From an uncultured Candidatus Saccharibacteria bacterium (GTDB taxonomy: Bacteria > Patescibacteriota > Minisyncoccia > UBA6257 > 1-14-0-10-40-38), in NCBI GenBank assembly GCA_964543265.1, contig CAZIWN010000003.1, forward strand, positions 1-62,593: a stretch of 62,593 nucleotides of DNA. The letters run 5' to 3'. This document shows, piece after piece, positions 1-62,593 of the stretch. The position numbers and the translations under genes are program-made. The notes beneath the pieces are model-generated. The model ran no database searches and was not told the origin of the DNA. It was given only the letters and a program-made list of their open reading frames with translations. How positions within the stretch are numbered: the first letter of the stretch is position 1; every line of letters starts with the position of its first letter.

Positions 1-60
1 AAATAATCCACGAGGAGAGTCTGGTAGACCATATCGCGAGAATCTTTAGGTTTTAGCTTT

Positions 61-164
61 AAATTCCCATCTACTTCGTTACAGTCTTAAATACTTCCCT
101 CGAAGTATTTAATTATTAATACATCTCGGTCGCATTTAAGCCCAAGCCTTGTATATGGGAATTT
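61..164 (+). repeat. Structured ~100-nt intergenic repeat, copy 1 of 5 (conserved core inside a copy-specific closing stem)
   Basis: Closing stem AAATTCCCAT (61-70) / ATGGGAATTT (155-164). Inner hairpin TTAAATACTTC-CCTC-GAAGTATTTAA. Core CTTCCCTCGAAGTATT...TTAATACATCTCGGTCGC aligns with the cores of the copies at 12274, 21645, 23204 and 60743. Confidence 0.5.
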
Positions 165-176
165 ATTTTCTATCAA

Positions 177-241
177 TCCCTCAGACCCACCCTTCATTAA
201 ATTCCACTAGATTTTTAAAAAACTAAATTTGTGCGCCCATG
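177..241. repeat. Direct repeat DR-a: duplicated tRNA-Arg 3' end plus ~55-nt trailer
   Basis: 60/65 nt identical to 333-397, and the last 42 nt are identical (aattccactagatttttaaaaaactaaatttgtgcgcccatg). It contains the complement of the tRNA-Arg 3' acceptor strand, but no complete tRNA is attached. Confidence 0.8.
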
Positions 242-332
242 GGAAGTGAACGTCGTCCCTCGACTTGGCTCGGGACTCTTTCAAAACCCTCGGTTTTGAA
301 TAATTTCCTATACGGAGGGAAACCGGCAGCTT

Positions 333-397
333 TCCCTCCGAACCACCCTTTGTTCAATTCCACTAGATTTTTAAAAAACTAAATTTGTGCGCCCATG
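333..397. repeat. Direct repeat DR-b: authentic tRNA-Arg 3' end plus trailer
   Basis: Partner of 177-241 (period 156 nt). Overlaps the 3' end of the intact tRNA-Arg at 388-459. Confidence 0.8.
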
Positions 398-459
398 TGG
401 AATTGAACCACAATCTCAGCCTTCGCAGGGCTACGCTCTATCCGTTGAGCTATGGGCGC
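388..459 (-). tRNA. tRNA-Arg (anticodon GCG)
   Basis: The reverse complement folds as a cloverleaf. Acceptor GCGCCCA/TGGGCGC; D-arm GCTC-AACGGATA-GAGC; anticodon arm TAGCC-CTGCGAA-GGCTG; T-arm TGTGG-TTCAATT-CCACA; discriminator A. CCA is not encoded. Confidence 0.9.
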
Positions 460-560
460 AGTTTATCTATTCAAGATTAACCGATTAAATAAATGACGGC
501 AATATTCGTACGAGATAAATTGATTTATTAAGATAAAATAGATAAGATAATTACTTAGAA

Positions 561-632
561 GCGGGCGTCGTATAGTGGCCATTATGCGACCTTGCCAAGG
601 TCGAGATGGGAGTTCGATTCTCCTCGCCCGCT
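561..632 (+). tRNA. tRNA-Gly (anticodon GCC)
   Basis: Acceptor GCGGGCG/CGCCCGC. Anticodon arm CGACC-TTGCCAA-GGTCG. T-arm GGGAG-TTCGATT-CTCCT. Confidence 0.9.
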
Positions 633-642
633 CAAAACTAAA

Positions 643-1425
643 CTAATCTTCTTTCTTTAGGATAACGCTTATAAAGAATATAAATGCCGCAGAGGCAACT
701 ATTACTGGTCCTAAATCTAAATTAAATTTAGAACTAATTATTAATCCAGAAATTACGGAAATCAGAGCCACAAGAACAGAGGTTAAAATATCCAGATTTA
801 GACTTTTGGCTAAATTTCTAGAAGTTGCCGCTGGAATAATTACGAGCGAACCCATTAAAAGCACTCCTAAAAATTTTAGTCCTAGAATTATTGCGACAAC
901 AAAACAAAGCAAGAAAGTTAGATTAATTAAGGAAGTATTTATTCCTGAAACTCTGGCAATATCTTCGGAAATAAAAGATAGTGTAAATTTTGATTTGAGT
1001 TTCAAGATTAAAATAATAATTACAATCGAGGATATAATTCCAAAGATTGATTCATTAAGGGTGAGGTTTTGAATATTTCCAAATAAAGCATCTAACAATT
1101 CCTCTCCTGAATTAATAAGCAAGCTACCCAGGGCCAGAGAGGCAGAGAAGATGACGCCAATAACTGTTTCTGCTGAAATTTTTGTTCTCCTTTCTAGCGC
1201 CCAAACAAGCAGAGCTCCTAAAAGCAAAGCTAGTCCTCCCCCGATTAAGGGATCGATGCTAAACATTACAGCCAAACCAAGACCAGGAAGGGCGATATGA
1301 CTCATGGCGTCTGCCGCTAGGGTCATCTTGCGAGTTAAAGCAAAAACCCCAACAATACCCGAAAGAGCTGCGACAAATATAATGGAAATTATTCTTAAAA
1401 ATTCTAAATTAATTATTTGATCCAT
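643..1425 (-). CDS. Metal (Zn/Mn-type) ABC transporter permease, ABC-3 family
   Basis: 260-aa polytopic protein with the ZnuB/MntB-like motif DAMSHIALPGLGLA. Lies 4 nt downstream of the ATPase gene. Confidence 0.8.
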   Translation of the reverse strand: MDQIINLEFLRIISIIFVAALSGIVGVFALTRKMTLAADAMSHIALPGLGLAVMFSIDPLIGGGLALLLGALLVWALERRTKISAETVIGVIFSASLALGSLLINSGEELLDALFGNIQNLTLNESIFGIISSIVIIILILKLKSKFTLSFISEDIARVSGINTSLINLTFLLCFVVAIILGLKFLGVLLMGSLVIIPAATSRNLAKSLNLDILTSVLVALISVISGLIISSKFNLDLGPVIVASAAFIFFISVILKKED

Positions 1426-1429
1426 AAAA

Positions 1430-2146
1430 TTAATTACTTGGTTTATCTAAATCGTGAAGATGGTGCATTACTCTCGAGCCATATAATCTATCTAAAACTT
1501 CTGGGGTTAAGGTTGAGTGCGGATCTCCCACACAGGAGAGTGATTTATTTAAACAGATAACCTTATCAGCGTAACGACCAACTAAATTAAGATCGTGTGA
1601 AATAAAAATAAGGGTGAACCCTTTTTCGTCTTGAAGATGGTGAAGTGTTTGATAGATCTGTTCTTCTCCCGGCAGATCAACACCGGAAGTTGGCTCATCA
1701 AAAAGAAGAAGATTTGCATCACCTATTAAAGCGAATGCGATTAATGCCCTTTGCAATTCTCCTCCGGACAATTTAGCTAATGGCCTAGATAATTTATCGC
1801 TATTTAAGTGAACTAATTTTAAAGCTTCAAAAATATGATTTCTTTTAATTTTAGAAATATCGCATTTAAGAGATAGGAAGTCTTTAAGTGTGATTGTTAG
1901 ATTTCTTTCTAAATCTATTCTTTGAGGAACATATCCAATCTTAATTCCATTACCCCATTCGATCACTCCCTTATTATAAGAGGTGGATCCGATTAAGCAT
2001 TTAAATAGAGTTGTCTTACCAGATCCATTTGGACCAATTATGGCTACCGACTCACCTTTTAAAACATTAAAAGAGAGGTTTTTTAAGATAACCTCTTCAC
2101 CAAAACTAACCCCCAAATCATTGACTTCTAGAGCTTTTTCTGCCAT
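1430..2146 (-). CDS. Metal ABC transporter ATP-binding protein (ZnuC-like)
   Basis: Walker A GPNGSGKTT, ABC signature LSGGELQR, Walker B LLLFDEPTSGVD. Confidence 0.85.
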   Translation of the reverse strand: MAEKALEVNDLGVSFGEEVILKNLSFNVLKGESVAIIGPNGSGKTTLFKCLIGSTSYNKGVIEWGNGIKIGYVPQRIDLERNLTITLKDFLSLKCDISKIKRNHIFEALKLVHLNSDKLSRPLAKLSGGELQRALIAFALIGDANLLLFDEPTSGVDLPGEEQIYQTLHHLQDEKGFTLIFISHDLNLVGRYADKVICLNKSLSCVGDPHSTLTPEVLDRLYGSRVMHHLHDLDKPSN

Positions 2147-2286
2147 AATTTATTTCGATAAAAGACTTTTAGCTTGATAGCTTATTTACTTGATTTATTC
2201 TATCCTAAATCTATATCTTTTAAAAGTCTGTGATTTTAAAAGATGGCTTAAATTAAGGTAACTTTTAATCATTTTATTCGTTCTAT

Positions 2287-2850
2287 ATGATAGAACACGA
2301 AGATATTTTAATAGAGGGAGCTTCGAAAGGAAGCCAATCAGACTTTGCTAAGTTATATGATGCATATATAGAACAAATCTATAGATTCGCATATTTTAAG
2401 CTTAGTAATAAAAAAGATGCTGAAGATTTGGCCCACGATGTTTTTTTAACTGCGTGGCAGAATATGCCAAATTTCATATCTATGGGCCACCCCTTTTCAA
2501 GCTGGCTATATAAAATAACTAAAAATAAAATAATAGATCGCTGGAGAGGAAAGAAAAACAATATCAGCACAGAGACGATGAAAGAAAACGGTCAAGAAAT
2601 AGAGTTTTCTTCTAATTTAGTTGAAAAACTAAATACTGATATGACTTCTGAGGTGGCAATTTCTGCAGTGAAAAAGCTGGACCACATAAAACAAGAGGTT
2701 ATGTTTTTGAAGTATGTTTCCGAAATGGATACTAAGGAAATTGCGAAGGTGATCGGAAAGACAGAAGGGGCAACAAGGGTGATATTGCATAGAGCCATAC
2801 AAGAAGTTAAAACAAATTTAAATGAACAATATGGAGGAAATCTTGTCTAA
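2287..2850 (+). CDS. ECF-type RNA polymerase sigma-70 family factor
   Basis: Region 2-like DLAHDVFLTAW..SWLYKITKNKIIDRWR and region 4 HTH EIAKVIGKTEGATRVILHRA. Confidence 0.8.
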   Translation: MIEHEDILIEGASKGSQSDFAKLYDAYIEQIYRFAYFKLSNKKDAEDLAHDVFLTAWQNMPNFISMGHPFSSWLYKITKNKIIDRWRGKKNNISTETMKENGQEIEFSSNLVEKLNTDMTSEVAISAVKKLDHIKQEVMFLKYVSEMDTKEIAKVIGKTEGATRVILHRAIQEVKTNLNEQYGGNLV

Positions 2851-3205
2851 AAAGTTAAAACAAGGAACATATCAAGAAATTGATAAGAATTTCACAGACG
2901 TTTCGAAGCGCCTGATTTTTGCTTCTTCTCAAATCAAGAGATTTTCTCTAAAAGAATATTTTACGGAGCATAGACTATCGTTATCTTTTTCGTTTGCAGC
3001 TGCCCTATTAACATTGGGTCTTTTGCAGGGAATAAATTATTTTAGAAATGACAATTCGCTTGCTATGTCTAAAAACGCACAAGCCACAAAGTCTGAGGAT
3101 TTAAATCTAGATATTAAACTAAAAGAGATACAATATTTTTCCGACTCAAGAGATGAGGTGGCGGTACTTTTGAAAGAAATTAAAGATTTTGATTCTAGGC
3201 AATAA
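2822..3205 (+). CDS. Putative membrane anti-sigma factor (single-pass)
   Basis: Overlaps the sigma gene's 3' end. Has a central TM segment LSLSFSFAAALLTLGLLQGI. No recognisable domain; the call is positional. Confidence 0.4.
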   Translation: MNNMEEILSKKLKQGTYQEIDKNFTDVSKRLIFASSQIKRFSLKEYFTEHRLSLSFSFAAALLTLGLLQGINYFRNDNSLAMSKNAQATKSEDLNLDIKLKEIQYFSDSRDEVAVLLKEIKDFDSRQ

Positions 3206-3213
3206 AAATAGAT

Positions 3214-4062
3214 ATGAAATTTAAGATGTTAAAAAATAATGTGTTTTGGCGCTTTTCTTTTTCGGCCGTATTAGCCGTTTGTTTTTTAACGTCAAATAAT
3301 AGCGTTGCCCTAGCCCAATCTGATGAACTAATAAAATCTGCTAAAACAGAGGCTTCTAGCGCCGTGTCTAAAATATTAGATTTAAAAAATCAAAACCTAG
3401 ATATAAAAGATAAAACAAAAATCGAGATATCTCTTAAAAAGCAAAGCTTAAGTAAAATAGTAGAGATAATGCTTCTTGAAACCAAACAATCAATTTCCAA
3501 CCTAGAAGAAATAAAAGACATTGATTCTAAAATATTAGAGATTAGAGATGGTCTTGTTGTTTTTATGAATGATTACTCTATTGAATTAAGCGACTTGAAT
3601 AAATCATTGCAGGATTCTCAAGACTTAGAGTCCTTAAAGATTATGACCCAGAAAGTTTCTGATATTAAGGAAAAATCTGATAAAGCAGATAAATTATCTG
3701 ACGATCTTTCTTTGTTTTATGAAAATGGAAAGGCGGTTAGAATTGCTGAACAAAGATTCTCTAAAATCAGCAATCAGATTAAAAAGATGGGAATAAATTC
3801 TAAAGATGCGGAAACCATAGATATAATAATGAAAGACGCTTCTAAAAACATAAAAGAAGCTGGAGAGTTGGTGAGTGAAGGAGCTAAATATTTTTTACAA
3901 GAATCTGAAAATTTCAAAGATTTTATCGCTTCAGGTAATGGTGATATTTTAACAACTAAAGGAAAAGAAGATAAATATATAAAGACTTTAGCTCAGACAT
4001 CGCTAGTTAAGATTAAGGTTGCATATAAAGGATTTATATCAATATCCGACATCATCAAATAA
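3214..4062 (+). CDS. Secreted coiled-coil protein of unknown function (third gene of the sigma module)
   Basis: N-terminal signal-like segment ...AVLAVCFLTSNNSVALAQ. The remainder is K/E/D/S-rich and helical-looking. Confidence 0.5.
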   Translation: MKFKMLKNNVFWRFSFSAVLAVCFLTSNNSVALAQSDELIKSAKTEASSAVSKILDLKNQNLDIKDKTKIEISLKKQSLSKIVEIMLLETKQSISNLEEIKDIDSKILEIRDGLVVFMNDYSIELSDLNKSLQDSQDLESLKIMTQKVSDIKEKSDKADKLSDDLSLFYENGKAVRIAEQRFSKISNQIKKMGINSKDAETIDIIMKDASKNIKEAGELVSEGAKYFLQESENFKDFIASGNGDILTTKGKEDKYIKTLAQTSLVKIKVAYKGFISISDIIK

Positions 4063-4088
4063 AAACACCCCGATATCGGGGTGTTTTT
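4061..4088. terminator. Bidirectional intrinsic terminator
   Basis: AAAAACACCCCGAT/ATCGGGGTGTTTTT is a perfect palindrome flanked by A- and T-runs, between convergent genes. Confidence 0.8.
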
Positions 4089-4106
4089 ATTTGATTGCAA
4101 TAAATT

Positions 4107-4385
4107 TTATTTATTGACTGCTTCTTTCAAGAGTTTTCCGGCTCTGAATTTTGGCTTAATGGAAGCTGGAGCCATTTTCTTTTCACCGGTTCTAGGATTT
4201 CTTACTTCTCTGGCTGCTCTTTTCATGGTTTTGAATGTTCCAAAACCAGTGATAGCAACTTCATCTCCCTTTGCAAGGGTCTTTGTAATTGTATCGAAGA
4301 GAGCTTCGACTGCTGCTTGAGCTTGTTTCTTTGTCTCAATCGCTGCTGCCTGCATAACTGCATCTATTAATTCGTCTTTTTTCAT
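4107..4385 (-). CDS. hup: DNA-binding protein HU
   Basis: 92 aa with classic HU sequence: MKKDELI..., GFGTF, RNPRTGE. Confidence 0.9.
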   Translation of the reverse strand: MKKDELIDAVMQAAAIETKKQAQAAVEALFDTITKTLAKGDEVAITGFGTFKTMKRAAREVRNPRTGEKKMAPASIKPKFRAGKLLKEAVNK

Positions 4386-4536
4386 TTTTTTATTATTTTT
4401 AAATTATTTGGACTCGGTCTTTTGTTTATAAGTAAGCCTAGTCTCTTGTAAAACAAGGAGAAACGACCTTTCCTTGATACCTAGTCAGTATAATACATAG
4501 ATTATCAAATTTACAACTACGAGTATTAACTCCCTC

Positions 4537-6060
4537 TTAGCGAGCATATTCCACCGCCCTTAGTTCCCTGATAACGTTAACCTTAATTTCTCCAGGATAT
4601 TTCATTTCTGCCTGAATTTTACCAGCTATATCGCGAGCCATTTGTAAGGCTTTAAAATCATCAACCTTTTCAGGAACAACGAAAACCCTCATTTCCCTAC
4701 CAGCAGAAAGCGCATAGGATGTGCGAACACCGTCGAAGCTATTAACTATGCGTTCCAAATCCTGCAATCTCTTTATATAAGCTTCAACCGTATCGCGCCT
4801 AGCTCCTGGACGAGCGGCAGATAAGGCATCTGCGGCTCCAACGATGAATGATTCTGGCGTGGAATATGGATATTCCTCATGATGACTTTCCATGGCTCGA
4901 ATAACCGCTTCTTCAATTCCGTATTTTTTCAAAATTTTTCTTCCTAATTCAACATGGGTTCCTTCAACCTCATGACTGATGGCTTTACCTATATCGTGTA
5001 AAAGCGCTCCTTTTTTAGCGATCTCGACGTTAGCGCCAAGTTCAGCTGCAATTATTCCAGAAATATGAGCCATTTCTATAGAATGAACCAAAACATTTTG
5101 ACCATAAGAAGTTCTGAAATGAAGCCTACCTAAAAGCTGAACAATTTCTCTTGGAAGTCCAACTATACCAACCTCAAGAGCGGCTTCTTCTCCAATGGCG
5201 ATCATTCTTTTACTTAATTCGTTGGTAGCTTCTAAGACTTTTTCTTCTATTTTGGCTGGATGAATCCTTCCATCTTTAATTAATTTTTCCAAAGCAACTT
5301 TTGCAATTTCGCGCCTTAAAGGATCAAAAGAAGAAATAACCATAGTGTCTGGAGTTTCATCAACCACCAGCTCAACGCCAGTTAATCTTTCTAGGGTTCT
5401 GATATTTCTACCTTCTTTTCCAATAATCTTTCCTTTTAATTCTTCACTGGGTAACTGAAAAACTGTGGTAGTAAGATCGGCAACGTGACTTCTGGAGTAT
5501 CTTTGAATGGCGGTGGTAATAATTTCTGAAGTTCTTTTTTCTATGTCTTCCCTCTTATCTCTTTCTAGTCTCTGAATGAGTCTTGGAAGCTCTTCTTTGT
5601 ATTCACTCTCAACCTTACCGAATAATTCTTTTTTTGCCTCTTCCTTGCTAAAGCCGGCTATTTTTTCCAATTCTCCACTTAAAGATTTTTTAATTACGTC
5701 AACTTCTTTTTTTATGGCCTCGATATTGCTATTTTCTGTTCTTAGAGCAGCTTCTTTTCTGTCTATTTCCTTAATCTGCCTTTCGAGAGATTCTTCCTTG
5801 GCTTGAATTTTTGCCTCTAATTTTTCTATAGCGACCATCTTTTCCCTTTCCTCATTCTTCTGAGAGTCTAAAAGAGATCTTGCCTTTTCCTTGGCCTCTA
5901 AAATAAGTTTTTCTGCCTCTAAGCTAGCCGATGCCTTTTTAAGCTTCAGCTCTTCTTCTAGCCCGCTTAGCTTCTGTTTAGTTATTAATCTTGGAATAAA
6001 GTAACCTAAAATCACGCCAGCTATCAAAATACCAGCCTGTAAAAAGATGTTTGGATTCAT
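4537..6060 (-). CDS. rny: Ribonuclease Y
   Basis: N-terminal TM, long coiled coil, KH region (GKIIGKEGRNIR), HD domain (LLHDIGKA). Confidence 0.9.
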   Translation of the reverse strand: MNPNIFLQAGILIAGVILGYFIPRLITKQKLSGLEEELKLKKASASLEAEKLILEAKEKARSLLDSQKNEEREKMVAIEKLEAKIQAKEESLERQIKEIDRKEAALRTENSNIEAIKKEVDVIKKSLSGELEKIAGFSKEEAKKELFGKVESEYKEELPRLIQRLERDKREDIEKRTSEIITTAIQRYSRSHVADLTTTVFQLPSEELKGKIIGKEGRNIRTLERLTGVELVVDETPDTMVISSFDPLRREIAKVALEKLIKDGRIHPAKIEEKVLEATNELSKRMIAIGEEAALEVGIVGLPREIVQLLGRLHFRTSYGQNVLVHSIEMAHISGIIAAELGANVEIAKKGALLHDIGKAISHEVEGTHVELGRKILKKYGIEEAVIRAMESHHEEYPYSTPESFIVGAADALSAARPGARRDTVEAYIKRLQDLERIVNSFDGVRTSYALSAGREMRVFVVPEKVDDFKALQMARDIAGKIQAEMKYPGEIKVNVIRELRAVEYAR

Positions 6061-6332
6061 GTTTGTTTTTTACCCTTAAGCTCTCCAAACTAACAAAAGA
6101 AAACACAAGACTTAAGAGAAATAAATTAGTTGTTAATTCAAAATCGATCATATTTTTATATTACAATAATTACATAAAAAAGTATATATAATATATTAAT
6201 TAAACTGGCGTTAAAACAATTAGCACTTAGGCATCTAACTCGCTAAATTTTTAGCCTAAAAATTTAGCGAAGTGCTTTTATTCTGTTATAATCGGTTTAA
6301 ATTAGGAAATTTAGACCGATCAGTATAAAAGC

Positions 6333-7889
6333 ATGAAAAACACTTTAATTCTTCTTATAATAGACGGATTTGGGCTTGGTAGGAAAGATTTTACTAATCC
6401 CGTTGAAAAAGTTAATCCAAAAAATATCAATTTTATAAAAAGCCATTTTTTATCTGGCTCACTGCAAGCTTCGGGAATTGCGGTTGGGCTACCTTTTGGA
6501 GAAGAAGGAAATAGCGAGGTTGGCCACTTAACTTTGGGTTGCGGAAGGATTCCAGCCCAGCACTTCCCTAAAATAAATTTAGCGATAAAAAACGGCGACT
6601 TCTTTAAGAATAAACAACTTCTAGAAGCAATGAATCATGTTAGGAAGAATAAATCAGTGCTAAACTTGGCCGGACTTTTAACGGAAGGAAACGTACATGC
6701 ATCATTAGAACACATAGAAGCTATTTTAAAGATGGCGAAAAATGAAAATGTGCCAAAATTGAATTTTCATTTATTTACCGACGGAAAAGACAGCGCACCA
6801 AAATCGGCCCTAAGACTTATCGAAAAAATAGAAGGATTAATTAAAAAATATGAGCTTGGAAAAATTGCATCAATCTCTGGAAGATATTATGCGCTAGATC
6901 GTGATGAACACTACGAGAGAACAGAAAAAGCATATTTAGCTATGACTGGGCAAATTAAACCAGAGCAAAATTTCAAAGAAAAAATTAAGAAGCACTATGA
7001 AAGAGAGTTGCCAGATGAACATATAGACCCAATGGTAGTTGGACCAGGGGCTGATTTTGTAAAAAGTAATGACGCTTTAATATTTTTTGATTTTCGCGAA
7101 GATAGCATTAGGCAATTAGCTAGTTCGTTTATTTTAAAAAATTTCGAAAGATTTCAGACTGTGGCCTTAAATAACTTATACATCACGACGATGACTAGCT
7201 ATTCTGAAAAATTTCCAGTTGAACCTATATTTCCCAATGAAGTAATAGAAAATACTCTTGGCAAGGTTCTTTCTGATGCTGGAAAAATTCAATTAAGAAT
7301 TGCTGAAACAGAAAAATACGCCCATGTCACCTATTTTTTTGATGGCTACAGAGATAAGCCGTTTGAAGGAGAATATAAAGTTTTAATACCATCAAAAAAA
7401 GTCTTAAAGGTGGATAGCGCACCAGAGATGATGGCGAGCGAAATATCGAATAGAATAATGGAATCTATTTCTGAAGGTGGATTTGATTTTATACTGGCTA
7501 ACTTTGCCAACACCGACATTATGGCTCATACGGGAAATTTTGAAGCTGGAGTAAGAGCTGTCGAGGTGGTAGATGAGGAGATTGGAAAAATAATGAATAT
7601 GGCCCTGCAAAAAAATGCGACACTCATAATCACCTCTGATCATGGGCACGTTGAGGAAATGCTTAATCCTTATACCGGAGAGCGAGAAACTAAACACGTG
7701 CCAAGTTTGGTGCCGATTTATTTAGTGGGAGAAAAATTCAGAAGAATAAAGGAAAAAGCTGAAATTAATGAAATTGAAGATCAAGCCATGGGATTTCTTT
7801 CGGATGTCGCCCCGACTATTTTAGATTTAATGGGCATACCTAAACCTAAAGAGATGACTGGGGTTAGTATTTTAAAAATACTGCAATAA
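6333..7889 (+). CDS. gpmI: 2,3-bisphosphoglycerate-independent phosphoglycerate mutase
   Basis: Motifs NSEVGHLTLGCGR, ANTDIMAHTG and TSDHGH are typical of iPGM. Confidence 0.85.
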   Translation: MKNTLILLIIDGFGLGRKDFTNPVEKVNPKNINFIKSHFLSGSLQASGIAVGLPFGEEGNSEVGHLTLGCGRIPAQHFPKINLAIKNGDFFKNKQLLEAMNHVRKNKSVLNLAGLLTEGNVHASLEHIEAILKMAKNENVPKLNFHLFTDGKDSAPKSALRLIEKIEGLIKKYELGKIASISGRYYALDRDEHYERTEKAYLAMTGQIKPEQNFKEKIKKHYERELPDEHIDPMVVGPGADFVKSNDALIFFDFREDSIRQLASSFILKNFERFQTVALNNLYITTMTSYSEKFPVEPIFPNEVIENTLGKVLSDAGKIQLRIAETEKYAHVTYFFDGYRDKPFEGEYKVLIPSKKVLKVDSAPEMMASEISNRIMESISEGGFDFILANFANTDIMAHTGNFEAGVRAVEVVDEEIGKIMNMALQKNATLIITSDHGHVEEMLNPYTGERETKHVPSLVPIYLVGEKFRRIKEKAEINEIEDQAMGFLSDVAPTILDLMGIPKPKEMTGVSILKILQ

Positions 7890-7911
7890 AAATTTGATAT
7901 AATAGAGATAT

Positions 7912-8283
7912 ATGAAATTTATTTCTCATTTAATATTTCTTTTCCTAGTTAATTTGGGAGCCATTCTTTTAGTTGAAAAACTAACGCCTCTTTTTAAGAT
8001 AACGGGAGGAGTTGTTGAATTAGTTAAAATAACCGCAGCTTTAACACTGATAAACCTCATTTTGAAGCCGATAATTAAGTTTTTACTGTCGCCGGTCATA
8101 ATCTTAACTTTTGGATTGGCAACAGTATTGATAAACTTAGCGATTTTATTTACTCTTGACTTTATGTTTCAATCCCTTACAATATCAGGTATATACGGAC
8201 TCGTTTATTCAACGATAGTAATCGGACTTGTGAACTTTTTCATCAATTTTTCTGCGCATCATTTGTTTAAAAAATCTATATAA
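7912..8283 (+). CDS. 4-TM membrane protein, phage-holin-4-like family
   Basis: 123 aa with four hydrophobic segments. The LKPIIKFLLSPVIILTFGL pattern resembles the PF04020-type family. Confidence 0.5.
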   Translation: MKFISHLIFLFLVNLGAILLVEKLTPLFKITGGVVELVKITAALTLINLILKPIIKFLLSPVIILTFGLATVLINLAILFTLDFMFQSLTISGIYGLVYSTIVIGLVNFFINFSAHHLFKKSI

Positions 8284-8285
8284 TA

Positions 8286-8501
8286 ATGAATATAATTACG
8301 ATTTTACAGGTTGCTGTTTCGGCAATCATAATAGTGCTCGTTTTACTACAAGAAAGAGGAGCTGGAGCTTCTGGTCTTTTTGGCAATTCTGAGGCTGGTT
8401 TTTATGAAACAAGAAGAGGATTAGAGAGAGGTATTTTTATAGCTACAATCGTGCTAGTTGTTGTGTTCGCAGGATTATCAATTCTGAATTTGTTACAATA
8501 A
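8286..8501 (+). CDS. secG: Preprotein translocase subunit SecG
   Basis: 71 aa, two TM segments, VLLQERGAGASGLFG motif. Confidence 0.8.
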   Translation: MNIITILQVAVSAIIIVLVLLQERGAGASGLFGNSEAGFYETRRGLERGIFIATIVLVVVFAGLSILNLLQ

Positions 8502-8649
8502 GTATTTAAAGAAGTAAATGTTGTTTTCGAGCAAAAGCTCGAAATGAATTAGCGCGTCTTATTCGCTCGCTAAGCTTCGTGAAGTGATTTTATTCAATTA
8601 ATATCGCTCGGAAGCGAAAGATCCCGAACATAAGAAGGAATAAAATCAA

Positions 8650-10302
8650 ATGCTTTTAAAATTTCATAAACTTTTCGACGCTTTAACAAAAAACGAAAGA
8701 CAGATCTTTGAAGGAGCTTTAATGGTTTTTTTAGTTGCTTTTGTTCTTAATGGAATAAATTTATTTTATAAAACAACGACTATCAGGCCTATTGCTGGGG
8801 GAATTTTTAATGAAGGGGTTGTGGGACAGCCAACTAATTTAAATCCTATACTTTCTTCTAATAATGAAGCTGATAGAGACTTGATTGAATTTTTGTTTTT
8901 AGATGCCGGATCTATGCTTAAAGAATACAGAATATCAAACAATGGAAAGACTTGGGACTTGGAAATGAAGGAGGGTATGAAATGGAGTGATGGAGAGAAA
9001 ATAGATGGAGACGATTTAATCTTCACACTAAAAGCAATTCAGAACCCAGAAACAAGATCTCCAATGTTCCCTGCTTGGGACGGAGTAATAGCTGAAAAAA
9101 TAAATGACTTGGAAGTTAAAATAAATCTAAAAACTCCATACGCATTTTTCTTGGACAACTTAAAAAATTTAAAGCTTATTCCAGAACACATCTTTGGCAA
9201 AATACCATTGTCTAATATAAGGTTGTCAGATTTTAATTTAGAACCAATTTCGAGCGGACCATTTGCGTTTAAAGAATATACGAAAAGAAAGGATGGATTT
9301 ATTAAAGAATATTCGTTTTCTGAAAATCTTAATTTTAATGGACAACATCCATTGATTAAGGAGTTTAATTTTGTTTTCTTTGCAGATATAAGAGAAGCGA
9401 TAGAAGCTTTTAATAAAAAAGAGATAAATGGCTTAGGTGGACTGACTCCAGACCAAGAACAAGCAATAGAAATAAGTCACGAATTAAATGAGCTTAAATT
9501 GCCTAGGTATTATTCCCTATTTTTGAATCCATCAACATTTACACCATTTCAAGATAAGGAAGTGAGACGTGCAATAGATTTGGCTATAGATAAAAGCAGA
9601 ATTATTAAAGAAGTTTTCTTGGGTAAGGCCACAGAAGTTGATGGACCGATAATGCCTGGAATGGAGGGATATAAGCCTGGACAAGTTGTTTTCGATGTCG
9701 AACAAGCAAAGGACATATTGGCAAAAAACTCATGGAAAACCGGAGAGGAAGGTATTTTGGAAAAGGTTTCTGGGGGCAATGTTGTGCAGTTAAAATTTGA
9801 AATGGTTGTCCCTAATATAGATTTTTTGAAAAAAACAGCCGATATAATAAAGGAAAATTTAATGGCTGTGGGTATTTTTGCCAATATAAAATTATTGGAA
9901 CCACAAGAAGTAACTTCTCAAGTAATAAAACAAAGATCCTATGAAGGGTTGTTGTTTGGAAGCGTTTTGAAGAGCAATCCGGATATAATTTCTTTCTGGC
10001 ACTCATTGGAGAGATTTTATCCTGGGCTGAATTTGTCTCTTTATGAAAATAAAAGCTTAGATGAAACGCTGGAGTCTGCTAGAAAAAATTTAAATAAAAA
10101 TTCTAGGATAAAAGAGGTTAAAAAAATTCAGGAAATAATAAGAAACGACAAGCCTTCAATATTTTTATATTCTCCAAACTATTTATATGTAACGTCTAAT
10201 GATCTAAAAGGATTTAGAACAAAACTGATGATAGGATATCCATCTAAAAGACTGTCTGATGTTAGCGAGTGGAATCTAAAAACAGCTAGAGTGTTTAAAT
10301 AA
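8650..10302 (+). CDS. ABC transporter substrate-binding protein, family 5 (peptide/nickel type), membrane-anchored
   Basis: 550 aa with an N-terminal TM. Overall family-5 SBP look (WSDGEKIDGDDLIFT..., FLYSPNYLYV). Confidence 0.65.
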   Translation: MLLKFHKLFDALTKNERQIFEGALMVFLVAFVLNGINLFYKTTTIRPIAGGIFNEGVVGQPTNLNPILSSNNEADRDLIEFLFLDAGSMLKEYRISNNGKTWDLEMKEGMKWSDGEKIDGDDLIFTLKAIQNPETRSPMFPAWDGVIAEKINDLEVKINLKTPYAFFLDNLKNLKLIPEHIFGKIPLSNIRLSDFNLEPISSGPFAFKEYTKRKDGFIKEYSFSENLNFNGQHPLIKEFNFVFFADIREAIEAFNKKEINGLGGLTPDQEQAIEISHELNELKLPRYYSLFLNPSTFTPFQDKEVRRAIDLAIDKSRIIKEVFLGKATEVDGPIMPGMEGYKPGQVVFDVEQAKDILAKNSWKTGEEGILEKVSGGNVVQLKFEMVVPNIDFLKKTADIIKENLMAVGIFANIKLLEPQEVTSQVIKQRSYEGLLFGSVLKSNPDIISFWHSLERFYPGLNLSLYENKSLDETLESARKNLNKNSRIKEVKKIQEIIRNDKPSIFLYSPNYLYVTSNDLKGFRTKLMIGYPSKRLSDVSEWNLKTARVFK

Positions 10303-10308
10303 AGCTCA

Positions 10309-10391
10309 GGGCAAGTGGCGAAATGGCAGACGCGCAGGCTTCAGGAGCCTGTGATCGCAAGATCGTGAGGGTTCAAATCCCTCCTTGCCCA
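10309..10391 (+). tRNA. tRNA-Leu (anticodon CAG)
   Basis: Acceptor GGGCAAG/CTTGCCC. Anticodon arm CAGGC-TTCAGGA-GCCTG. Long variable arm (GATC-GCAA-GATC). T-arm GAGGG-TTCAAAT-CCCTC. Confidence 0.9.
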
Positions 10392-10511
10392 CAAAAATCA
10401 ATTTAATATTTTATCTAAATTTTTTAAATTTGGTCGATAACTTTTTAAAATTTAAATAGAAATTGGTTTCCTAAAAATAAAATTAATAAATTAAAAACAA
10501 AAAATAAAATA

Positions 10512-12269
10512 ATGATGGAAAGAAGAAGAACGAACAATGGGCCGAGGAGATTTATAAAAAGAGATCCTGAAGCTGTGCCGGTTAAAAAAGATACTCGCCA
10601 TATGGATGGCGAAGAAACGGTAAAATTTGTACCGCTGGGAGGATTGGATGAAATCGGAAGAAACTCCGCCTATTTTGAATATAAAAATGAAATCGTGATG
10701 ATTGATACAGGAATACAGTTTCCAGAAGAAGAAACTCCTGGAATAGACTTTATTATTCCAAACGTATCATCTCTCGAGAGTAAAAAACAAAATATAAAAG
10801 GAATTTTATTTACCCATGGACACTTGGATCATATCCATGCCCTCCCCTATCTTTTAGAAAAATTGGGTAATCCACTCCTTTATACAACAAATTTAACAAA
10901 AGCATTAATAGAAAAAAGATTAATAGAATTTCCAAACGTTCCCAAAGCTAGGTTCGTAATTGTAAAACCTGGAGATAGGGTTAGAATTTCTGAAAATTTT
11001 GAGGCAGAATTTTTTGCTGTAAGCCACACCATCTTCGACGCTATCGGAGTGATGTTGCATACAAAAATTGGAAAGCTGGTCCACTTTGGAGACTTTAGAT
11101 TAGAAACTTCCAGAGACGGAAAACCTCAAGAATTAGAAGTCTTTGAATGGCTTGGAAAACAGAATGTTCACACAATATTTATAGACAGCACAAATTCTAG
11201 AAATGAAGGTTTTTCTATGTCTGAAGAATTAGTTGAAGAAAACCTTGAGAAATTAATGGTTGGAGCCAAGGGAAGAGTTATTATGGCTTGTTTTGCTTCA
11301 ATCTTAAACCGCTTGGGCGAAATTATTAGAATTGCTGAAAAGCTTGGAAGGAAAGTTGCGCTAAATGGAAGATCGATGAAGGATAATATTCAAATTGCCC
11401 AAACCCTTGGATACATCAAACCTCAAAAAGGAACAATAATTCCATTGGAAGAAATTGGTAAATTTAAAGACGAAAAAATTCTTATTTTAACCACGGGCAG
11501 CCAAGGAGAAGAAAATTCCGGTTTAATGAGAATTGTAAGCAAAGAACACCACTTAGTTGAACTTAAGAAAACTGACACGGTTATATTTTCATCTTCAGTT
11601 GTTCCGGGAAATGAAAGATCTGTTCAGGCCCTACAAGACAATGTCGCCCGACAAGTTGATGAGCTATATAATTCAAAATTATTAGACATTCACGCCTCAG
11701 GACACTGTACCTCGGAAGATATAAAGCTAGTTATGAAATTAGTTAATCCAAAATTCGTTGTGCCGGTGCACGCCTATTACTTTATGAGGAAATTGGTTGT
11801 TAAGCTCGCTGAAAAAGTTGGAATTCCTCCAGAGAGAGTTGTGGTTATGGAAAATGGAGACGTGGCCAAAATCCAACATGATAAATTTATCATCTCTGAA
11901 GATAAGGTAAATACCTCATATGTCATGGTAGACGGACTTGGAGTTGGAGACGTTGAAGAGGTTGTGCTTCGCGACCGCAGAGTTTTATCTGAAGAAGGAA
12001 TGATCGTGATTATTGCCACAATTGATAGAATGACCGGCAGAAGCTTAAAGAATCCAGATATCATTTCTAGAGGATTTATTTATTTGAAAGAAAATAAAGA
12101 ATTACTTGAAGAAATCAGGAAGAAGCTAAGGGGAGTTATTATGAAAATCCCAAATCAGGAAGCTGATGCAGACTTCATTAAAACTTTAATGAGAGAAAGT
12201 ATTTCTTCTTTGATTTTCAGCAAGACTAAGAGAAGACCGATGGTACTACCGGTAATCATCGAAGTCTAG
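10512..12269 (+). CDS. rnj: Ribonuclease J
   Basis: Metallo-beta-lactamase motif HGHLDHIHA, a beta-CASP region and an RNase J-length C-terminal domain. Confidence 0.85.
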   Translation: MMERRRTNNGPRRFIKRDPEAVPVKKDTRHMDGEETVKFVPLGGLDEIGRNSAYFEYKNEIVMIDTGIQFPEEETPGIDFIIPNVSSLESKKQNIKGILFTHGHLDHIHALPYLLEKLGNPLLYTTNLTKALIEKRLIEFPNVPKARFVIVKPGDRVRISENFEAEFFAVSHTIFDAIGVMLHTKIGKLVHFGDFRLETSRDGKPQELEVFEWLGKQNVHTIFIDSTNSRNEGFSMSEELVEENLEKLMVGAKGRVIMACFASILNRLGEIIRIAEKLGRKVALNGRSMKDNIQIAQTLGYIKPQKGTIIPLEEIGKFKDEKILILTTGSQGEENSGLMRIVSKEHHLVELKKTDTVIFSSSVVPGNERSVQALQDNVARQVDELYNSKLLDIHASGHCTSEDIKLVMKLVNPKFVVPVHAYYFMRKLVVKLAEKVGIPPERVVVMENGDVAKIQHDKFIISEDKVNTSYVMVDGLGVGDVEEVVLRDRRVLSEEGMIVIIATIDRMTGRSLKNPDIISRGFIYLKENKELLEEIRKKLRGVIMKIPNQEADADFIKTLMRESISSLIFSKTKRRPMVLPVIIEV

Positions 12270-12273
12270 ATAA

Positions 12274-12381
12274 GATGCTATTAATTTTAGAAATTGTGGC
12301 GTTGCTCCTCCTTGGAGTATTCGCATAGCTTACATACACCTTCGTCGTCGCGCCTTACACTTTCAAAAATTATTTAGCATC
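12274..12381 (+). repeat. Structured ~100-nt intergenic repeat, copy 2 of 5
   Basis: Imperfect ~28-bp closing helix (GATGCTA...GTGGCG / CGCC...TAGCATC). Core GTTGCTCCTCCTTGGAGTATTCGCATAGCTTACATACACCTTCGTCGTCGCGCC. Confidence 0.6.
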
Positions 12382-12389
12382 CGTAGATC

Positions 12390-12432
12390 ATACACAAAAA
12401 TCCGCCACGAAAATGGGCGGATTTTTGTGTAT
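12390..12432. terminator. Intrinsic terminator after rnj
   Basis: 17-bp perfect stem ATACACAAAAATCCGCC / GGCGGATTTTTGTGTAT with a 9-nt loop. Confidence 0.75.
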
Positions 12433-12435
12433 GTA

Positions 12436-12464
12436 TTGACTTTTTAATATTTTAATGCTAAAAT
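12436..12464 (+). promoter_or_regulatory. Near-consensus sigma-70 promoter of GC-rich cassette 1
   Basis: TTGACT, 17-nt spacer, TAAAAT. The SD GAAGGGGG precedes the GTG start at 12506. Confidence 0.6.
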
Positions 12465-12505
12465 AGACAGCAGAAACTCAAACAAAACAAAGAAGGGGGT
12501 GTCGC

Positions 12506-13084
12506 GTGAACATTTATGTGGTTCTTGGCAGTGTCTTGGGAGCGTTGCTTTATTTGCCCTTGTGCTATCAGATTCTGCAGAGGAAAACGACGCAGAATTT
12601 GTGGACGTGGGTGATGTGGGGTATCCTGGACGCGATCGCGCTTCTATCTGTCATATTCCAAGGTGGAAACTATCTCTTATTGGCGGTGTATGTGCTCGGG
12701 AGCACTGCGACTTCTATTGCGATCATCAAGTCTGGAGCCAAGTCTAGCTGGGGCAGATTTGAAACAGTGATTGCACTTCTGGCAGTCGCATGCATGGTCG
12801 TCTGGAGCTTTTCCGGGGCTAAGGTTGCGACTATCGCCAGCACGCTTGCCATAGTCATAGCTGCGCTTCCGCAGATGAAAGATGCCTGGAAGCGACCGCA
12901 CGAGAATCCATGTCTCGTGTATGTCGGCTATACGTTCGCCAATCTTTTTTCCGCAATTGGCGGGAAAGATTGGTCGGTGGAAGAGCGTTTCTATCCGGCA
13001 TCGTGCACCGTTCTCTGTTTAGTAATAACAATACTGATCGCTCGCAAGTTCTGGCTACTAAAGCCAGCTCTAGTGGTCGATTGA
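12506..13084 (+). CDS. GC-rich 6-7-TM membrane protein with two PQ-loop-like motifs
   Basis: 192 aa with a GTG start. LPLCYQILQRK after TM1 and ALPQMKDAWKRP after a later TM. The coding body is visibly much more GC-rich than its flanks. Confidence 0.6.
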   Translation: MNIYVVLGSVLGALLYLPLCYQILQRKTTQNLWTWVMWGILDAIALLSVIFQGGNYLLLAVYVLGSTATSIAIIKSGAKSSWGRFETVIALLAVACMVVWSFSGAKVATIASTLAIVIAALPQMKDAWKRPHENPCLVYVGYTFANLFSAIGGKDWSVEERFYPASCTVLCLVITILIARKFWLLKPALVVD

Positions 13085-13110
13085 TTCCCGCAGATGTACG
13101 CATCGGCGGA

Positions 13111-13150
13111 AAAAGGGGGCAGGTGGTCGAGAAGACTACCCAGCCCCTTT
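13111..13150. terminator. Bidirectional terminator (cassette 1 / ileS)
   Basis: AAAAGGGGGC...GCCCCTTT stem followed by CTTTTTTTTT, between convergent genes. Confidence 0.7.
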
Positions 13151-13161
13151 CTTTTTTTTTA

Positions 13162-16100
13162 TTAAATTTTCTTTAAAAATATTTCGAACGGAGAACTGTC
13201 TATTTCTCCACGAGAGACAAAGTCGTGAGATATTTTTCTATTATCAGAAAATTCGAACAGAGCCACTCTTTTAGCTTTTAAAGAGGATTTAAATTCATCG
13301 ATAAATTTATTAATGATATTTAAATTTTCTTTTGAGGCCGAAATTGAAATCTCTATTCCCTCACCCACTTTCAAACCAGCGTCTTGTCTGGCTTTCTGGC
13401 AGGTGCGCAAGATTTCTCTAAATCTTCCTTCGGCGAATAATTCTGGAGTTATATTTCTATCTAATTCCAATTCGTTTTCTTGGTCTGCGCCAAAAACGAC
13501 TTCTTTGACGTTGATTTCGTCTTTAATAATCTCTATTAAATCTTTATTTTTGGATAAATTTTTTTCTGCTGATTTAACACTTAATTTAGCTAAGGGTTGG
13601 CGGATCTTGATTCCAATTTCTTGTCTCAATGAGAGCGCGTCTGAACAAATTTTCCTCAAAGCTTCCATATTTACAATCAACGCTTTGTTGGCTGGCGTTA
13701 ATTTTTTAAATTTTGGCCAAGTCTCTAAATGCACTGATTCAAGCTTATTTCCAGCATATAAAGATTTATAAACCGCATCTGCTAGAAATGGAGAAAGTGG
13801 AGCAATTAATTTCGAAATATTGAGTAATGCGAAATTTAAGGTTGCAGAGGCAAAATTTAAATCACTCTCTGAAGACGGAGAAGCAAATCTATCTCTCGAA
13901 CGCCTGATATACCAGCGAGATAAATCATCCACTAGCGCCTCTATGGCCTTGGTGGCCGATAAGGCGTCGTAAGCATCTAAGCTTTTAGTTGTGGCTTCTA
14001 CCGCCTCATTAAGACGGATTAAAATCCATTTATCTAAAAGATTAGGAGATTTATCAGGATTAACTTTAGAGATATTAGAGAAAGCATGAGAATAGGTTTT
14101 AAGATAAGCAAAAGAATTATAAACAAGCATATGTAGCTTTCTATAAACTTTCATAATTTCCGCTTCATCATAGCGCTTAGCTTCTCCTGGGTCGCTGGCG
14201 GAAAAGAAAAACCAGCGGATGACATCAACTCCAAATTTTTTAATAGTTTCCATTGGCTCAACAACGTTGCCTTTAGATTTGGACATTTTCTGTCCGTTTT
14301 TATCTAAGAGGAGTCCAGTTGAGATGACATTCTTATATGGCGCGCCCTTGCCTAAAAGGCATGAGATAGCGAGAAGCGTATAGAACCAGCCGCGAGTTTG
14401 ATCCATGCCTTCAGAGATATAATCCGCTGGAAAAGATTTTTTAGTTGTGATGAGATTTGAATTTTCGAAAGGATAATGGATGGAAGCGAATGGCATGGCG
14501 CCAGAATCGAACCAGACGTCTAAAACTTCTTTGACGCGAGTCATTTTCTTGTGACATTTTTTGCAATTCAAATGAACCTCATCGATAAATGGTTTGTGAA
14601 CGTCTAAAAGTCCATCTCCGTTAAATGGAAGATTGCTTGATTTAATATTTCTCAACTCTCCTGGCTGAATATATTTATATTCAAAGGTTTCTTTTTCTGA
14701 TCTTGAATTTAGAGCGGCATCAAGAAGCCATAATGGATCTCCGTGACTTACGATAACTATATTTTTGCCTTTGTATTTAGAGTTGATTTCCCTAAAAGCC
14801 TCGACAATTCTGCGCCTGACTTCAATTTTTGATTCCCCTCCTTGCGGCACTATAGAAAATTTTTCTGGGCCTTGGCCGTGGAATTTTATATATTCTTCAA
14901 TTTTCTGGCCATTAAAAACTCCGGTATCAATATCTTTTAATCTGTCGTCTTTATGAATTTTGGCCCCAGTGGTTTTAGAAATAATTTCTGAGGTTTCTAA
15001 AGTTCTGGCGTAGGGCGATGAAAAAATTAAATCTATCTTTTTGGTTTTTAATTTTTTAGCTAAAGATTCTATTTGCTTAATTCCCTTCTTGGTTAAATGA
15101 GATGGATTCTTTTTTTCATAATCCCCCATGGCGAGAATATTTTTTAAATTATGTTCTGCCTCTCCGTGCCTAACTAAGAAAAAATTGTTGCTGTTATTTT
15201 CACCATATTTTTCTAAATCAGAAATAGAGCTCACAACTTGGTGAGTGTTACAACTAGAGCATTCCCAGATTGGAAGTGGTGTTCCCCAATATCTTTCGCG
15301 AGAAATCGCCCAGTCTTTCAAGTCTTTCAGCCATTCCCCAAAACGTCCATTTTTAACGTGTTCGGGAATCCAATTAATCTTTTTATTTTCTTTAATTAAG
15401 ACATTTTTAACTGCCGACATCTTAATAAACCAAGAACTTCTGGCATAATAAAGAATTGGCGTGGAACATCTCCAGCAAAATGGATACTCGTGTTTATATA
15501 ATTCTCTTTTAAAGAGATTATTATTTGATTTTAAATATTCAAATATCTTGGCTTCGGTGGCTTTTGACTTAACATATTCTCCGGCAAAATCTTTTACTTC
15601 TGAGACAAATTTTCCTGCATCATCTACAGTATGGAACCTTGGAAGTCCTAATTTTTCTCCCAAAACATAGTCATCTTCTCCGTACATAACGGCAGTGTGC
15701 ACCACTCCAGATCCATCGGAGGTCGTCACAAAACTAGCTCCATATACTTGATATGATTTGGCTGATTTTAAGCTTTTAATATCAAATAATGGCTCGTATT
15801 TTAGGCCGATTAAGTCTTTACCTTGAAGCTTAAAAAGTATTTGCGCGTTTTCACCCAAAACTGAACTCACTCTTTCTTCGGCTAAAACAAATATTTCTCC
15901 CCCAACTTTTACACCCACATAATTTATTTTTTCTCCCACAGCCAGGGCAACATTGCCTGGAAGCGTCCAAGGGGTTGTTGTCCAAGAAACGATATAAGCA
16001 TTATCGGCAAAAGAAACTGTGCCAGTGCGCTGGTTTTTTAAAATTTTAAATTTAACGAAAACTGATTCATCTTCCACTTCTTTATATCCTTGAGCGATTT

Positions 16101-16674
16101 CGTGAGAAGAAAGAGCGGTGCCACACCTCGAACACCATGGAAGAACTTTGTGTCCTTTATATAAATACTTTTTCTTATCTATTTCTGATAATAAATTCCA
16201 GATGCTTTCGATATAGTTATTTTCATAAGTGACATAAGGATTATCCATATCCAGCCAGAAACCCATTCTTTCAGTTAATTTTTCCCAATCGGATTTAAAT
16301 TCCCAAACCGAAGATTTACATTCCTTATTAAATTTAGCCACTCCAAAGGCCTCTATTTCTTTTTTAGATTTCAAACCCAGCTTCTTCTCTACCCCAAGCT
16401 CAACCGGAAGTCCGTGCGTGTCCCAACCCGCTTTGCGAGGCACATAAAAACCCTGCATAGATTTGTAGCGCAAAATAAAATCTTTGAAAGATCTGGCTAA
16501 AACGTGGTGAATTCCTGGGCGGCCGTTGGCGGTTGGCGGACCTTCGAAAAATCTGAATACTTTTTTACCTTGCCTATTTTTGAGCGATTTTTGGAATATT
16601 TTTGAAGTTTTCCAAAATTCTAGTGTCTTTTCTTCAACCTCGCTCATGTTGAAGTTTTTTAAATCTCTTAACAT
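13162..16674 (-). CDS. ileS: Isoleucyl-tRNA synthetase (type 2-like) with an inserted histidine-phosphatase domain
   Basis: HIGH-type PGIHHVLAR, editing-domain TTTPWTLPGN, KMSKS. 1170 aa; residues ~497-685 carry RHGEAEHN...SHGD (see finding). Confidence 0.9.
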   Translation of the reverse strand: MLRDLKNFNMSEVEEKTLEFWKTSKIFQKSLKNRQGKKVFRFFEGPPTANGRPGIHHVLARSFKDFILRYKSMQGFYVPRKAGWDTHGLPVELGVEKKLGLKSKKEIEAFGVAKFNKECKSSVWEFKSDWEKLTERMGFWLDMDNPYVTYENNYIESIWNLLSEIDKKKYLYKGHKVLPWCSRCGTALSSHEIAQGYKEVEDESVFVKFKILKNQRTGTVSFADNAYIVSWTTTPWTLPGNVALAVGEKINYVGVKVGGEIFVLAEERVSSVLGENAQILFKLQGKDLIGLKYEPLFDIKSLKSAKSYQVYGASFVTTSDGSGVVHTAVMYGEDDYVLGEKLGLPRFHTVDDAGKFVSEVKDFAGEYVKSKATEAKIFEYLKSNNNLFKRELYKHEYPFCWRCSTPILYYARSSWFIKMSAVKNVLIKENKKINWIPEHVKNGRFGEWLKDLKDWAISRERYWGTPLPIWECSSCNTHQVVSSISDLEKYGENNSNNFFLVRHGEAEHNLKNILAMGDYEKKNPSHLTKKGIKQIESLAKKLKTKKIDLIFSSPYARTLETSEIISKTTGAKIHKDDRLKDIDTGVFNGQKIEEYIKFHGQGPEKFSIVPQGGESKIEVRRRIVEAFREINSKYKGKNIVIVSHGDPLWLLDAALNSRSEKETFEYKYIQPGELRNIKSSNLPFNGDGLLDVHKPFIDEVHLNCKKCHKKMTRVKEVLDVWFDSGAMPFASIHYPFENSNLITTKKSFPADYISEGMDQTRGWFYTLLAISCLLGKGAPYKNVISTGLLLDKNGQKMSKSKGNVVEPMETIKKFGVDVIRWFFFSASDPGEAKRYDEAEIMKVYRKLHMLVYNSFAYLKTYSHAFSNISKVNPDKSPNLLDKWILIRLNEAVEATTKSLDAYDALSATKAIEALVDDLSRWYIRRSRDRFASPSSESDLNFASATLNFALLNISKLIAPLSPFLADAVYKSLYAGNKLESVHLETWPKFKKLTPANKALIVNMEALRKICSDALSLRQEIGIKIRQPLAKLSVKSAEKNLSKNKDLIEIIKDEINVKEVVFGADQENELELDRNITPELFAEGRFREILRTCQKARQDAGLKVGEGIEISISASKENLNIINKFIDEFKSSLKAKRVALFEFSDNRKISHDFVSRGEIDSSPFEIFLKKI

Positions 16675-16682
16675 GTTTTTGT

Positions 16683-18374
16683 TTATATTCTATTCAAAAC
16701 ATTAATTCCTAAAATTTTTAATCCGTTTTTCAAAACTGCACAAACCGTATCAATCATCATCAACCGAGCGTTTCTAAGGTTAATATCTTTATCTTCTATA
16801 ATGCGGGTTGATTCATAGAATCTGTTGGCATCGTTAGCTAATTCATATAGATAGAGAGCTAAACTATTTAAAGAATTTAAATCTGCGCATTTTTTAATTG
16901 ATTCTGGGAAAAGTAAAATTCTTTTCATAATCCTTTCTTCTTCTGGAGAATTAAGCAGAGAAGTGTCTCCTTTTTTCTTATCTTTCACTTTCATTAAGAT
17001 ATTTAAGAAACGGACATAGGTGTATTGGAGATAAGCAGAGCTGTTGCCGGAGAAATCGAGCATAGCATCCCAATTGAAGACAATATCGGAATATGGGTGC
17101 TGTTTGAGATCGTTATATTTTAAGGCACCTATACCAACTGTTTTTGCGATGACACTAATCTCTTTATCCCCTAGCGATGAATTCTTTTCTTTAACTCTCT
17201 CTTTAGCTAGATCGACAATTTTATCGGCTAATTCTTTTAGTTCGATAATTTTTCCTTCACGGGTGGCAAGTTTTTTGCCGTCTTCGCCTAAAACCATTCC
17301 AAATTTAACGTGAATTAATTCTGTGTCTTCTAGCCCTAAGAGCTTGGCAATCGCGAATAATTGTTCGAAGTGCAGGGTTTGCTGATTAGCAACGACGTAT
17401 AAAATCTTTGATGGTTTGTAGCTTTTAATACGATCTTTCAAACTGGCGATATCGCGGGTAATGTAGAGCGTGGCGCCGTCGGATTTTCTAATCAGTGCTG
17501 GCGGTAGGTTTTCTAGTTCAATAATCTGAGCCCCTTCTGATTCTTTCAGAATTCCCAAGCTTTCAATTGAATCAATAGTTTTGCCTAAAACTTTTTCGTA
17601 GGCGCTTTCTCCTCTTACCACATCAAAAGACACCCCTAAAATTTCGAGCATTTTGTCGGTATCGGCCATAGAAAGACTGCTAAACATTTCCCAAAGCTTT
17701 CTATTTTCAGGATCTCCGTTTTCTAATTTTCTAAATTCTTCTTGGCCTTTAGATTCTAATTCTGGACTAAGCTTTAATTCTTGATGAAATTTAACGTATA
17801 AATCTAGCATCGTCGCCATCGGATCTTTTTTTAACGTTTCTTTGTCGCCCCAGATTTTATAGGCAGCGATGAGTTTGCCGAATTGTGTTCCCCAGTCGCC
17901 GATAAAATTCCAACGGACAACGTTGTAGCCCAAAGTTTTATAGACATTGGCTAAGCCGTCGCCAATGATAGTGGAGCGCAAATGGCCAACGTGCATTGGT
18001 TTGGCGATATTAGTTCCGCAATATTCTACGATGACAGTTTCCCCTCTTCCGATTTTAGATCGGCCAAAAGAATCCCTGTCTTTATAAATACTCTTTAACT
18101 CTTCTTGGAGAAATTCTTTTTTGATAAAAAAATTGATGAAGCCTGGAGCGACAAGCGAAACCGAAGAAAATCTTTTCAAGATTTCTTTATCTGCCAAAAG
18201 GGTTTTAACAATCTCTTCGCCGATTTTTACTGGAGCTGTTTTATTCTTTTTAGCTAGAATAAAAGCGAGATTCATCGAATAATCCCCAAGTTTTTCATCT
18301 GGGGGGGTCAAAATATCAAAATTATCTTCTTTAAATTTGCTAGCTATTCTTTCTTTTAACCAATCTTTTAACAT
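16683..18374 (-). CDS. argS: Arginyl-tRNA synthetase
   Basis: 563 aa with class I motif PMHVGHLRS and an ArgRS-typical C-terminal anticodon-binding region. Confidence 0.9.
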   Translation of the reverse strand: MLKDWLKERIASKFKEDNFDILTPPDEKLGDYSMNLAFILAKKNKTAPVKIGEEIVKTLLADKEILKRFSSVSLVAPGFINFFIKKEFLQEELKSIYKDRDSFGRSKIGRGETVIVEYCGTNIAKPMHVGHLRSTIIGDGLANVYKTLGYNVVRWNFIGDWGTQFGKLIAAYKIWGDKETLKKDPMATMLDLYVKFHQELKLSPELESKGQEEFRKLENGDPENRKLWEMFSSLSMADTDKMLEILGVSFDVVRGESAYEKVLGKTIDSIESLGILKESEGAQIIELENLPPALIRKSDGATLYITRDIASLKDRIKSYKPSKILYVVANQQTLHFEQLFAIAKLLGLEDTELIHVKFGMVLGEDGKKLATREGKIIELKELADKIVDLAKERVKEKNSSLGDKEISVIAKTVGIGALKYNDLKQHPYSDIVFNWDAMLDFSGNSSAYLQYTYVRFLNILMKVKDKKKGDTSLLNSPEEERIMKRILLFPESIKKCADLNSLNSLALYLYELANDANRFYESTRIIEDKDINLRNARLMMIDTVCAVLKNGLKILGINVLNRI

Positions 18375-18437
18375 AAACTATATAAGAAATATTAAACTTT
18401 TAATGGATTAAACTCAAATTTCTTATATAATGAATTT

Positions 18438-18875
18438 ATGGAAGTTTTGTCAGAAAATAAGAAAGCAGGGATGGAGTATGAAATCCTTGAGAAGTTTGTG
18501 GCAGGGATTGAGCTTAAGGGTTTTGAAGTTAAGTCCGCCAGAAAGGGCAGTTTTGCTGTCTCTGGCGCGTCTTGTGTGCCCGAGGGAAGTGAAGTATTCC
18601 TGATAAATTCAGATATTCATCCGTATCAGAATAATAATTCCCCGAGTGATTATAATAGTAAGCGAGCGAGAAGATTATTGCTGAATAAAAAAGAAATTGA
18701 TTATTTGTTGGGAAATTTTAATAAAGGAATGAAAATTATTCCTCTGAAAGTTTTTTTGAAAGACAATTTGGTTAAGATTGAAATCGCGTTGGTGAAAAAT
18801 AAGAAAAAAGGAGATAAGAGAGAATATTTGAAAGAAAAGGATACGAGGAGGGAAATTAAGAGAGTGGTTGGGTAA
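18438..18875 (+). CDS. smpB: SsrA-binding protein SmpB
   Basis: 145 aa, GIELKGFEVKS and RKLLLNKKEI-type motifs; tmRNA gene nearby. Confidence 0.85.
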   Translation: MEVLSENKKAGMEYEILEKFVAGIELKGFEVKSARKGSFAVSGASCVPEGSEVFLINSDIHPYQNNNSPSDYNSKRARRLLLNKKEIDYLLGNFNKGMKIIPLKVFLKDNLVKIEIALVKNKKKGDKREYLKEKDTRREIKRVVG

Positions 18876-18892
18876 GAATAGAAAAATGAAGA

Positions 18893-19714
18893 TTAGCTAC
18901 AAGAAAATTTTGCTTGAGGAAAATTTTTAAGCCTGACTTCGTATCTAACTGGAACATATTTGTTTCTCATGTTTTCTGGTATAAAAACTATAACCATTTC
19001 GTTTTTAATTTTTAAACTTAACAAAAAGACCATAATTTCTTCACATAAATTAATGAGATTTTCCCAACAAATTTCTAGGATTTCTTTAATTCCCTGCCCT
19101 TTATGCGTTGGAAAGATTGTTTTTAATTTATCTCCTTCTAAGATATATTTTAATTCTGATAGTTTAAATCCTTCGTGTTCAATTTCTGCACGAGTTTTAT
19201 TAAAAATAATAAACCAATTTTTTTGATGATCTTTTATCATGCTTGATAAGGCAATAAATCTTTTATCATCGCCTTTTAGGGTAAATCTTTTTAATCCTTT
19301 TTCATATTTTTTAGCATCATCGTCAAACAAAAAACCGATATTTGATCCCATAAATCTAGAATGACGTATTAAGCAATTAATTGCTATCTTTCCACGAATA
19401 AAAAAGTCTTTAAAATGCATATTAATATTGTCATCAATTGGATTTTTTATATCTATCTGACTTCCATTACGGATTCCGTCCTTGCCCTCATCGATATCTT
19501 TCAAGTGGTTAGATATTAAATTTTCCAAACTTTCTTTTGCGTATTTGGTTTCTAATAGATTTTGGAAAATCGCTTCATAACTTTTATCATATGCTAGTCT
19601 TTCATTCCTCGGATAAGCACAATCTCTTATTTGGCACATTTGCATAATAAATCTATTAAAAAAGCCCTCCTTGTCATTCATTGTATAAGAATGCCTTAAA
19701 ATACTTAGTTCCAT
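18893..19714 (-). CDS. Hypothetical protein (orphan, between smpB and ssrA)
   Basis: 273-aa AT-rich ORF. I recognise no motif. Confidence 0.5.
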   Translation of the reverse strand: MELSILRHSYTMNDKEGFFNRFIMQMCQIRDCAYPRNERLAYDKSYEAIFQNLLETKYAKESLENLISNHLKDIDEGKDGIRNGSQIDIKNPIDDNINMHFKDFFIRGKIAINCLIRHSRFMGSNIGFLFDDDAKKYEKGLKRFTLKGDDKRFIALSSMIKDHQKNWFIIFNKTRAEIEHEGFKLSELKYILEGDKLKTIFPTHKGQGIKEILEICWENLINLCEEIMVFLLSLKIKNEMVIVFIPENMRNKYVPVRYEVRLKNFPQAKFSCS

Positions 19715-19791
19715 ATTATGATTATATGATACTTATTCACGTAAATATACAAATAAACCACCTAGAAATTGGAGTGGTTTATTTGTATTTG

Positions 19792-20139
19792 TGGAAATGG
19801 CGGGAGTTGAACCCGCGTGCAAAAGTTAAATTATTTCCGCGTCTACAAGCTTAGTAGTTGGCTTCTTGCGAAGCTAAAACGATATAGAAAATTTTAATTT
19901 TTAATCCCGATTCGAAAATTTTCTGGAAAATTCGTCGGGACGATCTCTATATATAACACCGGAGAATCCCCTATGGAGAATCGAGGTCCGATGACACCAG
20001 GTTAAGCTAAAGCGAAAGCTGGCATTCTGCTAACTGAATTGTTGGCAGTAATTGTTTGCCTGAATTGATTTGCGAGTACTCTGGCGAAACTCGGCTTGCA
20101 ACGGAAATTATCTAATTTAAGCCAAAGCCTGTCATTCCC
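19792..20139 (-). ncRNA. ssrA: tmRNA (SsrA)
   Basis: 5' GGGAATG pairs with 3' CATTTCC-A, including the G3:U70 wobble. T-arm GCGGG-TTCAACT-CCCGC. Internal tag frame reads ...GCC AAC AAT TCA GTT AGC AGA ATG CCA GCT TTC GCT TTA GCT TAA (ANNSVSRMPAFALA*). Adjacent to smpB. Confidence 0.85.
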
Positions 20140-20147
20140 GTAGCTGT

Positions 20148-20176
20148 ATTATATCAGAATCGAGTTTATTTGACAA
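20148..20176 (-). promoter_or_regulatory. ssrA promoter
   Basis: On the minus strand: TTGTCA, 17 nt, TATAAT, then 8 nt to the mature 5' G. Confidence 0.6.
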
Positions 20177-20198
20177 GAGCTGGAAAAACCTTTAAAAT
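20170..20198 (+). promoter_or_regulatory. Consensus sigma-70 promoter of GC-rich cassette 2
   Basis: TTGACA, 17-nt spacer, TAAAAT. SD AAGGAG lies 11 nt before the ATG at 20245. The -35 overlaps the ssrA -35 on the other strand. Confidence 0.6.
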
Positions 20199-20244
20199 AG
20201 TCTCTAGTACCTAGTTTCTTGGGAATTAAGGAGATCTTTCCCAG

Positions 20245-20457
20245 ATGGATTGCCAGACTTTCAGGGCGTTGGCGAGCAGGGATCCGGGTAAGGGTGGTCT
20301 CGAGCCCGACACGGCGGCGAAGTTCGCCAGGCATGCGGTGAAGTGCGGTGAATGCTCCATTTTTCTGGTCACGAGGACGAAGATGGGCGAACAGGGCAAT
20401 GCGCGCCTAGTTGCCGATCTGGTGGAGAAAGAAAAGGAGGATATCGCGAGAAACTGA
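20245..20457 (+). CDS. GC-rich mini-protein with ZAS-like motif (HxxxCxxC), paralog 1
   Basis: 70 aa: MDCQTFRAL...HAVKCGEC. SD AAGGAG upstream. Confidence 0.6.
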   Translation: MDCQTFRALASRDPGKGGLEPDTAAKFARHAVKCGECSIFLVTRTKMGEQGNARLVADLVEKEKEDIARN

Positions 20458-20487
20458 AACGGAGCAAAAATCAGGAGGAGTGATTCG

Positions 20488-20730
20488 ATGCTCAAGAAGA
20501 GGAGGAGGATGACCTGTCAGGAATTCCGAGAGGCGTTTTCAAAAGAAGGGAGCGAAGCGGGACACGAAGACGGATTCGAGGCGAGAATGGCAGAGCAACT
20601 CGCACACGTCAGAAGATGCAAGAAGGGATGTTTCGAATTCATGAACAGAAACTCCCCTACCAAGCCCAAGAGGGCGAAGCATGGAAGCGGGAGTTGGTGG
20701 TTCATCAACCCACAATTGGCCTTTACGTGA
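20488..20730 (+). CDS. GC-rich mini-protein with ZAS-like motif, paralog 2
   Basis: 80 aa: ...MTCQEFREAF...HVRRCKKGC. SD AGGAGG upstream. The terminator's 5' arm lies inside its 3' end. Confidence 0.6.
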   Translation: MLKKRRRMTCQEFREAFSKEGSEAGHEDGFEARMAEQLAHVRRCKKGCFEFMNRNSPTKPKRAKHGSGSWWFINPQLAFT

Positions 20731-20755
20731 GGCCAAGTGTGGGTTGTTTTTTTAT
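20706..20755 (+). terminator. Intrinsic terminator after paralog 2
   Basis: 16-bp stem CAACCCACAATTGGCC / GGCCAAGTGTGGGTTG (one mismatch) followed by TTTTTTTATTTT. Confidence 0.75.
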
Positions 20756-20842
20756 TTTAATTTGCTTTTTTAATATTTCGAAAACATAATTATTTAGTCT
20801 CCCGGTTTCGAAAGACCTGCTGGATTCATGGAGGGGCGAACC

Positions 20843-20986
20843 ATGATGACCTGCGAAGCTTTCAAAATCCTTTCAAGGAGAAAAGATCTCGGAAGAACAG
20901 CGTCGCTTCACACCCTCCAAGAGATGGTGAAGCACGCCATAAAGTGCAAGGGATGCACCAGAAGGGACTTGAAACAGAAGAAATGA
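20843..20986 (+). CDS. GC-rich mini-protein with ZAS-like motif, paralog 3 (below the ORF-track cut-off)
   Basis: 47 aa: MMTCEAFKIL...HAIKCKGC. SD GGAGGGG lies 5 nt upstream. An alternative in-frame ATG at 20828 gives 52 aa. Confidence 0.55.
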   Translation: MMTCEAFKILSRRKDLGRTASLHTLQEMVKHAIKCKGCTRRDLKQKK

Positions 20987-21001
20987 TGAATGAACAGCTC
21001 T

Positions 21002-21044
21002 AGACCTCGATCCTGCCAAAGGCGTTTCGAGGTCTTATATTTTA
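21002..21044 (+). terminator. Intrinsic terminator after paralog 3
   Basis: AGACCTCGA / TCGAGGTCT stem, 16-nt loop, then TATATTTTA. Confidence 0.6.
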
Positions 21045-21096
21045 CAAAATCAATATAACTTACTACAATAACAATAATAGATTCCTTAAATAATAG

Positions 21097-21633
21097 ATGT
21101 TTAATAAATATAACAACCGACCACAACCTAGAGAGACTCATAAAATAAACGAGAGAATAACAGCTTTAGAGCTTAGAGTTATTGGCGCTGAAGGAGAAAA
21201 TCTTGGAGTTATTTCGAAAGAAGAGGCCTTAAAAATAGCCAGAGAAAAGGGATTGGATTTAATAGAAATCTCCCCCAACGCCCAACCGCCAGTGGCGAAA
21301 ATAATGAGCTTTGATAAGTTTAGATACGAAGAGGAGAAGAAAGCGAAGAAAGCGAAGATTACTCAAAAAGGAAACGAGATGAAACAGATCCAAATCAGCG
21401 TCAAAGCCGCAAAAAATGATTTGGAAATAAAAGTGAGACAATTAGAGAAATTTATGGAAGCGGGACATCCGATTTCTATAGTTTTAACTTTAAAAGGAAG
21501 AGAAAAAGCTAATAAGGACTGGGCGAAGATGAAGATGGAAGAGTTTCTTAATATGATTGGGATGGAATTCAGAATAGTGTCGGCACCTAAGTTCGGAGGA
21601 TACGGCATAAACGCAATTATTTCAAAGAAATAA
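21097..21633 (+). CDS. infC: Translation initiation factor IF-3
   Basis: INERITALELRVIGAEGENLGV... and a typical IF-3 C-domain. Followed by rpmI-rplT. Confidence 0.9.
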   Translation: MFNKYNNRPQPRETHKINERITALELRVIGAEGENLGVISKEEALKIAREKGLDLIEISPNAQPPVAKIMSFDKFRYEEEKKAKKAKITQKGNEMKQIQISVKAAKNDLEIKVRQLEKFMEAGHPISIVLTLKGREKANKDWAKMKMEEFLNMIGMEFRIVSAPKFGGYGINAIISKK

Positions 21634-21644
21634 CCTTGGTTGTT

Positions 21645-21753
21645 AGTATTAATCTTTTTAGCGACCACTTCGTTATTCTTCCTCGAAGTATTCGCATGGC
21701 TCTTACATACATCTTCGTCAGAATGCCTCGTGTTCACTAAAAAGATTAATACT
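21645..21753 (+). repeat. Structured ~100-nt intergenic repeat, copy 3 of 5
   Basis: 17-bp perfect closing stem AGTATTAATCTTTTTAG / CTAAAAAGATTAATACT. Core TTCTTCCTCGAAGTATTCGCATGGCTCTTACATACATCTTCGTCAG. Confidence 0.65.
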
Positions 21754-21866
21754 TTAGACGCTAGCTAACCTCGTTTTCTATTGAAAAATAAAAGCTCTTT
21801 ACAAGACAAATGTTTTAGATTACACTATTATTTACTATAAATTTGGCTCGTTAAGCCATCAAAATA

Positions 21867-22040
21867 ATGAAACACGCTTTCAGAGATAGGATAAAAATAA
21901 CGGGAACAGGAAGGTTAATGAGAAGACCTATGAGACAGGGTCATTTTAAAGCCAAGAAAACCACAAAACAGAAAAGAAATTTGAAAGGTACGATGGAAGT
22001 TAATAAGGCTGACAGAGATTATATTAGACAGAATTTTTAA
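21867..22040 (+). CDS. rpmI: 50S ribosomal protein L35 (below the ORF-track cut-off)
   Basis: Hand translation gives MKHAFRDRIKITGTGRLMRRPMRQGHFKAKKTTKQKRNLKG... (57 aa), between infC and rplT. Confidence 0.85.
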   Translation: MKHAFRDRIKITGTGRLMRRPMRQGHFKAKKTTKQKRNLKGTMEVNKADRDYIRQNF

Positions 22041-22046
22041 AAAACC

Positions 22047-22391
22047 ATGACAAGAGTAAAGAGAGGTAAAACAGCTACTAAAAAACGCGTAAAACTCCTT
22101 AAATATACTAAGGGTTTTAGATGGAGCAGAAAATCTAAAGAAAGAGCTGCAAAAGAAGCATTATTGCATGCTTGGACTCACGCTTTCCAAGGTAGAAAGG
22201 AAGAAAAGAGAAATATGAGATCTCTTTGGCAAGCTAAGATTAATGCCGCAACCAGACTCAATGGAATGACTTATGGAAATTTCATTTTTGGAACCAAGAA
22301 ACACAAAATTGAATTAGACAGAAAAGTTTTGGCAGACATTGCAGAGAATCATCCAGAAGCTTTCAAGAAAATCGTAGAATCTGTTAAATAA
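22047..22391 (+). CDS. rplT: 50S ribosomal protein L20
   Basis: MTRVKRGKTATKKRVKLLKYTKGFRWSRK... is classic L20. Confidence 0.9.
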   Translation: MTRVKRGKTATKKRVKLLKYTKGFRWSRKSKERAAKEALLHAWTHAFQGRKEEKRNMRSLWQAKINAATRLNGMTYGNFIFGTKKHKIELDRKVLADIAENHPEAFKKIVESVK

Positions 22392-22394
22392 AAT

Positions 22395-22421
22395 AAAAAA
22401 CCGCCACAATGGCGGTTTTTT
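22395..22421. terminator. Bidirectional terminator
   Basis: AAAAAACCGCC-ACAAT-GGCGGTTTTTT between convergent rplT and the MGMT-like gene. Confidence 0.75.
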
Positions 22422-22731
22422 ATTTTTCAACTCTATCCCCTACAATTTTTACCCCTTCAGACAAAAGCAATTTCTTTTTTAAAGCTATACCGCGATTGTA
22501 GCCGCCAAGTTTATGACTGGAAAGTATCACTCGGTGGCACGGGATTTGCTGGTAGTTCTGGTTTTGGCTCATTATTTTGCCCACTAGGCGCCATCCCCGG
22601 GTTAGGCCTGCGATAGTGGCCACCTCTTTGTATGTTAAAACCTCTCCTTTGGGGATGCCTTGGACCACTCCTATAATGCGGCCTATGATGTCTTGGTTGT
22701 TGTTGCTGCCCCACGTTTTCTTGTTTTTCAT
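22420..22731 (-). CDS. Methylated-DNA-protein-cysteine methyltransferase-like protein (single DNA-binding/active-site domain)
   Basis: 103 aa with IPKGEVLTYKEVA and the active-site IPCHRV. Confidence 0.75.
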   Translation of the reverse strand: MKNKKTWGSNNNQDIIGRIIGVVQGIPKGEVLTYKEVATIAGLTRGWRLVGKIMSQNQNYQQIPCHRVILSSHKLGGYNRGIALKKKLLLSEGVKIVGDRVEK

Positions 22732-23173
22732 TTTGAGCTTGAAGCTGAGCCGGTTTTTTAATATAGGCGTAGGCTTTTTCTAAAATCTTAATTGAGTATT
22801 TATATTTAGCCAAAATACGCTTGGCTTCTGATAATGTAAACCAACCATATCCTTCATGGTATTCTTTCAGAATTATTGTAGATTGAGTAGTTTCGGCAAG
22901 ATAGAGTATGACAATTTTGAAAATATCGTCTGGACCTTCCTTATAGACGAATTTTTCGTAAGTTTTGAAATTGCCAAGGAGTTTAAGTTCGGAGCTTTTT
23001 AGCCCAGTTTCTTCTCTAACTTCTCTGAAGGCTGTCTGCCAACTTCTTTCATCGCCTTCTATTTTTCCCTTTGGAAAATTCCAGTAGTTCCTGCCGTGAT
23101 ACAAAATCAAGAATTTGATTCCCTCTTCGGTCTGCCTGAAGATAACAATCCCGGCAGATATCACTTTTTTCAT
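22511..23173 (-). CDS. Nudix hydrolase with a long R/P/Q-rich C-terminal tail
   Basis: Nudix box GKIEGDERSWQTAFREVREETG. The last ~73 codons overlap the MGMT-like gene out of frame (22511-22731). Confidence 0.7.
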   Translation of the reverse strand: MKKVISAGIVIFRQTEEGIKFLILYHGRNYWNFPKGKIEGDERSWQTAFREVREETGLKSSELKLLGNFKTYEKFVYKEGPDDIFKIVILYLAETTQSTIILKEYHEGYGWFTLSEAKRILAKYKYSIKILEKAYAYIKKPAQLQAQNEKQENVGQQQQPRHHRPHYRSGPRHPQRRGFNIQRGGHYRRPNPGMAPSGQNNEPKPELPANPVPPSDTFQS

Positions 23174-23203
23174 ATGTTTTTTAATTAATAAATGACAATC
23201 TGC

Positions 23204-23280
23204 TGCGTTGCAACCTGCGAGACTCCTTCGGAGTAGTTATATTACTATACCTCAGTCGTTTCTCGGTCGCGCCTTGCATC
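23204..23280 (+). repeat. Structured intergenic repeat, divergent copy 4 of 5
   Basis: TGCGTTGC...GACTCCTTCGGAGTAG...TTACTATACCTCAGTCG...GGTCGCGCCTTGCATC shares the blocks GCGTTGC, CTCCTT(C)GGAGTA, TAC(T)ATAC and GTCGCGCCTT with copy 2. Confidence 0.4.
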
Positions 23281-23364
23281 TTATCCTTTCTTAATTAAAA
23301 CGCTTAATTAATATGCTTTAATAATAACAGATATTTATCATTTTAGGAAGCCCTCACATTTTTT

Positions 23365-23399
23365 ATAAAAAAAGAAGACCGCCAGCGAAGGAGGTCTTC
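23365..23399 (-). terminator. Intrinsic terminator of GC-rich cassette 3
   Basis: On the minus strand: GAAGACC-12 nt-GGTCTTC followed by TTTTTTTAT. Confidence 0.65.
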
Positions 23400-23418
23400 C
23401 TTCTGCGGCGGTCGGCGA

Positions 23419-23637
23419 TTACGAGTAGATGATCTGCTCTCCTCTGGGTCCGACTGTGAACACCTCCGCAACGAAGCCTGGCCCAGAACCTTGGCAGGAA
23501 ATCCGCGAGGAACCTACGTCGAATCCAGCTCTGGACATCGAGCTCCTGAGATCGCTCTCGGAACCCGAACCTTCCACGATTTCCCGCAGAAGAAGTCTTG
23601 CCTCTTCTGCGGTCAGGTCGCGAAATGCCTTGGGCAT
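23419..23637 (-). CDS. GC-rich 72-aa protein of unknown function
   Basis: MPKAFRDLTAEEARLLLREIVEGSGS.... Strong G-at-codon-position-1 bias in this frame, with its own promoter, SD-like AAAGGA and terminator. Confidence 0.55.
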   Translation of the reverse strand: MPKAFRDLTAEEARLLLREIVEGSGSESDLRSSMSRAGFDVGSSRISCQGSGPGFVAEVFTVGPRGEQIIYS

Positions 23638-23684
23638 AACTTATCCTTTTTTTGCCTAGGATTCAATCCTCGTCAATCTTTACT

Positions 23685-23713
23685 ATTGTATCAGATAGTA
23701 TAAATATTGTCAA
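23685..23713 (-). promoter_or_regulatory. Near-consensus sigma-70 promoter of GC-rich cassette 3
   Basis: On the minus strand: TTGACA, 17-nt spacer, TACAAT. Confidence 0.55.
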
Positions 23714-23724
23714 TAGTACTTATT

Positions 23725-25470
23725 TTATGAGCGCTTTAAGAGTTTGAGCATCTTTTCGAGAGGCCAAGCGTTAATAATATCTTCTTTCTTTGCCCAGCCG
23801 CGGCGAGCGAGGCCAACGCCTAAATCTAGATAAGAAAAACCGCCGATTGAATGGGTATCGGAATCGATAGACATTTTTACGCCTGATTCAACGCACATTT
23901 TTATATATTCGTCGTTTAAGTCTAGTCTTTCTGGCTGAGAGTTAATTTCTAAAATAATCCCCTTTTCTTTGGCATGTTTTATTATTTCTGGAATGGAAAC
24001 GGCATAAGGATCGCGCTTGCCCAATCTTCTGCCGGTTGGATGAAAAAGAATATTTACATAAAGATTATTCATTGCTTTTTTAATCCTTTCTGTTTGTTCT
24101 GTTTCGGACAAATTAAATAGCGAATGCACAGAAATTGAAACAATATCTAATTGTTTAAGGATTTCGTCTGGCATATCCAAAGAGCCGTCTTCTAAAATAT
24201 CACACTCCGTGCTCTTGAGAATTTTAAATTTAACACCTTCTTTTTCGAATTTTTTATTAAGCCTATCGATTTCTTTCATCTGCTCAATAATTCTTTTTTC
24301 ATTTAAGCCATTTGTCATGGCTAATCTTTTGGTATGGTCAGTTATGGCAATATAATCCAAACCATATTTAATGGCGGCATTAGCCATTTCTTCTATGGAA
24401 GCGTCTCCATCTGTCCAATTAGTTTGAGTCTGAAGGTCACCTTTTAAGTCACCATAATTTATTAGCTTAGGAAGTTTTTTAGCGCGAGCTAATTCTATTT
24501 CCCCCCTGTTTTCGCGAAGCTCTGGAGGAATATAGTCCATTTTTAATGCAGAATAAATATCTTCCTCTGTTTCTCCAGCAATATACTTTTCTTCGCCATC
24601 GTCTGAAATTTTATAAAGCCCATATTCATTAAGCTTCATCCCATATTCAATAGCGACTTTTCTCAAAGCAACGTTATGATCTTTAGATCCAGTGAAATAA
24701 CTTAAAGCGGCGCCGTATGATTTCTTTTCAACTACGCGCAGATCAACTTGAATACCTGATTTTAAAAGAACGGCTGATTTGGTTTCACCTTTGGCTAAAA
24801 TCTGAAGCACGCCATCCATGCTGGTAAAAAAATCCATAACTGGGGCGCTGTTTTTTGATTCAATTAAGATATCTACATCGCCTATGGTTTCTTTTCTCCT
24901 TCTAATGGAGCCGACGATATCAAGACGCGTTACGCCTTTGATGTTTTTTAGATCTGTTTCGATTTTTTTTATTTCAGACGATAGATAGCCGTATAAAAAT
25001 CTGCCCTTTGATCTTTTTAAAAATTCTATCCCTTTTAATATATTTTCTTCGCTTTTAGCGCCAAAACCCTCTAGAGATTTTATTTTCCCGCTTTTGGCGG
25101 CACTCTCTAAATCTTCTAGATTTTTTATGTCTAATTTTTTATAAAGAGCTTTGATTTTTTTAGGTCCCAGTCCACCAACTCGTCTTAGATTAGTTAAATC
25201 AACTGGAGTTTTCTTTTTTAGATCTTCGTAAAATTTTATTTTGCCGGTTTTTAAATATTCTTCGATTTTTTCTGCGGTGCTTTCACCAATACCAGCAATT
25301 TCTTTTAGGGCGTCTATTCCGCCTTTTTTATACACATCGCCAAGATCAAAACTTAAAGAAGCTATAATTTCGCTGGCTTTTTCATAGGCGCGAGGCTTGA
25401 AAGGAACGTCTTGCATATCAAGATACTCCCCTATTTCTTGGAATATTTCAGCTATAACCTGATTTACCAT
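23725..25470 (-). CDS. polX: DNA polymerase X family protein with C-terminal PHP domain
   Basis: HhH motifs, nucleotidyltransferase GSIRRRKETIGDVDIL, PHP ITDHTK...HS...DSDTH. I chose the start at MVNQVIAEIF (ATG 25470) over the GTG at 25530, which overlaps the upstream gene. Confidence 0.85.
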   Translation of the reverse strand: MVNQVIAEIFQEIGEYLDMQDVPFKPRAYEKASEIIASLSFDLGDVYKKGGIDALKEIAGIGESTAEKIEEYLKTGKIKFYEDLKKKTPVDLTNLRRVGGLGPKKIKALYKKLDIKNLEDLESAAKSGKIKSLEGFGAKSEENILKGIEFLKRSKGRFLYGYLSSEIKKIETDLKNIKGVTRLDIVGSIRRRKETIGDVDILIESKNSAPVMDFFTSMDGVLQILAKGETKSAVLLKSGIQVDLRVVEKKSYGAALSYFTGSKDHNVALRKVAIEYGMKLNEYGLYKISDDGEEKYIAGETEEDIYSALKMDYIPPELRENRGEIELARAKKLPKLINYGDLKGDLQTQTNWTDGDASIEEMANAAIKYGLDYIAITDHTKRLAMTNGLNEKRIIEQMKEIDRLNKKFEKEGVKFKILKSTECDILEDGSLDMPDEILKQLDIVSISVHSLFNLSETEQTERIKKAMNNLYVNILFHPTGRRLGKRDPYAVSIPEIIKHAKEKGIILEINSQPERLDLNDEYIKMCVESGVKMSIDSDTHSIGGFSYLDLGVGLARRGWAKKEDIINAWPLEKMLKLLKRS

Positions 25471-25477
25471 TTTGGGT

Positions 25478-26119
25478 TTAGTGAATTTTATGATGCTTCT
25501 CGCTGAAATTTCTTTCGAAAGAAATTTCACTCTTTATATGAGGAAAGCTATTTTTAAGAGGCAAAAATAAGAAGGCTGATCCTATAGCTAAAAATCCTGC
25601 CCATAAGAACACCACCTGAAAACCGAATAAATCGGCATAATATCCTCCAACGGCTGTTGCAAGTGATGTTGCCACGCCAACAGCGAAAACTGATTCTAAA
25701 CTCCACTCAAAGCTAACCTTCTTCTTATCTACGTGCTTAGTGAAGAGATTGTACCAAGCTGGAACTGCCCAAGCCATACAAATTGCCAAAAAGACTTCTA
25801 CGGCATATAAATGCCATGGCTTAGTTGAAAAGGCATACATAATTGGTACAAAACCGCTTAATAGATATCCCCAAAAAACTGCCCAAAATTGAGTGCGCTC
25901 GCCATCTACTTTGTCTAAAAATTTTGCTATTGGGAGCTGAAGAACAGATTTCACCACCCAATACGTCGCAGAAACGAAACCGGCAATTTTAATCGATCCT
26001 CCCTGGATTTGATCTGTTATAAAAATAGAGAAAAATGGGGCAAAAGAAGCAAAGGCCGAGTTGAATAAAAAGTCGCTAGCAACCATGTATTTTATTATCT
26101 TGTTGATGTGTTTAAACAT
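25478..26119 (-). CDS. Half-size (6-TM) MFS-like membrane protein
   Basis: 213 aa, six hydrophobic segments, MFS motif-A-like LDKVDGER. No second half is adjacent. Confidence 0.5.
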   Translation of the reverse strand: MFKHINKIIKYMVASDFLFNSAFASFAPFFSIFITDQIQGGSIKIAGFVSATYWVVKSVLQLPIAKFLDKVDGERTQFWAVFWGYLLSGFVPIMYAFSTKPWHLYAVEVFLAICMAWAVPAWYNLFTKHVDKKKVSFEWSLESVFAVGVATSLATAVGGYYADLFGFQVVFLWAGFLAIGSAFLFLPLKNSFPHIKSEISFERNFSEKHHKIH

Positions 26120-26201
26120 AATTTAAGTATAGCCATGAATGGTTAAAAATTAAATGCCGAAAAGTGAAATGCACTTATGGCGCATTTTATATATCTACTA
26201 A

Positions 26202-27632
26202 TTAATAAATTATGCCTTGTAGCTTCTTTTGCTTTTCAGAAAAGATAAGAGAAAGAGAAATTGCGGCTATTACCCAAAAAATAAGAATTCCGGAAGATGA
26301 ATCCCAAAAATAATGATCGAAAATTCCCAACATAAGATTTCCAATCAGAACGCAGAAGCATAGAAGCGATAATAATTTATTTTCTGTTTTATAGAATAAA
26401 GACTTAGAAGATTTAATCAAAATATAAAAAATACACAGTAAAAAAATAAATAAACCAATAATTCCCATTTCTGAAGCTATAAGTAAATATAAATTATGAA
26501 CTGGTTCAAATTCCCAAAAATCCTTAAAACCGAAAAAAGAATAAATATTATTTCTTATCGAATAAGCAACACTGGAGCCGATTCCAACTCCCAAAATTGG
26601 ACTATCAGAGATTGTACTTAAAGCCATTTGAGAATAACTTATTCTTTCCAAAAGAGCGCTTGAGCCGGCAATATTTTGAAATCTAGGCAAGATTATGTCT
26701 CCTAAAGCAAAAACCGCAATAAAAATAGATAAAATAACCGAAATTAATCCAAACCAAATCCTGCCACTGCCAGTTTTTTTAATAATACTCTTAAATTTTC
26801 TTCGAGAATAAAAAAGAATTAAATAAAATAAACTTAAAGAAATAAAAGATGCGGCCATAGCAGATCTGGAAAAACTCACCATCATTCCGAAAACACAAAT
26901 AATTAAGGCGATCTCGGATATGGCAAGTTTTAAAATTCTTATCCTGGAGTGATTTATAATTAATTTTTCTATAAAATAAGCGCAAATCATTACGCATAAA
27001 AATAAATATGCTCCTAAAATATTTGGATGAGAAAAAAGCCCATATCCGCGAACAAGAACTGCCCCAGGAAAAGCCACCTTACTTATTCCCGGAAGGAAGC
27101 TTAAAAAAACCTCTCCTAAGGCATGTAGTCCAAAACTTCTAAAGGTAAAAAATTGATAGGCTGCTAAAAAAGAATTAAAAACTCCCATAAAAACAATAGC
27201 GGTTAAAAGCTTATTAACTAAGTTGTTTTTAAAGATGAAAAAGCCGAAGCAAAATGAAAACAATAAAATAATCTTTAACCTTAAAAATACCGAGAAAGAA
27301 AGAACTGGGAGAACCGAATTAATAACAGAGATTAAGGAAATAATTAAGAAAATTATTCCTATATTTACTATGTATTTATGACTTCTTATAAAAATCTTAA
27401 ACTCTAAAAAAGTATTTTTATTTAAAAGCAAGGTAATTAAAAAATAGATAAGGAAGAGAATGATGACTAAATCACTTAAATTAATAAATATAGACTGATA
27501 ATCGTTAGGTATTTCTGAAAATCTTTTTATTAAAATCCTGCGATTTATTGAAATTGAAGCAATAAAAAGAAAGATAAATAAATTATTTAAAAAATTCCAA
27601 GAAATTATTTTAAAATTTTGAAAGTATTTCAT
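26202..27632 (-). CDS. O-antigen ligase/polymerase-like (Wzy_C-type) membrane protein
   Basis: Polytopic 476 aa. FSHPNILGAYLF and EPVHNLYLLIASEMGIIG motifs. Confidence 0.65.
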   Translation of the reverse strand: MKYFQNFKIISWNFLNNLFIFLFIASISINRRILIKRFSEIPNDYQSIFINLSDLVIILFLIYFLITLLLNKNTFLEFKIFIRSHKYIVNIGIIFLIISLISVINSVLPVLSFSVFLRLKIILLFSFCFGFFIFKNNLVNKLLTAIVFMGVFNSFLAAYQFFTFRSFGLHALGEVFLSFLPGISKVAFPGAVLVRGYGLFSHPNILGAYLFLCVMICAYFIEKLIINHSRIRILKLAISEIALIICVFGMMVSFSRSAMAASFISLSLFYLILFYSRRKFKSIIKKTGSGRIWFGLISVILSIFIAVFALGDIILPRFQNIAGSSALLERISYSQMALSTISDSPILGVGIGSSVAYSIRNNIYSFFGFKDFWEFEPVHNLYLLIASEMGIIGLFIFLLCIFYILIKSSKSLFYKTENKLLSLLCFCVLIGNLMLGIFDHYFWDSSSGILIFWVIAAISLSLIFSEKQKKLQGIIY

Positions 27633-28761
27633 TAAGAATAGCTGTTATAAAAATTAGGAACAAAAAATAGACGGATATGGTTTTTGGGCCTCTAAACATA
27701 GACCTGGATTCACCAACCTTATTAACTTTGAGCCACATAAGAATTATAAAGATACATTCAATACTAAGAAAGATGCCACCTATAATTCCGGTTAGCAGAA
27801 TAAAACTTTTTAAACCAGCTATATAAAGAAAAATCGGCAAGAAAACTACGGCCGAGAATCTTATTATTTTTCTTATTTTTAAATCAAACCTTAAGATATT
27901 GAAAGTATTTAAACCAACTACAATATAAGAACTCCAAAGACACAAAACACCCAACACGCCAATTGTTATTAAAAAAATGGGATGAATTCGGTCAATCAAA
28001 CCAGAAACAGAATCTTCGGAAATACTCCCATAAGACAAACTCAAAACCCCAAAAACGAAAACTGCATAGATTATCCCAGGAATTATTGTTCCCAATAAAA
28101 CAGATTTTTTAAGATTTTTATCCGACTTAATACTTTTAAATCCCCTAAAATAATCAACCAATGAAGGAATAGCAACTGATCCCGAAAGAGAAAAGAGGAT
28201 GGTTCCTAGTGGTATAAAAATATTTTTTAAAGAAACTACTTCAGGAAAAATAATTCCCGAGCCTAAATTGGTTAAATTTTTAAATCCATAAATGAAAATA
28301 GAAAGAATAATGCCTATTATTCCCCACGTCACAAGGAGCTCTGTAAAAGCTAGTTTTTTAACATTTAGGAAAATTGCGAAGGATCCAAAAAGCCAAAAAA
28401 TTAAAACTTTTAAGATTTGACTCATGTCTGGGTAAATGAGATTTAAAAAACTCTCTGAGAGAATTAAATAAATAACCATAACCAAAATCATCTCAACCAC
28501 ACCCATCAAGATCGATGACCAAAAAGCATACTTACCTAAATACATTTTTGCATATCCCACAAAACGATGATTACCAGGAGTTCTTTTTATGATATCCGCA
28601 TACATTAAATGAATTAGACAGAATGCCCAAATACTTATTCCTAAAAATAAAAATCCCAGCAAAATGCCGGAACTTTTAAAAACATAGGGAAGAGCAAAGA
28701 CCCCAGCCCCAATTATGGTGCCGGAGAGAATACCCATTGGAAGCAAAAAATTCTTATACAT
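27610..28761 (-). CDS. Amino-acid permease-like membrane protein
   Basis: 383 aa, ~11 TM. N-terminal GTIIGAGVFALPYVF is typical of amino-acid/aromatic permease families. Confidence 0.55.
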   Translation of the reverse strand: MYKNFLLPMGILSGTIIGAGVFALPYVFKSSGILLGFLFLGISIWAFCLIHLMYADIIKRTPGNHRFVGYAKMYLGKYAFWSSILMGVVEMILVMVIYLILSESFLNLIYPDMSQILKVLIFWLFGSFAIFLNVKKLAFTELLVTWGIIGIILSIFIYGFKNLTNLGSGIIFPEVVSLKNIFIPLGTILFSLSGSVAIPSLVDYFRGFKSIKSDKNLKKSVLLGTIIPGIIYAVFVFGVLSLSYGSISEDSVSGLIDRIHPIFLITIGVLGVLCLWSSYIVVGLNTFNILRFDLKIRKIIRFSAVVFLPIFLYIAGLKSFILLTGIIGGIFLSIECIFIILMWLKVNKVGESRSMFRGPKTISVYFLFLIFITAILNEILSKF

Positions 28762-29121
28762 TTATTGTTTTACTTCGTAAACTTGATCGCCAACTCTGGC
28801 ACGCTTAGAGACTTTTACACCAATCAACTTTCCTTTTGGGGCTACGGAAACATTTTTATGATCTATTTGAATTGATTTTAAAATTTCTTCGAAATTTGTA
28901 GTTGCTCCTTTGATTTTTATTTTTGAACCTGCCTTTAAGGGTTTTTTAAACTTAAAAATAGCAACTTTTATTTTGTTGTAGAAATGAGTAACTTCCCCTA
29001 TCGGCTTACCTAGATTTTCAACTTTTTTTATTTTTACTACGGACTTTTTAATAACCCTGCTTTTTGTTTTGGGTTTTGATTTGGATTTGGACTTAGCCTT
29101 TTTCTTGATGATTTTGGCCAT
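28762..29121 (-). CDS. Small protein: Lys-rich N-terminus plus EF-Tu-domain-2-like beta-barrel
   Basis: KKKAKSKSKSKPKTKSR tail, then GEVTHFYNKIKVAIFKF..LKAGSKIKIKG...VGDQVY. Confidence 0.35.
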   Translation of the reverse strand: MAKIIKKKAKSKSKSKPKTKSRVIKKSVVKIKKVENLGKPIGEVTHFYNKIKVAIFKFKKPLKAGSKIKIKGATTNFEEILKSIQIDHKNVSVAPKGKLIGVKVSKRARVGDQVYEVKQ

Positions 29122-29172
29122 AGTAATTAAATTAATAATTTTAAGTGAGAACTTAAAATCTAAAGAAGAAAA

Positions 29173-29796
29173 TTAACAAATATTTCCTAAATATTTTCTG
29201 TCTTTTTCAATCATTTCAACCAACTTATCAACTAATTCAACTGGATCGCTCGAATAAACAATATTTCCCATTCCTCTATGGGAATTTTTTACTATTTCCT
29301 CAACCATATCCGCAACACCTCCGGTTTTAGTCAAAACCGCCATTGGCTTATTGCTTTCAAAGCCGATAGTGAATTCATTTAAGGTTCCTATTCTTCCGCA
29401 AATAAAAACTATACCAGCGGCTGCTTTCATTAAAAGAAGATTTCTGCCGGAATATTCTTGGCCCGTGTAAACAATGCTGTCATGATAATCTAACGGTAAA
29501 TGATAGGTTTTAACGTGAGCTAATTCTGATCCTGCCGGAGAATAACCGATAACAGTTCCACCTTCTTCTTTGGCGCCCTTAGCTGACCAATAAGGAATTC
29601 CGGTTGTGGCTCCAGTAACTAAAATCATTCCCCTCTTAGCAATCTCTCGCCCAACTATTTCGGCTTTATCTATGGCATCAATTGCGCAATAACCAGTTTC
29701 TGCGGCTCCAGATACAGCAATTGATAATTTTACACAATAAGGATCCGTTTCCCCTTTAACACCTTTTTTATCTTTAGAAGCTATTTTTTTAGGCAT
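29173..29796 (-). CDS. LOG/TIGR00725-like Rossmann-fold protein
   Basis: IAVSGAAETG..., LVTGATTGIPYWSAKGA, TGGVADMVEEI pattern. Confidence 0.5.
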   Translation of the reverse strand: MPKKIASKDKKGVKGETDPYCVKLSIAVSGAAETGYCAIDAIDKAEIVGREIAKRGMILVTGATTGIPYWSAKGAKEEGGTVIGYSPAGSELAHVKTYHLPLDYHDSIVYTGQEYSGRNLLLMKAAAGIVFICGRIGTLNEFTIGFESNKPMAVLTKTGGVADMVEEIVKNSHRGMGNIVYSSDPVELVDKLVEMIEKDRKYLGNIC

Positions 29797-29844
29797 GATT
29801 TTTACTTAGATGTGATAATTATAACATAGACACACTTCTTTATT

Positions 29845-31194
29845 TTAAAGATTAAATGATTCGCCTTGGCGAGGAACATAAGCAGAAATAGCTAATTGAT
29901 CATTTATTTTAGCTCTTAAAGCAACGCTTGCCGATTCTTCACCTTGAACAACAAAAACTTTTTTCAAAGAATGCCTCATGGGACTTAGCCACTCTATTAA
30001 TTGTTTTTGATCTGCGTGAGCACTCCAAGCGCCGACTGCTTTTATCTTTGCGCGAACTGGAATTTTTTCTCCAGCAAGAGTTATCGATTGAACTCCGTCT
30101 AAAAGCTGCCTGCCTAAAGATCCTTCGGCCTGATAACCGACTATAAAAAGAGTGCTATTTGGATCTGGAAGATAGCGAACCTCATGATGCAGGATGCGCC
30201 CACCATGACTCATACCTGAGCCGGCAATAATTATCTTGGGAGCTGGAACGGTGTTGATCATTTTTGAATCATCTGTAGTAGGCGTCATCGTGAGTCCCTT
30301 AAATTTTAAAAAGTGATCAACTGACTCCATTGTGCGGGATCCATCCTCAACAAAATAATCTTTATATTTTCTATAAACCTCAACTAATTTTATAGCCAAG
30401 GGGCTGTCTAAGAAGATTGGTATTTTGGGAATCCTCATATTATCAAACAACTCGTCTATGGAATATAAAAGTTCTTGCGTGCGCTCCATAGCAAAAGCAG
30501 GGATGAGAAGTGTTCCGCCGGCTTTGACCGTATCCTCTATTAAATCTTCTAAATCATCTCTTCTTACTCCACTTGGTTCGTGAAGTCTGTCTCCATAGGT
30601 TGACTCGATAATGCAGTAAGTCGGATTTTTATCATAAAAATCTTTGTTGCCGATAATTGGAGCTGGAGAATTTCCAAGATCGCCAGAAAAAATAATTTTT
30701 TCGCCCTCACATTCAATAACCAAAAAACTTGATCCTAAAATATGGCCCGCGTTATAAAAAGTTACCCTAAATGGACCAATTTCAAAGGGATGATAATAAG
30801 GAACTCCTTCCCAATAAAGCATTAGATTATGAACATCTTCTTCTTTATAAAGAGTTGGAAGTTTAAATTTTATAGCTTCTTTCTCTAAAATACGCTCGGA
30901 ATCAACTAATAAAACTTCTGACAAATCCCTAGTCGGAGGAGTGGAATATATCTTGCCCTTAAACCCTTCTTTTAAGAGTTTTGGTAAACGACCGATGTGA
31001 TCGATGTGGGAATGAGTTATTAAAACTGCGTTAATTGTTTTTGGATCATAAGCAAAAGGATCCCAATTGTGACGCTCTGAAAAATTACTTCCCTGCTGAA
31101 GACCGCAATCAATTAAAATTCTAAATCCCTCTGATTCGAGAAGATAGTTTGAGCCAGTTACAGATTTGGCTCCGCCTTGAAAAGTTATTTTCAT
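29845..31194 (-). CDS. MBL-fold beta-CASP family hydrolase (RNA-metabolising type)
   Basis: HSHIDHIGRLP, a beta-CASP-length insert and C-terminal SAHAD. Confidence 0.75.
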   Translation of the reverse strand: MKITFQGGAKSVTGSNYLLESEGFRILIDCGLQQGSNFSERHNWDPFAYDPKTINAVLITHSHIDHIGRLPKLLKEGFKGKIYSTPPTRDLSEVLLVDSERILEKEAIKFKLPTLYKEEDVHNLMLYWEGVPYYHPFEIGPFRVTFYNAGHILGSSFLVIECEGEKIIFSGDLGNSPAPIIGNKDFYDKNPTYCIIESTYGDRLHEPSGVRRDDLEDLIEDTVKAGGTLLIPAFAMERTQELLYSIDELFDNMRIPKIPIFLDSPLAIKLVEVYRKYKDYFVEDGSRTMESVDHFLKFKGLTMTPTTDDSKMINTVPAPKIIIAGSGMSHGGRILHHEVRYLPDPNSTLFIVGYQAEGSLGRQLLDGVQSITLAGEKIPVRAKIKAVGAWSAHADQKQLIEWLSPMRHSLKKVFVVQGEESASVALRAKINDQLAISAYVPRQGESFNL

Positions 31195-31253
31195 AAAAAT
31201 AAAATTCTAATACCAAAAAGGTATTGAATGATATTATTATAGACTAAAAAGAT

Positions 31254-32465
31254 TTAATTTTCTCTTTTAGTTATTTTCTCAACAGTATTTTTATCGCTCC
31301 AAGGAATTTTTTTACCGCCTGCCATTCTTAAAAATCTTTCCGAACCCTTGCCGGTAATAATGATTACATCACTGGGTTTAGCTGATGAAATTGCTGATTT
31401 AATCGCCTCTCCTCTGTCGATTATTTTTTTATATTTTTTATCTTTAGGAATACCTTTTGAAATTTCATCTAAGATAGTATCTGGGTTTTCATTAAAGGGA
31501 TCTTCATTAGTTAAAATAATGTCATCGCAATAGTTGCTTGCAATGCGGCCAAATTCTGGCCTTTTCCATTTATCTCTACCACCCCCAGCAGAACCAAAAA
31601 CACAGATAAGTTTTTTGTTGGGGCGCATCTTTTTTAGAGACGAATAAACTGCCTTCATAGAGTCTGGTGTGTGAGCGTAATCAACAATAACTTCGAATGG
31701 GTTTTTAATTACAAACTCCATTCTTCCTGAAACTCCTTTAAATTGAGAGATTGATGATATTATTTTTTCCTTAGAAACTCCAAGTTCTAAAGCAATACTT
31801 GTCGCAGCTGATGCGTTTTCTATATTAAAATCTGAATCGAACCAATTTTTAAAAACTTCTTTGCCGCCGAAAAACTTTTCTCTAATTTCTAATGAATTAA
31901 ATTTAATTATCTTACCAAAACCCTTAGCTAAGCTGGCAAATTTTTCACTTTCCTTGTCATTATTGTTTACTACAAATAGTTTTTCTTTTTTTCTGGATTT
32001 AGTGGCAATATTATCAAAAAATTTTAATTTTGCGTTCAGATAATTTTCAAAAGAACCGTGAGACTCGATGTGTTCTGGGTGGATATTCAAAAAAGCTGCA
32101 CAATCAAAATCTATAAACATATCTCTATACTGCACAACTCCTTGAGAAGTTACTTCTAAAATCGCGAATTTACAGCCGGAATTTTTTGCTTGAGAAAGAA
32201 ATTTTTGGATAAAAAATCTTCCTGGCATAGTGTTTTGTGTGGGATTAACGGTTTCAAGGTCGCCAAACTTCATATTAGCGGAAGATAACATGGCTGTTTT
32301 AAACCCAGCAGATTTTAAAATGAAATATAAAATTTCTGCAGTGGTTGATTTGCCTTTGGTGCCGGTTATACCAATGACATATAAGTCTTTTGAAGGAAAG
32401 TTGTAGATGGCGGCTCCTAAAAATGATAGAGAAAAATGATATAGCTGTTTTAGCTTAGAAAACAT
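31254..32465 (-). CDS. murE: Mur ligase family protein (MurE-like, short N-terminus)
   Basis: ITGTKGKSTT P-loop, DYAHTPDS, GSAGGGRD. Confidence 0.65.
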   Translation of the reverse strand: MFSKLKQLYHFSLSFLGAAIYNFPSKDLYVIGITGTKGKSTTAEILYFILKSAGFKTAMLSSANMKFGDLETVNPTQNTMPGRFFIQKFLSQAKNSGCKFAILEVTSQGVVQYRDMFIDFDCAAFLNIHPEHIESHGSFENYLNAKLKFFDNIATKSRKKEKLFVVNNNDKESEKFASLAKGFGKIIKFNSLEIREKFFGGKEVFKNWFDSDFNIENASAATSIALELGVSKEKIISSISQFKGVSGRMEFVIKNPFEVIVDYAHTPDSMKAVYSSLKKMRPNKKLICVFGSAGGGRDKWKRPEFGRIASNYCDDIILTNEDPFNENPDTILDEISKGIPKDKKYKKIIDRGEAIKSAISSAKPSDVIIITGKGSERFLRMAGGKKIPWSDKNTVEKITKREN

Positions 32466-32493
32466 ATAAATAACTATAAGTGAAAATTTCTTT

Positions 32494-32537
32494 AAAATAA
32501 AATCACCCTCGCCAACCTTGCGGTTAAACGAGAGTGA
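32494..32537 (-). terminator. Intrinsic terminator of GC-rich cassette 4
   Basis: On the minus strand: TCACTCTCG-17 nt-CGAGGGTGA (with a G:U wobble only in the minus-strand RNA), then TTTTATTTT. Confidence 0.6.
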
Positions 32538-32554
32538 ATTGAGTCAGCGACCAA

Positions 32555-32923
32555 TCAGGCCGCGACTACCACCCCCTGACCACCCCTGCACATCTGGAAC
32601 GCCGAGCAATCTGCGCATGCAGGCTTGGGGACTGCCCCCACGTCTTCTCGGCACACCCTCTGAAGTGCAATTTCCGAGAAGTCTCCTTCAACGTCGCTCG
32701 CGCACCCATCGTGAGGATCAAAGACCCCAACGACAGGGACCTTGTCTCCGTCTTCCGTGATGGGTGCAGTCTCGGACCCATCTTCTCCATAGACGACTTC
32801 GAGATCCAGGCAGACCGGCAGCCGAAGAGCATCATCTCGACGAGAGAGATGCCTTCCTCTGCCAACACCCCTCAACTGATTCATGAACTCTTCGTCATCT
32901 CTCAGCTGTCCCACACTGGCCAT
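32555..32923 (-). CDS. GC-rich acidic 122-aa protein with a C-terminal Cys cluster
   Basis: MASVGQLRDDEEF...CADCSAFQMCRGGQG. Strong G1 codon bias. SD-like AAGGCGGAG lies 9 nt before the ATG; the ORF-track version starts at GTG 32956. Confidence 0.5.
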   Translation of the reverse strand: MASVGQLRDDEEFMNQLRGVGRGRHLSRRDDALRLPVCLDLEVVYGEDGSETAPITEDGDKVPVVGVFDPHDGCASDVEGDFSEIALQRVCREDVGAVPKPACADCSAFQMCRGGQGVVVAA

Positions 32924-33003
32924 GGCCCCAAATCTCCGCCTTCTTTCCCTAGGCACCGGACAATTGCCCGCGACCCCATATCGCAGGCCAAGTACTGATT
33001 TAT

Positions 33004-33033
33004 ATTATATACCCTATTTTGAAATTAATGCAA
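33004..33033 (-). promoter_or_regulatory. Candidate sigma-70 promoter of GC-rich cassette 4
   Basis: On the minus strand: TTGCAT, 18-nt spacer, TATAAT, immediately after the ruvA stop. Confidence 0.45.
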
Positions 33034-33040
33034 CTATCCC

Positions 33041-33616
33041 TTATGATTTCTTATTTCTTAGAGCTTCTTTTAATCTCTCCTTAAAACCGGTAGTTTTAGG
33101 ATTGATTTTGCTGACTATATTTTTGGCTTCGAGCTTTGAATAACCCAAAGTCACCAAGGTTTCCTCTAGTTCTAAATCTGACTCCATAAGAGTTAAGGTT
33201 TGGCTTGATACTGGAAGATCTAATTTACCTTTTAATTCTAAAACAATTCTTTCTGCAGTTTTTTTACCAACTCCAGAGGCGCGAGTTAAGAGATCTGCCT
33301 TGCCCTCATTAATAGCAGTTACTATCTGATCGATTTTCCCCAATCCAAGAACAGACATAGCTGATTTTGGTCCGATGCCAGAGATACTAATTAATTTTTC
33401 GAAAATGTTTAACTCTGATTCAGTTAAAAACCCATAGAGATCTAAGGCGTCTTCTTTGACGTTGAGGTGAGTAAAAATTCTGGAATCTGCTTCACTTACG
33501 GAAACATTTTTTAGAGTGTTTTCTGAGGCATAAATTTTATAAAAAATTCCTCCAACATTGATAGTGAAAAAATTCTGCCTTTTTTCTGATATCTTACCGA
33601 ATAAGGAATGAATCAT
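33041..33616 (-). CDS. ruvA: Holliday junction branch-migration complex subunit RuvA
   Basis: Tandem HhH motifs GIGPKSA and GVGKKTAERI. 191 aa. Confidence 0.85.
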   Translation of the reverse strand: MIHSLFGKISEKRQNFFTINVGGIFYKIYASENTLKNVSVSEADSRIFTHLNVKEDALDLYGFLTESELNIFEKLISISGIGPKSAMSVLGLGKIDQIVTAINEGKADLLTRASGVGKKTAERIVLELKGKLDLPVSSQTLTLMESDLELEETLVTLGYSKLEAKNIVSKINPKTTGFKERLKEALRNKKS

Positions 33617-33664
33617 ATAAATTCAATATATCTTAAAATGGACAAACAAAAAAGGGCCAAGCCC

Positions 33665-34525
33665 TTATTTTATGTAGATATTTTTAGCTCCTTTAATCTC
33701 GAAATAAAGAGCGCATGAAGTATTGCTACCGGAGGAACCGACTTCCCCTATCTTGGTGCGCCTAGAGATAAAATCTCCAAGAGAAACTTTTATATTCTTT
33801 AAATAGCCGTAAATAGTCTTTGTTCCATTAGTGTGCTCTATTTCAATGAAGTTTCCTAGGTCTTTCTTTGAATAATTATCAGAAGAAATATTAGTAACAA
33901 CTCCTTCTGCACTATTTATGACGCTGGCTCCACAGGAACTTGAAACAACGACATAATTAAGAGTTTTATTTATCTCTGAAAGATTGCCTTTTAGGGGAGA
34001 ATCATAGTAACCAGTGATCGTTGGTAGTTTTACGGCTTCCGGCTCAAGAATTTCCGTTTTAGAAGGGATGGTTATTTCCGCGCCAACGCGCAAAACTCCA
34101 TTTTTTAATTCTGGATTACTGACAGTTAAATCTTTGGTTGTTAAACCAAAACTTGCGGCTATTTTCTTTAAGGTGTCACCCTTAGATATCTTGTAAACCT
34201 CAAAGCCTTTGCCAGAATTTGTCGAAAGTATTTTTGAATTAAAATTATTAACCGCTGTTCCAAAGAAATCTAATATTGGTGGGTCTATTTCATCTTCGGC
34301 ATCCTTATCTATGCCATAGATATTATCCATACTGCCAAAAGCAGTCCCGTCTTGGCTTAAAATTGCTAGTCCAGAGAACTTATTAAGCTTCTTAGATTCG
34401 GAGGACTTAATATAGTTGTTTCCCCCGAAAACGTCGCCAAAAAAGGCCAGATTGCCTACGATGCCCACAAAAAGCAAAAAAACCGATAGAACGGTTGTTA
34501 ATTTGAACTTATTCAGTTTTTGCAT
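33665..34525 (-). CDS. Membrane-anchored LysM plus M23-like peptidase domain protein
   Basis: N-terminal TM. LysM YKISKGDTLKKIAASFGLTTKDL. C-terminal M23-like HTNGTKTIYGYL...GEVGSSG. Confidence 0.65.
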   Translation of the reverse strand: MQKLNKFKLTTVLSVFLLFVGIVGNLAFFGDVFGGNNYIKSSESKKLNKFSGLAILSQDGTAFGSMDNIYGIDKDAEDEIDPPILDFFGTAVNNFNSKILSTNSGKGFEVYKISKGDTLKKIAASFGLTTKDLTVSNPELKNGVLRVGAEITIPSKTEILEPEAVKLPTITGYYDSPLKGNLSEINKTLNYVVVSSSCGASVINSAEGVVTNISSDNYSKKDLGNFIEIEHTNGTKTIYGYLKNIKVSLGDFISRRTKIGEVGSSGSNTSCALYFEIKGAKNIYIK

Positions 34526-34551
34526 TATCTTACTTATACACTAATACTATC

Positions 34552-36363
34552 ATGGAGTTAAACCCTAAGCAACAAGAAGCAGTTAATTACGAAGGTGGAC
34601 CACTCCTAATAGTGGCTGGAGCTGGATCTGGAAAAACTAAGACCTTAACCGGAAGGGTTGTTAAAATAATGCAAAAAGGCGCAAATCCAGCATCTATTTT
34701 AGCCATAACATTCACAAATAAAGCCGCTAAGGAAATTAAAGACAGAATAATGGCCTCTGGAATAAATATCAGTCAAAGCAATTCCCCATTTTTGGGGACA
34801 TTCCACTCTTTTGGGGCAAGAATTTTAAAAGAGGAGGCGGAAAAAGAAGGAAGAAATAAAAATTTCACCATTTTTGATGCAGACGATTCATTATCTTTAT
34901 TAAAAAAGATAATGAAGCAATATAATATTTCTAAAGAAAAATATAAACCGAGTGAATTGTTAAGAAATTTTTCGGCGATAAAAAGCGAATTATTAAACCC
35001 TGAAGGAAATCTTGAAACTATTCCCGAGAGATTATTTAAGGAATATGAAGAGGAGTTGAAAAAAAATAATGCATTTGATTTCGACGACTTGATACAAAAA
35101 CCGGTAAAAATACTTAAAGAAAATCCGGAAATATTAAGAAAATATCAGGAAAGATATAAATACATCTTAGTTGATGAGTATCAAGACACTAATACAGCAC
35201 AATATACGCTGGTTAGATTTTTGGCTGAAAAGCATAGGAATTTAAGTGTGGTTGGAGATGACGCTCAAGCAATTTACTCTTTTAGAGGAGCTGATTATAG
35301 AAATTTTTTAAATTTCGAAAAGGATTATCCAGGGGCAAAAGTAATTAAACTTGAAGAGAATTATAGATCTTCTGGAAATATTATCCGAGGAGCTTCTGGG
35401 GTTATCAAAAATAACAAAAACCAAAAACCAAAAGAACTTTGGACCAGTAAAAATCAAGGCGACCCTATAAGAGTTATTTCCGCAAAAAGCCAGGAATTTG
35501 AAGCTGAATTTATAGCAAAAACAATTAAAGATATCTTGAGAAGAAAGGAGCCAAATAAATCTATTGCAATCCTTTACAGAACCAATGCGCAATCCAGAGC
35601 TATTGAACAGGCTTTGATTCGCGCAGATATTGCTTATAAAATTTTTGGCGGATTGAAATTCTACGAAAGAAAAGAAATTAAAGATATTATTTCTGGACTT
35701 AGATTAGCTTCTAATCCTTTTGATAGCGTTGCCGTTGAAAGAATAAAGAAAACATTTTATAAGGCCGTGGCTGAGAAAGTGATATCTAATATGACTAGCG
35801 CCGGTAGTTCTGGGGTGGGAATATTGGATTTGATAAATACATTTTTAGGAACTAGTGATTATTTTGCGGTATTAAAATCTGAATTTGGAAACTCTAGAGA
35901 AAGAATTGAGAACATAAATGAACTTATCGCTTATGCTGGAGAATTTTCTAGTTTGCCGGAATTTTTAGAACAAGTTTCCCTACTACAATCATCCGACGAG
36001 CAGAATAAAAAAGATTTATTTGGAAAAGAGCCGACTGTAAATTTAATGACTATACACCTATCTAAAGGATTGGAGTTTGGAACAGTGTTTTTGTGCGGAG
36101 TAACCGAAGGAGTGCTTCCCCATGAAAGATCTTATGCGACAACAGAAGACATGGAAGAAGAAAGGAGATTGATGTATGTTTCGATGACTAGGGCCAAAGA
36201 AGAACTATATATAACCTACAGCTCTGTGCCTTCCAGATTTATTTATGAAATACCGCAAGAACTAGTTCAGGTTTATAATTTTGGTGGAGTTTCTGGCAGA
36301 TTTGAAAATGATTATGGAGGAGATCTTCCAGATGAGGATGAAAGATATATAGAATATGATTAA
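34552..36363 (+). CDS. pcrA: UvrD/PcrA/Rep-family ATP-dependent DNA helicase
   Basis: AGAGSGKT, VDEYQDTN, YRSSGNI, TIHLSKGLEF, VSMTRAK. Confidence 0.85.
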   Translation: MELNPKQQEAVNYEGGPLLIVAGAGSGKTKTLTGRVVKIMQKGANPASILAITFTNKAAKEIKDRIMASGINISQSNSPFLGTFHSFGARILKEEAEKEGRNKNFTIFDADDSLSLLKKIMKQYNISKEKYKPSELLRNFSAIKSELLNPEGNLETIPERLFKEYEEELKKNNAFDFDDLIQKPVKILKENPEILRKYQERYKYILVDEYQDTNTAQYTLVRFLAEKHRNLSVVGDDAQAIYSFRGADYRNFLNFEKDYPGAKVIKLEENYRSSGNIIRGASGVIKNNKNQKPKELWTSKNQGDPIRVISAKSQEFEAEFIAKTIKDILRRKEPNKSIAILYRTNAQSRAIEQALIRADIAYKIFGGLKFYERKEIKDIISGLRLASNPFDSVAVERIKKTFYKAVAEKVISNMTSAGSSGVGILDLINTFLGTSDYFAVLKSEFGNSRERIENINELIAYAGEFSSLPEFLEQVSLLQSSDEQNKKDLFGKEPTVNLMTIHLSKGLEFGTVFLCGVTEGVLPHERSYATTEDMEEERRLMYVSMTRAKEELYITYSSVPSRFIYEIPQELVQVYNFGGVSGRFENDYGGDLPDEDERYIEYD

Positions 36364-36367
36364 ATAA

Positions 36368-37129
36368 ATGAGGCAAAAATTTGGACAGCATTTTTTAAAA
36401 AATCAGAATGCTGTTAAAAAAATAATAGATGGATTGGATATAAAACCCGGCGAAAAAATAGTTGAAATTGGACCAGGAGAGGGAGCGCTAACATATCCAC
36501 TCCTTAAAGAAATTCAGAGAAATAATGCTGAATTTTTAGGCATAGAGAAAGATCTTTTCTTAGCAGAAAAACTAGTAAAAGAAGGATTAAATGTGGTTGC
36601 AGCTGATGCTCTTGAGGAAATTCCAAAGATGGATGCGAATAATAAAAATTGGAAGCTTTGCGGAAATATTCCTTATTATATTTCTGGATTTCTTTTCAGA
36701 ACTATTAGCGAATTAGAGAATAGGCCCAAGAAAATTATCTTAATGATTCAACGCGAAGTAGCTGAAAGAATCACGGCTAATGCTCCTGAATTAAATATGC
36801 TCGCTGCATCTATTCAGGTTTGGGGAATTCCTAAAATAATTATGAAACTGGGTCCTGAAGATTTTTCTCCGAAACCAGAAGTTGATTCTGCAATAATTGA
36901 AATAGATCTAAAGCAAAATCAATTAAATTCTGATGAATTGAAAAAATATTACGAGACAATGAGAGCGATTTTTAAACAGCCGAGAAAAACCCTATATAAT
37001 AACCTAAGAGAACATTTCGAAGATCAAGATAGAATTAAAAAACTTCTCGAAAAATTGGAAATAAAATCAGAAGAAAGAGGTCAGAATTTGAGCATAGAGC
37101 AATTAATCCAGATATCTAAAGAGATTTAA
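36368..37129 (+). CDS. rsmA: 16S rRNA (adenine1518/1519-N6)-dimethyltransferase
   Basis: FGQHFL start, EIGPGEGALT SAM motif, GNIPYYIS. Confidence 0.85.
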   Translation: MRQKFGQHFLKNQNAVKKIIDGLDIKPGEKIVEIGPGEGALTYPLLKEIQRNNAEFLGIEKDLFLAEKLVKEGLNVVAADALEEIPKMDANNKNWKLCGNIPYYISGFLFRTISELENRPKKIILMIQREVAERITANAPELNMLAASIQVWGIPKIIMKLGPEDFSPKPEVDSAIIEIDLKQNQLNSDELKKYYETMRAIFKQPRKTLYNNLREHFEDQDRIKKLLEKLEIKSEERGQNLSIEQLIQISKEI

Positions 37130-38606
37130 AAATAGCTTGATAATTTAATCTTTCCAAAGGAGAGGAGTCGTCAGTTAAAATGAGATTATCTTGATTAAAT
37201 TCAATCTTTTTAATATTTTGCGTTAAAAAATTTATCGCTTTTGGATACGACGAAGAAATATTTTTTAATTTTTCTAAATTTATTTCATCATCACTAGCAA
37301 GAATAAAGTGGGATCCGGACGATAAATCTACTAAATAAGTATTTTTAAAAACTGAGGCGATTGTGTTGATTGTTGGATTAATTATTAATCCAGAATCTGA
37401 TCCGTCATAAATATTCATAGCCATCAAACCTCCTTTGGTTAATGACTTTTTAATGTGACTAAAGCTTTCGCGAGTATCTAAATAAAAAGGTGTCTCCCCC
37501 ATTCCCCTAAAGAGATCAACTTCCACTAGATCAAATTTTTCCTTGTTTTGGTTTAAAAACAATCTCGCATCTTGTATAGATATTTCTAAATTTTTTGCTT
37601 TATCTAGATGAAAAAAATCAAAACCCAGATCAACAACTTTCTTATCTATCTCAACAGCTTTTAAGCTGACTCCTGGAATATCTTTATAAAAATAAGGAAT
37701 AGTTCCAGCTCCTAGACCTAAAAGGAGAATGCGCTTTGAATCTTTTATAAAGGGAGAAACTTCAAACATATCATAAATATTAGCGCTTTCTTCATTGTTT
37801 TTATGATTATTGTTTTTATAAAAAACAGATTGAGCAAATAAAAAACCCTTATTGGATTTTAAAACATAGACATCTTTAAGATCTTTAATTTCTAAATATC
37901 CATATTGAGATTCTCCGGAATAAAGAATTGATTCGTCAATGTTTTTTTCCCTTAAAGAAAATAGACTTGGGAGAAAAATTAAGACAATTAAAATTTTGGA
38001 AGATAATTTGCTAAAAATTAAAATACATAAAAGAGCAAAGCAACCAAAATAAAAAAGGATAGACAACTTAACCCCCAAACTAGGAATTAGAAAAAAATTG
38101 GTTAAGAATATTGCAAATAACGAACCGAAGCTTCCCACTCCGTATATTTTCCCCGAATAAGAAACAGAATCCAGCCCCTTAACGCTCGCAATCTTCAAAA
38201 AATAAACAGAAAAAGAAGATAGGGCAAAGGACGGGATGAAGAGAGTGAATATAGCAGATAATACTACTCCCCACTCAAACCTATACAAGGATAGCGATTG
38301 CAAAATTTCATTGTAAAAGAGAGATATTAGTAAAAGCCAAAAATAGCCAATAATTGAAAAAATCTTAAAAAATATTTCAAAATTAGTTTTTTTAGAAAAA
38401 TAGCCACCCAAATAATAACCGACAGCAAATGAAAAAATAGAAACGCCTATAAGAGCACTTGAAACATAGACAGAATAACCAAAATATGGAGACAAAATTC
38501 TGAAACCTAAGATTTCTAAACCTATAGAAATGAAACCAGAAAGAAATGCTTTAAAAAACAGACTTATCCCGATATTGGAATTATTCATATGTGATATAAT
38601 TATCAT
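37116..38606 (-). CDS. Polytopic membrane protein fused to a spermidine-synthase-like methyltransferase-fold domain
   Basis: ~7 N-terminal TM segments, then LLLGLGAGTIP...VEIDKKV...VDLF. Confidence 0.6.
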   Translation of the reverse strand: MIIISHMNNSNIGISLFFKAFLSGFISIGLEILGFRILSPYFGYSVYVSSALIGVSIFSFAVGYYLGGYFSKKTNFEIFFKIFSIIGYFWLLLISLFYNEILQSLSLYRFEWGVVLSAIFTLFIPSFALSSFSVYFLKIASVKGLDSVSYSGKIYGVGSFGSLFAIFLTNFFLIPSLGVKLSILFYFGCFALLCILIFSKLSSKILIVLIFLPSLFSLREKNIDESILYSGESQYGYLEIKDLKDVYVLKSNKGFLFAQSVFYKNNNHKNNEESANIYDMFEVSPFIKDSKRILLLGLGAGTIPYFYKDIPGVSLKAVEIDKKVVDLGFDFFHLDKAKNLEISIQDARLFLNQNKEKFDLVEVDLFRGMGETPFYLDTRESFSHIKKSLTKGGLMAMNIYDGSDSGLIINPTINTIASVFKNTYLVDLSSGSHFILASDDEINLEKLKNISSSYPKAINFLTQNIKKIEFNQDNLILTDDSSPLERLNYQAIFKSL

Positions 38607-38633
38607 TATAAAACAATTGCCTCAATTGTAGCT

Positions 38634-39440
38634 ATGAAGAAAATATTTTCTATATCGATAATCGCATTTTCGATCTTTTTGGGAATGATCATAATAGGTC
38701 GTTTTTCTACGTCTAAAGAAAAAAATAATGCCGAAGCTTTAAGCTACAAGGTTGTGACTGAAGATAAAAAAACCAAAGACGATAAAGGAAGATTTATCGA
38801 AAGCCTAGAGGATATAAAACCAACAAAACAAGATATCCCCACTGACAACACCGGCAGCTTAACTATACAAACAGACGGTAATATAACTAACCAAATTGCC
38901 AACCAGATAGCTCAAAAGATGATAGGTGGAGCTAAAGACCCAGACGCACTAATAAAAGACTTAAAATCTGGAGATCCTGAATCTGTGGGCGACGTATATG
39001 CAATAACTGGGCAAATAATTAATGAAAAATCAAAAGAAATAAATCCAGAGAACTTAAAACCTAAAGTAGATTTTAATCAATTAAATTTAATAACCGACAA
39101 CTCAAAGACTGCAAAAGAGAAGTACTTCTCTGATTTAGATTATGTTTTAAATTCTGAAATCAAAACTAATAAAACTGGAGACTTAAGCGCCAAAACATTG
39201 AATGATACTTATTTAAATATAGATTCTGTAATAAAAGATTTAAAAAATCTTAGAACTCCGAGTGATTTAGCGCAATTTCACAGCGAGGTGATTTCTGTTC
39301 TTGGAGGAATAAAAAATAGTATTTCTCAGCTAATAACAATCAATTCTGATCCGGCGAAACTTTTAATTATTCTATCTTCAATGGAAAAATTAAATAAAGA
39401 ATTTCAAGAATTATTTAAGGGTGCTAGTAAATTGATTTAA
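38634..39440 (+). CDS. T4SS-like cluster gene 1: N-terminally anchored orphan
   Basis: TM IIAFSIFLGMIIIG. The rest is hydrophilic with no recognised motif. Confidence 0.5.
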   Translation: MKKIFSISIIAFSIFLGMIIIGRFSTSKEKNNAEALSYKVVTEDKKTKDDKGRFIESLEDIKPTKQDIPTDNTGSLTIQTDGNITNQIANQIAQKMIGGAKDPDALIKDLKSGDPESVGDVYAITGQIINEKSKEINPENLKPKVDFNQLNLITDNSKTAKEKYFSDLDYVLNSEIKTNKTGDLSAKTLNDTYLNIDSVIKDLKNLRTPSDLAQFHSEVISVLGGIKNSISQLITINSDPAKLLIILSSMEKLNKEFQELFKGASKLI

Positions 39441-39441
39441 A

Positions 39442-40941
39442 ATGAAAAAAAGATTTTTAAAAATAATCTCCATAATATCGCTAGCATCACTTCTTTTGAT
39501 GTCTTTTTTTCCGGGAGGAAATTTAAAAGAAGTTTTTGAAACAAAAAAGGCGGAAGCGACACTACCGACTCTTGATTATGCCAATCTCGGAGTTGCCTTA
39601 ACGCATTTGATTGAATATATAGTTGACGTTCTTAAGGAAGCTGCCATTGCCGAACTTAAAAAACAAATATTAGATCAATTAGTAAACCAGGTCATTCAAT
39701 GGATACAGGGCGGAGGAAAACCTAAATTTGTAACAGATTTTGACGGTTTTTTGAAAGAGGCTGGTAATAATGCCGTTGGGCAATTCGCTGAGGATCTGGG
39801 TCTGGAATTTTTATGCAGTCCATTTAATTTACAACTAAGATTTGCCCTATTCCCTGTTGCAAAATTTGGAGGTAGTGGAAAATATTCATGCACACTGGAT
39901 ACAATAGTTGCTAATATCGAGGACTTTAAAAATGACTTTAGAAAGGGAGGGTGGATTGCTTTTGACCAATCCTATGAACCACAAAATAATTTCTATGGAG
40001 TATTAATAACTGCTAATATGGAGAAAAATTCTAAGATCGCAGAGGCAACATCGAAAGCAGTTAATGAAGTTAACCAAGCATCAGGATTTTTATCCAGCAA
40101 AGATTGCGAGGAAGACCCATCTTCTAGCGCGCCTGATGAAGATGGCGATGGTAAAAAAGGAGATATCTTATCTAAGTGCACAGTAACGACCCCCGGAAAA
40201 CAAATAGGAGATTTAACATCTAGAGCGCTTGGTAGCGATTTCGATTTTATAGTTAACGCAGATGGAGTTGGCCAATATGTGGCAGCGATAGCTGATGCAG
40301 CAATAAATAGCTTGATAATTTCTGGCGCCGAAGGACTTTTGGGAGCCAAAAATGGACGCCAAGGCCAAAATGTTCAGGCGGATCCTTGCTCTGGCTTAAC
40401 AGGAAGAGCGCTTGATGCTTGCAAAAATTATCAAAAAACCAGAGGGGCTGAAATTAGAGCACACATAGAATCATTAAAGGGTCAAATAAATCCTCAATTA
40501 GACAATAGAAAAGATGCGAAGAGTGAAATGACTTCTTACGTAGCAAAGTTAGATAATTACATAATAGATTTAAATATTATTAGCGGTAAAATCAATGCTC
40601 TAAGTTGCCCAAGTAAAACAAGTTATCTTAATGAAATAAAAACAGAAATAGATTACGCCAGCACGACTAGACAAGCTAAGTTGAACGAGTCCAGCGAAAA
40701 CGATCTCGTGATAAGTAATTTAGAAAATGCCTTGATTGATTTAGACGAGGTAGCGTCTTCAACAGATGAAGTTAAATTGGTGGATATAATTTCTAATGTT
40801 CAATCTTATATAAGCGACCCGCAACAGGGTGAGAAATTCTTAGAAAAACAAAAAACCGATTTAGCCACCCTAGAAACCAGAATAGACGATAAGCTAACCA
40901 GGTTTAATGGATTATTGAGTGATTGTGTGGCTGGAAGATAA
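39442..40941 (+). CDS. T4SS-like cluster gene 2: secreted 499-aa orphan
   Basis: Signal-like N-terminus, several Cys pairs, coiled-coil C-terminus. Starts 1 nt after gene 1. Confidence 0.5.
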   Translation: MKKRFLKIISIISLASLLLMSFFPGGNLKEVFETKKAEATLPTLDYANLGVALTHLIEYIVDVLKEAAIAELKKQILDQLVNQVIQWIQGGGKPKFVTDFDGFLKEAGNNAVGQFAEDLGLEFLCSPFNLQLRFALFPVAKFGGSGKYSCTLDTIVANIEDFKNDFRKGGWIAFDQSYEPQNNFYGVLITANMEKNSKIAEATSKAVNEVNQASGFLSSKDCEEDPSSSAPDEDGDGKKGDILSKCTVTTPGKQIGDLTSRALGSDFDFIVNADGVGQYVAAIADAAINSLIISGAEGLLGAKNGRQGQNVQADPCSGLTGRALDACKNYQKTRGAEIRAHIESLKGQINPQLDNRKDAKSEMTSYVAKLDNYIIDLNIISGKINALSCPSKTSYLNEIKTEIDYASTTRQAKLNESSENDLVISNLENALIDLDEVASSTDEVKLVDIISNVQSYISDPQQGEKFLEKQKTDLATLETRIDDKLTRFNGLLSDCVAGR

Positions 40942-40952
40942 TTAAAATAAAA

Positions 40953-43232
40953 ATGTTTCATAAATTACTAAAAAATAAAAAATTCATACTGGCCACAATA
41001 TTAATTGCTGGACTGTTTTTAATTTTTAGCACAAAAAGCGCTAATGCGTGCAATGTGTTCACTAATGGAACCGCGTGTATAGAGGAATTTGTAACCTACA
41101 TCATTCAAACTATTACTTATGCAATATTCTTCGTTTTAGGAAAAGCGATAAATCTTATTTCTCAATTTTTATTTCCTGTCGTCTATCTTGGCAATCAAGC
41201 GATAGGAAGTCCGTTAGTCAGGACCGGATTTAAAATTTGCCTACAGATAGCTAATCTTGGTTTTGTGGTTTCGATTATATATGTAGCTTTTGCAACAATA
41301 ACAAAGTTTAATGACTATAAGATAAAAGATTTTTTAATCAAACTCATAACAGCGGCTGTTCTTATAAATTTCAGCTTTGCCATGGCGGGAACAGTAATGG
41401 ATATAAGTAATGTGATTGGAAATTATTTTCTATCTAAGTCAATCCCGGGAGATGGAAATCTAGAAGGATTTTCAACACAAATGGCAAATGCTTTTAATTT
41501 GGGTAAACTTAATGCCGTTAAAGAGGGGCCAAACGAGGGATTTACAGATAACCTTTCGTCTCTAGGAAGATCTTTTTTGAATCTGATATTTTCTATGGGG
41601 CTTTCTATTTTTATAAGCATAATAGTTTTGCTTACGTTTATTGGCATTGTAGGAATGATGTTGGCGAGATATGTCTGGATGGTAATTCTTATAACTTGCA
41701 TGCCGATTATCTGGCTTTGTTATATGAGTCCGTTTCCAGAAATAAAAGGGTATTTCAATAAGTGGTGGAAAATGTTTTTGAAGTGGATATATTTTTATCC
41801 AGTCACAGCATTCTTTCTTTATCTTGCGCTACTAACAGCAACAAGCGTAACCAATGGAGCATCTAGCGCTGTTTATTCCCAAGGCTCAGCTCAAGAATTA
41901 AATAAAACGATATTAAATGAATCTGGATTGACTGGATTAATTGACGCAATACTTAAAGCAGCAATGTTTATGGCGGCGCTTTATCTTGGAAGCCAAGCTG
42001 GAGGAGGATTTATGAAGACAACAATGAGCTGGGCTAATGGGGCTAAAAATAAATTTGTAGGAACTTATAGAGCTATGGGAGGTGCTCCGATTAAGGGAGT
42101 AAAATATGTCGGCCAGGGAGCTAGAAGATACGGGACTTCGCTTTTAAGAACAGAGGGAAACTTATTTGGTAAAAAAATTCCGTTCATAGGGGGAAAACAA
42201 AATATAGAAGCCATGAAGTCTCTGGGGGGAGATATTAAAGGATTTAAGGGGGCTCTTTATAGAGGACTACTCAACGCAACGGGTATAAGACCAGCTGCTA
42301 GAGTGGTGGGTAATGCGCTAGAGGCAGCTTCTAGTGGAAAAAATATAAAAGCAGAAGCAGAAGCTAGATTGAAGGATAGATCTCATGATGATTTGGCTAG
42401 AAATTTCCCAACCTTAACCGATATAGAAAAAATGGTGGCAATAGAGCGAGCTAAGAAAGATGATAAATTAGACAAATATGATATGGTGGATTATTTAGCT
42501 AAAGCGAATAAAAATACTTGGGAAAAATTTGGCTCTACAAAAGACCTTGAAGCTATTGAAAAAAAGACTGGAATAAATCAAGAAATGGCTAAGGCTTTGC
42601 AAAATAAAGACGATGAGACTTATAAAAAAGCAATGACTGCGTTTTATTCTAAATTTAAGGAGGGCGACGTAAAGACATTAAGCGACGATGCCTCAAGGCA
42701 GGAATTTGATGAAACTGGTAAGAGTAAACTTCATAAGGCTCTCGGAAAGGATAACTTTAATGCCTTAAGAGATGGGATATCTGATGTCTTATTAAAGAAA
42801 TTCCCAAGCGCATACATAGGTAGAGTTATAAAAGATCTTCCAAACCTTAAAGCTGTTGACGCTTTTAAGGTAAGACTCATAACAACATCATCTCTAAGAT
42901 CGGAAATAGGTGGAATTGGATCTGATAAGGCTAAAGTGGATAAAATTACAGATTTACTACAATCAGCTGGGTTGATAACGAGCTTTAATAACGATGTAGA
43001 ATTAGACACCGCAAATAATCAATTTAAATTAAAGAAGCCAATAACAAAAGAAGAGCTTATCAAAAAATATGAAAATGAATCTGACCCAGTTAAAAAATCT
43101 GAAATAAATAAAGTAATAATGCACTTTTTAGAAAGTGATGATGCTAACGTTAGCAAGGCTTTAAATAGTGGAATAAATAAGAGACTAACCGGTTTCGTTG
43201 ATGACTCTGGAACAACTACGCAAAATCCATAA
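40953..43232 (+). CDS. T4SS-like cluster gene 3: VirB6/TrbL-like polytopic protein with a long hydrophilic C-terminal half
   Basis: ~8 TM in the first ~370 aa, then a ~390-aa soluble region. Start moved to ATG 40953 (MFHKLLKNKK). Confidence 0.55.
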   Translation: MFHKLLKNKKFILATILIAGLFLIFSTKSANACNVFTNGTACIEEFVTYIIQTITYAIFFVLGKAINLISQFLFPVVYLGNQAIGSPLVRTGFKICLQIANLGFVVSIIYVAFATITKFNDYKIKDFLIKLITAAVLINFSFAMAGTVMDISNVIGNYFLSKSIPGDGNLEGFSTQMANAFNLGKLNAVKEGPNEGFTDNLSSLGRSFLNLIFSMGLSIFISIIVLLTFIGIVGMMLARYVWMVILITCMPIIWLCYMSPFPEIKGYFNKWWKMFLKWIYFYPVTAFFLYLALLTATSVTNGASSAVYSQGSAQELNKTILNESGLTGLIDAILKAAMFMAALYLGSQAGGGFMKTTMSWANGAKNKFVGTYRAMGGAPIKGVKYVGQGARRYGTSLLRTEGNLFGKKIPFIGGKQNIEAMKSLGGDIKGFKGALYRGLLNATGIRPAARVVGNALEAASSGKNIKAEAEARLKDRSHDDLARNFPTLTDIEKMVAIERAKKDDKLDKYDMVDYLAKANKNTWEKFGSTKDLEAIEKKTGINQEMAKALQNKDDETYKKAMTAFYSKFKEGDVKTLSDDASRQEFDETGKSKLHKALGKDNFNALRDGISDVLLKKFPSAYIGRVIKDLPNLKAVDAFKVRLITTSSLRSEIGGIGSDKAKVDKITDLLQSAGLITSFNNDVELDTANNQFKLKKPITKEELIKKYENESDPVKKSEINKVIMHFLESDDANVSKALNSGINKRLTGFVDDSGTTTQNP

Positions 43233-43241
43233 AAAAATATA

Positions 43242-44138
43242 ATGATAAGAATACAAAAACAAGAAGCTGAAAAAAGATGGGGTGAATTATCCCCTACGTT
43301 AAGAGAGGCGCTTTTTAGCGAGGAAAATTCCAGCGTTGTTTTACAAGTATCTGGAGCAAAAAAATTAAATGAAAAACAGATAGAGTGGCTACTTGTTACA
43401 ACCGGAGACGTGATAATGGGATTTATTCCATTGGATCCGGTTAAAATTGCCGAAGAAATCTCTGAAAGAACTGGGATCGATAAACAAACGGCTTATGAAA
43501 TCTCTCAAGAACTAAGCAGAAAAATATTTGATAAATTAAAGTCCGAAATAGAAAATATTGGAATTGGGGCTTCTGTCATTTACAATAATTCATCGATAAA
43601 CTCGGATCAAACACAATCTATACCTAAGACTACAAATGAGTTTAGAAACATGATGAATGATAATCAAAACAAAATACAACCAGAGCCTGGTATTCAAAGA
43701 GGGCAGGCCATGCAAAATTTAGAAAGTAGATTGAGTGGTTATAATCAAGAATCTCGCCCAAGAGAGTTTTTAAATGAATTAACCAATGATAGAAATAAAA
43801 GATTTGAACAAAGCACGTTTAATAATCGTGGCGGTTTTTCAAACAACGCAAAAACGGAAGAAACTCACGAAGCTCCATTTATAATTCACGAAGAAAAACC
43901 TGTATTTTCCAAAGAGCAAACTGGTTTTAAAAAAGAGGAGTCCAACTCCCCTATGTCATATCAGCCCTTTAAAATCCAAGATGTTAAGCCACAAAAGGAA
44001 GCTCCTATATCTGCAAAAATAGACTTTGGAGAAGAAAAGCCTCGCAAAGCTTCGCCTTGGGATGATAAAGATAAAGACGACAATATAAGAGTAGTTCACT
44101 ATAGCGATTTTAAATCGATGCCAAAAAAACAGAGTTAG
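43242..44138 (+). CDS. T4SS-like cluster gene 4: hydrophilic orphan
   Basis: 298 aa, N/Q/E/K-rich, no TM. Confidence 0.45.
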   Translation: MIRIQKQEAEKRWGELSPTLREALFSEENSSVVLQVSGAKKLNEKQIEWLLVTTGDVIMGFIPLDPVKIAEEISERTGIDKQTAYEISQELSRKIFDKLKSEIENIGIGASVIYNNSSINSDQTQSIPKTTNEFRNMMNDNQNKIQPEPGIQRGQAMQNLESRLSGYNQESRPREFLNELTNDRNKRFEQSTFNNRGGFSNNAKTEETHEAPFIIHEEKPVFSKEQTGFKKEESNSPMSYQPFKIQDVKPQKEAPISAKIDFGEEKPRKASPWDDKDKDDNIRVVHYSDFKSMPKKQS

Positions 44139-44151
44139 CTGACTCTGTTTT

Positions 44152-44619
44152 TTATCGATAATCAATTCTGTGAGCTCGGCGAATTTCTCCAGTGGTTTTT
44201 CTTAAATCTTCTTCCGATTCCCTACCCTTAAAAATCTTTGAAGATTTTTCCCTGGTTCCAATTGGGTTTGATGAGGTTGATATTTTAAGAAATAAATCTT
44301 TAAGAGGATTGGATGACTGGCTTGGTTTTTGGACAATCTTGCCCTCTTTTTTCCACAAAAAAGATCTTGGATGCCAAAGATAGTTAAAAGCAGCAAGTAC
44401 AATTTTTGTAGCAGGAACTCCATTAAACTTTCCGAAAGCTAGAATAACAGCAACTAATCCTAAAAATATGGAAATGATTATCCAAAGCCAAAATTGAAGA
44501 ATATAAAAAAGAATTATAGAGATAACGACGGCCGTGGCGATGTAAAAAAACTGCTTTATAGTAAGCGGACCAACTATTTTAGGAGAAACGTCTATAAATT
44601 GAGGGACCTGAAATTGCAT
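44152..44619 (-). CDS. PrgI/VirB3-like small membrane protein
   Basis: MQFQVPQFIDVSPKIVGPLTIKQFFYI followed by two TM segments, as in PrgI-family proteins. It is the only minus-strand gene in the cluster. Confidence 0.55.
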   Translation of the reverse strand: MQFQVPQFIDVSPKIVGPLTIKQFFYIATAVVISIILFYILQFWLWIIISIFLGLVAVILAFGKFNGVPATKIVLAAFNYLWHPRSFLWKKEGKIVQKPSQSSNPLKDLFLKISTSSNPIGTREKSSKIFKGRESEEDLRKTTGEIRRAHRIDYR

Positions 44620-44723
44620 ATTAGCTTAATTATACAACAATTAAACAAATACTAAATAATAGAGCGCAAATTTCAACAAATTTTGAAGTTAAAAAATATA
44701 TAGGTGTGTTATAATTTTATGTA

Positions 44724-45404
44724 ATGAATAAGGGCGAGGCATTTCCTACACAATCTCTTTTAGATATAGAAGACATAAAAGACAATACCGTTATTTTAAA
44801 AGGCGGGAAAATGCGCCAGATCTTGGCTGTTTCTGGGATGAATTTTGATTTGAAATCAAAAGAAGAACAGGAAGGAATAATTGGCTCATTTCAATCTTTT
44901 TTAAATTCTTTAAAATTCACGGCTCAAATATTTATACACTCTAGAAAAATAAACATAGATAGTTATTTGGAAAAATTAATAGACTTGGAGCAAAGAGAAG
45001 AAAATGAACTTTTAAGAAATTTAATAGCTGATTATAGGGATTTTATAAAATCATTTATTAAAGACAACGCAATAATGAATAAATCTTTTTTTGTGGTTGT
45101 TCCCTACGACACAGTATCCCTATCCTCAGCAACGGAAGGCGTTTCAAAGATTTTTGGAATTTTTGGAAAAAAGGAAAATAGCGAAGAAAAATCTCAAAGT
45201 CAGCAATTAGAAACAATGGAAAAGGATAAGCAATTAAGAGCCCATATCGAACAAATAACCCAAAGGACTAATCAAGTTATAGGAGTTTTAAATCAGGCAG
45301 GGCTCCGAGCCATACAATTAAACGACGACGAGTTGGCTGATCTTTTTTACAATATTTACAATCCAGATGCTATGGAGAAAAAAGATATATTAAAAGCTAA
45401 TTAA
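44724..45404 (+). CDS. VirB4-like ATPase, N-terminal-domain fragment as a separate ORF
   Basis: LLDIEDIKDNTVILKGGKMRQILAVSGMNFDLKSKEEQEGII resembles the N-termini of Gram-positive VirB4/TcpF/Orf16-type ATPases. It stops 8 nt before the ATPase ORF, in a different frame. Confidence 0.5.
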   Translation: MNKGEAFPTQSLLDIEDIKDNTVILKGGKMRQILAVSGMNFDLKSKEEQEGIIGSFQSFLNSLKFTAQIFIHSRKINIDSYLEKLIDLEQREENELLRNLIADYRDFIKSFIKDNAIMNKSFFVVVPYDTVSLSSATEGVSKIFGIFGKKENSEEKSQSQQLETMEKDKQLRAHIEQITQRTNQVIGVLNQAGLRAIQLNDDELADLFYNIYNPDAMEKKDILKAN

Positions 45405-45412
45405 ATAAAAAA

Positions 45413-47116
45413 ATGGAAAGCGATAAAATAAAAAATTTAATAGCTCCACCAGCACTAGAGGTTAATTCTAATTATTTAAAAATTGGAGATAAATATGCTA
45501 AAACTTTTTTTGTCTTTACGTATCCTAGGTTTTTAAATACTGGATGGTTTTCCCCCATCATCAACATGCCTAATTTGCTTGATATCTCTATATATATAAG
45601 CCCCACAGATCAAGCTCTGGCATTGAAAGACTTAAAGAAGAAATCTGCGCAAGTTCAGGCGCAAATGATGATGAATCAAGAAAAGGGACTGGTGAGAGAC
45701 CCGATGCTTGAAACAGCAATTAATGATATTGAAAACTTAAGAGATTCCCTACAACAAGGGCAAGAATCTATATTTTCTTTGGGAATATATATAACGATAT
45801 ATGCAAATGATCAAAAAGAATTAAAACAACTAGAGGGAGATGTTACTAGTTTACTTGAGTCTAGATTGGTTTACTCAAAACCGGCTATTTTTCAACAAAT
45901 GGAGGGATTTACCACGGTTATTCCGCTAGAAAATGATAAGTTAAATATAACAACAACGTTTAACACTGGGCCGCTGTCGTCTATTTTCCCTTTTATATCC
46001 ATAAATTTAACATCTGATACAGGAATTCTTTATGGAATAAATCGACACAATAATACCCTGGTTATTTTTGATAGATTTAGTTTGGAAAACTCTAATTTAG
46101 TTATTTTTGCTAAATCAGGATCTGGTAAATCGTATACGACAAAATTAGAAGCAATAAGACTTTTAATGACCGGAACAGATGTGATTATTATTGATCCTGA
46201 AAATGAATACGAAAGACTAGCTGAAGCTGTTGGTGGAAGTTTCTTTAGAATATCCTTAACTTCCCCACACCACATAAATCCATTCGATATTCCAGTAATC
46301 CCCCATGGAGAAGATCCAGCTGACGTGCTTAGAAGCCATATAGTAAATATGACTGGGCTTTTAAAATTAATGCTTGGAAAGATGGAGGTTGAAGAAGAGG
46401 CCATGCTTGATAGGGCCATAACAGAAACATATGCCTCAAGAGAAATAGTGCCGGGAAAAGATTTTTCAAATAAACAACCACCGCTATTACAAGATTTGGA
46501 ATCGATACTGCGAAATATGGAGGGCGGAAAATCTATAGCTGAAAGACTTTATAAATATACAAAAGGAAGCTATGCCGGATTTTTGAATGATTACTCTAAT
46601 GTTGATATTAAAAACAGAATGATTGTGTTTTCTATACGCGACCTAGAAGATGAATTGAGGCCAGTTGCTATGTATATAGTGTTAAATTTCGTATGGAATC
46701 TTGTCCGCTCACAATTAAAGAAAAGGGTTCTTATAATAGACGAGGCGTGGTGGATGATGAAGTATGAAGATGGAGCATCTTTCTTATTTGGATTAGTTAA
46801 GAGAGCTAGAAAATATTTCTTGGGAGTAACAACTATTACTCAAGATGTTGAGGACTTTTTAAAATCTCCTTACGGGAGACCAATTATTACTAACTCATCG
46901 CTACAAATACTTTTAAAACAAGCGCCAGTAATGATTGAGGCACTAAGCAAGACATTTAATTTAACCGAAACCGAAAAAAGCGTGCTTTTAGATGCTGAAG
47001 TCGGCCAAGGATTATTCTTTGCGGGATTAAACAGAGTGGCAATTCAAGTGGTTGCTTCTTATTTGGAAGATAAAATAATAACCACTAAACCGGAACAAAT
47101 ACTTCAGGGATTGTAA
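45413..47116 (+). CDS. VirB4-type (AAA_10-like) secretion ATPase
   Basis: Walker A KSGSGKS (GSGKS at 46118-46132), Walker B VLIIDEAWWM, TITQDVEDF. Confidence 0.75.
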   Translation: MESDKIKNLIAPPALEVNSNYLKIGDKYAKTFFVFTYPRFLNTGWFSPIINMPNLLDISIYISPTDQALALKDLKKKSAQVQAQMMMNQEKGLVRDPMLETAINDIENLRDSLQQGQESIFSLGIYITIYANDQKELKQLEGDVTSLLESRLVYSKPAIFQQMEGFTTVIPLENDKLNITTTFNTGPLSSIFPFISINLTSDTGILYGINRHNNTLVIFDRFSLENSNLVIFAKSGSGKSYTTKLEAIRLLMTGTDVIIIDPENEYERLAEAVGGSFFRISLTSPHHINPFDIPVIPHGEDPADVLRSHIVNMTGLLKLMLGKMEVEEEAMLDRAITETYASREIVPGKDFSNKQPPLLQDLESILRNMEGGKSIAERLYKYTKGSYAGFLNDYSNVDIKNRMIVFSIRDLEDELRPVAMYIVLNFVWNLVRSQLKKRVLIIDEAWWMMKYEDGASFLFGLVKRARKYFLGVTTITQDVEDFLKSPYGRPIITNSSLQILLKQAPVMIEALSKTFNLTETEKSVLLDAEVGQGLFFAGLNRVAIQVVASYLEDKIITTKPEQILQGL

Positions 47117-47143
47117 TAATAAAATCTGTTATTATTACTATAA

Positions 47144-47608
47144 ATGGAAGAAGAGATTAAACCGAGACTTTCTGGGACAGAAGCCTATTTTTTAATAGCT
47201 TTTGCCTTGATTGCCGACCTTATAAATTGGATACCAGTGATAAACATCATCACAACAGTTGTTACTGCTGCTTTTTTTCAATTTTATTTCTTTATAAGAA
47301 AGGTAAAAGGGGCTCAATGGAGCTTAATTGGAAACATAATAGAATTTATACCAGTGGCCAGCGTTTTACCGGCGATAACGGCTGGAGTTGTGGGAACAAT
47401 TATAGCGGATAGAATCCAAGCGAAAATTGATAATAAGATGGCGCAGACCGATTCTTTAAAAGAGCCTGATTTAGGATATAATTATAAAGATATAGAAGAC
47501 CAACAAGAGGAAGATGTTGAGGTTGAGAATGGTGCGGAAGAAAATGAAGAAAAAAACGAAGGCGAGCCGACAGAGGAAGAATCTGTTCAAGAATCTATAA
47601 AAAAATAA
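47144..47608 (+). CDS. T4SS-like cluster: 3-TM protein with an acidic tail
   Basis: Three hydrophobic segments, then an E/D-rich C-terminus. Confidence 0.5.
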   Translation: MEEEIKPRLSGTEAYFLIAFALIADLINWIPVINIITTVVTAAFFQFYFFIRKVKGAQWSLIGNIIEFIPVASVLPAITAGVVGTIIADRIQAKIDNKMAQTDSLKEPDLGYNYKDIEDQQEEDVEVENGAEENEEKNEGEPTEEESVQESIKK

Positions 47609-47620
47609 TTAGAAGCTTTA

Positions 47621-48307
47621 ATGAAATTTTTTAAAATAGCTATTTTAGTAATAAGTATAGTATTACCGGCTGTTTTTTATCATGAAACATCTTTCAGCGC
47701 AGTTTCTAATCCGGAAATAGTAATGACATGGAAAGCTAATAGCTTTATCCCCCACTGGTACAAAGGAAAAGCTATGCCCATCAGAAATTCTGAAATAAAG
47801 GCGGGTCTACTTTTAACAGACAATGGGAAGGTTGTGGATTTGTCTAGGTATGAAATAAGATGGATCGGCGATAATGGAATTTTTGAAAAAGGAATTGGAT
47901 TGGTTAATTTAAGTTTTAAATTAAATAAATTAATTTCGGAACCACAAAACTTAACAGCCACAGTTGTTGGATATAATGGTCAAAACATAAAGAAAACAAT
48001 GTCTATACCGGTAGTGGTGCCAGAAATTTCTGTGGATACTAATTTAAATTCTTCTCTCGTAAAAGATGGTGGATTGGCTTTATTAAGAGCAGTCCCACTA
48101 TTTTTTAACATAAATAAAGAATCTGATATTAATGTTAAATGGAATTTAAACAATAAATCATTAGCTAGTGAGTCGGCTGACGGATTAATAGAGTTAAATG
48201 TGCCGAAATTTGGAATGGAAGCATTTACCATAGACCTAACTGCAAACAATAAGCTTCAGGAGTTGGAAATTGCATCCACTGAAAAATATTTCAATATAAT
48301 AAAATAA
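47621..48307 (+). CDS. T4SS-like cluster: secreted 228-aa orphan
   Basis: Signal/anchor IAILVISIVLPAVFY. Beta-rich-looking remainder. Confidence 0.5.
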   Translation: MKFFKIAILVISIVLPAVFYHETSFSAVSNPEIVMTWKANSFIPHWYKGKAMPIRNSEIKAGLLLTDNGKVVDLSRYEIRWIGDNGIFEKGIGLVNLSFKLNKLISEPQNLTATVVGYNGQNIKKTMSIPVVVPEISVDTNLNSSLVKDGGLALLRAVPLFFNINKESDINVKWNLNNKSLASESADGLIELNVPKFGMEAFTIDLTANNKLQELEIASTEKYFNIIK

Positions 48308-49116
48308 TGCTTAAAAATAAATTTCTAAGAAAATATTTAGTATTGATGTTGTTTTTTTTGTTATTTGTATCTATAAAGCAAAGCGTTTTAGCTATTGAAT
48401 ATAAAACACAATTATCTGTTCCGATACCGGTTGATTGCGACATACTCCCATCTTCAGGGCAATTAGATCCTGGTTGTGAAAAAAAAGAGATTGGAGGATT
48501 GGTTGATATTGTGACAACGATGTATAGGTTTGCCGTTGGGGCTGGAACGTTTTTAGCCATAATAATGATTGTAATAGGAGGAATACAATATACGGCCTCT
48601 GAAGTTGTTGGATCTAAAGAAGATGCAAAGAAAAAAATTCAAAATGCGATATATGGATTGATATTACTTGCAGTATCTATACCAATTCTTAAATTTATAA
48701 ATCCGCAGATCACACTATTAAGCGATAGCGACATAGGAGATGTCGGAGAAATAAAATCGAGCTACGGAACAACATCGGAACCAAGCCTTTGCGGAACGTC
48801 TCTTGCGTGCTCGCCTATTGGATCTGTACTTATAGATAAAGATTATGACGTGGTGAGGGGTTGTGGCTCTGATTGTAGATTTGTAGAACTAGATGGCGAT
48901 GCTGAAGATTATTACGATGGAGATATAGATGGATATAAAGAGAAGAATAGGTGCGGAACACCGATATCTCAATGCACGAGCTTAAATACTATAATAAATC
49001 AATCCACGACAACTTTCCCGGATGGAGAAATAGTTGTGCAAACCGACTTTTGCTCACTAAACTGCACAATCAGGCACTACTTTGATAGGACAAGTATGAA
49101 AAATAAAACCGAATAA
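48307..49116 (+). CDS. T4SS-pilin-like (VirB2/TrbC-type) protein with a Cys-rich C-terminal extension
   Basis: Signal, then the hydrophobic hairpin GAGTFLAIIMIVIGGIQY...KKKIQNAIYGLILLAVSIPILKF, then ~125 aa with 8 Cys. Confidence 0.55.
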   Translation: MLKNKFLRKYLVLMLFFLLFVSIKQSVLAIEYKTQLSVPIPVDCDILPSSGQLDPGCEKKEIGGLVDIVTTMYRFAVGAGTFLAIIMIVIGGIQYTASEVVGSKEDAKKKIQNAIYGLILLAVSIPILKFINPQITLLSDSDIGDVGEIKSSYGTTSEPSLCGTSLACSPIGSVLIDKDYDVVRGCGSDCRFVELDGDAEDYYDGDIDGYKEKNRCGTPISQCTSLNTIINQSTTTFPDGEIVVQTDFCSLNCTIRHYFDRTSMKNKTE

Positions 49117-49120
49117 AAAA

Positions 49121-50248
49121 ATGAAAAAAATAATTTTAATAGTTTTGATTTTTATTGTTTTATTTGGCGGATTTTACTTCTTTTATATGCGCGGCGGGGA
49201 GGTTTTAAATAATGAAACGCAAAACAATAATCTTCCAGGGTCTTCAACTACTCAAAACAATAAACCAAATTCAAACACCACAAAAACTACGACTTCAAAA
49301 TATAAAAAAATAGCTGGTGATGTTTTTGCTTATTCGATAAAAGATGATGGTGTTTATTATGTAAGAAATGATGGAAAAATTTATTTTTTAGAAGGAAGCC
49401 TTGATCCTCAAGAGATTTCTAATTATGGGATAGATAATTTGTCGGAAATAAAAATATCTTCTGACAATAGCTACTTATTGGCCTCCTACAGAGACAATAA
49501 CAACTATAAGTTCCCTTATTTTGATTTTAAAAAGAGGGAGTGGACTCCGTTGCCAGACGGAATAATATCTGCGGATATTAGCCCAACATCTAAAGAATTA
49601 ATTTATTTATTAGAAAAGAGCTCTGGAAATGTTCTTTATATTAAAGATCTCGTAAAAAATCAAACAAAAGAACTTGCAAAAATTAATTTGAGCGATGTTG
49701 ATTTAAAATGGCTTGATGCTCAAAGAATTGTTTTTATGGAAAAAGAATCAAGAAATATCGCGTCTAGGATCTGGTTGTTTAATTTAAAAACAAAAGAACT
49801 TCAATTAATAAATGGAAATGGAGAAAAAAGATTGCTAGTGAATTGGTTTAATAATAATGCTTTTGCTTTAAAATTTTCGGAAAAAGATCAAAAGGGATCA
49901 CTTTCTTTTATAAATAAAGATTTGATTGAAATATCTCAAGAATCTCTCTCAACTCTGCCAAATAAATGCGGATATTTAAACGATAAAACGATGCTTTGTG
50001 GAGTTTTTAAAGAAATTCCGGCTGGAGTTTTTTTGCCCGATGATTATATGAAGAAAAGTTTTTATTCTGATGATGATCTTTATTTATGGAATCCTTCAAC
50101 TGGAAACAAAAAAATGATTCCGACAGGAATAATTAGCCAAATTGACATTACTCAAATAAGGGCAACTGGAACTAAAGCGTATTTTGTAAATAGATTCGAC
50201 AACTCATTGTATCAAATAAATATTGCTGAGTATTTAAGCAATCCCTAA
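49121..50248 (+). CDS. TM-anchored beta-propeller-like (TolB/WD40-like) protein
   Basis: N-terminal TM, N/T-rich linker, then repeated beta-strand-like segments. Confidence 0.4.
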   Translation: MKKIILIVLIFIVLFGGFYFFYMRGGEVLNNETQNNNLPGSSTTQNNKPNSNTTKTTTSKYKKIAGDVFAYSIKDDGVYYVRNDGKIYFLEGSLDPQEISNYGIDNLSEIKISSDNSYLLASYRDNNNYKFPYFDFKKREWTPLPDGIISADISPTSKELIYLLEKSSGNVLYIKDLVKNQTKELAKINLSDVDLKWLDAQRIVFMEKESRNIASRIWLFNLKTKELQLINGNGEKRLLVNWFNNNAFALKFSEKDQKGSLSFINKDLIEISQESLSTLPNKCGYLNDKTMLCGVFKEIPAGVFLPDDYMKKSFYSDDDLYLWNPSTGNKKMIPTGIISQIDITQIRATGTKAYFVNRFDNSLYQINIAEYLSNP

Positions 50249-50275
50249 TACATAAAGAATAAGTGGTTCTTAAAT

Positions 50276-50307
50276 AAAAATACCGCAATTGTAATCGCGG
50301 TATTTTT
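50276..50307. terminator. Bidirectional terminator closing the cluster
   Basis: AAAAATACCGC-10 nt-GCGGTATTTTT between convergent genes. Confidence 0.7.
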
Positions 50308-50309
50308 AT

Positions 50310-50738
50310 TTATATAGGCCTTACAACAACGCAACGATCTCTACCCTCTCCACTGCTTTCTGTCTTAACATCTGGTCGAACAGCTAGCTCTGTGTGGACA
50401 ATGCGCCTCTCATAAGCGTTCATAGCGGGAAGGCGAACCTCTGATTTTTGACTAGAGGCACGCCTAGCGGCTGCCTTTGCAAGCTCTATGATTAATTTTT
50501 CTCTTTCTTTTTTGTAACCATTAACGTCTATTAGAAAATACTCCATTCCAGCCTTCTTGGCCATGAGGCGAATAATACAATCTAAATTAAAAATAAGTTC
50601 TGGCAACCACTTTTTAATCCAATTACCTTCATTTACAAAAATATCTATGTGGCGGCCTTCAAAATCTATATTAACCGTAGGCTCAGAGAGTCCTAGAAGA
50701 TTTAAGATATTTTCTATTTGTAATTTAAAGCTTTCCAT
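50310..50738 (-). CDS. jag: Jag/KhpB-like R3H RNA-binding protein
   Basis: R3H ERRIVHTEL, downstream of yidC. Confidence 0.8.
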   Translation of the reverse strand: MESFKLQIENILNLLGLSEPTVNIDFEGRHIDIFVNEGNWIKKWLPELIFNLDCIIRLMAKKAGMEYFLIDVNGYKKEREKLIIELAKAAARRASSQKSEVRLPAMNAYERRIVHTELAVRPDVKTESSGEGRDRCVVVRPI

Positions 50739-51456
50739 TATTTTTATTCACTAAAGCAGATTCTTTATTCTTTAAGTGTTTATTTGTGAAAAATTGCTGA
50801 ATTAACGAGACGAGGGCTGTGGTTGCTATATATAAAACTATTCCCGAAGGAAGCTTCCAAAAAATAAAAATCATAAGTATTGGGAGCATAAAGGCGGTTT
50901 GGCGCTGAATTTTCGCCTGAGGATCATTACTGTCCTTAGAAGCCCCAACACTAAAGTATCCTTGCAAAAATTGGAAGACTGCTGCTAAACATATGATTAG
51001 TATATTGGCGTTTTGGAGGTTAATCAAGCCAAAAGAAATTTCATTTAAAGATTCTGGTTTTGATATGAAAGAATAAACAAGATCAAGTGAGGAGCCCTTT
51101 AATCCTGAATTCATAACCTTATAAATAGCTATAAGAATAGGAAGTTGAATTATTAAAATAATAAAGCTAGAAAATGGATTAACCTTATTCTCTTTATATA
51201 GAGCCATCATGGCTTCGCTTTGGCGGACCTTATCGTCTTTATGCTCTTCTTGTATCTTTTTTAAATCACCCTGCAGGCGCCTCATGGCCCCTTGATGCAT
51301 CTGCATCTTATGATTTAGGGGATATAAAATTAATTTAATTAAAATTGTTAAAAGAATAATGGCTATGCCTAAATCTTTAAAAGCGATCGTGTTATAGAAA
51401 AAAATAAGAAGATTGAATAGTGGCCTGTAAATAATTTCGTTCCAAATAAATGACAT
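50725..51456 (-). CDS. yidC: Membrane protein insertase YidC (short form)
   Basis: 243 aa, 5 TM, with rnpA-yidC-jag synteny. Confidence 0.85.
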   Translation of the reverse strand: MSFIWNEIIYRPLFNLLIFFYNTIAFKDLGIAIILLTILIKLILYPLNHKMQMHQGAMRRLQGDLKKIQEEHKDDKVRQSEAMMALYKENKVNPFSSFIILIIQLPILIAIYKVMNSGLKGSSLDLVYSFISKPESLNEISFGLINLQNANILIICLAAVFQFLQGYFSVGASKDSNDPQAKIQRQTAFMLPILMIFIFWKLPSGIVLYIATTALVSLIQQFFTNKHLKNKESALVNKNNGKL

Positions 51457-51468
51457 TTTGTTTTTATA

Positions 51469-51786
51469 TTAAAACTCCATTAATTTTTCGATCTCTTTTC
51501 TTATAAATAAGAGATTGAAGTCTTTTTTTAATTTCGGCGATGTTAAAATTACATAATCCCTACAAGGAACCTTATTTAAATACCCTTCTAAGGATATAAA
51601 AATAAACCTCTTAAGTCTATTTCTAATAACGGCGCTATTTATATTTTTTTTACTTAAAATAACTGAAAAGCGATTAACTACCCCACCGTTAAACCCCTTA
51701 ACTACAAAAAAATCTGTTTTTTTAGAAATTTGAGGAGTTTTATTTAAAAAAATCTGCGCCTTAAAGCGGTTTATTTTTTTTAGCAC
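51469..51786 (-). CDS. rnpA: Ribonuclease P protein component
   Basis: RNRLKRFIF motif, downstream of rpmH. Confidence 0.8.
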   Translation of the reverse strand: MLKKINRFKAQIFLNKTPQISKKTDFFVVKGFNGGVVNRFSVILSKKNINSAVIRNRLKRFIFISLEGYLNKVPCRDYVILTSPKLKKDFNLLFIRKEIEKLMEF

Positions 51787-51813
51787 GAATATTTAGTTAT
51801 TTTTTAACAAAAA

Positions 51814-51948
51814 CTAAACAGCTAACCTTTTTCTACCCTTTTGTCGCCTAGCTTTTAACACGCGTCTTCCGCCATATGTTCTGGATCTCTTTAAAAATCC
51901 GTGAGTTCTTCTCCTTTTCTTCTTGCTTGGCTGATAAGTTTGAGACAT
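51814..51948 (-). CDS. rpmH: 50S ribosomal protein L34 (below the ORF-track cut-off)
   Basis: Hand translation gives [44 protein letters not shown]. Confidence 0.9.
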
Positions 51949-52289
51949 TTTTTAAAAAAACGTAATTATTACTAATGGATAGATAATAATCATTTTGTCG
52001 GGAAAAATCAACCCTGAGCTATTTTGCGAACATTAAATTTATACATTATTTTTAAGAAACGACAAGACTATTATTTTGTTAAAAAAGTTATTAACATGAT
52101 ATCAACAGATTATTAAGGAAAATTTTTTTGACTTAAGCCGTCGAAAGAATAGACTGATTAATATATAGGTTTATTCTCTTGTTGTAGAAAAAATATTTTT
52201 TATTTTGAGGATGAATCTGATTGATTTTGTATCGCAGAAAATGAGATCTAGTCGAAACGTGGGTAATTATAAAAAATAATTTTAAATTA

Positions 52290-53654
52290 ATGGACTTTGA
52301 CTCTCTTTGGCAAGCGGCTCTATCTGATATAGAACTACAATTATCTAAAACTAACTTTATAACCTGGTTTAAGAATAGTAGATTAATAGAAAAAAACGAT
52401 GGAGCAGCTACTGTTGCGCTACCAAATCACTTTGCCAAGGAATATGTTGCGAATAAATACTATAAATTAATACTTGGAGCATTAAGAAATCTAGACGAAA
52501 CAACAAAAAAAGTAGATTTTATAGTTTTAGCTCAAAATCAGACGTATGTTCCTAAGGAAATAAAAAATCAGATGAAGAGCGCTGATGATATGGGTCAATT
52601 ATCGTTTAATGATTTTAAAATAGATCCAGAAACTGGAATAAATCCTAAATATACTCTTAGCTCATTCATAGTTGGTAAATCTAATGAACTTGCCTTTGCT
52701 GCCATACAAGGAATAATTCATGAAATAGGAACAAAATATAATCCATTATTTATATATGGAGGTGTTGGTTTAGGTAAAACACATTTAATGCAGGGTGCTG
52801 GAAACGCTATTAAAGATCTTTATAAAGGTAAAGTGAGGGTAAAGTATGTTTCTTCTGAAAAATTTACTAATGACGTTATTTGGGCTATTAGAAATAAAAG
52901 AATGGAGACTATTAAAGAGAAATATAGACTAATTGATGTATTAATAATTGACGATATTCAATTTATTGGAGGAAAAGCTGCAACTGAAGAGGAGTTTTTC
53001 CACACATTTAATGCTTTATATGAAAATAATAAACAAATAATAATATCTTCGGATAGGGCTCCTAAATATATACCAACCCTTGAAGAAAGGCTCAGGTCTA
53101 GATTTCAGGGTGGAATGATAGCAGATATTGGATTTCCTGATTATGAGTTAAGGTGCGCAATAATTAAAACTAAATCACAAGAAAAAAACCTTCAATTAGA
53201 GGATTCTTTAGTTAATTTAATCTCAAGTAAGGGGCAAAAAAGCATTAGAGAGATAGAGGGAGTGTTAAATAGATTATTATTTTACCAAAACACGAAAAAA
53301 GAGCCTTTAAATCAGAAATTAATAGAAGAAATTCTTAATGAATCATCTGAAAAAACAACACAAAATATAAATCCTAACCAGATTATAAAAGCTGTATCTG
53401 ATTATTTCCAAATAACGCCAAATGAAATATTTAATAGGTCGAGAAAAAAAGAAATTGCCGAAGCTAGGCAGATATCTATGTATTTATTAAGAGATGTTTT
53501 GAATTTATCTTACCCTTTTATTGGTAAAAAATTGGGAAAAAGAGATCATACTACGGCTATTTATTCTTATGAGAAGATATCTAAAGAAATAAATAAAAAT
53601 CAATTCTTAAATCAAAAAATAATTGCAATTAAAGAATTAATTAATAAAGAATAA
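52290..53654 (+). CDS. dnaA: Chromosomal replication initiator DnaA
   Basis: GGVGLGKTHL, IIDDIQF, C-terminal ARQISMYLLRD...LGKRDHTT. Confidence 0.9.
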   Translation: MDFDSLWQAALSDIELQLSKTNFITWFKNSRLIEKNDGAATVALPNHFAKEYVANKYYKLILGALRNLDETTKKVDFIVLAQNQTYVPKEIKNQMKSADDMGQLSFNDFKIDPETGINPKYTLSSFIVGKSNELAFAAIQGIIHEIGTKYNPLFIYGGVGLGKTHLMQGAGNAIKDLYKGKVRVKYVSSEKFTNDVIWAIRNKRMETIKEKYRLIDVLIIDDIQFIGGKAATEEEFFHTFNALYENNKQIIISSDRAPKYIPTLEERLRSRFQGGMIADIGFPDYELRCAIIKTKSQEKNLQLEDSLVNLISSKGQKSIREIEGVLNRLLFYQNTKKEPLNQKLIEEILNESSEKTTQNINPNQIIKAVSDYFQITPNEIFNRSRKKEIAEARQISMYLLRDVLNLSYPFIGKKLGKRDHTTAIYSYEKISKEINKNQFLNQKIIAIKELINKE

Positions 53655-53917
53655 TTTAAGAATTAGAAAAATATTGAAATGAAAATATTTGAAATGTAAA
53701 TTGTTTATAAGATGTTTAAAGTTTGTTAAGTTCTTAAGTATAAAATGTTTATTATTTAGAAATTTATAAAACTATAAACAAGTTACTAGAAAAATATTAA
53801 GAGAAGTTAACATGGGTTGTTAGTGAAAGTATGTTTTATAAATAAAGATAATTCCGAGTTTTACATAGAGTTATTAGTCCCCTATTACTACTACAAGTTA
53901 ATTATATATATATATAA
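53655..53917. other. Candidate oriC (dnaA-dnaN spacer)
   Basis: Several TGTTTATAA / TTATAAACA-like 9-mers (53702-10, 53746-54, 53772-80) differ from the TGTGGATAA consensus only at the central GG. (TA)n AT-rich tract at 53895-53915. Confidence 0.4.
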
Positions 53918-55033
53918 ATGAAATTAATAGTATTAAGAGAAAATTTAAAAGATGGTTTGGATTCTATATCTAGAGCAATATCAGAATCTGGTAATTTACC
54001 TATATTAAAAAATTTTTTAATAGAGACATTACCTAATAATAAAATTAAATTTTCATCAACTAATCTTGAATTAGGAATTAATAAAATATTCGGAGCAAAA
54101 ATAATCGAAGATGGTAAATTAACGATTCCATTTTCAGCCTTTAATAGTATTATTTCAAATCTTGATTCGGAAAGGGTTAATTTAGAAACAGAATCTAATA
54201 ATTTAATAATTAAAACAGATAACTATCACGCGAAAATACAAACAATATCTTTTGATGATTATCCTATAATTCCAAAAATAGAGAATTTTGATAAATTTAT
54301 AGAAATAAATTCAAGCGAATTAATAAATTCTTTAATTAAAGTCTCTCAAGCAGCTCAATTTTCAGAAATAAGACCTGAATTATCAGGTGTTTTATTTGAT
54401 TTTCAAATAAATACTTTTAAAATGGCTGCAACTGATAGTTTTAGATTAGCCGAAAAAATATTATTCAATAAATCGTTTAAGACGAATATGGATAGTGGCT
54501 TCCGACACATTATACCTCTTAAGACTATAAACGAAGTTATAAGAGCGTTTGGAGGTGATAGCGCTATAAGTATCTTTATAGATCAATCACAAATATTATT
54601 TAAAACTCAAGATTGCGAAATAATTTCGAGATTAATAGATGGAGAGTATCCAGACTATAATCAGATAATCCCTAAAAACTTTAGTTCAGAGATAATCTTA
54701 GAAAAAGATAAATTATTAAATTCTATAAAATTAGTTTCTAGTTTTTCTGGAAAGGCTGGAGAGATTAAATTTAAAATAAAAGAAGGAAGATTACTTGAAA
54801 TATATTCATCTAATCAGTACGTTGGAGAAAACAACTATTTAATACCAATAACCCTGAAAGGAGATGAATTTAAAGAAATAAATTTTAACTCTAGGTATGT
54901 TTTAGATGGTTTAAGATCTATTTCCTCTAAAGATATATTCTTTGGATTTAATGGTGATAATAAACCTGCGCTAGTTAAAAATACTCAAAATGACGATTTT
55001 CTTTATATATTAATGCCAGTTAAACCTATTTAA
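53918..55033 (+). CDS. dnaN: DNA polymerase III beta subunit (sliding clamp)
   Basis: 371 aa immediately after dnaA, with three-domain clamp-like repeats and a PALV...MPV C-terminus. Confidence 0.85.
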   Translation: MKLIVLRENLKDGLDSISRAISESGNLPILKNFLIETLPNNKIKFSSTNLELGINKIFGAKIIEDGKLTIPFSAFNSIISNLDSERVNLETESNNLIIKTDNYHAKIQTISFDDYPIIPKIENFDKFIEINSSELINSLIKVSQAAQFSEIRPELSGVLFDFQINTFKMAATDSFRLAEKILFNKSFKTNMDSGFRHIIPLKTINEVIRAFGGDSAISIFIDQSQILFKTQDCEIISRLIDGEYPDYNQIIPKNFSSEIILEKDKLLNSIKLVSSFSGKAGEIKFKIKEGRLLEIYSSNQYVGENNYLIPITLKGDEFKEINFNSRYVLDGLRSISSKDIFFGFNGDNKPALVKNTQNDDFLYILMPVKPI

Positions 55034-57461
55034 AAATAATTACACTAGATTCTTTTTTAAAGTTATTTATATCGGTAATAGTTATTTTTAATAAGTTTTG
55101 ATTCTTAGGGTTAGAAACATTAATAGATCTTTGATATTTATAATTATTGCCTAGGTTTATAAAATTATTTTTTTCTATTTTATCTATTAAAAAGTCGTTA
55201 AAAAATAATTCAATACTTTTTATTTCATTTTTACTTTCAATATCTGTATTTATATTAAATATATTATTCGAATTTATAAATTCACCATTAAATGGGCTTA
55301 ATATTTTTATTTTAATTTGATCAATATTACTTGAGTTAGTTTGAGAAATTACGGCATCTAACGGAATAGGTTTATTAAAATCACTCCAATTTTGTATATT
55401 TTTTGAAGCCCACAATATCACGCTATCTTCCCAGTTTTTAAATTGAGGATCTTTTTCTGGGTTGTCTGGAATATTTCCAAGAGGATCGTTTTTATCTACA
55501 TAAAAAAGTGTGTCGTGAATTTGCGGGTAATTTATTCCATTAGATTCAAAATTTGTGATATATTCACCTTTTAATATTGGTTTTTCTGGTAATTCATAAA
55601 TTGGTTTATTAAATAATTCTGGAGTAAATTTTGGAAGAATTGCCGACATTAAATCTTTCCAAATAGGAACAGCTGCATAAATACTGGCACCTTCTTTAGT
55701 CATCGGAGAATTGTCGTTATTACCAGCCCAAAGACCAATAACAAGATTTGGTGTGTATCCAACAGTCCAAGCATCTTTATAGTCGTTAGAAGTTCCTGTT
55801 TTAACAGCTATTTGATAATCAGATAGCTGTGGTATATCTAAACTTCCTCCAAAAACCTGTCTTCTAGCTTCTGAGTCTGAAAGAATATCGGTAATCATAT
55901 TAGAATAAAGTGGATCGATGACTGATTTTCCTGGATTTTCCTGATATTTTTCTAGAACTCTTTTTTTATCAGATATTTCTAAGATTATTTTTTGATCTTT
56001 TTTTACTCCCTCTTGTGAAAAGACGCTATAGGCACCAACTAAGTCGTAAAGAGTTACTTCCCCACCTCCTAAAACGAGAGATAAGCCATATCTCCCTTTT
56101 TCTGTTAATGTTTTTAATCCAAAATCACTAGCTGTTTTTAAGGCATTATCTAATCCTGAAAGATATAGAGCTTTAACAGCTGGAACGTTGATTGATTGGG
56201 CTAGCGCGTGACGAACATCCATCGGTCCTCTAAATGTTCCCGTGTAGTTTTGTGGTTTATAGCTGTTTTCTGGAATTTCTGTTGTATCAAATTCTGTTTC
56301 TGTGTCGAAAATAATACTTTCTGGAATAAATCCTTTTTTAAACAAAGAAGCATATATAATTGGTTTTAGTGATGATCCAGGTTGTCTTAATCCTTGATAA
56401 GCAACGTTAAAATTTCCATCATTTTCTATATCAAAGTAATCCTTAGATCCAACAAGGGCCAATATTTGACCTGTTTTTGGATCTTCTACTACTAAAGAAG
56501 CATTGGTTCCTTTGTAATTTTGTGCGTTTCTTTCTACTCCAGCAGTTAATATTTTTTCTGCCGCTTGCTGAATTTCCCAATTAAGCGTTGTTATAACTTT
56601 TAATCCACCAGTTCTAACTGCTTCTTCGCCATATTCTTTATCTAAATAATCCTTAACCATCATGACGAAGTGTGGAGCTTTTATGTTTTGAGACGGGCTT
56701 TCAAATTTTATCTCTTCTTTCTGAGCATTATTTTTTTCTTCTTCGGAAATATAATGTTCTTGAAACATTCTTTCTAAAACATAATCCTTTCTAAACATTA
56801 AAGCCTTTACGTTTTTGCCCCATGGAGAATAAAAGCTTGGTGCTTGTGGTAGGGCCGCGAGTAAAGCTGATTGGGCGAGATCAAGATCTTTAGCTGATTT
56901 TCCAAAAAATGCTAAACTTGCAGACTCGATTCCGTAAGAGTTGTTTCCATAAGGAATTTGATTTAAATAAAGTTCTAATATTTGATCTTTTGAGTATTTT
57001 TTTTCTAATCTATAAGCTAAGATTAATTCTTTTATTTTCCTACTAATTTTTTTCTCGTCACTTAAAAAGGCTTTTTTTGCTAATTGCTGGGTTATAGTTG
57101 ATCCTCCTTGGGAATATTCGCGATTTAAAATATTAGCTATCACTGCTCTTATGGTAGATTTTAATTCCAAAGCAGAATGATTATAAAAACTTGCATCTTC
57201 AACTGCGAGAGTGGCGTTTTTTATATTTTCAGATATTTCTTCCAGTGGAATAATGGTTCTTTTTTCTTCTCCATATATCTCAAAGAGTAAAACTTTACCA
57301 GTGGAGTCGTATATTTTAGTTGATTCGTTAACTTTCCTAGACTCAAAGACATCCGAGGATGGCAAGTCTTTAATTAATAAATATATCCAAACAAAACTTA
57401 TTATAAGTATTAAAAAAAAAGATGCGACGATAAGGGCTGTTATTTTTTTTAAACTAATCAT
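55026..57461 (-). CDS. Class A penicillin-binding protein (glycosyltransferase plus transpeptidase) with an extra C-terminal domain
   Basis: GT51 motifs EDASFYNH and GGSTITQQ. TP motifs SSLKP (SxxK) and KTGTS. Confidence 0.85.
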   Translation of the reverse strand: MISLKKITALIVASFFLILIISFVWIYLLIKDLPSSDVFESRKVNESTKIYDSTGKVLLFEIYGEEKRTIIPLEEISENIKNATLAVEDASFYNHSALELKSTIRAVIANILNREYSQGGSTITQQLAKKAFLSDEKKISRKIKELILAYRLEKKYSKDQILELYLNQIPYGNNSYGIESASLAFFGKSAKDLDLAQSALLAALPQAPSFYSPWGKNVKALMFRKDYVLERMFQEHYISEEEKNNAQKEEIKFESPSQNIKAPHFVMMVKDYLDKEYGEEAVRTGGLKVITTLNWEIQQAAEKILTAGVERNAQNYKGTNASLVVEDPKTGQILALVGSKDYFDIENDGNFNVAYQGLRQPGSSLKPIIYASLFKKGFIPESIIFDTETEFDTTEIPENSYKPQNYTGTFRGPMDVRHALAQSINVPAVKALYLSGLDNALKTASDFGLKTLTEKGRYGLSLVLGGGEVTLYDLVGAYSVFSQEGVKKDQKIILEISDKKRVLEKYQENPGKSVIDPLYSNMITDILSDSEARRQVFGGSLDIPQLSDYQIAVKTGTSNDYKDAWTVGYTPNLVIGLWAGNNDNSPMTKEGASIYAAVPIWKDLMSAILPKFTPELFNKPIYELPEKPILKGEYITNFESNGINYPQIHDTLFYVDKNDPLGNIPDNPEKDPQFKNWEDSVILWASKNIQNWSDFNKPIPLDAVISQTNSSNIDQIKIKILSPFNGEFINSNNIFNINTDIESKNEIKSIELFFNDFLIDKIEKNNFINLGNNYKYQRSINVSNPKNQNLLKITITDINNFKKESSVIIFK

Positions 57462-57569
57462 TTTTTAAGGGAATTATTGCGTCGTCTCTATAAAATATAA
57501 AATATTTTCTAAAAATAGCAAGGCCCGGGCAGAGCCCGAGCCTTTTAAGTTTATTAACTACGATTATTA

Positions 57570-57749
57570 TTAAAATTCCTCATCTTCATCATCCTCATCG
57601 TCTTCCTCATCTTCCATGTCTGGATCTAAATCCAAATCATCATCCTCGTCATCCATTTCTATATCGTCATCTTCTTCGCTGTATTTATCTTCTAAGTCTT
57701 CGTCGTCAGAGATTTTGCGGGTATTTTTTTTATTTAATAATTCAATCAT
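57570..57749 (-). CDS. Highly acidic 59-aa protein (below the ORF-track cut-off)
   Basis: MIELLNKKNTRKISDDEDLEDKYSEEDDDIEMDDEDDDLDLDPDMEDEEDDEDDEDEEF*. A GC-rich hairpin (57521-57548) lies downstream. Confidence 0.45.
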   Translation of the reverse strand: MIELLNKKNTRKISDDEDLEDKYSEEDDDIEMDDEDDDLDLDPDMEDEEDDEDDEDEEF

Positions 57750-57921
57750 GTTTTTATAATTGTAGTCGACAAACCGTTTTTAAATGACCTTTTTAATTCT
57801 GTATTTTTTTCAGTATGCGCTGTGACCGCAAGAAGAAAAAATCTATTTATGGGAAAGATTATAATCCCGAGATTTTTTTTGTCAATAAATATATTTATTA
57901 AGAGGAGGCTCTTTAAGGTAA

Positions 57922-58395
57922 TTAAATCAAGTCTTTATCAAAAGCCCTTGTTAAAGAAATGGCTATTGCGTCCCAGGAATCGTCGTAACCCTCTAATTTA
58001 TCCAACTTAAGTATGGTTTTAACCATTTTAGCAACCGACGTTTTATCTGCAGATCCATAGCCGGTTACGGACATTTTAATATCTTGTGGTCTATATTCTT
58101 TTGTGTTTATTCCGTTTTTTAATAAACAATGCATTATTACGCCCCTTGCTTCAGCTACAGATATTCCGGTTTTTTGATTTTTGGTGAAAAAAATTTTTTC
58201 AATTCCAGCTTTTTCAGGCTTCCATAGTTTTATTAAAGCCTCTAGAGAATTATTAATTTCTAGAAATTTGAATTTAATTTCTTTTTCTTTAGGTTCTATT
58301 GTTCCGTAATCTAATAAGCTTAATTTATTACCTTCAGATTTTATGATTCCATAGCCTATTCTAGATGTTCCAGGATCAACTCCTAAAATGATCAT
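57922..58395 (-). CDS. ruvC: Holliday junction resolvase RuvC
   Basis: MIILGVDPGTSRIGYG start, 157 aa. Confidence 0.85.
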   Translation of the reverse strand: MIILGVDPGTSRIGYGIIKSEGNKLSLLDYGTIEPKEKEIKFKFLEINNSLEALIKLWKPEKAGIEKIFFTKNQKTGISVAEARGVIMHCLLKNGINTKEYRPQDIKMSVTGYGSADKTSVAKMVKTILKLDKLEGYDDSWDAIAISLTRAFDKDLI

Positions 58396-58419
58396 AAATT
58401 AAATATCTAAAATCAAAAT

Positions 58420-58947
58420 TTAAGATTCTTTACTAGTTACTACTTCGGAAACGTCTTCTAAATTTTCTAAGTCTTCAACTATCTTATCTAGAGATTTAGC
58501 GCCTTCGTCGCTGATTTTTTGAGGATAGAGTGGTATAAATTCCCAATTTTCGTTTTTAAAGGCCCATAAAACCGATCCTTGATCTGCTAGCTTTGCGTTA
58601 TTGTTTTGTAAAACTTTTTTTAAATCAGCCAAGGTCCTGTTTTTATTATCTGTGAGTGTTTTTATGATGATGGCGACTTTTTCTGGACCATAAGCTTCAT
58701 AAATAACCTCTTCAAATACTTTACCTTCAGATGACTTATTAATTGCTCTCTCTATGTTGTCGTTAGGCACTTCAAAATCCCGAGCCTTATTAATAATTGA
58801 TCTTAGGCGAGGATTTGAATTAGGGTCTTTATTGTCTCTTGCGGCTACCGATATAGCTTTTAGGAATTTACCAAAAATTTTAGCTTTTTTCTGGTCATTT
58901 GCCCCTTTTTTATTCTTTATTTGGCTCCACTTGTTATGTCCTGACAT
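58420..58947 (-). CDS. YebC/PmpR-family protein (short)
   Basis: MSGHNKWSQIKNKKG is the canonical N-terminus. The ORF-track N-terminal extension is rejected. Confidence 0.8.
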   Translation of the reverse strand: MSGHNKWSQIKNKKGANDQKKAKIFGKFLKAISVAARDNKDPNSNPRLRSIINKARDFEVPNDNIERAINKSSEGKVFEEVIYEAYGPEKVAIIIKTLTDNKNRTLADLKKVLQNNNAKLADQGSVLWAFKNENWEFIPLYPQKISDEGAKSLDKIVEDLENLEDVSEVVTSKES

Positions 58948-59013
58948 ATGGCAATAGTGTAAAATGTAAAAAGCAAAATGTAAAATTAATGAATTTATTC
59001 TATAATAAGTGTT

Positions 59014-60738
59014 ATGGATTTTAATTCCAATCAACTTTCGGAAAAAATTCAAAAAATAAGAGAGGAGGCCGAAGAAAAGGATACAGAGAGATTGGCTATG
59101 CAAAAGGGCTTCAATTATATAAATGGGACTTCTTCTCCTGTAAAAATTGATGCCTTAAAGATGATTCCCGAAGATAAGGCCAGGAGTTTAGGTGTTGCGA
59201 TAATTGAATCTAATGGGCCCATCTTAGGAATAGCTTCTATTAATCCAGACTCTCAAGGGGTTTTGGATTTATTAAAAGAATTTAAAGATAAGGGATATAG
59301 TTTTAAAGTTTTTTTAGTTTCAAAAAGAGCATTAGAGAGAATATTTACTTTTTATAAATTCACTTCAGAAAAAAGCTCTATAACTAGTAGGGTTAATATA
59401 GAGAAGGAGAGAATAATTTTCCTAACCAAAGAACTCCAGAGCATACAAAAAACATCCAAATTCATTTTAAGTTTTGATTACGATAAATCTTCTGTGGCCG
59501 AGTTTTTGGAGATAGTTTTATCAGGCGCTTTGGCTAATAAGGCCTCGGATATCCATTTTGAACCAGAAGAGTCAGGTATTAAATTAAGATATAGAATCGA
59601 TGGAGTTCTACAGGATGTTGCAACTGAAATTTCTAGGAATTTTTACCCCTCTGTTATTTCAAGAATAAAATTGCTTTGCAATTTAAAAATTAATATATCA
59701 GATAAGGCGCAGGATGGGAGATTTACTATTGGTTTAACTGAAAAGGACATAGAACTGAGGGTTGCGATTGCGCCATCGGAGTTTGGAGAAATTATAGTTA
59801 TGAGAGTCTTGGATCCAGACTCTATTAAGATAACTTTGCCGCAGTTAGGATTTAGAAAGGATGACTTAGAAATAATAGAGGTTGAGCTTAAGAGGCCAAA
59901 TGGAATGATTTTAAATACTGGACCAACTGGTTCTGGAAAAACGACTACTCTTTATGCCTTTTTGAGACATAAAGCTAATTCGGAAATTAAAATTATAACT
60001 ATTGAAGATCCTATAGAGTATCACGTAAAAGGCATTGAGCAGACGCAGGTAAATGAAGAGTCTGGATATACCTTCGCTAATGGTCTAAGAAGTCTTATGA
60101 GGCAAGACCCAGATGTGATTTTAGTCGGAGAAGTTAGAGACAAAGAAACAGCTGAAATATCTATTGGGGCTGCATTAACTGGCCACTTAGTGTTTTCAAC
60201 TATTCACGCCAACGAGGCTTCGCTCGCCATCCCCCGCTTGGTGGACTTGGAGGTTAAGCCTCAAAGCATTGGCCCAGCCTTAAATTTAGTTATAGCTCAG
60301 AGATTATTAAGAAGATTGTGCGAGAATTGTAAGAAGATAAAAAAAATAGAAAAAGAATTAGAATCTAAAATAAGAAAATTAATAGAAAGGTTGCCTAAAA
60401 GAGTTGATAAGAGCATCTATAAAGACATAAGCATTTTTGAGGCTGGTAAGTGTGAAAAGTGCAACAACACCGGATATAAGGGCAGGGTTGGAATTTATGA
60501 ACTATTTCTAAATGATCCTGGTTACGAAAAAATAATTAATGCTGATTTGATAGAAAAATTAAAAACAAATGAAAACGTTGAAGATTTAATTAGGCGTCAG
60601 GCTGGAGGAAGAGAGATGAAAGAATACGCAATCTCTCACGGAATGGTTACTATGCAGGAGGATGGGATATTGAAGGTTATTACGGGGCAGACTGATTTTG
60701 CTGAAGTAGAAGATGTTACTGGAACCATATTGTGGTAA
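59014..60738 (+). CDS. pilB: Type IV pilus/type II secretion assembly ATPase (PilB/GspE family)
   Basis: Walker A GPTGSGKTTT, MRQDPDVILVGEVRD, tetra-Cys CENC...CEKC. Confidence 0.85.
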   Translation: MDFNSNQLSEKIQKIREEAEEKDTERLAMQKGFNYINGTSSPVKIDALKMIPEDKARSLGVAIIESNGPILGIASINPDSQGVLDLLKEFKDKGYSFKVFLVSKRALERIFTFYKFTSEKSSITSRVNIEKERIIFLTKELQSIQKTSKFILSFDYDKSSVAEFLEIVLSGALANKASDIHFEPEESGIKLRYRIDGVLQDVATEISRNFYPSVISRIKLLCNLKINISDKAQDGRFTIGLTEKDIELRVAIAPSEFGEIIVMRVLDPDSIKITLPQLGFRKDDLEIIEVELKRPNGMILNTGPTGSGKTTTLYAFLRHKANSEIKIITIEDPIEYHVKGIEQTQVNEESGYTFANGLRSLMRQDPDVILVGEVRDKETAEISIGAALTGHLVFSTIHANEASLAIPRLVDLEVKPQSIGPALNLVIAQRLLRRLCENCKKIKKIEKELESKIRKLIERLPKRVDKSIYKDISIFEAGKCEKCNNTGYKGRVGIYELFLNDPGYEKIINADLIEKLKTNENVEDLIRRQAGGREMKEYAISHGMVTMQEDGILKVITGQTDFAEVEDVTGTILW

Positions 60739-60742
60739 GTAG

Positions 60743-60838
60743 TTTAGAATTGCCAAATACTTTGTTGCTCCTCCTTGCAGTATTCGCTTCGCTTACATAC
60801 AGCTGCGTCGTAGCTCCTCGTATTTGTCTAATTCAAAA
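60743..60838 (+). repeat. Structured ~100-nt intergenic repeat, copy 5 of 5
   Basis: Closing helix TTTAGAATTGCCAAATAC / GTATTTGTCTAATTCAAAA (imperfect). Core TTGTTGCTCCTCCTTGCAGTATTCGCTTCGCTTACATACAGCTGCGTCGT. Confidence 0.6.
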
Positions 60839-60891
60839 TTATTTCAGCTCTAATCACATCTATAATACGGGATGATTCTATTGTTGATTAT

Positions 60892-60923
60892 AAAAAAATA
60901 ACCCCGAGTGCGGGGTTATTTTT
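60892..60923. terminator. Intrinsic terminator after pilB
   Basis: ATAACCCCG-AGTG-CGGGGTTAT flanked by A- and T-runs. Confidence 0.75.
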
Positions 60924-60927
60924 AATA

Positions 60928-61068
60928 AAAAGGCATTAACCTGGGGGCTTAAATTTGTTTCGTGGGGAAACAGGTTTAGAAGTATACCGAGGATGGTTCC
61001 AGCCGGAGCCAAAACGTCCTAGATTTAAGTATATTTCCCGGCCCCCAGATTAATGCCTTTTATTTTTG
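60928..61068. ncRNA. Candidate structured ncRNA of unknown class
   Basis: ~20-bp closing helix: AAAAGGCATTAA+CTGGGGGC (60928-60948) pairs with GCCCCCAG+TTAATGCCTTTT (61041-61061). Internal hairpins TGTTTC-GTGGG-GAAACA and GGTTCC-AGCC-GGAGCC. U-runs on both strands. Relatively GC-rich. Confidence 0.4.
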
Positions 61069-61199
61069 CGTTTCTAGTTGAGCTAGACCATTTTAGCATA
61101 TAATTATTAAGCTGTCAATAGTTTTAGTAAAAATGCTTAAAAACTTAATAAAAACGTGATTTACTTTGGTTTTTGGTGTATTATGGGTATAAGAAATAT

Positions 61200-62189
61200 A
61201 TGGATAAGAGCGTAAATGGAGACGGTTCTATAATAGATTCGGTATTACGTCCTGGTTCTTGGGGTGAATATGTCGGCCAGGATAAGGTTAAAAATCAATT
61301 AAAGGTTATTTTGGATGCTGCAAAAAAAAGAGGCGAGGTTTCTGACCACCTTCTTTTTTATGGACAAGCTGGGCTTGGGAAGACGACGTTGGCTCATTTA
61401 GTGGCTAAAGAAATGGGGGTGAATTTAAAAATCACAGCTGGACCAACCCTGGAAAAGGTTGGAGATTTAGCAGCTATTCTTACTAATTTAGAAAACGGAG
61501 ATGTCTTATTTATAGATGAAGCACATAGAATAAATAAGATGACCGAAGAGGTGCTCTACCCCGCCATGGAAGAGAGAAAGCTTAATTTAATGGTTGGTAA
61601 GGGCCCTTCAGCAAGAAGCTTGGCGCTCGATTTGCCGGCATTTACATTGATTGCGGCAACAACCAGAGCAAGTTTATTATCTAGTCCCCTACGATCAAGA
61701 TTCGGAGCTTCTTTTAAGCTTGATTATTATGAGAATAAAGATATTGAGGCGATTTTGAAAAGATCTGCAGTTGTTTTAGGGATGAAAATAGATGATAGTG
61801 GTTTAAATGTTCTAGCTAAAGCTTCTAGATTTACTCCTAGAACCGCTAATCGTTTATTGAAAAGAGTTAGGGATTATGCTTCCGTGGCCGGTTCAGAGGT
61901 GATCAACGAAGATGTTGTGAGAAGAACTCTGGATTTATTAGAGATAGACCATTTAGGGCTAGAACCTTATGATAGAAGATTGATTGAGACGATTATTAAA
62001 AAATTTAAGGGCGGTCCGGTTGGAGTGGCAACTTTGGCGGCTGCTTTGAATGATGACAGAGGAAATATTGAAGACGTGCATGAGCCATATTTAATGAGTA
62101 TTGGTTTAATACAGAGAACTTCTTCCGGAAGGGTGGTTACGGAGTTGGGGTATGAACATTTGGGAATAGATAGATTCTCTGTGATCTAG
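61200..62189 (+). CDS. ruvB: Holliday junction branch-migration ATPase RuvB
   Basis: GQAGLGKTT, FIDEAHR, sensor/arginine-finger region. Start placed at ATG 61200 rather than TTG 61173. Confidence 0.9.
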   Translation: MDKSVNGDGSIIDSVLRPGSWGEYVGQDKVKNQLKVILDAAKKRGEVSDHLLFYGQAGLGKTTLAHLVAKEMGVNLKITAGPTLEKVGDLAAILTNLENGDVLFIDEAHRINKMTEEVLYPAMEERKLNLMVGKGPSARSLALDLPAFTLIAATTRASLLSSPLRSRFGASFKLDYYENKDIEAILKRSAVVLGMKIDDSGLNVLAKASRFTPRTANRLLKRVRDYASVAGSEVINEDVVRRTLDLLEIDHLGLEPYDRRLIETIIKKFKGGPVGVATLAAALNDDRGNIEDVHEPYLMSIGLIQRTSSGRVVTELGYEHLGIDRFSVI

Positions 62190-62240
62190 TTTTAAAAAAT
62201 ATTTTGAAAAATCAACGTTTGGCTTTAATATGTTTTTATA

Positions 62241-62593
62241 ATGAAAAACATTATTTTAAAATCCGAAAAAGAGTTGAAATCTTTGGCGGAGAATATTTTT
62301 GAGGTTTTTAAAAATAAAAAAGACTCAAATGTCTTAGCATTATCTGGGGATTTGGGATCTGGAAAAACGACTTTTACAAAGTATTTGGCTAAGATCTTAG
62401 GGATTAAGAATAGGATTTTAAGCCCGACATTTATGATTTTTAGGGTTTATGATTTGGATTTTAAAAAAACAGGGTTTAAGAAGTTTTATCACGCCGATTT
62501 TTATAGAATGAAAAATATTGATGAGCTAAAAAGCGTAAGTTTTTTGGAGGTTTTAAAAAATCCAGAAAATTTAGTTTTAATAGAGTGGGCTGA
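62241..62593 (+). CDS. tsaE: tRNA t6A biosynthesis ATPase TsaE (3'-truncated by the window end)
   Basis: GDLGSGKTTF, SPTF, HADFYR, LIEWA. The frame is open to the window end. Confidence 0.75.
   Translation, partial: MKNIILKSEKELKSLAENIFEVFKNKKDSNVLALSGDLGSGKTTFTKYLAKILGIKNRILSPTFMIFRVYDLDFKKTGFKKFYHADFYRMKNIDELKSVSFLEVLKNPENLVLIEWA

Follow-up and report, generated by a model that had tools for sequence, protein, structure and literature searches.

A family of rod-like hairpin repeats was identified between the genes of an uncultured Candidatus Saccharibacteria bacterium, and five of its copies lie in the stretch of 62,593 nucleotides analysed here (the window). With a probability of about one half, the rods are best explained as a non-autonomous, structure-defined mobile hairpin of the REP/REPIN-like type, whose copies come to rest at stop codons and become part of 3' UTRs. 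Because no catalogued RNA family or transposon was matched, the rod looks like an undescribed small mobile element and not an ordinary regulatory RNA, and the family itself is real and apparently undescribed.

Rod copies in the window and in the assembly

A preliminary description, made from the letters of the window, had listed five copies, all on the plus strand. All five were confirmed at their places and could be aligned with each other (Table 1). The copy at 23204-23280, which had been called divergent, turned out to be a full member of a long subfamily that carries an extra helix, with a true extent of approximately 23179-23300, and the copy at 61-164 is also a full long-subfamily member, extending from approximately 60 to 165.

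Table 1. Positions of rod copies and of neighbouring features in the window. R1 and R2 are the covariance models of the short form and the long form, respectively.
Feature	Position	Strand	Details
Copy 1, long form	60..165	+	core 72-153; arms 60-74 and 151-165; R2 91 bits; inverted repeat I24
Copy 2, short form (the copy flagged originally)	12274..12381	+	core 12295-12359; arms GATGCTA.../...TAGCATC; R1 92.9 bits; start 5 nt past rnj stop codon
Copy 3, short form	21645..21753	+	core 21666-21732; arms 21645-21668 and 21730-21753 (24 nt, 92% complementary); R1 93.2 bits; inverted repeat I2; downstream of infC
Copy 4, long form	23179..23300	+	core 23201-23278; arms 23179-23203 and 23276-23300; R2 103 bits; inverted repeat I6
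Copy 5, short form	60743..60839	+	core 60758-60822; nhmmer E = 2e-20; R1 87.2 bits; start about 5 nt past pilB stop codon
RNase J gene (rnj)	10512..12269	+	Pfam RNase_J_b_CASP and RNase_J_C; stop codon adjoins copy 2
Intrinsic-terminator-like inverted repeat (I9)	12389..12433	+	perfect, 18 bp; downstream of copy 2
IF-3 gene	21097..21633	+	Pfam IF3_N and IF3_C; upstream of copy 3
PilB-type (T2SSE) ATPase gene	59014..60738	+	Pfam T2SSE, E = 9e-110; upstream of copy 5

A total of 27 copies, 25 full and two cut to their 5' halves, were identified by iterated nhmmer search of the whole assembly (12 contigs, 600 kb, about 35% GC, hereafter G000; the window is its contig C3). The E-values of these copies ranged from 1e-20 to 1e-4, which rules out a chance match and agrees with the expectation that further copies should be present genome-wide. 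The rods are approximately 105-135 bp in size and consist of a conserved core of 65-82 nt and arms of 10-25 nt. Two forms were distinguished, the short form with a core of about 65 nt (14 full copies, including those at 12274, 21645 and 60743) and the long form with a core of about 78-82 nt (11 copies, including those at 61-164 and 23204), the latter having an additional helix on each side. The copies are positioned between ORFs and show indel differences among each other. In G000 all the copies are single, without doublets, and no near-identical pairs that would point to recent transposition within this genome were found among them.

Rod structure and covariation

Each full copy is predicted to fold as one long rod-like hairpin. 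The closing stems are real, as had been supposed, because the cognate 5' and 3' flanks gave a mean duplex energy of -15.6 kcal/mol, versus -5.9 kcal/mol (sd 2.7) for 600 non-cognate pairs. Conservation peaks in the centre of the rod and not at its ends.

Strong covariation was observed in both the core and the outer stems, in keeping with the original view of a structured repeat family. By RNAalifold analysis of MAFFT alignments, double changes were detected in 22 of the 26 pairs of the short form (alignment A2) and in 18 of the 29 pairs of the long form (A3). The proportion of paired cells in A2 was 89.6%, versus 72.5% after shuffling and 35-45% with slid partners. The corresponding values were 87.7%, 57.5% and 36-43% for A5, an alignment of 53 distinct sequences from more than 10 genera that is model-fitted and hence leans towards structure; the number of double-change cells in A5 was 405, against 114 in the control.

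The small CTCC-TT-GGAG hairpin, for which covariation had been claimed, did not stand up to this analysis, with zero double changes and 69.6% of cells paired versus 70.5% after shuffling. The real apical helix is G-N-(A)-GTAY/RTAC-(A)-N-C, formed around a conserved A.A mismatch, and GGAG/GAAG pairs within this helix with the 3' CACC/CATC (98.8% paired, with four pair types at one position). The helices are separated by conserved, pyrimidine-rich tracts that are mostly unpaired, namely, CCTCCTCG (5' side) and CTTCGTCGTCG (3' side).

Location at stop codons and orientation

The rods are closely associated with the ends of genes. In 24 of the 26 assessable copies, the pyrimidine-rich strand of the rod has the same orientation as the gene nearest to it upstream, and in 22 of these 24 the core starts 10-33 nt past the stop codon. 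Since the arms are 10-25 nt long, the rod usually starts only a few bases past the stop. In the window, the location of copies at the 3' ends of rnj, infC and pilB was confirmed by Pfam, which identified RNase J, IF-3 and a PilB-type ATPase, and the noted adjacency to a tRNA also holds, a tRNA-Arg being located about 220 nt from copy 1. The upstream gene of copy 1 would be beyond the window edge, and copy 4 is one of the two copies without a same-strand gene upstream. The upstream genes identified by Pfam in the assembly include those for RNase J, IF-3, PilB, KhpA, RNase III, NusG, MreB and ClpP, together with a NYN-domain protein and an RNase-H-like protein. Rod starts cluster around the stop codon in four genomes, and the rule of stop codon and sense strand also holds for single copies in the related genomes G001, G003 and G038.

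Separate canonical terminators are located downstream of copies 2 and 5, and both are kept in G001 without a rod. As the rods lie upstream of separate gene terminators, they are inside 3' UTRs. With a co-oriented gene upstream and a terminator or the next cistron downstream, the rod must be transcribed into the 3' UTR or the intercistronic spacer. For several copies the next gene follows at a distance of only 29-55 nt, so that they are inside operons.

A role as RNA would agree with the sense orientation of the rods and with their contact with stop codons. The rod may be a cis-acting structured RNA module of 3' UTRs and intercistronic spacers, with a putative host protein or ribonuclease bound to its loops and with spread as a secondary matter; such a module could act in mRNA processing or stability, serve as a site for RNase III, or hold up ribosomes or exonucleases at the stop codon. 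This is the main alternative, though we hold it to be rather unlikely. In its favour are the coincidence of the pyrimidine-rich strand with the mRNA sense strand, the start of the rods at the stop and before separate terminators, the same position rule in G003 and G038, the too small promoter room left by the intra-operon copies, and the conservation of unpaired nucleotides across phyla. Furthermore, RNase III, RNase J and KhpA are all encoded by the genome, and rods are located downstream of all three genes.

The strand properties of the rod are less favourable to an RNA module. The purine-rich, antisense strand is predicted to fold better by 6.8 kcal/mol in 109 of the 121 copies, probably due to energy bonuses for purine-rich loops, yet both strands have equal counts of G.U pairs in their folds (211 and 223), so that thermodynamics leaves the choice of strand undecided. 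Equal counts, with no excess of G.U pairs on the sense strand over the antisense strand, argue against selection acting on one RNA strand only.

In addition, no contig carries copies on both strands: the 27 copies are on the minus strand in C1, C2 and C5 and on the plus strand in C3. The probability of such uniformity is about 5e-6 if each copy merely followed a random gene, and this excess over the expectation from gene orientation also speaks against the RNA module. The orientation is likewise uniform per contig in G003 and nearly so in G038. In G000 it matches the sign of the GC skew; gene strand is itself correlated with skew and the assembly is fragmented, so that replication strand is not cleanly separable from gene strand.

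The uniform orientation raises the alternative that the rods are strand-specific single-stranded-DNA signals of the host, such as priming or fork-related sites on the lagging-strand template, for which hairpins with conserved unpaired bases, and doublets that show the same face on both strands (see below), would also be appropriate. This alternative is very improbable, because about 40% of the assembly (C1:0-185 kb and C4, with 249 ORF-based gene calls) is free of copies, 23 of 41 related genomes carry none, turnover between congeners is extreme, and replication offers no reason for so tight a link to stop codons.

Gain and loss between sister genomes

The rods were compared with G001, a whole genome of the same genus, in which the flanks are about 80-85% identical to those in G000. 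Comparison was possible at 21 sites of G000 whose two flanks are found on a single G001 contig. Among these sites the rod was kept at one, a 5'-half remnant was found at one, and the rod was absent from the remaining 19. At the retained site (C1:279264 in G000, C19:6214 in G001), the arms are the same and the core shows a compensatory change from GTTTC/GAAAC to GTTCC/GGAAC, a finding in favour of the RNA module. On the other hand, conservation of only one site in 21 between congeners means for that alternative that no particular gene depends on the element, and such high turnover argues against a gene-specific regulator.

G001 carries eight copies, three of them at sites where the G000 spacer is only 13-26 nt long. 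Downstream of rnj, the G001 sequence consists of the stop codon, 10 nt and then the conserved terminator. The rod after rnj is missing not only in G001 but also in six other genera of the bacterial family, and thus gain in the G000 lineage is the parsimonious reading; at the same place G003 has an unrelated long-form copy and G011 a 5' remnant. Copy 4 is absent from G001. After pilB in G001, only the terminator is found at the position of copy 5, and an unrelated long-form copy is located elsewhere in the spacer. Four G001 sites, including the copy 3 site at infC, hold instead an unrelated AT-rich palindromic repeat.

In the cleanest pair of filled and empty sites, the entire rod including its arms replaces 'AA', the flanks are unchanged and there is no new direct repeat. 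No fixed target motif or target-site duplication could be defined, the exact insertion junctions being blurred by the divergence of 15-20% between the genomes compared. A TA...TA frame is compatible with the G038 copies, but not with most of the G000 copies. A search of metagenomes for strain-level empty sites yielded RNase J relatives of at most 70% identity, which are too distant for this purpose. These observations altogether indicate that the rods are lineage-specific insertions or deletions, and that arms and core move together. Differential loss, instead of gain, could in principle account for the private copies.

Origin and divergence of the arms

The arms had been described as different in every copy. 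This holds for most copies in the window, but subsets of copies at unrelated loci share arms. The same arms are common to the G000 copy at C1:268684 and three G001 copies, at four different loci in all, and the arms of the copy at 21645 are similar to those of the copy at C1:253616. In G038 and G003 the inner arms are common to many copies, and the outermost stem of 9-11 bp (consensus TA-GRACYTACR) varies by copy, mostly with compensating changes on the opposite arm. The sequence of the outer layers changes rapidly, subject to the constraint that pairing is kept. The base composition of the arms tracks that of the host, being AT-rich here and GC-rich in GC-rich phyla. The earlier argument that a MITE would have conserved terminal repeats is weakened to the extent that the arms, though diverged, are homologous within subfamilies.

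It had also been proposed that a short element is inserted into the loops of palindromes that were already there, which would here mean entry of the conserved core into the apex of palindromes at gene ends. The variability of the arms among most window copies and their agreement with host base composition are consistent with such insertion, as are the other AT-rich palindromic repeats found at some of the same sites in G001. One subfamily is furthermore layered, with shared outer arms and apex and a completely different middle helix, but recombination between copies that exchanges the contiguous inner block would explain this layering equally well. The search for empty palindromes at the orthologous intergenic sites was negative: the empty G001 sites are short spacers without a palindrome. 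The real empty palindromes of the genome are terminators composed of A-tract, GC-stem and T-tract, and the arms are unlike them. The lack of palindromes at the empty sites, together with the sharing of some arms by unrelated loci, means that the inserted unit is the whole rod, and insertion of the core alone is improbable.

Two other sources of the arms were considered and rejected. Copying from the local target flank did not agree with inspection of the clean site, where the arms are unlike the flanks of the empty site and share with them only an AT-rich 8-mer. Capture from the upstream flank of the donor copy was dismissed because the observed similarity equals that of the shuffled null.

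Distribution in other genomes

Among the 41 related genomes, R1 matched 16 and R2 matched nine. The distribution is patchy, with at most 20 copies per genome. Matches were found in three of 401 evenly sampled genomes of the phylum, with few candidates scored per genome.

For a scan across phyla, one genome per GTDB species was searched with a degenerate core pattern, and the matches were then scored with R1. Full-length R1 matches of 28-61 bits were obtained in at least 10 other phyla or classes, namely, Omnitrophota (including a closed Velamenicoccus genome), Planctomycetota, Methylomirabilota, Eisenbacteria, Verrucomicrobiia, Delta- and Gammaproteobacteria, Clostridia, Saccharibacteria and Peregrinibacteria; five distant genomes carry two to seven copies each. 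Some columns are fixed by construction of the core pattern, and the unforced flanks GCGTTGC and GCGCCTTG are conserved across phyla too. As a control on the pattern, the viral contigs of IMG/VR gave 11 matches, only one of which was scored, weakly, by the covariance model, and carriage by phages was rejected on this basis.

Head-to-head doublets, as known for REPINs, were found in other genera (G002, G006, G010, G023, G034 and G039) and in Omnitrophota. The spacing within the doublets is about 25-30 nt, or about 115 nt in one case, and no inverted pairs farther apart were detected. The short-form doublets are arranged around a small CCC-GAAG/TTCG-GGG hairpin inside a long, locus-specific stem, and look the same on both strands. 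The doublet copy adjoining the stop codon is in the opposite orientation, which is at odds with an RNA module read in the sense direction.

Search for known families and for a mobilising enzyme

No match to any Rfam family was found. At gathering thresholds, Rfam release 15 detected only tmRNA and tRNAs in the whole window. Two copies searched at E <= 10 gave only noise, with E above 0.8, and twelve loci with doublets or cross-phylum copies gave only a tRNA and a c-di-GMP-I riboswitch, both elsewhere in the loci. A known RNA family was therefore rejected for single copies and doublets alike. The rods differ from intrinsic terminators in that the outer stems are AT-rich and mostly without a T-run, and they differ from REPs in having no terminal GTAG, CGTC being present only internally. 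A search of the open-access literature found no description of this rod family, and searches with sequence strings returned only unrelated primer matches.

The Y1_Tnp domain of RAYT/IS200 (PF01797) was not found in nine rod-bearing genomes (G000, G001, G003, G006, G013, G015, G034, G036 and G039), and RAYT/IS200 was rejected as the mobiliser. The same domain is present in several rod-free genomes, and positive controls were detected in six of the 14 named genomes. A conserved neighbouring gene was also rejected as a partner, since the proteins encoded within 8 kb of the element in 29 cross-phylum loci include no recurring family; an autonomous parent element was likewise not found near the cross-phylum copies.

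Proposed mode of spread and implications

A DNA element agrees well with the uniformity of strand per contig, the high rate of turnover, the symmetry of the doublets and the presence of truncated remnants. An RNA function would be an equally good fit for the sense orientation, the closeness of the rod to the stop, the conservation of unpaired bases and the compensatory change in the orthologous pair. In the preferred reading of a mobile hairpin, the whole rod, core plus arms, would be the unit that is gained, lost and copied, and its movement may take place via a folded single-strand intermediate. The cross-phylum core, in which the pyrimidine-rich loops CCTCCTCG and CTTCGTCGTCG are opposite each other, is a candidate for the recognition module, and mobilisation would take place in trans by an enzyme that is not encoded beside the element. 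Effects at the RNA level, such as a barrier to exonucleases, a target for RNase III or an obstacle to terminating ribosomes, would then be secondary and would decide where copies are tolerated.

An unlikely alternative is that the core of about 57 nt is a cross-phylum recognition module for near-universal bacterial machinery, or a self-processing nucleic acid. The rods would then be mobile elements of a new class, which spread free of a dedicated transposase and home just past stop codons, with self-complementary outer layers that evolve fast. The features of such a module are an apical GTAC-type helix and the fixed loops CCTCCTCG and CTTCGTCGTCG that flank it.

If the mobile-hairpin reading is true, genomes of about 0.5-1 Mb under strong reductive pressure host an active hairpin population that makes up about 0.5% of their DNA. 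The rods would be located where translation ends, in the 3' UTRs of core genes (RNase J, RNase III, IF-3, NusG, gyrB and the pilus operon). The core shared by Omnitrophota, Planctomycetota, Firmicutes, Proteobacteria and CPR would then point to either broad horizontal transfer of a non-coding element or an unnamed recognition partner common to them. The covariance models can flag rods, preventing their misannotation as sRNAs or terminators, and the rods are useful as markers of recent genome change among close CPR relatives.

Comparison with known systems

Correia/NEMIS of Neisseria and ERIC/IRU of enterobacteria are hairpin-forming MITEs, non-coding imperfect palindromes of 100-150 bp. They are intergenic and co-transcribed, giving long RNA hairpins that can be processed by ribonucleases such as RNase III, and encode no transposase. 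They possess conserved terminal inverted repeats, occur in either orientation and do not range beyond one genus or family; insertion of Correia elements duplicates a TA. The rods are also intergenic long hairpins without an encoded transposase, but are best conserved centrally, strand-specific and shared across phyla, with no demonstrable target duplication. Uniform terminal repeats, as in MITEs generally, seem to be absent from the rods, the arms being homologous only within subfamilies.

PATEs, the palindrome-associated elements derived from IS200/IS605, have no terminal inverted repeats, make no target duplication and use hairpins as recognition elements; a replication-strand bias is expected from their single-strand 'peel and paste' transposition. 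PATEs carry two different subterminal hairpins, whereas the rod is a single one, and there is neither a Y1 transposase in the rod-bearing genomes nor a conserved tetra- or pentanucleotide 5' of the rods.

Nearest in concept to the rods are REP/REPIN elements, the transposase-less CGTC REPs and the hairpin MITEs named above. REPs and rods alike are short extragenic palindromic repeats present in many copies, mostly downstream of genes and co-transcribed; both occur as singlets and as inverted head-to-head doublets that fold into long hairpins; and in both, recognition appears to be based on structure and not on terminal repeats, with no target duplication seen. REPs are mobilised by RAYT (TnpA-REP, Y1 HUH transposases), whereas the rod-bearing genomes are without RAYT/IS200. 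The rod is 3-5 times longer than a REP and has an asymmetric conserved core, variable outer stems and no GTAG head, and the single-copy rods are strictly sense-oriented and touch the stop codon. REPIN-RAYT systems are described as mostly vertically inherited (bioRxiv 10.1101/2022.05.22.493013), whereas the rods have a core that is shared across phyla.

REPs are defined as imperfect palindromes of 20-40 nt with a GTAG (or CGTC) head at one end (PMC3733652). The CGTC-tagged REPs, found in several phyla and predominantly downstream of coding regions, apparently have no dedicated transposase; they are mostly head-to-head dimers, include Neisseria dRS3 and Rickettsia RPE-4/6, and are built of an 8-9 bp stem with an AT stem start, a 4-5 nt loop and a CCA tail (Di Nocera, De Gregorio, Rocco 2013, PMC3733652). 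The rods do not have this architecture of stem, loop and tail, and CGTC, which is present inside their conserved CTTCGTCGTCG tract, is internal and not a terminal tag. If the mobile-hairpin reading is true, the rods would nevertheless provide a handle on how palindromic repeats without a transposase are mobilised, the 'CGTC-REP problem' (PMC3733652).

Distribution of the rod family over the assembly

All 27 copies of the rod, a hairpin element with a conserved core and pairing arms, were located within the part of the 600-kb assembly G000 that shows strong GC skew (C1:185000-307375, C2, C3, which contains the window, and C5), the skew being about -0.1 to -0.29 on C2, C5 and this segment of C1. 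No rod copy was found in C1:0-185 kb or C4, where 249 genes were called, the GC skew is weak, and most genes are carried on the + strand. The sign of the skew switches near C1:170-185 kb, with unequal magnitude on either side.

By plain count, genes of RNA metabolism precede many rods, including those for RNase J, IF-3, RNase III, KhpA, NusG, an NYN-domain protein and an RNase-H-like protein. The type IV pilus cluster (C1:274-287 kb) holds, again by plain count, six further rods.

Layered structure and truncation of rods

Three rods of G001, a sister genome of the same genus (C20:1276, C14:2785 and C17:3964), and one of G000 (C1:268684) form a single subfamily. Its members have outer arms and apical hairpin in common, but each has a wholly different middle helix (10-14 bp), in which pairing is still kept. 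The rod is a layered element, and copies may swap the inner block with one another. In all four truncated copies seen, the 5' (gene-proximal) half was retained and the 3' half was gone.

Other inverted repeats at gene ends

In G001, a different, AT-rich palindromic repeat, with arms of roughly AAAATCAAATATTAAAGATTAAAATTGCA ... TGCA..TTTTGATTTT, was observed just behind stop codons at positions orthologous to those of rods. Hairpins of more than one family therefore seem to share gene ends as a landing zone.

Within the window, a GC-rich inverted repeat lies just 3' of the rod that follows pilB and of that rod's downstream terminator; it probably represents a "GC-rich cassette" of the preliminary description. 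Four palindromes composed of A-tract, GC stem and T-tract look like bidirectional intrinsic terminators; these are the genome's real "empty" palindromes, a term applied earlier to supposed pre-existing palindromes receiving the core.

Positions of rod-associated genes, truncated rods and other inverted repeats
Feature	Position	Description
RNA-metabolism genes upstream of rods	window 10512-12269	RNase J
	window 21097-21633	IF-3
	other contigs	remaining genes
Truncated rods	G000 C1:239557-239621	
	G000 C3:64736-64778	
	G001	site corresponding to G000 C1:278035
	G011 (related genome)	after rnj
G001 AT-rich palindromic repeat	orthologous to window 21645; G000 C1:285024, C1:264369, C2:18692	
GC-rich inverted repeat	window 60928-61061	arms 21 nt, 95% complementary, AAAAGGCATTAACCTGGGGGC / GCCCCCAGATTAATGCCTTTT; 92 nt between arms
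A-tract / GC stem / T-tract palindromes	window 4054-4095, 12389-12433, 22390-22426, 50271-50312	17-21 bp, perfect or near-perfect

Follow-up and report, generated by a model that had tools for sequence, protein, structure and literature searches.

Horizontally acquired ORFan or accessory islets are commonly described as AT-richer than the genome that carries them. The window analyzed here (the whole stretch of DNA, 62,593 nt) bears four islands that resemble such islets, as they are 0.2–0.9 kb long, atypical in composition, located in gaps of a conserved backbone, patchy among relatives and mostly without known function. However, they are GC-richer than the genome, they have native-looking promoters and terminators, two of them keep their position across species despite extremely fast divergence, and they are accompanied by no integrase, tRNA-att duplication or IS. 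We favor, with a probability of about 60%, the reading that they are genuine small accessory gene islets with differing histories and not the products of one mobile element. As islets they are ordinary; the unusual part is the one that is hypervariable and persistently GC-rich. Each islet, with its own promoter and terminator, would occupy an intergenic gap of a highly syntenic Paceibacterota housekeeping backbone, and would have been inserted after DNA uptake through illegitimate or flank-homology recombination, without site-specific machinery. The GC richness would reflect a foreign or atypical origin and, for c2 and c4, also later allele replacement or active maintenance. A 150-nt scan (mean GC 0.345, sd 0.067; GC of the window 34.5%) delimits the islands as follows:

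12477-13159: island c1, GC 0.505
20161-20756 (GC 0.51) and 20787-21041 (GC 0.47): island c2
23327-23694: island c3, GC 0.50
32467-33045: island c4, GC 0.52

These are the four longest and highest GC islands of all 62.6 kb and they coincide with the four sites where the original prediction had placed jumps in GC. Besides the scan, the jumps are confirmed by the outlying GC3 of the island ORFs, which is 0.57–0.70 in comparison with a median of 0.28 (range 0.15–0.39) for the 51 other window ORFs of at least 90 aa. Of the two compositional marks of recently transferred foreign DNA, an atypical GC3 is seen in each of the four islands, and absence from the sister species was shown only for c3. A fifth, weaker island at 22452-22755 (GC 0.48) corresponds to the nudix/MGMT-like overlap, and the tmRNA gene beside c2 presents a similar but weaker GC excess. 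Comparably GC-rich islands occur about once per 19 kb elsewhere in AT-rich Paceibacterota loci, so what stands out is only their clustering within 21 kb, and not the density over the whole window. There is no dinucleotide signature common to all four (that of c4 is atypical) and no sequence similarity was found among them; they represent neither a single family nor a single kind of insertion. The enrichment of G at the first codon position, noted for every island ORF, is clear in c4 (0.52 vs. 0.27 and 0.30 at the other positions) and also clear in c3, holds in part for the first c2 ORF, c2a (0.42, above G2 and not above G3, 0.45), and is absent in the other two c2 ORFs, c2b and c2c.

The flanking genes (RNase J/IleS, tmRNA/IF3, PolX/NUDIX and RuvA/Mur ligase) were verified via Pfam, ARAGORN and Rfam, and the gene order IleS-ArgS-SmpB-tmRNA-IF3-L35-L20-NUDIX-PolX-MFS...MurE is kept in more than 30 loci. 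The description of the islands as self-contained GC-rich transcription units in gaps of this conserved backbone holds. Terminators, each a hairpin with a U-run, are visible in the sequence and in predicted folds. The promoters proposed for c1, c2 and c3 are the best sigma-70-like matches between 12.2 and 23.8 kb, and that of c4 is weaker than had been claimed. The reported lack of integrases, transposases and terminal repeats was borne out as well: the repeat comparison gave no terminal repeats common to the islands and no direct repeats (att) around them, and the Pfam scans gave no integrase or transposase. No PHROG, phage or plasmid homologues of the islands were found, and no PADLOC defence-protein HMM matched them better than E = 0.03. 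An integrase-mediated genomic island or prophage remnant was rejected, as there is no integrase, no att repeat and no phage-like gene. Copies of a structured repeat adjoin two of the islands, as originally noted:

12274-12380: structured repeat copy, upstream of c1
23196-23290: divergent copy of that repeat, in the nudix 5′ UTR, between c3 and the start of nudix

A third copy is located at 21645-21753. The copy at 23196-23290 is absent from L011, the closest relative, a sister species represented by a Lake Baikal MAG (Baikal-deep-G188). The contig of L011 ends inside ileS, and its comparison with the window covers the c2, c3 and c4 sites.

Concerning c2, three tandem ORFs lie beside ssrA:

19789-20139, minus strand: tmRNA gene (context), its promoter back-to-back with the c2 promoter
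20170-20198, plus strand: promoter-like site TTGACA-17-TAAAAT, 11/12 match
20245-20457, plus strand: c2a ORF, 70 aa, C3...H30-x3-C34-x2-C37
20488-20730, plus strand: c2b ORF, 80 aa, motif of the c2a type with C-x3-C
20706-20758, plus strand: internal terminator hairpin and T-run, an inverted self-match
20840-20986, plus strand: c2c ORF, 48 aa, C...H-x3-C-x2-C motif, ATG preceded by a Shine-Dalgarno; the longest ORF starts at 20828
21002-21045, plus strand: last terminator of c2, ~95% identical in L011; the infC promoter region comes next

The −35 elements of c2 and of the divergently oriented ssrA promoter (minus strand, 20176-20148) overlap, and that of c2 is conserved in L011. The 5′ arm of the internal terminator encodes the C-terminus of c2b, and the T-run of this terminator shows partial conservation in L011. 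Genomic islands integrated at ssrA are comparable in that variable DNA lies on both sides of the gene here (c2 and an AT-rich orphan ORF at 18893-19714) and in that small ORFs of higher GC lie 3′ of the tmRNA in L012; unlike such islands, c2 is located at the promoter (5′) side of ssrA and has neither an integrase nor a duplicated ssrA 3′ end. The tmRNA of the window is inverted relative to ~35 other Paceibacterota. Gap occupancy differs with distance, the c2 site being occupied in L011 and the ssrA-infC gap empty in ~35 more distant relatives, where the tmRNA lies 3–100 nt upstream of infC.

L011 also has three ORFs bearing the C...H-x3-C-x2-C motif at this locus. Among the six c2-type ORFs of the two species, the His and the first Cys of H-x3-C are invariant, the second Cys follows at x2 in all but c2b (x3), five ORFs have the N-terminal Cys and an M-x-C-x2-F N-terminus is kept in 5/6. 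The motif, a putative zinc site, recalls the ZAS domain (PF13490; RsrA, ChrR, RslA) by its N-terminal Cys plus H-x3-C-x2-C with ~25-residue spacing, and the proteins share with it a predicted small all-helical domain (the AF2 model of c2a is a 4-helix bundle, pLDDT 80.8) and the presence of an ECF-type sigma factor in the window. In contrast to that domain, the c2 proteins have 48–80 aa, stand in three tandem copies and are adjoined by no sigma gene, as the sole ECF-type sigma gene of the window (2287-2850) is 17 kb from c2 and has its own downstream TM protein. Pfam zf-HC2 (PF13490) matched c2a with 12.5 bits (E = 0.17; cut-off 22.2 bits) and none of the other five ORFs, a PDB profile search with c2 gave the anti-sigma factor DdvA at E = 0.93, and Foldseek of the c2a model against the PDB gave no match better than E = 2.3. 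The Cys/His pattern hints at a possible role of the c2 proteins as soluble, zinc-binding regulators of anti-sigma (ZAS) type.

Island c4 is located between ruvA and murE, a gap that was compared with L011 only:

33005-33034, minus strand: promoter-like site TTGCAT-18-TATAAT, read from the sequence
32555-32923, minus strand: c4 ORF, an acidic orphan of 122 aa whose C-terminal Cys cluster reads R..VG....P.C..C.AF..CRG.Q
32490-32535, minus strand: terminator hairpin and U-run, kept in L011, where one pair is compensatory

The −10 is a perfect TATAAT, the −35 (TTGCAT) matches at 3/6 positions, and the promoter scanner did not list the site. The orthologue in L011 (16052-16306) shows 41% amino-acid identity (dN 0.64), with the three Cys kept and most indels in multiples of three. 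The DNA alignment lacks codon periodicity and tblastx matches occur in several frames; coding status is moderately supported. No donor-like homologue of c4 was found among 5.8 billion proteins and 1.84 billion representatives.

Both c2 and c4 are clade-specific, and L011 has them at the same sites and built in the same way. The original prediction had asked whether these genes recur at their loci in relatives; they do in L011 for c2 and c4 and not for c3, and more distant relatives lack c2. With a dS of ~0.8–1.5 between the neighboring genes of the two species (Nei-Gojobori, near saturation), the shared sites speak against a recent acquisition of c2 and c4. Their bodies have diverged about 10 times faster than their neighbors (dN 0.5–1.0 vs. 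0.03–0.10), with promoters and terminators nearly identical, and in c2 the divergence starts and stops at sharp boundaries. As an alternative to simple islets, an active process might keep c2 and c4 GC-rich as hypervariable loci: either the body would be replaced again and again, by way of the conserved flanks, with alleles from a diverged GC-rich pool, or selection or GC-biased conversion would act against the AT mutation bias. Such upkeep is suggested by flanks ~95% identical beside bodies only ~45–55% identical, by the tenfold dN, and by a GC3 of 0.56–0.70 in the window and 0.48–0.56 in L011. A two-state amelioration estimate puts the post-split maximum of GC3 at ~0.42–0.48 (0.61 with the lowest dS) against the observed 0.57–0.70, a ceiling that is rough because the model is simple and the Nei-Gojobori dS values behind it are near saturation. 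On this estimate, GC3 exceeds what one acquisition before the split and subsequent neutral decay would leave; as such decay should have erased the GC richness, c2 and c4 would need later allele replacement or active upkeep. However, the comparison comprises two genomes, further alleles did not appear (both additional assemblies are of the same strain as the window), and relaxed constraint on tiny proteins could also give a high dN, which leaves an active process rather unlikely as the general account of these loci.

The accessory-islet reading also has to be weighed against a recent origin of all four islands from a high-GC donor, such as the host of the presumed episymbiont, the islands being already wired to native signals. 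Apart from GC and GC3 far over background, the atypical dinucleotide signature of c4 and the lack of c3 in the sister species, this proposal draws on the higher-GC genomes in which the relatives of c1 are found. Island c1 consists of:

12436-12464, plus strand: promoter-like site TTGACT-17-TAAAAT, extended TG, 10/12 match
12506-13084, plus strand: c1 ORF, 192 aa, GTG start, preceded by the Shine-Dalgarno GAAGGGGG
13113-13160, plus strand: terminator hairpin and T-run, as seen in the sequence, abutting the convergent ileS stop codon

The ORF has a GC of 0.50 and a GC3 of 0.58. Its AF2 model (pLDDT 89.8, pTM 0.84) predicts a 7-TM protein with a PQ-loop/SWEET-type fold of two triple-helix bundles. 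The best 11 PDB matches in Foldseek are the KDEL receptor, AtSWEET13, cystinosin and OsSWEET (TM 0.56–0.67), with a probability of ~1, yet E-values of only 0.04–0.3. In common with the PQ-loop/SWEET/KDEL-receptor fold, the model has the 3+1+3 architecture and a Pro-Gln pair is kept at residues 122–123. Unlike those proteins, the c1 family has no Pfam match to PQ-loop or MtN3_slv (0/13 members), its best Pfam match being DUF6962 under its cut-off (E = 0.004), and it is restricted to 14 proteins, all on Patescibacteria-like contigs. The 13 homologues (38–51% identity) are found at unrelated loci in genomes of 48–59% GC, and their own GC matches that of their hosts; for this reason c1 was most likely acquired laterally from a higher-GC Patescibacteria relative. 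According to a published survey (PMC12455944), genes transferred into Patescibacteria come mostly from other members of the group, and the likely donor pool of c1 is other higher-GC Patescibacteria rather than the host.

The same loci and architecture of c2 and c4 in a species at dS ~1.3, the confinement of the c1 family to Patescibacteria-like genomes and not a plausible host, the absence of a common signature and the lack of any donor-like c3 or c4 homologue among 5.8 billion and 1.84 billion proteins make it improbable that all four are recent high-GC acquisitions. No donors of c2, c3 or c4 were found. Regarding the two origins originally proposed, lineage-specific accessory genes fit c2, c3 and c4, and the support for a high-GC donor is confined to c1.

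Structured RNAs classically stand out as GC-rich intergenic islands of AT-rich genomes, as used in the GC-content approach to ncRNA discovery, and this bears above all on c3 and possibly on c4. Island c3 consists of:

23685-23713, minus strand: promoter-like site TTGACA-17-TACAAT, extended TG, 11/12 match, the best of the region
23419-23637, minus strand: c3 ORF, 72 aa, Shine-Dalgarno AGGAT; alternatively the body of a ~300-nt sRNA
23362-23413, minus strand: terminator hairpin and U-run

Found in this species only, c3 is an insertion of ~370 nt at a polX-nudix junction that otherwise has almost no length, as this gap is 109 nt in L011 and 7–30 nt in ~20 other relatives, and c3 is absent from all of them. 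No homologue was found among 5.8 billion proteins, and this single sequence is a putative orphan protein of 72 aa or, alternatively, an sRNA. Some of the islands could be structured non-coding RNA genes in view of the overlapping ORFs on both strands of c3 and c4 (stop codons being AT-rich, GC-rich DNA is expected to contain ORFs by chance), the 12-bp perfect internal hairpin of c3, folding z-scores of −3.3 (c3) and −2.6 (c4), the missing codon-phase signal in the c4 alignment with its multi-frame tblastx matches, and a gene caller that passed over c2 and c3 on one contig. They share with GC-rich intergenic ncRNAs of AT-rich genomes their own promoter and intrinsic terminator. Nevertheless, those z-scores include the terminators, Rfam 15 covariance models matched nothing in any island at gathering scores or E ≤ 5, correctly spaced Shine-Dalgarno sequences precede ATG starts, and protein motifs are conserved in c1, c2 and c4, including the Cys/His motif and N-terminus of c2 across two species and the three Cys and mostly in-frame indels of c4, whose covariation rests on two sequences, too few to judge. 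That some of these islands are non-coding RNA genes is unlikely on balance. Finally, the abrupt composition change at the island edges might suggest assembly chimeras or contaminant reads joined onto a CPR contig, but this is refuted, with practically no probability left to it, because every junction recurs at 99.8–100% identity in the independent Logan assemblies of runs SRR12487045 and DRR736439, and c2 and c4 are syntenic in the unrelated Lake Baikal MAG.

A more specific and quite improbable proposal is that c2 and c4 are fixed-position hypervariable micro-loci, with GC-rich bodies renewed or maintained against AT bias and encoding zinc-binding anti-sigma-like mini-proteins under diversifying selection. 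If this were true, their products could be regulators, or effectors aimed at the sigma factors of a partner organism, and c2 and c4 would form a class of rapidly evolving symbiont genes not described before in CPR bacteria.

The GC content of the window is 34.5%, and in a 150-nt sliding scan it averaged 0.345 with a standard deviation of 0.067. The four GC-rich sites named in the original prediction are exactly the four longest and highest islands of the 62.6 kb, and each lies between the flanking genes proposed (RNase J and IleS, tmRNA and IF3, PolX and NUDIX, RuvA and Mur ligase).

GC-rich islands of the window
12477-13159: c1, one ORF between rnj and ileS; GC 0.505
20161-20756 (GC 0.51) and 20787-21041 (GC 0.47): c2, three tandem ORFs (c2a, c2b, c2c) between ssrA and infC
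23327-23694: c3, between polX and nudix; GC 0.50
32467-33045: c4, between ruvA and murE; GC 0.52

The island ORFs are also outliers in GC3 (0.57-0.70; the remaining ORFs of 90 aa or more, 51 in number, have a median of 0.28 and a range of 0.15-0.39). As had been described, a hairpin with a U-run follows every island unit; Pfam scans detected no mobility genes and a repeat search detected no repeats linking the islands. Near-consensus promoters had been proposed for all four. Those of c3, c2 and c1 outrank every other sigma-70-like match at a protein gene from 12.2 to 23.8 kb, whereas c4 has a perfect -10 but a -35 that matches at only 3 of 6 positions. The reported preference for G at codon position 1 is clear in c4 and c3, holds in c2a over position 2 but not over position 3, and is absent from c2b and c2c. 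Concerning a possible chimeric assembly, all junctions are crossed by contigs at 99.8-100% identity in the Logan assemblies of SRR12487045 and DRR736439, with rnj-c1-ileS, ssrA-c2-infC...nudix-c3-polX and ruvA-c4-murE spanned in both runs. The observation itself is confirmed, and in kind the islands are ordinary accessory islets.

The order IleS-ArgS-SmpB-tmRNA-IF3-L35-L20-(MGMT-like)-NUDIX-PolX-MFS...beta-CASP-MurE is common to more than 30 Paceibacterota loci, and the surroundings were therefore aptly called a conserved backbone. At species level, the closest genome comes from Lake Baikal, a Paceibacterota MAG (L011, SIBX01000009.1), the housekeeping proteins of which are 85-94% identical to those of the window (dS 0.8-1.5, dN 0.03-0.10); its contig stops inside ileS and the comparison covers the c2, c3 and c4 sites. 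Within the backbone, IleS (13162-16674, reverse strand, 1170 aa) harbors a complete histidine-phosphatase domain (His_Phos_1) inserted at residues 499-664, within the catalytic domain, and the IleS matches in relatives are comparably long. A TraG/VirB4-like P-loop ATPase and a T2SSE/PilB-type ATPase (45413-47116 and 59014-60738) may be part of a DNA-uptake or secretion machinery, and dnaA and dnaN at 52290-55033 place the window close to the replication origin.

At the c2 site, the window and L011 have an identical layout (promoter, ORF1, ORF2, terminator, ORF3, terminator), and the three ORFs of L011 bear the motif M-x-C-x2-F...H-x3-C-x(2-3)-C that is common to c2a, c2b and c2c. The left edge of the DNA alignment (tmRNA 5' end and -35) and the right edge (final terminator and infC promoter) are each approximately 95% identical, and between these sharp boundaries the DNA is essentially unalignable, with protein identities of 24-43% and a dN of 0.5-1.0. 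In approximately 35 other relatives the tmRNA gene is located 3-100 nt upstream of infC on the same strand; therefore, both the filling of this gap and the inversion of ssrA are specific to the clade of the window and L011. The ssrA promoter (TTGTCA-17-TATAAT) stands back-to-back with that of c2, their -35 hexamers overlapping at 20170-20176 (within 19789-20198). An orphan ORF (18893-19714, reverse strand; 273 aa, AT-rich with 28% GC) separates smpB from the ssrA 3' end. L011 lacks it and has a gap of approximately 50 nt there, and a search for an att-like duplication of the ssrA end was negative. In another relative (L012, 76% L20 identity), several small ORFs of elevated GC (58-131 aa) lie directly 3' of the tmRNA gene, at 2385-4400. 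This suggests that the vicinity of ssrA is a recurrent variable spot within the group.

The c2 motif is that of the ZAS anti-sigma domains. Pfam zf-HC2 gave a sub-threshold score for one member only, and PDB sequence and profile searches with c2 gave no significant anti-sigma match. The AF2 model of c2a has four helices (pLDDT 80.8), for which Foldseek returned no fold match. The c2 proteins may thus be termed ZAS-like by motif, a likeness which hints at the ZAS family and from which membership is not claimed. An ECF-type sigma factor with its own membrane partner is located 17 kb from c2; the two genes span 2287-3205 (forward strand). Downstream of the sigma gene (2287-2850; Sigma70_r2 and r4_2, 187 aa), and overlapping it, lies an ORF of 127 aa with a single TM segment and no Cys/His motif, and the two are likely a sigma/anti-sigma pair.

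At the orthologous site of c4, L011 carries an 84-aa ORF which shares VVGV.D...VEG...R..VG....P.C..C.AF..CRG.Q with it. The two are 41% identical in amino acids, with a dN of 0.64 versus 0.098 for the adjacent murE. The c4 terminator is kept in L011 with one compensatory pair, in an alignment of two sequences that leaves RNAalifold without statistical power. Three conserved Cys residues and indels that are mostly multiples of three argue moderately for a coding c4, although the DNA alignment carries no codon-phase signal and tblastx matches occur in several frames. Otherwise c4 is an orphan, as a word-indexed homologue search returned only itself. Exhaustive phmmer against 1.84 billion representatives gave a single distant match (E-value = 3.9e-12), which we rejected as chance. 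It is the translation of a tandem repeat with a 153-nt unit, located on a 3.5-Mb chromosome; six identical 43-aa matches, at 29 bits apiece, inflate its score, and at the DNA level it has no similarity to c4. This repeat (GCA_900461555.1, 5001-6020) consists of six 153-nt units annotated as a 339-aa protein, with 59% GC within a 46% GC stretch, and the chromosome is presumably that of a Legionella, judging from neighbouring gene content.

The GC richness of c2 and c4 was set against a two-state decay model with an equilibrium GC3 of 0.28 and the observed dS. Bodies starting at 100% GC3 would now stand at approximately 0.42-0.48, or 0.55-0.61 at the lowest dS, a rough estimate because dS is near saturation; the observed GC3 is 0.57-0.70 for the window and, for L011, 0.48-0.56. 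These two genomes point to either replacement of the c2 and c4 bodies after the species split or maintenance of their GC richness by selection or biased conversion. What makes c2 and c4 noteworthy is that they stay fixed in position and yet diverge extremely and remain GC-rich, and the zinc-motif mini-proteins are a plausible functional lead. The original prediction had read the islands as acquisitions from a high-GC donor or as a lineage-specific gene family, which is supported in part. In dinucleotide signature, c4 alone is a clear outlier and the islands are unlike each other, so a single donor is unsupported. The six products gave nothing significant in Pfam, NCBIfam, PHROGs or PADLOC, no island matched Rfam at gathering scores or at E ≤ 5, and neither tblastn of c1, c2a, c3 and c4 against 50,697 phage genomes nor an IMG/VR scan with the c1 family gave a match. 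The repeat search detected neither ends common to the islands nor att sites. The regions following c1 and c2b resemble each other over 36 nt, which was judged to be chance because this stretch is AT-rich and partly inside ileS.

Searches with the c1 product (192 aa) gave 13 homologues, all within 38-51% identity. Those that could be located are on Patescibacteria-like contigs at unrelated loci (adjoining nusA, secE-nusG or rpmA), in genomes of 48-59% GC, and the gene matches its host genome in GC. No Pfam family matched c1. Its AF2 model is confident (pLDDT 89.8), and structures of the KDEL receptor, SWEET and cystinosin fill the first 11 places among the PDB matches (TM 0.56-0.67). The simplest reading of model and homologues is that c1 would be a membrane protein of the PQ-loop fold which spread by lateral transfer among Patescibacteria. 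According to a published survey, gene transfers into this phylum come mostly from within it (PMC12455944).

The nudix-polX gap is 552 nt in the window, 109 nt in L011 and 7-30 nt in approximately 20 other relatives. A metagenome scan with PolX, which gave only relatives of at most 65% identity, served this empty-site comparison and not allele diversity. At 23324-23352, 29 nt of the ancestral nudix upstream region are still recognisable, and hence there were two insertions, c3 (approximately 370 nt) and a separate copy of a structured repeat. On its single sequence, c3 is either a protein gene or an sRNA: a well-spaced Shine-Dalgarno favors coding, and an RNA is favored by an internal hairpin of 12 bp together with a z-score of -3.3 for folding (terminator included). 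A word-indexed search of 5.8 billion proteins with the 72-aa product returned only itself. The structured repeat (~100 nt) has three copies in the window (12274-12380, 21645-21753 and 23196-23290), of which the first two are similar at approximately 75% and the third has diverged further; the second lies between infC and rpmI, and the third, absent from L011, within the nudix 5' UTR. The NUDIX ORF (22420-23173, reverse strand) extends approximately 70 aa beyond its domain, and approximately 220 nt of it are shared with the start of the MGMT-like DNA_binding_1 ORF, coinciding with a weaker fifth GC island (22452-22755). The overlap is also present in L011 (6386-7124); in a further relative (L091) the two genes lie side by side and do not overlap.

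With islands defined as at least 200 nt long and at least 16 GC points above background, other AT-rich loci of Paceibacterota, 699 kb in total, contain 37 (~1 per 19 kb), several of them rRNA or tmRNA. The islet architecture is probably widespread in the phylum, and the window is unusual only through clustering (four islands in 21 kb). The compositionally atypical minigenes of the islands are inconsistently annotated and easily missed in protein databases. Gene callers skip the c2 ORFs, and an exact-protein look-up of c2a gave no record; of two identical contigs (L110, from DRR736439, and L105), one had c3 called and the other neither c3 nor any c2 ORF. Caution is due, since GC-rich islands of AT-rich genomes give ORFs on both strands, which gene callers handle inconsistently.

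Genomes of CPR/Patescibacteria are tiny and share much of their gene order, so that their few variable positions must encode lineage-specific biology, any host interaction included. The present locus shows that such variability can take the form of minimal units of promoter, gene and terminator that lack mobile-element machinery. Two of these units (c2 and c4) hold their position across species, and their coding bodies change approximately 10 times faster than their neighbours and stay GC-rich inside a 34% GC genome. Should the GC be neither maintained nor the product of exchange, the finding would be a routine case of ORFan accessory genes. If GC is actively maintained or alleles are exchanged, the loci would be a tractable marker of recombination and selection in an uncultured phylum, and the Cys/His mini-proteins would be candidate regulators or effectors.

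What the first reader, a model, noticed from the sequence alone, without database searches (positions are those of the whole stretch)
14620..15186. Complete histidine-phosphatase (PGM-like) domain nested inside isoleucyl-tRNA synthetase
The ileS ORF is uninterrupted at 1170 aa and has all the IleRS landmarks: HIGH-type HHVLAR, the editing domain and KMSKS.

Between the first CxxC (C472/C475, PIWECSSCNTH) and the second (C704/C707, HLNCKKCHKK) it carries ~190 extra residues. These begin FFLVRHGEAEHNL and later contain IVSHGDPL.

RHG...H is the catalytic signature of histidine-phosphatase superfamily branch 1 (cofactor-dependent PGM, SixA or fructose-2,6-bisphosphatase-like enzymes). The intervening SPYARTLETSE also fits that fold.

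The catalytic residues appear intact, so this looks like a functional enzyme domain inserted into the Zn-knuckle/CP region of an essential synthetase rather than a low-complexity expansion. I am not aware of this domain combination being described.

Possible roles include hydrolysis of a phosphorylated nucleotide or tRNA 2',3'-cyclic or 3'-phosphate end, or a moonlighting metabolic activity in a reduced genome.
Basis: partly seen in the sequence, partly recalled or inferred. Interest (0 to 1): 0.72.

Follow-up and report, generated by a model that had tools for sequence, protein, structure and literature searches.

The report
Phosphatase domain nested inside isoleucyl-tRNA synthetase
A complete histidine-phosphatase enzyme with every catalytic residue intact sits inside a surface loop of the essential isoleucyl-tRNA synthetase of a Patescibacteria (CPR) bacterium, the same arrangement recurs in many related species, and its role has apparently never been described.

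Summary
The ileS ORF (13162..16674, minus strand, 1170 aa) is an editing-competent type-2 IleRS. A 194-residue histidine-phosphatase branch-1 domain (aa 493-686; Pfam E=2.9e-35) replaces about 3 residues at the tip of the zinc-binding CP3 subdomain.

It is not an assembly artefact:
- All 120 closest homologues carry the same nested architecture.
- So do 78 of 80 fetched species-representative Patescibacteria genomes, in one reading frame.

The phosphatase catalytic set (R502, H503, R557, E614, H644) is invariant in 120/120 orthologues. AlphaFold models are confident. The domain resembles broad-specificity phosphatases (PhoE, PspA, CobC), not phosphoglycerate mutase.

In other Patescibacteria the same phosphatase is a separate ~190-aa gene directly upstream of an insert-less ileS, in the order argS-phosphatase-ileS-recO. 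Other variants exist:
- 2-4 copies inside IleRS;
- a second insertion site before the anticodon-binding domain;
- C-terminal fusion to ArgRS;
- fusion to TsaC/Sua5.

Nested and split states interleave on the IleRS tree.

Best reading: a bifunctional IleRS plus an active phosphomonoesterase, derived from its operon neighbour. The substrate is unknown, and any mechanistic link to aminoacylation is inferred, not shown. No paper describing this was found.

The parts
13162..16674 (-). ileS: type-2 isoleucyl-tRNA synthetase, 1170 aa, with a nested phosphatase
   Evidence: The ORF is uninterrupted. TIGR00392 scores 913 bits against a cutoff of 621. The best solved relatives are IleRS2 8c8w/8c8u. The AF2 model has pLDDT 92.4 and pTM 0.85.
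15199..16674 (-). IleRS N-terminal part (aa 1-492): first Rossmann half, CP core, CP1 editing domain, CP2 and the first half of CP3
   Evidence: It aligns to 8c8w residues 11-479. The editing motifs WTTTPWT (aa 231) and GSGVVHTAVMYGEDD (aa 321) are present, and their key residues are invariant.
16504..16515 (-). Class I signature motif in its non-canonical form, GIHH (G54-H57)
   Evidence: Confirmed by translation. G54 and H56 are at least 90% conserved and H57 is invariant among 119 orthologues. The G/AXHH motif is described in PMC10485003.
15250..15261 (-). First CxxC of the CP3 zinc knuckle (C472, C475)
   Evidence: Confirmed by translation. C472 is conserved in 111/120 and C475 in 100/120 orthologues.
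14617..15198 (-). Inserted histidine-phosphatase domain (aa 493-686)
   Evidence: The boundaries come from the gap in the alignment to insert-less IleRS2 and to split-type IleRS. The insert aligns end to end with the free-standing ~190-aa proteins. Modelled alone it gives pLDDT 89.2 and TM 0.83 to PhoE 1h2e.
14683..15180 (-). Pfam His_Phos_1 match (aa 499-664)
   Evidence: E=2.9e-35, 122 bits against a cutoff of 21.7.
15163..15171 (-). RHG motif: R502, the nucleophile H503, and G504
   Evidence: Confirmed by translation. R502 and H503 are conserved in 120/120 and G504 in 114/120 orthologues.
15004..15006 (-). R557, the second phosphate-binding arginine
   Evidence: Conserved in 120/120 orthologues.
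14833..14835 (-). E614, the general acid in the GGES motif
   Evidence: Conserved in 120/120 orthologues.
14743..14745 (-). H644, the second catalytic histidine (SHGDPL)
   Evidence: Conserved in 120/120 orthologues.
14554..14565 (-). Second CxxC of the CP3 zinc knuckle (C704, C707)
   Evidence: Confirmed by translation. Both cysteines are conserved in 112/120 orthologues.
13162..14616 (-). IleRS C-terminal part (aa 687-1170): rest of CP3, second Rossmann half with KMSKS, anticodon-binding domain and type-2 C-terminal domain
   Evidence: It aligns to 8c8w residues 483-910. Pfam finds Anticodon_1 at aa 881-1029 and DUF5915 at aa 1070-1141.
14275..14289 (-). KMSKS motif (aa 796-800)
   Evidence: Confirmed by translation. 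K796, M797, S798 and K799 are invariant and S800 is at least 90% conserved.
16683..18374 (-). argS, directly upstream in the same operon, with 8 nt between its stop codon and the ileS start
   Evidence: Pfam finds Arg_tRNA_synt_N, tRNA-synt_1d and DALR_1. The junction sequence was read directly. The same synteny occurs in relatives that have either a split or a nested phosphatase.

Best explanation
This is one polypeptide with two enzymes.

Shown:
- The host is a normal type-2 IleRS. It has the GXHH signature, KMSKS, intact CP1 editing motifs and a zinc-binding CP3.
- A whole 194-residue histidine-phosphatase (branch 1) protein is grafted into the tip of CP3. It folds as an autonomous PhoE-like domain.
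- Every residue of the phosphoryl-transfer machinery is kept: the H503 nucleophile; R502, R557 and H644 holding the phosphate; and E614 as the acid.
- Relatives encode the same phosphatase as a separate gene directly upstream of an insert-less ileS.

Inferred:
- The domain is an active phosphomonoesterase that works through a phospho-His503 intermediate. Because it keeps the helical cap of the PhoE/CobC type, its substrate is probably a small, probably nucleotide-like phosphomonoester.
- The graft guarantees that the phosphatase is made with IleRS at a fixed ratio of 1:1, or 2-4:1 in the multi-copy variants.
- The nested form arose from the operon neighbour. The most economical route is tandem duplication of the phosphatase-ileS unit followed by two in-frame deletions, giving N-half/phosphatase/C-half.

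I put the chance that the phosphatase is catalytically active at about 0.85. I put the chance that its substrate is tied to aminoacylation or tRNA chemistry, rather than being an unrelated housekeeping one, at about 0.4.
For: Architecture and insertion point:
- Pfam, NCBIfam and the alignment to 8c8w define the nested layout. CP3 is identified from PMC7191050.
- The same architecture occurs in all 120 nearest homologues, which are 49-84% identical.
- It occurs in 78 of 80 GTDB species loci in one frame, including complete genomes CP179887.1 and CP129476.1.

Catalytic residues:
- R502, H503, R557, E614 and H644 are 120/120; R622 is 119/120.
- They are also kept in 45-47 of 47 more distant nested representatives, and in nearly every copy of the multi-copy variants.

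Selection and fold:
- The insert is 40% identical to the window across orthologues, against 56% for the core and 34% for the C-terminal domain. It is therefore under purifying selection.
- AF2 gives pLDDT 92.4 and pTM 0.85 for the full protein, with every 10-residue block spanning the insert averaging 84-98. The insert alone gives 89.2 and 0.88.
- Foldseek's best matches for the insert are PhoE 1h2e (TM 0.83, rmsd 2.2 Å), PspA, HFP, GpgP and CobC.

Origin and linkage:
- Seven of the eight free-standing relatives looked up lie directly upstream of an insert-less ileS. Six of these loci also show the argS-phosphatase-ileS-recO order.
- One further split locus came from the genome scan (L026).
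- The nested loci share the argS/smpB/infC/recO context.
- No locus has both a nested and a free copy.

Persistent linkage to translation enzymes:
- Tandem 2-4 copies inside IleRS, and a second insertion site before the anticodon-binding domain in P0271.
- ArgRS-phosphatase fusion in two independent 70-kb contigs.
- TsaC/Sua5-phosphatase fusion in 4 protein clusters.
Against: - No activity or substrate was measured.
I could not measure how far the phosphatase pocket lies from the synthetic site, the editing site or the tRNA path. CP3 is a peripheral subdomain.
- Patescibacteria fuse small housekeeping enzymes promiscuously. TsaC/Sua5 alone is fused to MGMT, TruB, a cyclic phosphodiesterase, NUDIX, GNAT and a DNA glycosylase. 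Fusion by itself is therefore weak evidence of shared function.
- recO is as syntenic with ileS as the phosphatase is.
- The ArgRS fusion follows trivially from gene adjacency.
- Nested and split states interleave on the IleRS tree. A single simple origin does not explain the distribution.
- The duplication-deletion route is a model, not an observation.
Confidence: 0.6

Rival explanations
1. The phosphatase is an unrelated housekeeping enzyme captured by chance. It acts on a metabolic phosphomonoester that has nothing to do with IleRS. The fusion persists because both activities are needed and the permissive CP3 loop tolerates the insert. At most it gives co-expression in a streamlined genome.
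For: - Patescibacteria show many seemingly arbitrary fusions of small enzymes.
- CP3 varies in topology among IleRSs and lacks the zinc motif in some (PMC7191050).
- The nearest characterised relatives are metabolic phosphatases.
- A more distant relative, P0052, is not linked to ileS.
Against: - The linkage survives several rearrangements and different IleRS lineages: split upstream, nested in CP3, and a second site.
- Tandem amplification to 2-4 copies keeps the catalytic residues in nearly every copy; only P0230 copy 1 has substitutions.
- The three fusion partners found are all ATP-to-AMP-plus-PPi enzymes of tRNA charging or modification.
Confidence: 0.35
2. The domain is a tRNA 3'-end healing phosphatase. 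It removes a 2'- or 3'-phosphate (after opening of a 2',3'-cyclic phosphate) from A76, so that damaged tRNA can be recharged by the class I synthetases it is attached to.
For: - The partners IleRS and ArgRS are both class I enzymes that use the A76 2'-OH (established knowledge).
- TsaC/Sua5 in the same bacteria is also found fused to 2H cyclic phosphodiesterase / 2'-5' RNA ligase-type domains.
Against: - The domain keeps the PhoE/CobC-type cap that forms a small-molecule pocket. It is not a minimal, SixA-like open site: the SixA model scores 35 bits against a cutoff of 74.5.
- There is no evident reason why only IleRS would need this.
- TsaC does not bind the tRNA 3' end.
- No geometry is available.
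Confidence: 0.1
3. The domain clears a by-product of adenylation. It hydrolyses a phosphorylated by-product of the adenylation reaction next to the enzymes that make it. Candidates are pyrophosphate, AMP, or dinucleoside-polyphosphate breakdown products. This would pull the reaction forward or recycle nucleotides in an organism that cannot synthesise them.
For: - IleRS, ArgRS and TsaC/Sua5 all convert ATP to an adenylate plus PPi (established knowledge; fusions).
- HIT-family and NUDIX genes sit in the same operon in some split-type loci.
Against: - Branch-1 histidine phosphatases are phosphomonoesterases. PPi hydrolysis is not their typical activity (my own knowledge).
- Degrading AMP would be wasteful.
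- I did not test whether these genomes lack an inorganic pyrophosphatase.
Confidence: 0.12
4. The domain is a non-catalytic module. It serves only as a structural, tRNA-binding or regulatory appendage, and the phosphatase chemistry is vestigial.
For: Many synthetase appendages are non-catalytic (established knowledge).
Against: - All five catalytic residues are invariant in 120/120 orthologues at about 40% overall identity of the domain.
- They are also conserved in the split, ArgRS-fused and multi-copy forms.
Confidence: 0.04
5. Assembly chimera or gene-calling artefact.
For: None. Read data could not be examined.
Against: - There is one frame with no stop codons.
- Composition is uniform.
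- 78 independent genome assemblies show the same in-frame architecture.
- The identical protein is on record from NCBI, Logan and ENA assemblies.
Confidence: 0.01

Closest known systems
Type-2 isoleucyl-tRNA synthetase (IleRS2), e.g. Priestia megaterium 8c8u/8c8w and Thermus thermophilus 1ILE
   Same: - The host protein aligns over its whole length apart from the insert (E=3e-251).
- Foldseek target TM-scores are 0.79-0.88.
- It has the type-2 C-terminal domain (DUF5915), a zinc-binding CP3 as in T. thermophilus (PMC7191050), and a G/AXHH signature as in natural hyper-resistant IleRS2 (PMC10485003).
   Different: It carries 194 extra residues that form a second enzyme in the CP3 loop. No solved or described IleRS has this.
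PhoE (YhfR) broad-specificity phosphatase of Geobacillus stearothermophilus (1h2e, 1ebb) and the PspA / CobC / GpgP / HFP group
   Same: - Same fold: TM 0.83, rmsd 2.2 Å.
- Same catalytic set: RHG, a second Arg, the GES acid and a second His.
- Same helical cap and about the same size (~190-210 aa).
   Different: - Only 19-28% identical.
- It scores below every curated functional model: PspA 85 against 350, CobC 84.5 against 163, archaeal dPGM 91 against 225.
- It forms its own Patescibacteria family (537 representatives at E<=1e-30) and is nested in, or linked to, synthetase genes.
Rv2228c-type bifunctional RNase H / acid phosphatase (NCBIfam NF005567)
   Same: It is a branch-1 histidine phosphatase of the CobC type fused to an enzyme that acts on nucleic acid. 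The insert matches that model's phosphatase half (84.7 bits).
   Different: Rv2228c is an end-to-end fusion, not a nested insertion. The partner is different, and the score is far below the cutoff of 326.
Other synthetases with inserted or appended catalytic modules: the CP1 editing domain of IleRS/ValRS/LeuRS, and the GNAT-containing IleRS (NCBIfam NF040702)
   Same: In each case a catalytic domain is carried inside or on a class I synthetase. Synthetases are known to be preferred hosts for domain insertion (PMC13114784).
   Different: CP1 acts on the synthetase's own products. Here the inserted chemistry (phosphomonoester hydrolysis) has no known place in aminoacylation. The GNAT model matches only through the IleRS part (358 bits against 1999).

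Membership tests
Isoleucyl-tRNA synthetase (TIGR00392) | Score above the curated equivalog cutoff | tested here: met
   913.1 bits against a cutoff of 621.4.
Isoleucyl-tRNA synthetase (TIGR00392) | Class I signature motifs (HIGH-type and KMSKS) | tested here: met
   KMSKS lies at aa 796-800. The signature is present as the non-canonical GIHH at aa 54-57, a variant documented for IleRS2 (PMC10485003).
Isoleucyl-tRNA synthetase (TIGR00392) | CP1 editing domain with the Thr-rich peptide and the His/Asp motif | tested here: met
   WTTTPWT lies at aa 231 and GSGVVHTAVMYGEDD at aa 321. T232-T234, H326 and D335 are invariant. The region matches isolated editing-domain structures such as 1wk8.
Isoleucyl-tRNA synthetase (TIGR00392) | Aminoacylation of tRNAIle | not testable with these tools
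   Needs biochemistry.
IleRS type 2 | Closest to IleRS2 and eukaryote-like enzymes, with a type-2 C-terminal domain instead of the type-1 zinc-binding C-terminus | tested here: met
   IleRS2 8c8w gives E=3e-251, against E=5e-113 for IleRS1 8c9f. DUF5915 lies at aa 1070-1141. MupA/MupB models score about 830 bits, below their exception cutoffs of 1900.
Histidine phosphatase superfamily, branch 1 (PF00300) | Score above the Pfam gathering threshold | tested here: met
   122.1 bits against 21.7, covering profile positions 2-167 of 194.
Histidine phosphatase superfamily, branch 1 (PF00300) | Catalytic core: RHG nucleophile His, second Arg, acid Glu and second His | tested here: met
   R502, H503, R557, E614 and H644 are present and 120/120 conserved.
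Histidine phosphatase superfamily, branch 1 (PF00300) | Alpha/beta fold with a central sheet and cap | tested here: met
   In the AF2 model the domain has pLDDT 89-98. Foldseek gives TM 0.83 to 1h2e. This rests on prediction only.
Histidine phosphatase superfamily, branch 1 (PF00300) | Phosphoryl-transfer activity | not testable with these tools
   Needs an enzyme assay.
Cofactor-dependent phosphoglycerate mutase (dPGM) | Score above the curated cutoffs of the dPGM models | tested here: not met
   pgm_1 scores 31.8 against 81.7. Archaeal dPGM scores 91.1 against 225. GpmB scores 63.8 against 261. The acid residue sits in a GGES motif of the phosphatase type (read from the sequence; the motif assignment is from my own knowledge).
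SixA phosphohistidine phosphatase | Score above the TIGR00249 cutoff | tested here: not met
   35 bits against 74.5, matching only residues 2-74 of the 189-aa insert query.
CobC alpha-ribazole phosphatase / PspA phosphoserine phosphatase | Score above the equivalog cutoffs | tested here: not met
   CobC scores 84.5 against 162.9 and PspA 85.3 against 350. The domain resembles them in fold but is not a member.

The most novel reading that the evidence does not exclude
The phosphatase is a previously unrecognised accessory activity of the translation apparatus in Patescibacteria. It would be mechanistically coupled to adenylate-forming tRNA enzymes (IleRS, ArgRS, TsaC). For example, it might act on the tRNA 3' end or on a nucleotide by-product of aminoacylation. 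Tethering or nesting would place it where its substrate is made. In addition, the locus switches repeatedly between a split-gene and a nested-domain form, which would be a rare natural case of an operon neighbour becoming an internal domain of an essential enzyme.
Probability: 0.3. Interest if true: 0.85.

Novelty: new variant of a known kind. Interest (0 to 1): 0.7.

Why it matters
Aminoacyl-tRNA synthetases are among the best-studied enzymes. Their extra domains usually turn out to have functions such as editing, tRNA binding or signalling.

Here a second, apparently active enzyme of unrelated chemistry is built into the catalytic body of an essential synthetase across many Patescibacteria species. 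Patescibacteria are abundant, uncultured, reduced-genome bacteria.
- If the phosphatase is coupled to aminoacylation, it would reveal a new step or quality-control activity in tRNA charging.
- If it is not coupled, it is still a clear natural example of how an operon neighbour becomes a nested domain, is amplified, and is exchanged between split and fused forms. It also shows that the CP3 loop of IleRS can accept a 22-kDa enzyme, which is useful for protein engineering.

The question is directly testable with one recombinant protein.

Tried and rejected
- The 26-sequence alignment A2 was too divergent to seed the genome scan. A tighter alignment, A3, worked, but it sees only family members with the VSHGDPLW motif, so its counts are lower bounds.
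- Biopython bootstrapping timed out. I replaced it with my own numpy distances and NJ. These are simple distance trees, not maximum likelihood.
- The tree of the 195-column phosphatase domain is unresolved: nested monophyly appears in 5/200 bootstraps. It cannot polarise the history.
- My first conclusion, a single origin of the nested form (200/200), held only for the window's near relatives. It was overturned by the broader sample.
- Foldseek with the whole model returned only synthetases, so I made a separate model of the insert.
- Model coordinates and PAE are not exposed. I could not measure the inter-domain geometry.
- The ~400-aa two-domain hits in the representative search have no IleRS flanks and look like generic tandem His_Phos proteins that score high by summation, not members of this family.
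- There are no direct or inverted repeats at the insert boundaries beyond chance matches in AT-rich DNA.
- There is no second His_Phos gene in the window.
- Six literature searches and two IleRS-evolution papers yielded no description of this architecture.
Full report
**1. The observation**

The region lies in one uninterrupted ORF, 13162..16674 on the minus strand, 1170 aa long.
- Pfam finds tRNA-synt_1 split in two around a His_Phos_1 match at aa 499-664 (E=2.9e-35; 122 bits against a gathering score of 21.7). Anticodon_1 and DUF5915 follow.
- NCBIfam names the host ileS (TIGR00392, 913 bits against 621).
- Against the solved type-2 IleRS of Priestia megaterium (8c8w), query 11-492 pairs with chain 11-479 and query 687-1118 pairs with chain 483-910. 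So 194 residues (aa 493-686, nt 14617..15198) replace about three residues of a loop.
- That loop lies between C472/C475 and C704/C707. Following the domain scheme of PMC7191050, this is the CP3 subdomain, which carries a zinc motif in the Thermus enzyme.
- All motifs and coordinates were checked by translation.
This is the non-canonical G/AXHH signature that Brkic et al. linked to mupirocin hyper-resistance in IleRS2 (PMC10485003).

**2. Not an artefact**

- GC content of the insert matches its flanks.
- No repeats mark the junctions.
- All 120 best full-length homologues (49-84% identical, 1141-1373 aa) carry PF00300 as well as the synthetase domains. They are labelled Harrison-, Wolfe-, Jorgensen-, Brenner-, Lipton- and Colwellbacteria, Paceibacterota and Minisyncoccia.
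- A scan of one genome per GTDB species with the single motif VSHGDPLW gave 235 confirmed loci. Of the 80 fetched, 78 have N-part, insert and C-part in one frame. These include the complete genomes CP179887.1 and CP129476.1.
- The identical protein is on record from NCBI, Logan and ENA assemblies.

**3. The inserted domain is a complete, conserved enzyme**

- In an alignment of the 120 orthologues, R502, H503, T528, G531, S553, R557, E614 and H644 are invariant, and R622 is 119/120.
- The domain as a whole is only 40% identical to the window's, compared with 56% for the core and 34% for the C-terminal domain.
- AlphaFold2 with 119 sequences gives mean pLDDT 92.4 and pTM 0.85, with every 10-residue block spanning the insert averaging 84-98. 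The IleRS part superposes on IleRS2 structures with target TM 0.79-0.88.
- The insert modelled alone gives pLDDT 89.2 and pTM 0.88. Its best structural matches are PhoE (1h2e, TM 0.83, rmsd 2.2 Å), the PspA phosphoserine phosphatase, the riboflavin-pathway HFP, GpgP and CobC. Phosphoglycerate mutases rank lower, with poorer target coverage.
- Sequence models agree. The best matches are phosphatase-type, and every curated functional model (dPGM, GpmB, PspA, CobC, SixA) falls well below its cutoff.
- It is therefore a distinct family of the phosphatase kind, not a mutase.

**4. Where it came from**

- The closest free-standing relatives are ~190-aa proteins of Patescibacteria, 33-48% identical to the insert. 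They align with it end to end.
- I looked up eight of them. Seven lie immediately upstream of an insert-less ileS of 956-1066 aa, often 1-4 nt away or overlapping it.
- Six of these seven loci also have the order rplT-rpmI-infC, smpB | argS, phosphatase, ileS, recO. In the seventh, an AI-2E transporter gene replaces argS.
- The eighth and most distant one (P0052) is elsewhere in its genome.
- The genome scan added one more split locus, L026.
- The window and most nested loci have the same smpB | argS, ileS context. In the window, 8 nt separate the argS stop from the ileS start.
- No locus holds both a nested and a free copy, and the window has no second His_Phos gene.
- So the insert is the operon neighbour, relocated about 1.5 kb into the gene that follows it.
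- A tandem duplication of the phosphatase-ileS unit followed by two in-frame deletions would give exactly N-half/phosphatase/C-half. This is my inference, not an observation.

**5. The history is not simple**

- Among the window's 46 near relatives the nested IleRSs form one clade (200/200 NJ bootstraps).
- A profile search of 1.84 billion representatives found 537 family members at E<=1e-30.
- When full-length nested representatives from that search are added, nested and split forms interleave. The split-type IleRS of L004 sits inside a 100%-supported clade of nested enzymes, as sister to nested P0361 (91%). The Moranbacteria-type split enzymes fall among other nested ones, with weak support. 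The L001/L088 split enzymes are distant.
- Under any rooting, at least two or three changes of state are needed.
- Independent insertion at the same loop, repeated fission, or allele exchange by recombination could each explain this. I cannot tell which. The domain tree is unresolved.

**6. Variants**

Among the best 150 representatives:
- 67 are free-standing;
- 47 have IleRS on both sides;
- 21 are partial IleRS.

Eight of the 47 proteins with IleRS on both sides, and three of the partial ones, carry more than one copy:
- P0229 (1468 aa) has two in tandem in CP3.
- P0215 (partial) has four.
- P0271 (1419 aa) has one in CP3 and a second at the position of window residue ~862, just before the anticodon-binding domain.
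- Nearly every copy keeps the catalytic residues.
- The P0280 form is seen on six contigs of up to 1.06 Mb.

The same phosphatase family is also fused to other enzymes:
- It sits at the C-terminus of ArgRS (P0222) on two independent 70-kb contigs, in a locus from which ileS is absent.
- It is fused to the TsaC/Sua5 threonylcarbamoyl-AMP synthase in four protein clusters.

**7. What it does**

Shown:
- An intact IleRS with editing motifs.
- An intact phosphatase active site under purifying selection.
- A persistent physical or genomic link to ileS/argS.

Inferred:
- An active phosphomonoesterase working through phospho-His503.
- It keeps the PhoE/CobC-type cap (helices at aa 592-599 and 603-606). 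This favours a small, possibly nucleotide-like substrate over a protein.

Evidence for a tie to aminoacylation:
- The link survives several rearrangements.
- The domain is amplified inside IleRS.
- All three fusion partners make an adenylate plus PPi.
- HIT and NUDIX genes sit in some of the operons.

Evidence against a tie:
- Patescibacteria fuse small enzymes freely. TsaC/Sua5 is fused to MGMT, TruB, a cyclic phosphodiesterase, NUDIX, GNAT and a glycosylase.
- recO is equally syntenic.
- CP3 is peripheral.
- I could not measure the geometry, because the model coordinates are not exposed.

My estimates: activity retained about 0.85; substrate linked to tRNA charging about 0.4; unrelated housekeeping about 0.35; non-catalytic about 0.04.

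**8. Comparison and novelty**

- The host is a member of IleRS type 2. The insert is a member of His_Phos branch 1 but of none of its curated functional families (see the membership table).
- Synthetases are known hosts of inserted domains (PMC13114784), and an IleRS with a GNAT domain has its own NCBIfam model.
- Six literature searches returned no description of a histidine phosphatase in an IleRS. Neither of the two recent IleRS-evolution papers I read mentions one.
- Sources label these proteins only as 'isoleucine--tRNA ligase' or 'class I tRNA ligase family protein'.
- I rate it a new variant of a known kind: widespread in public sequence data, apparently undescribed, and readily testable.

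Noticed in passing
window 16504..16515 (-): The class I signature of this IleRS is GIHH, the non-canonical G/AXHH motif that PMC10485003 links to mupirocin hyper-resistance in IleRS2. G54 and H56 are at least 90% conserved and H57 is invariant across 119 orthologues. The whole clade probably carries it.
   Followed up: partly
window 12350..13100; ORF 12506..13084 (+): A segment with GC about 0.50 sits in a window of about 0.36, directly downstream of ileS where relatives usually have recO. It holds a 192-aa hydrophobic ORF with no Pfam match. It may be acquired DNA.
   Followed up: partly
window 18438..18875 (+) and 19789..20139 (-): smpB and a tmRNA gene (117 bits) lie close together, next to the argS-ileS operon.
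   Followed up: no
L092 and L093, 5001-7070: An ArgRS carries a C-terminal phosphatase of the same family (P0222, 689 aa). It appears on two independent 70-kb contigs. recO follows directly, and ileS is absent from the locus.
   Followed up: partly
L091 977-2140; proteins P0308, P0373-P0375: TsaC/Sua5 is fused to the same phosphatase family in four protein clusters. In Patescibacteria, TsaC/Sua5 is also fused to MGMT (most often), TruB, 2H cyclic phosphodiesterase domains, NUDIX, GNAT and a purine DNA glycosylase.
   Followed up: partly
proteins P0229, P0215, P0271, P0280, P0298: These IleRS variants have 2-4 phosphatase copies. P0271, and by copy spacing probably P0280 and P0298, have a second insertion site before the anticodon-binding domain. 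Catalytic residues are kept in nearly all copies across the multi-copy set.
   Followed up: partly
L006 5558-6043; L007 9711-10238; L090 8622-9161: A HIT-family gene lies between the phosphatase and ileS, and NUDIX genes lie right after ileS, in Moranbacteria-type loci. These are further nucleotide hydrolases in the same operon.
   Followed up: no
L005 3590-4153 (-): A 187-aa protein with two TBP-domain (PF00352) matches sits on a Patescibacteria-like contig between argS and the phosphatase gene.
   Followed up: no
proteins P0260, P0342, P0306: These ORFs start with Met at or just before the phosphatase domain and continue into the C-terminal half of IleRS. They could be truncated gene calls or true split IleRS genes.
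   Followed up: no
window 16683..18374 (-) compared with L001 3249-4838: The window's ArgRS is only about 26% identical to the ArgRS of the split-type loci L001 and L092, although the gene order is the same. This suggests different ArgRS lineages at one conserved position.
   Followed up: no

Follow-up and report, generated by a model that had tools for sequence, protein, structure and literature searches.

The window analysed here, that is the whole stretch of DNA, is a 62.6-kb fragment of an AT-rich genome with 34% GC. Among public relatives L003 is the closest, a MAG of Candidatus Paceibacterota from deep water of Lake Baikal with an IF-3 that is 94% identical, and the carrier of the genes described below is read here as a Paceibacterota (CPR) bacterium. 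The gene order at the locus is argS (-), smpB (+), a 273-aa orphan ORF (-), ssrA (-), a short islet and infC-rpmI-rplT (+). The tmRNA gene ssrA occupies 19791-20139 on the - strand (ARAGORN; Rfam RF00023, 117 bits), so that the gene points its 5' end (20139) towards the islet. Three small paralogous ORFs of 70, 80 and 47 aa had been placed beside the tmRNA gene in a preliminary description, and all three are present there on the + strand, spanning 20245-20986. The first, w1 (20245-20457), has the candidate zinc ligands C3/H30/C34/C37 and a C-terminal 'LVADLV' segment, and is called type 1 below. The second, w2 (20488-20730), has C10/H40/C44/C48, the last two within CKKGC, and a basic N-terminal extension, MLKKRRR. 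The third, w3 (20843-20986), is a minimal version with C4/H31/C35/C38, for which a longer 52-aa frame starting at 20828 is possible. The ORFs are GC-rich as described, with 47-58% GC against 34% for the window, and the islet reaches 52-62%. No TM segment could be seen when the w1-w3 sequences were read, in agreement with the earlier description.

Two promoters lie back-to-back between ssrA and w1. A promoter scan identified the ssrA promoter, TTGTCA-17-TATAAT with a TG extension, at 20148-20176 on the - strand, and P1, the promoter of the w1-w2 operon (TTGACA-17-TAAAAT), at 20170-20198 on the + strand, each with 11 of 12 matches; as a result of this arrangement the two -35 boxes overlap. The ssrA promoter core ATTTGACAAG and its -10 box are invariant in all four genomes compared below, as is the P1 -35 box, and A/T-rich -10-like hexamers are seen by eye 17 nt downstream of the P1-type -35 in L003, L021 and L022. 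A candidate w3 promoter, P3 (TTGCTT-17-CATAAT, 20762-20790, + strand), was read from the sequence and falls under the threshold of the promoter tool. A conserved 5'UTR, CGGTTTCGAA, lies 3' of P3, and the P3 region and the sequence preceding k2, a related ORF in L022, are conserved with each other, the start codons of w3 and k2 being aligned.

SD sites are located 6-11 nt before the three starts on the + strand, namely AAGGAG for w1 (20228-20233), AGGAGG for w2 (20473-20478) and GGAGGGG for w3 (20830-20836). An intrinsic terminator of the w1-w2 unit lies at 20706-20753 (+), with a 17-bp stem, a 7-nt loop and a T7 run; it is an inverted repeat, 94% complementary, and is seen in both MFE and centroid folds. 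Its stem covers the last w2 codons, where the w2 tail is predicted to be disordered, and the 22-nt stretch 20735-20756, comprising the 3' arm and the T-run, is 95% identical in L003. The w3 terminator, at 21002-21043 (+), folds into the stem AGACCTCG...CGAGGTCT with a U-rich tail, and its flank is conserved in L003. This anatomy of promoters, SD sites and terminators supports, at the level of sequence signals, the proposed division into two transcription units, w1 with w2 and w3 by itself. The islet genes are probably transcribed from strong promoters.

The three products carry related motifs, MDCQTFR...HAVKCGEC in w1, MTCQEFR...HVRRCKKGC in w2 and MTCEAFK...HAIKCKGC in w3, and their alignment places M, C, F, H, C and C in common columns. 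The N-terminal M-x-C-x-x-F-[RK] and the downstream H-x3-C-x2(3)-C reported earlier thus read as claimed in each of them. The motif was searched for in all six frames as the expression C-x2-hydrophobic-[RKQ]-x12-45-H-x3-C-x2-3-C, which matches in the 62.6-kb window at the w1, w2 and w3 sites only. One hundred dinucleotide shuffles of the window gave zero matches, and shuffling of the islet gave 1 match in 2000, a mean of 0.0005 per shuffled islet. The occurrence of the motif is far above chance.

A comparison with sister genomes, one of the checks suggested in the preliminary description, added seven members from three Paceibacterota relatives, in each of which they adjoin the ssrA 5' end. The family therefore has 10 members in four genomes: w1-w3 in the window, b1-b3 in L003, h1-h2 in L021 and k1-k2 in L022. 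The tmRNAs of the three relatives are 78-96% identical to that of the window, and in L003 and L022, the only relatives with contigs extending as far as infC, the family occupies the slot between ssrA and infC. The L003 members are led by SD sites and read MNCDQFK...HAAECEGC, ..TFCVMFR...HAEKCEDC and MNCEMFR...HARSCAQC, the last with a TTG start; a blastn comparison of the L003 ssrA-infC gap with the window found no similarity. L021, a 599-bp groundwater contig, carries the 5' end of the tmRNA and the same promoter, followed by the w1 ortholog h1 (63% identical) and the beginning of h2, MNCAEFK...HVLECDSC. In the L022-L024 genome, with IF-3 69% identical, the tmRNA (Rfam, 121 bits) is followed by two members and then infC.

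Across the four genomes the Cys, His, Cys and Cys positions are invariant in 10 of 10 members, which answers the question of their conservation among homologues. Phe stands three positions past the first Cys in nine of the ten, and every member has an SD site. The distance from the first Cys to the His varies from 22 to 35 residues; it is 27 in w1 and w3, 26 in h1, 22-23 in b1, b3, h2 and k1, and 30-35 in w2, k2 and b2. Among more distant Paceibacterota (L004, L008 and L025-L032; IF-3 54-63% identical), neither members of the family nor an ssrA beside infC in the divergent arrangement of the window were found. In L029, ssrA is in the opposite orientation and is accompanied by an AbrB-like ORF. 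When metagenomes were scanned with a pattern built from the tmRNA T-arm and 5' end, eight tmRNA or tRNA loci came up, all of them unrelated, and zero relatives.

The family is nearly invisible to public resources. When 1.84 billion representatives were searched exhaustively by HMMER with a w1-w3 profile, the sole match was P0002 (E 1.8e-12), which is h1 on L021. A word-indexed search of 5.8 billion proteins gave no match with w1, w2 and w3 as queries, and a search with six sequences gave L003's own b1 alone, so that two family members in all were recovered from protein databases of 1.8-5.8 billion sequences. In the public gene calls of two contigs that are 100% and 99.95% identical to the window DNA, none of w1-w3 is called, and zero genes are called from the 273-aa ORF to infC. 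The public annotation of L022 has a 120-aa antisense ORF in place of the family members. For w1 and h1, the one clear ortholog pair, dN/dS is 0.31-0.32 with zero stops in the sense frame. The comparative evidence, that is the shared signature and the SD sites, found despite unalignable DNA, and the dN/dS, is decisive in showing that w1, w2 and w3 are genuine protein-coding genes that have gone unannotated.

In a comparison of the window with L003, identity is 87-96% in the flanks, whose genes have a dS of 0.6-1.2 and a dN of 0.02-0.04, whereas the islets are 52% identical, the level of shuffled sequence. Such an identity points to near-neutral drift or turnover of the islet outside the ligands, promoters and terminators. 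Copy number and order of the members also vary between genomes. The more distant L021 retains an ortholog of w1, L003 is without one, and the promoter of b3 in L003 resembles that of w1; together these observations suggest birth-and-death evolution and rearrangement of the mini-genes. In all four genomes GC3 of the mini-genes is 0.47-0.73, against 0.23-0.39 (about 0.3) for host or neighbouring genes. Under near-neutral drift with AT-biased mutation this high GC3 should vanish, yet it persists. Further GC-rich orphan islands occur in the window, of which the one at 23351-23675 is missing from L003; no nucleotide similarity was found among the GC-rich islands of the window, and the 72-aa ORF of the island at 23351-23675 was rejected as a family member by hhalign.

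Genomic islands use the 3' end of ssrA as their integration site, and the preliminary description had taken the place beside ssrA to fit an acquired module. This reading did not hold. The islet lies on the 5', promoter side of ssrA, its promoter region is common with that of ssrA and invariant, and the arrangement is syntenic between genomes. A search for att repeats around ssrA, including a duplicate of the tmRNA 3' end, found none, and no integrase or mobile-element genes were found. The truly variable segment at the ssrA 3' end is the AT-rich 273-aa orphan ORF (18893-19714, - strand), which is missing from L003. The 5' position, the invariant common promoter, the synteny, the absent att repeats and integrase and the variable ORF on the 3' side argue together against an ssrA island.

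The preliminary description also assigned the ORFs to the ZAS/zf-HC2 type of zinc-binding anti-sigma domain, a claim that was upheld in part. The H-x3-C-x2-C of the ZAS kind is present in all 10 members, w2 having the C-x3-C variant CKKGC, and the fourth ligand, which in ZAS domains stands about 25-27 residues before the His, is matched by an invariant Cys at variable spacing (22-35). In searches with family models, zf-HC2 (PF13490) matched w1 alone among the ten, at 12.5 bits and E 0.17 with a cut-off of 22.2, and the other nine gave no match; the NCBIfam anti-sigma family NF052368 matched two of ten, with a best E of 0.016. Using hhalign, the family profile aligned to an alignment of solved ZAS domains with a probability of 52% and P of 1.5e-4, and individually in register to RsiW (P 7.8e-3), DdvA (P 1.3e-4) and RslA (P 7.8e-4), while two unrelated proteins employed as controls gave P of about 0.6. 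When Cys and His were masked, P went from 1.5e-4 to 0.15, and the similarity to ZAS domains is for this reason a motif-only one that may reflect homology or convergence. The typical helix-1/2 signature of zf-HC2 is 'YxDGEL' or 'L..Y.DGEL', and no DGEL-like motif is present in the 10-member alignment. A profile search of PDB sequences returned no anti-sigma protein, and the hmmsearch of 1.84e9 representatives recovered no ZAS protein. The PHROGs and PADLOC searches gave nothing meaningful, and no match better than ZAS was found in Pfam, NCBIfam, PHROGs or PADLOC. Ligand order, spacing and hhalign register thus stand on the side of a ZAS identity, the sub-threshold Pfam score and the loss of signal on masking against it. 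The link of the family to ZAS domains is one of motif and architecture, the family-model matches being weak, and no match reaches a curated threshold.

AF2 models of w1 and w2 were built on five-sequence alignments and have a moderate pLDDT of 63-69. Helices are predicted at 3-12, 21-33 and 35-67 in w1 and at 10-19, 30-43 and 45-55 in w2, where pLDDT is below 50 from residue 58. The helix break falls at the first Cys of C-x2-C, that is Cys34 in w1 and Cys44 in w2; in RsiW, as in ZAS domains generally, the motif is placed at the helix 2/3 junction. Type-1 members continue with a linker modelled at low confidence and a C-terminal [LV]-V-A-D-L helix that is conserved, and the 47-54-aa members w3, b3 and k2 end after helix 3. 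Foldseek searches of PDB, with the two models, and of BFVD found no match with E < 1.

Very small helical anti-sigma proteins outside the ASDI class include class II CnrY/NepR and the phage AsiA-type binders of sigma region 4, some of them encoded apart from the sigma gene and none known to have a Zn site. Their sequences are unrelated to those of the mini-ZAS family, and the likeness is an analogy only. A close known counterpart of w1 is RsiW of B. subtilis (PDB 5WUQ, CHCC type), with Zn ligands C3/H30/C34/C37 in the same numbering as w1 (PMC5358783). Both proteins have an M-x-C N-terminus, and the HxxxCxxC of the RsiW helical bundle is in register with that of w1 by hhalign. However, RsiW is a 208-aa membrane protein regulated by proteolysis, with its gene beside sigW, whereas the mini-proteins are 47-80 aa long, soluble and in tandem with no sigma gene nearby, and outside the ligands the two show no significant sequence similarity.

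MseR (NMB2145) of N. meningitidis has ligands C4/H30/C34/C37, nearly equal to those of w1, and RsrA of S. coelicolor has C11/H37/C41/C44 (PMC2893595). The Cys-to-His spacing is 27 in RsiW and 26 in MseR and RsrA (PMC2893595, PMC5358783). MseR, an anti-sigmaE, and RsrA are ZAS anti-sigma factors of the cytoplasm; like the mini-proteins they are soluble and of small size and have H-x3-C-x2-C after an N-terminal Cys, and in both groups the surroundings of the ligands are conserved and the remainder poorly so; orthologues of the MseR/RsrA type are at times unannotated (PMC2893595). Their genes are co-transcribed with or adjoin an ECF sigma gene (rpoE, sigR), whereas the mini-ZAS family is orphan. 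They are also single-copy and recognisable as zf-HC2/ASD, whereas the mini-ZAS family is multi-copy and below the Pfam cut-off. ASDI domains are defined as a three-helix bundle with a linker and helix 4, and soluble ones are enriched in Zn motifs (PMC7406223). The predicted H1-H2-H3, linker and C-terminal helix of type-1 members mirror this layout (PMC7406223), and w3, b3 and k2, which end after helix 3, would keep the sigma4-binding module alone. The class is, however, delimited by its genomic association with ECF sigmas, a feature missing for the mini-ZAS family.

ASD genes nearly always adjoin their ECF sigma (PMC2893595, citing Campbell 2007). No sigma gene adjoins the islet in the window or its relatives, as the preliminary description had stated for the window and as holds in all four genomes; the neighbours in the window, L003 and L022 are ssrA, smpB, argS, infC, rpmI and rplT. 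The only sigma factor in the window, at 2287-2850, lies 17 kb from the islet, and its downstream TM partner is without the motif, also as described. This partner (2822-3205) was rejected as a family member by hhalign.

Several explanations of the islet were weighed. It is very improbable that the ORFs are spurious and that the islet is a structured non-coding RNA or regulatory region, or that the antisense ORF is the real gene. GC-rich segments of AT-rich genomes are frequently RNA genes, and the fold z-scores of the islet are -2.7 and -2.2; these values are modest and come mostly from the terminators, and Rfam over the islet at E up to 10 gave no family, with chance snoRNA-type matches only. 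Long antisense ORFs are present, including the one called in L022, and an antisense frame with common wobble positions also gives a dN/dS of 0.32. The purine-rich sense strand, however, makes antisense frames stop-poor by chance, and the antisense ORF was rejected as a real gene, being not conserved between genomes (blastp E > 0.1) and interrupted in L021, while SD sites and an invariant C/H/C/C are found in 10 of 10 sense ORFs whose DNA is unalignable. Somewhat less improbable, though still unlikely, is a foreign module derived from a phage, plasmid or host, with sigma-hijacking or effector proteins for example, and maybe repeatedly re-acquired. The GC3 of 0.47-0.73 against 0.23-0.39 in the neighbours would fit such an origin, as would the failure of the coding parts of the window and L003 to align within flanks 87-96% identical, the differing copy number and order, and the other GC-rich orphan islands, one of them (23351-23675) missing from L003. 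Yet the same slot and ssrA promoter are used in four genomes, on the 5' and not the 3' side of ssrA, and integrase, att repeats and mobile-element genes are absent. No relatives were found in viral contigs (with w1 as the single query), BFVD or PHROGs, and no GC-rich donor homologues among 1.84e9 proteins, and near-neutral drift by itself, given a dS of 0.6-1.2 in the flanks, is enough to explain why the DNA cannot be aligned.

The main alternative, less likely than the reading we prefer, is that these are genuine Zn, metal or redox mini-proteins that are not anti-sigma factors, with a convergent CHCC site and another partner. Candidates would be the RNAP core, a component of the ribosome or of trans-translation in view of the tight coupling to ssrA, or metal handling. 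A ZAS similarity confined to the motif, the absence of an adjacent sigma gene, the promoter common with ssrA and conserved in four genomes, the hypervariable sequence beyond the ligands and the lack of detectable relatives among 1.84e9 proteins all speak for this alternative. On the other side, the ligand order, spacing and helix boundaries are close to those of ZAS domains, hhalign places the family in register with three solved ZAS domains, and Pfam, NCBIfam, PHROGs and PADLOC offer no better-matching family. The explanation that we tentatively favour, at slightly under even chances, is that the family consists of lineage-restricted, orphan, tandem miniature ZAS-like proteins with three helices, predicted to bind Zn and to act on a partner encoded elsewhere, for which a sigma factor is the leading candidate.

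In the favoured ZAS-like explanation, one Zn2+ would most likely be held by the N-terminal Cys of helix 1 together with the H-x3-C-x2-C at the predicted junction of helix 2 and helix 3. The Zn-locked three-helix bundle may then bind a protein partner encoded elsewhere, the likeliest being domain 4 of a sigma factor. In type-1 members the C-terminal [LV]-V-A-D-L helix could take the sigma2-binding role of helix 4, and thiol oxidation or loss of zinc would release the partner. A broader and rather speculative proposal, to which we give a low probability, is that these are orphan, fast-turnover Zn-switch regulators of a reduced CPR genome that target the primary sigma factor, RNAP or trans-translation and not a dedicated ECF sigma. 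Mutually exclusive promoters placed back-to-back would mechanically tie their expression to ssrA, and selection would keep their coding sequence GC-rich, for example by way of a structured mRNA with two functions or of gene conversion between paralogs.

Anti-sigma domains have been catalogued almost wholly through their adjacency to ECF sigma genes, so that orphan, very short versions are invisible to gene callers and family models. The mini-ZAS family is a conserved one that is nearly missing from databases of billions of proteins, and it offers a concrete case in which compositionally atypical small genes are missed, or called on the wrong strand, by gene callers. The CPR bacterium that carries it has a very limited set of regulators. 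If binding to a sigma factor is true, a minimal functional Zn-anti-sigma module would be as short as 47 aa, and CPR bacteria would use redox- or zinc-gated control of transcription.

The 3' side of the tmRNA gene, ssrA, is occupied in the window by an orphan ORF of 273 aa (18893-19714, reverse strand; 28% GC), which has smpB as its other neighbour and matches no Pfam family. This ORF is missing from the closest public relative, a Paceibacterota MAG from deep Lake Baikal, where smpB directly adjoins ssrA. It is this ORF that actually constitutes the variable insert at the classical 3' site of ssrA; no att repeat was found there in the window. In a more distant Paceibacterota relative (L029; locus 2729-2914, forward strand), ssrA and smpB are on one strand, and the 3' end of ssrA is followed by a 61-aa AbrB/SpoVT-like ORF and a 239-aa ORF; these are another insert at the ssrA 3' site, different from that of the window. 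Between argS and smpB, the Baikal MAG also carries an insert that the window lacks: a Cys-rich ORF of 211 aa (L003 2255-2890, reverse strand), whose product has a hydrophobic N-terminus and is probably secreted.

On the 5' side of ssrA, the mini-ZAS genes, which encode small ZAS-like proteins, escape public gene calling. Two public contigs, with DNA 100% and 99.95% identical to that of the window, have zero genes called over the three genes w1-w3. In L022, a relative with an IF-3 69% identical to the window's, the public annotation places a 120-aa antisense ORF (1322-1684, reverse strand) over the mini-ZAS gene k1. Stop-free antisense frames occur over these genes because their sense strand is purine-rich. 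The tmRNA of L022 (909-1242, reverse strand) scores 121 bits with Rfam, yet was unreported by ARAGORN, and may have an atypical tag region. An inverted repeat of 20 bp (ccccgtagtagaatttgcca / tggcaaatttcactacgggg, L022 ~1625-1690), located between the terminator of k1 and the promoter of the second member, k2, is without counterpart in the window.

Directly downstream of the window's ECF-type sigma factor (Sigma70_r2 and r4), and overlapping it, is an ORF of 127 aa (together 2287-3205, forward strand). Its product is predicted to have a single TM segment, lacks a Cys/His motif, and is presumably the sigma factor's own anti-sigma.

Other GC-rich islands are present in the window. The island at 23351-23675 (59% GC), within the NUDIX-PolX spacer, bears a 72-aa ORF (23419-23637, reverse strand) as well as a hairpin resembling a terminator. 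Neither Rfam nor Pfam gives a match to this island, and the Baikal MAG, with a spacer of ~100 bp, lacks it. The island was rejected as a mini-ZAS relative, being unrelated by hhalign. Between a Mur-ligase-like gene and ruvA, a 550-bp island (32476-33025, up to 61% GC) contains a 133-aa ORF on the reverse strand. It gave no Pfam match, and none to Rfam at E up to 1; it may be a small gene or an unrecognised RNA. One more GC-rich island (12501-13150, up to 56% GC) overlies a 192-aa multi-TM ORF matching only DUF6962, weakly, and thus compositionally atypical genes recur in this genome.
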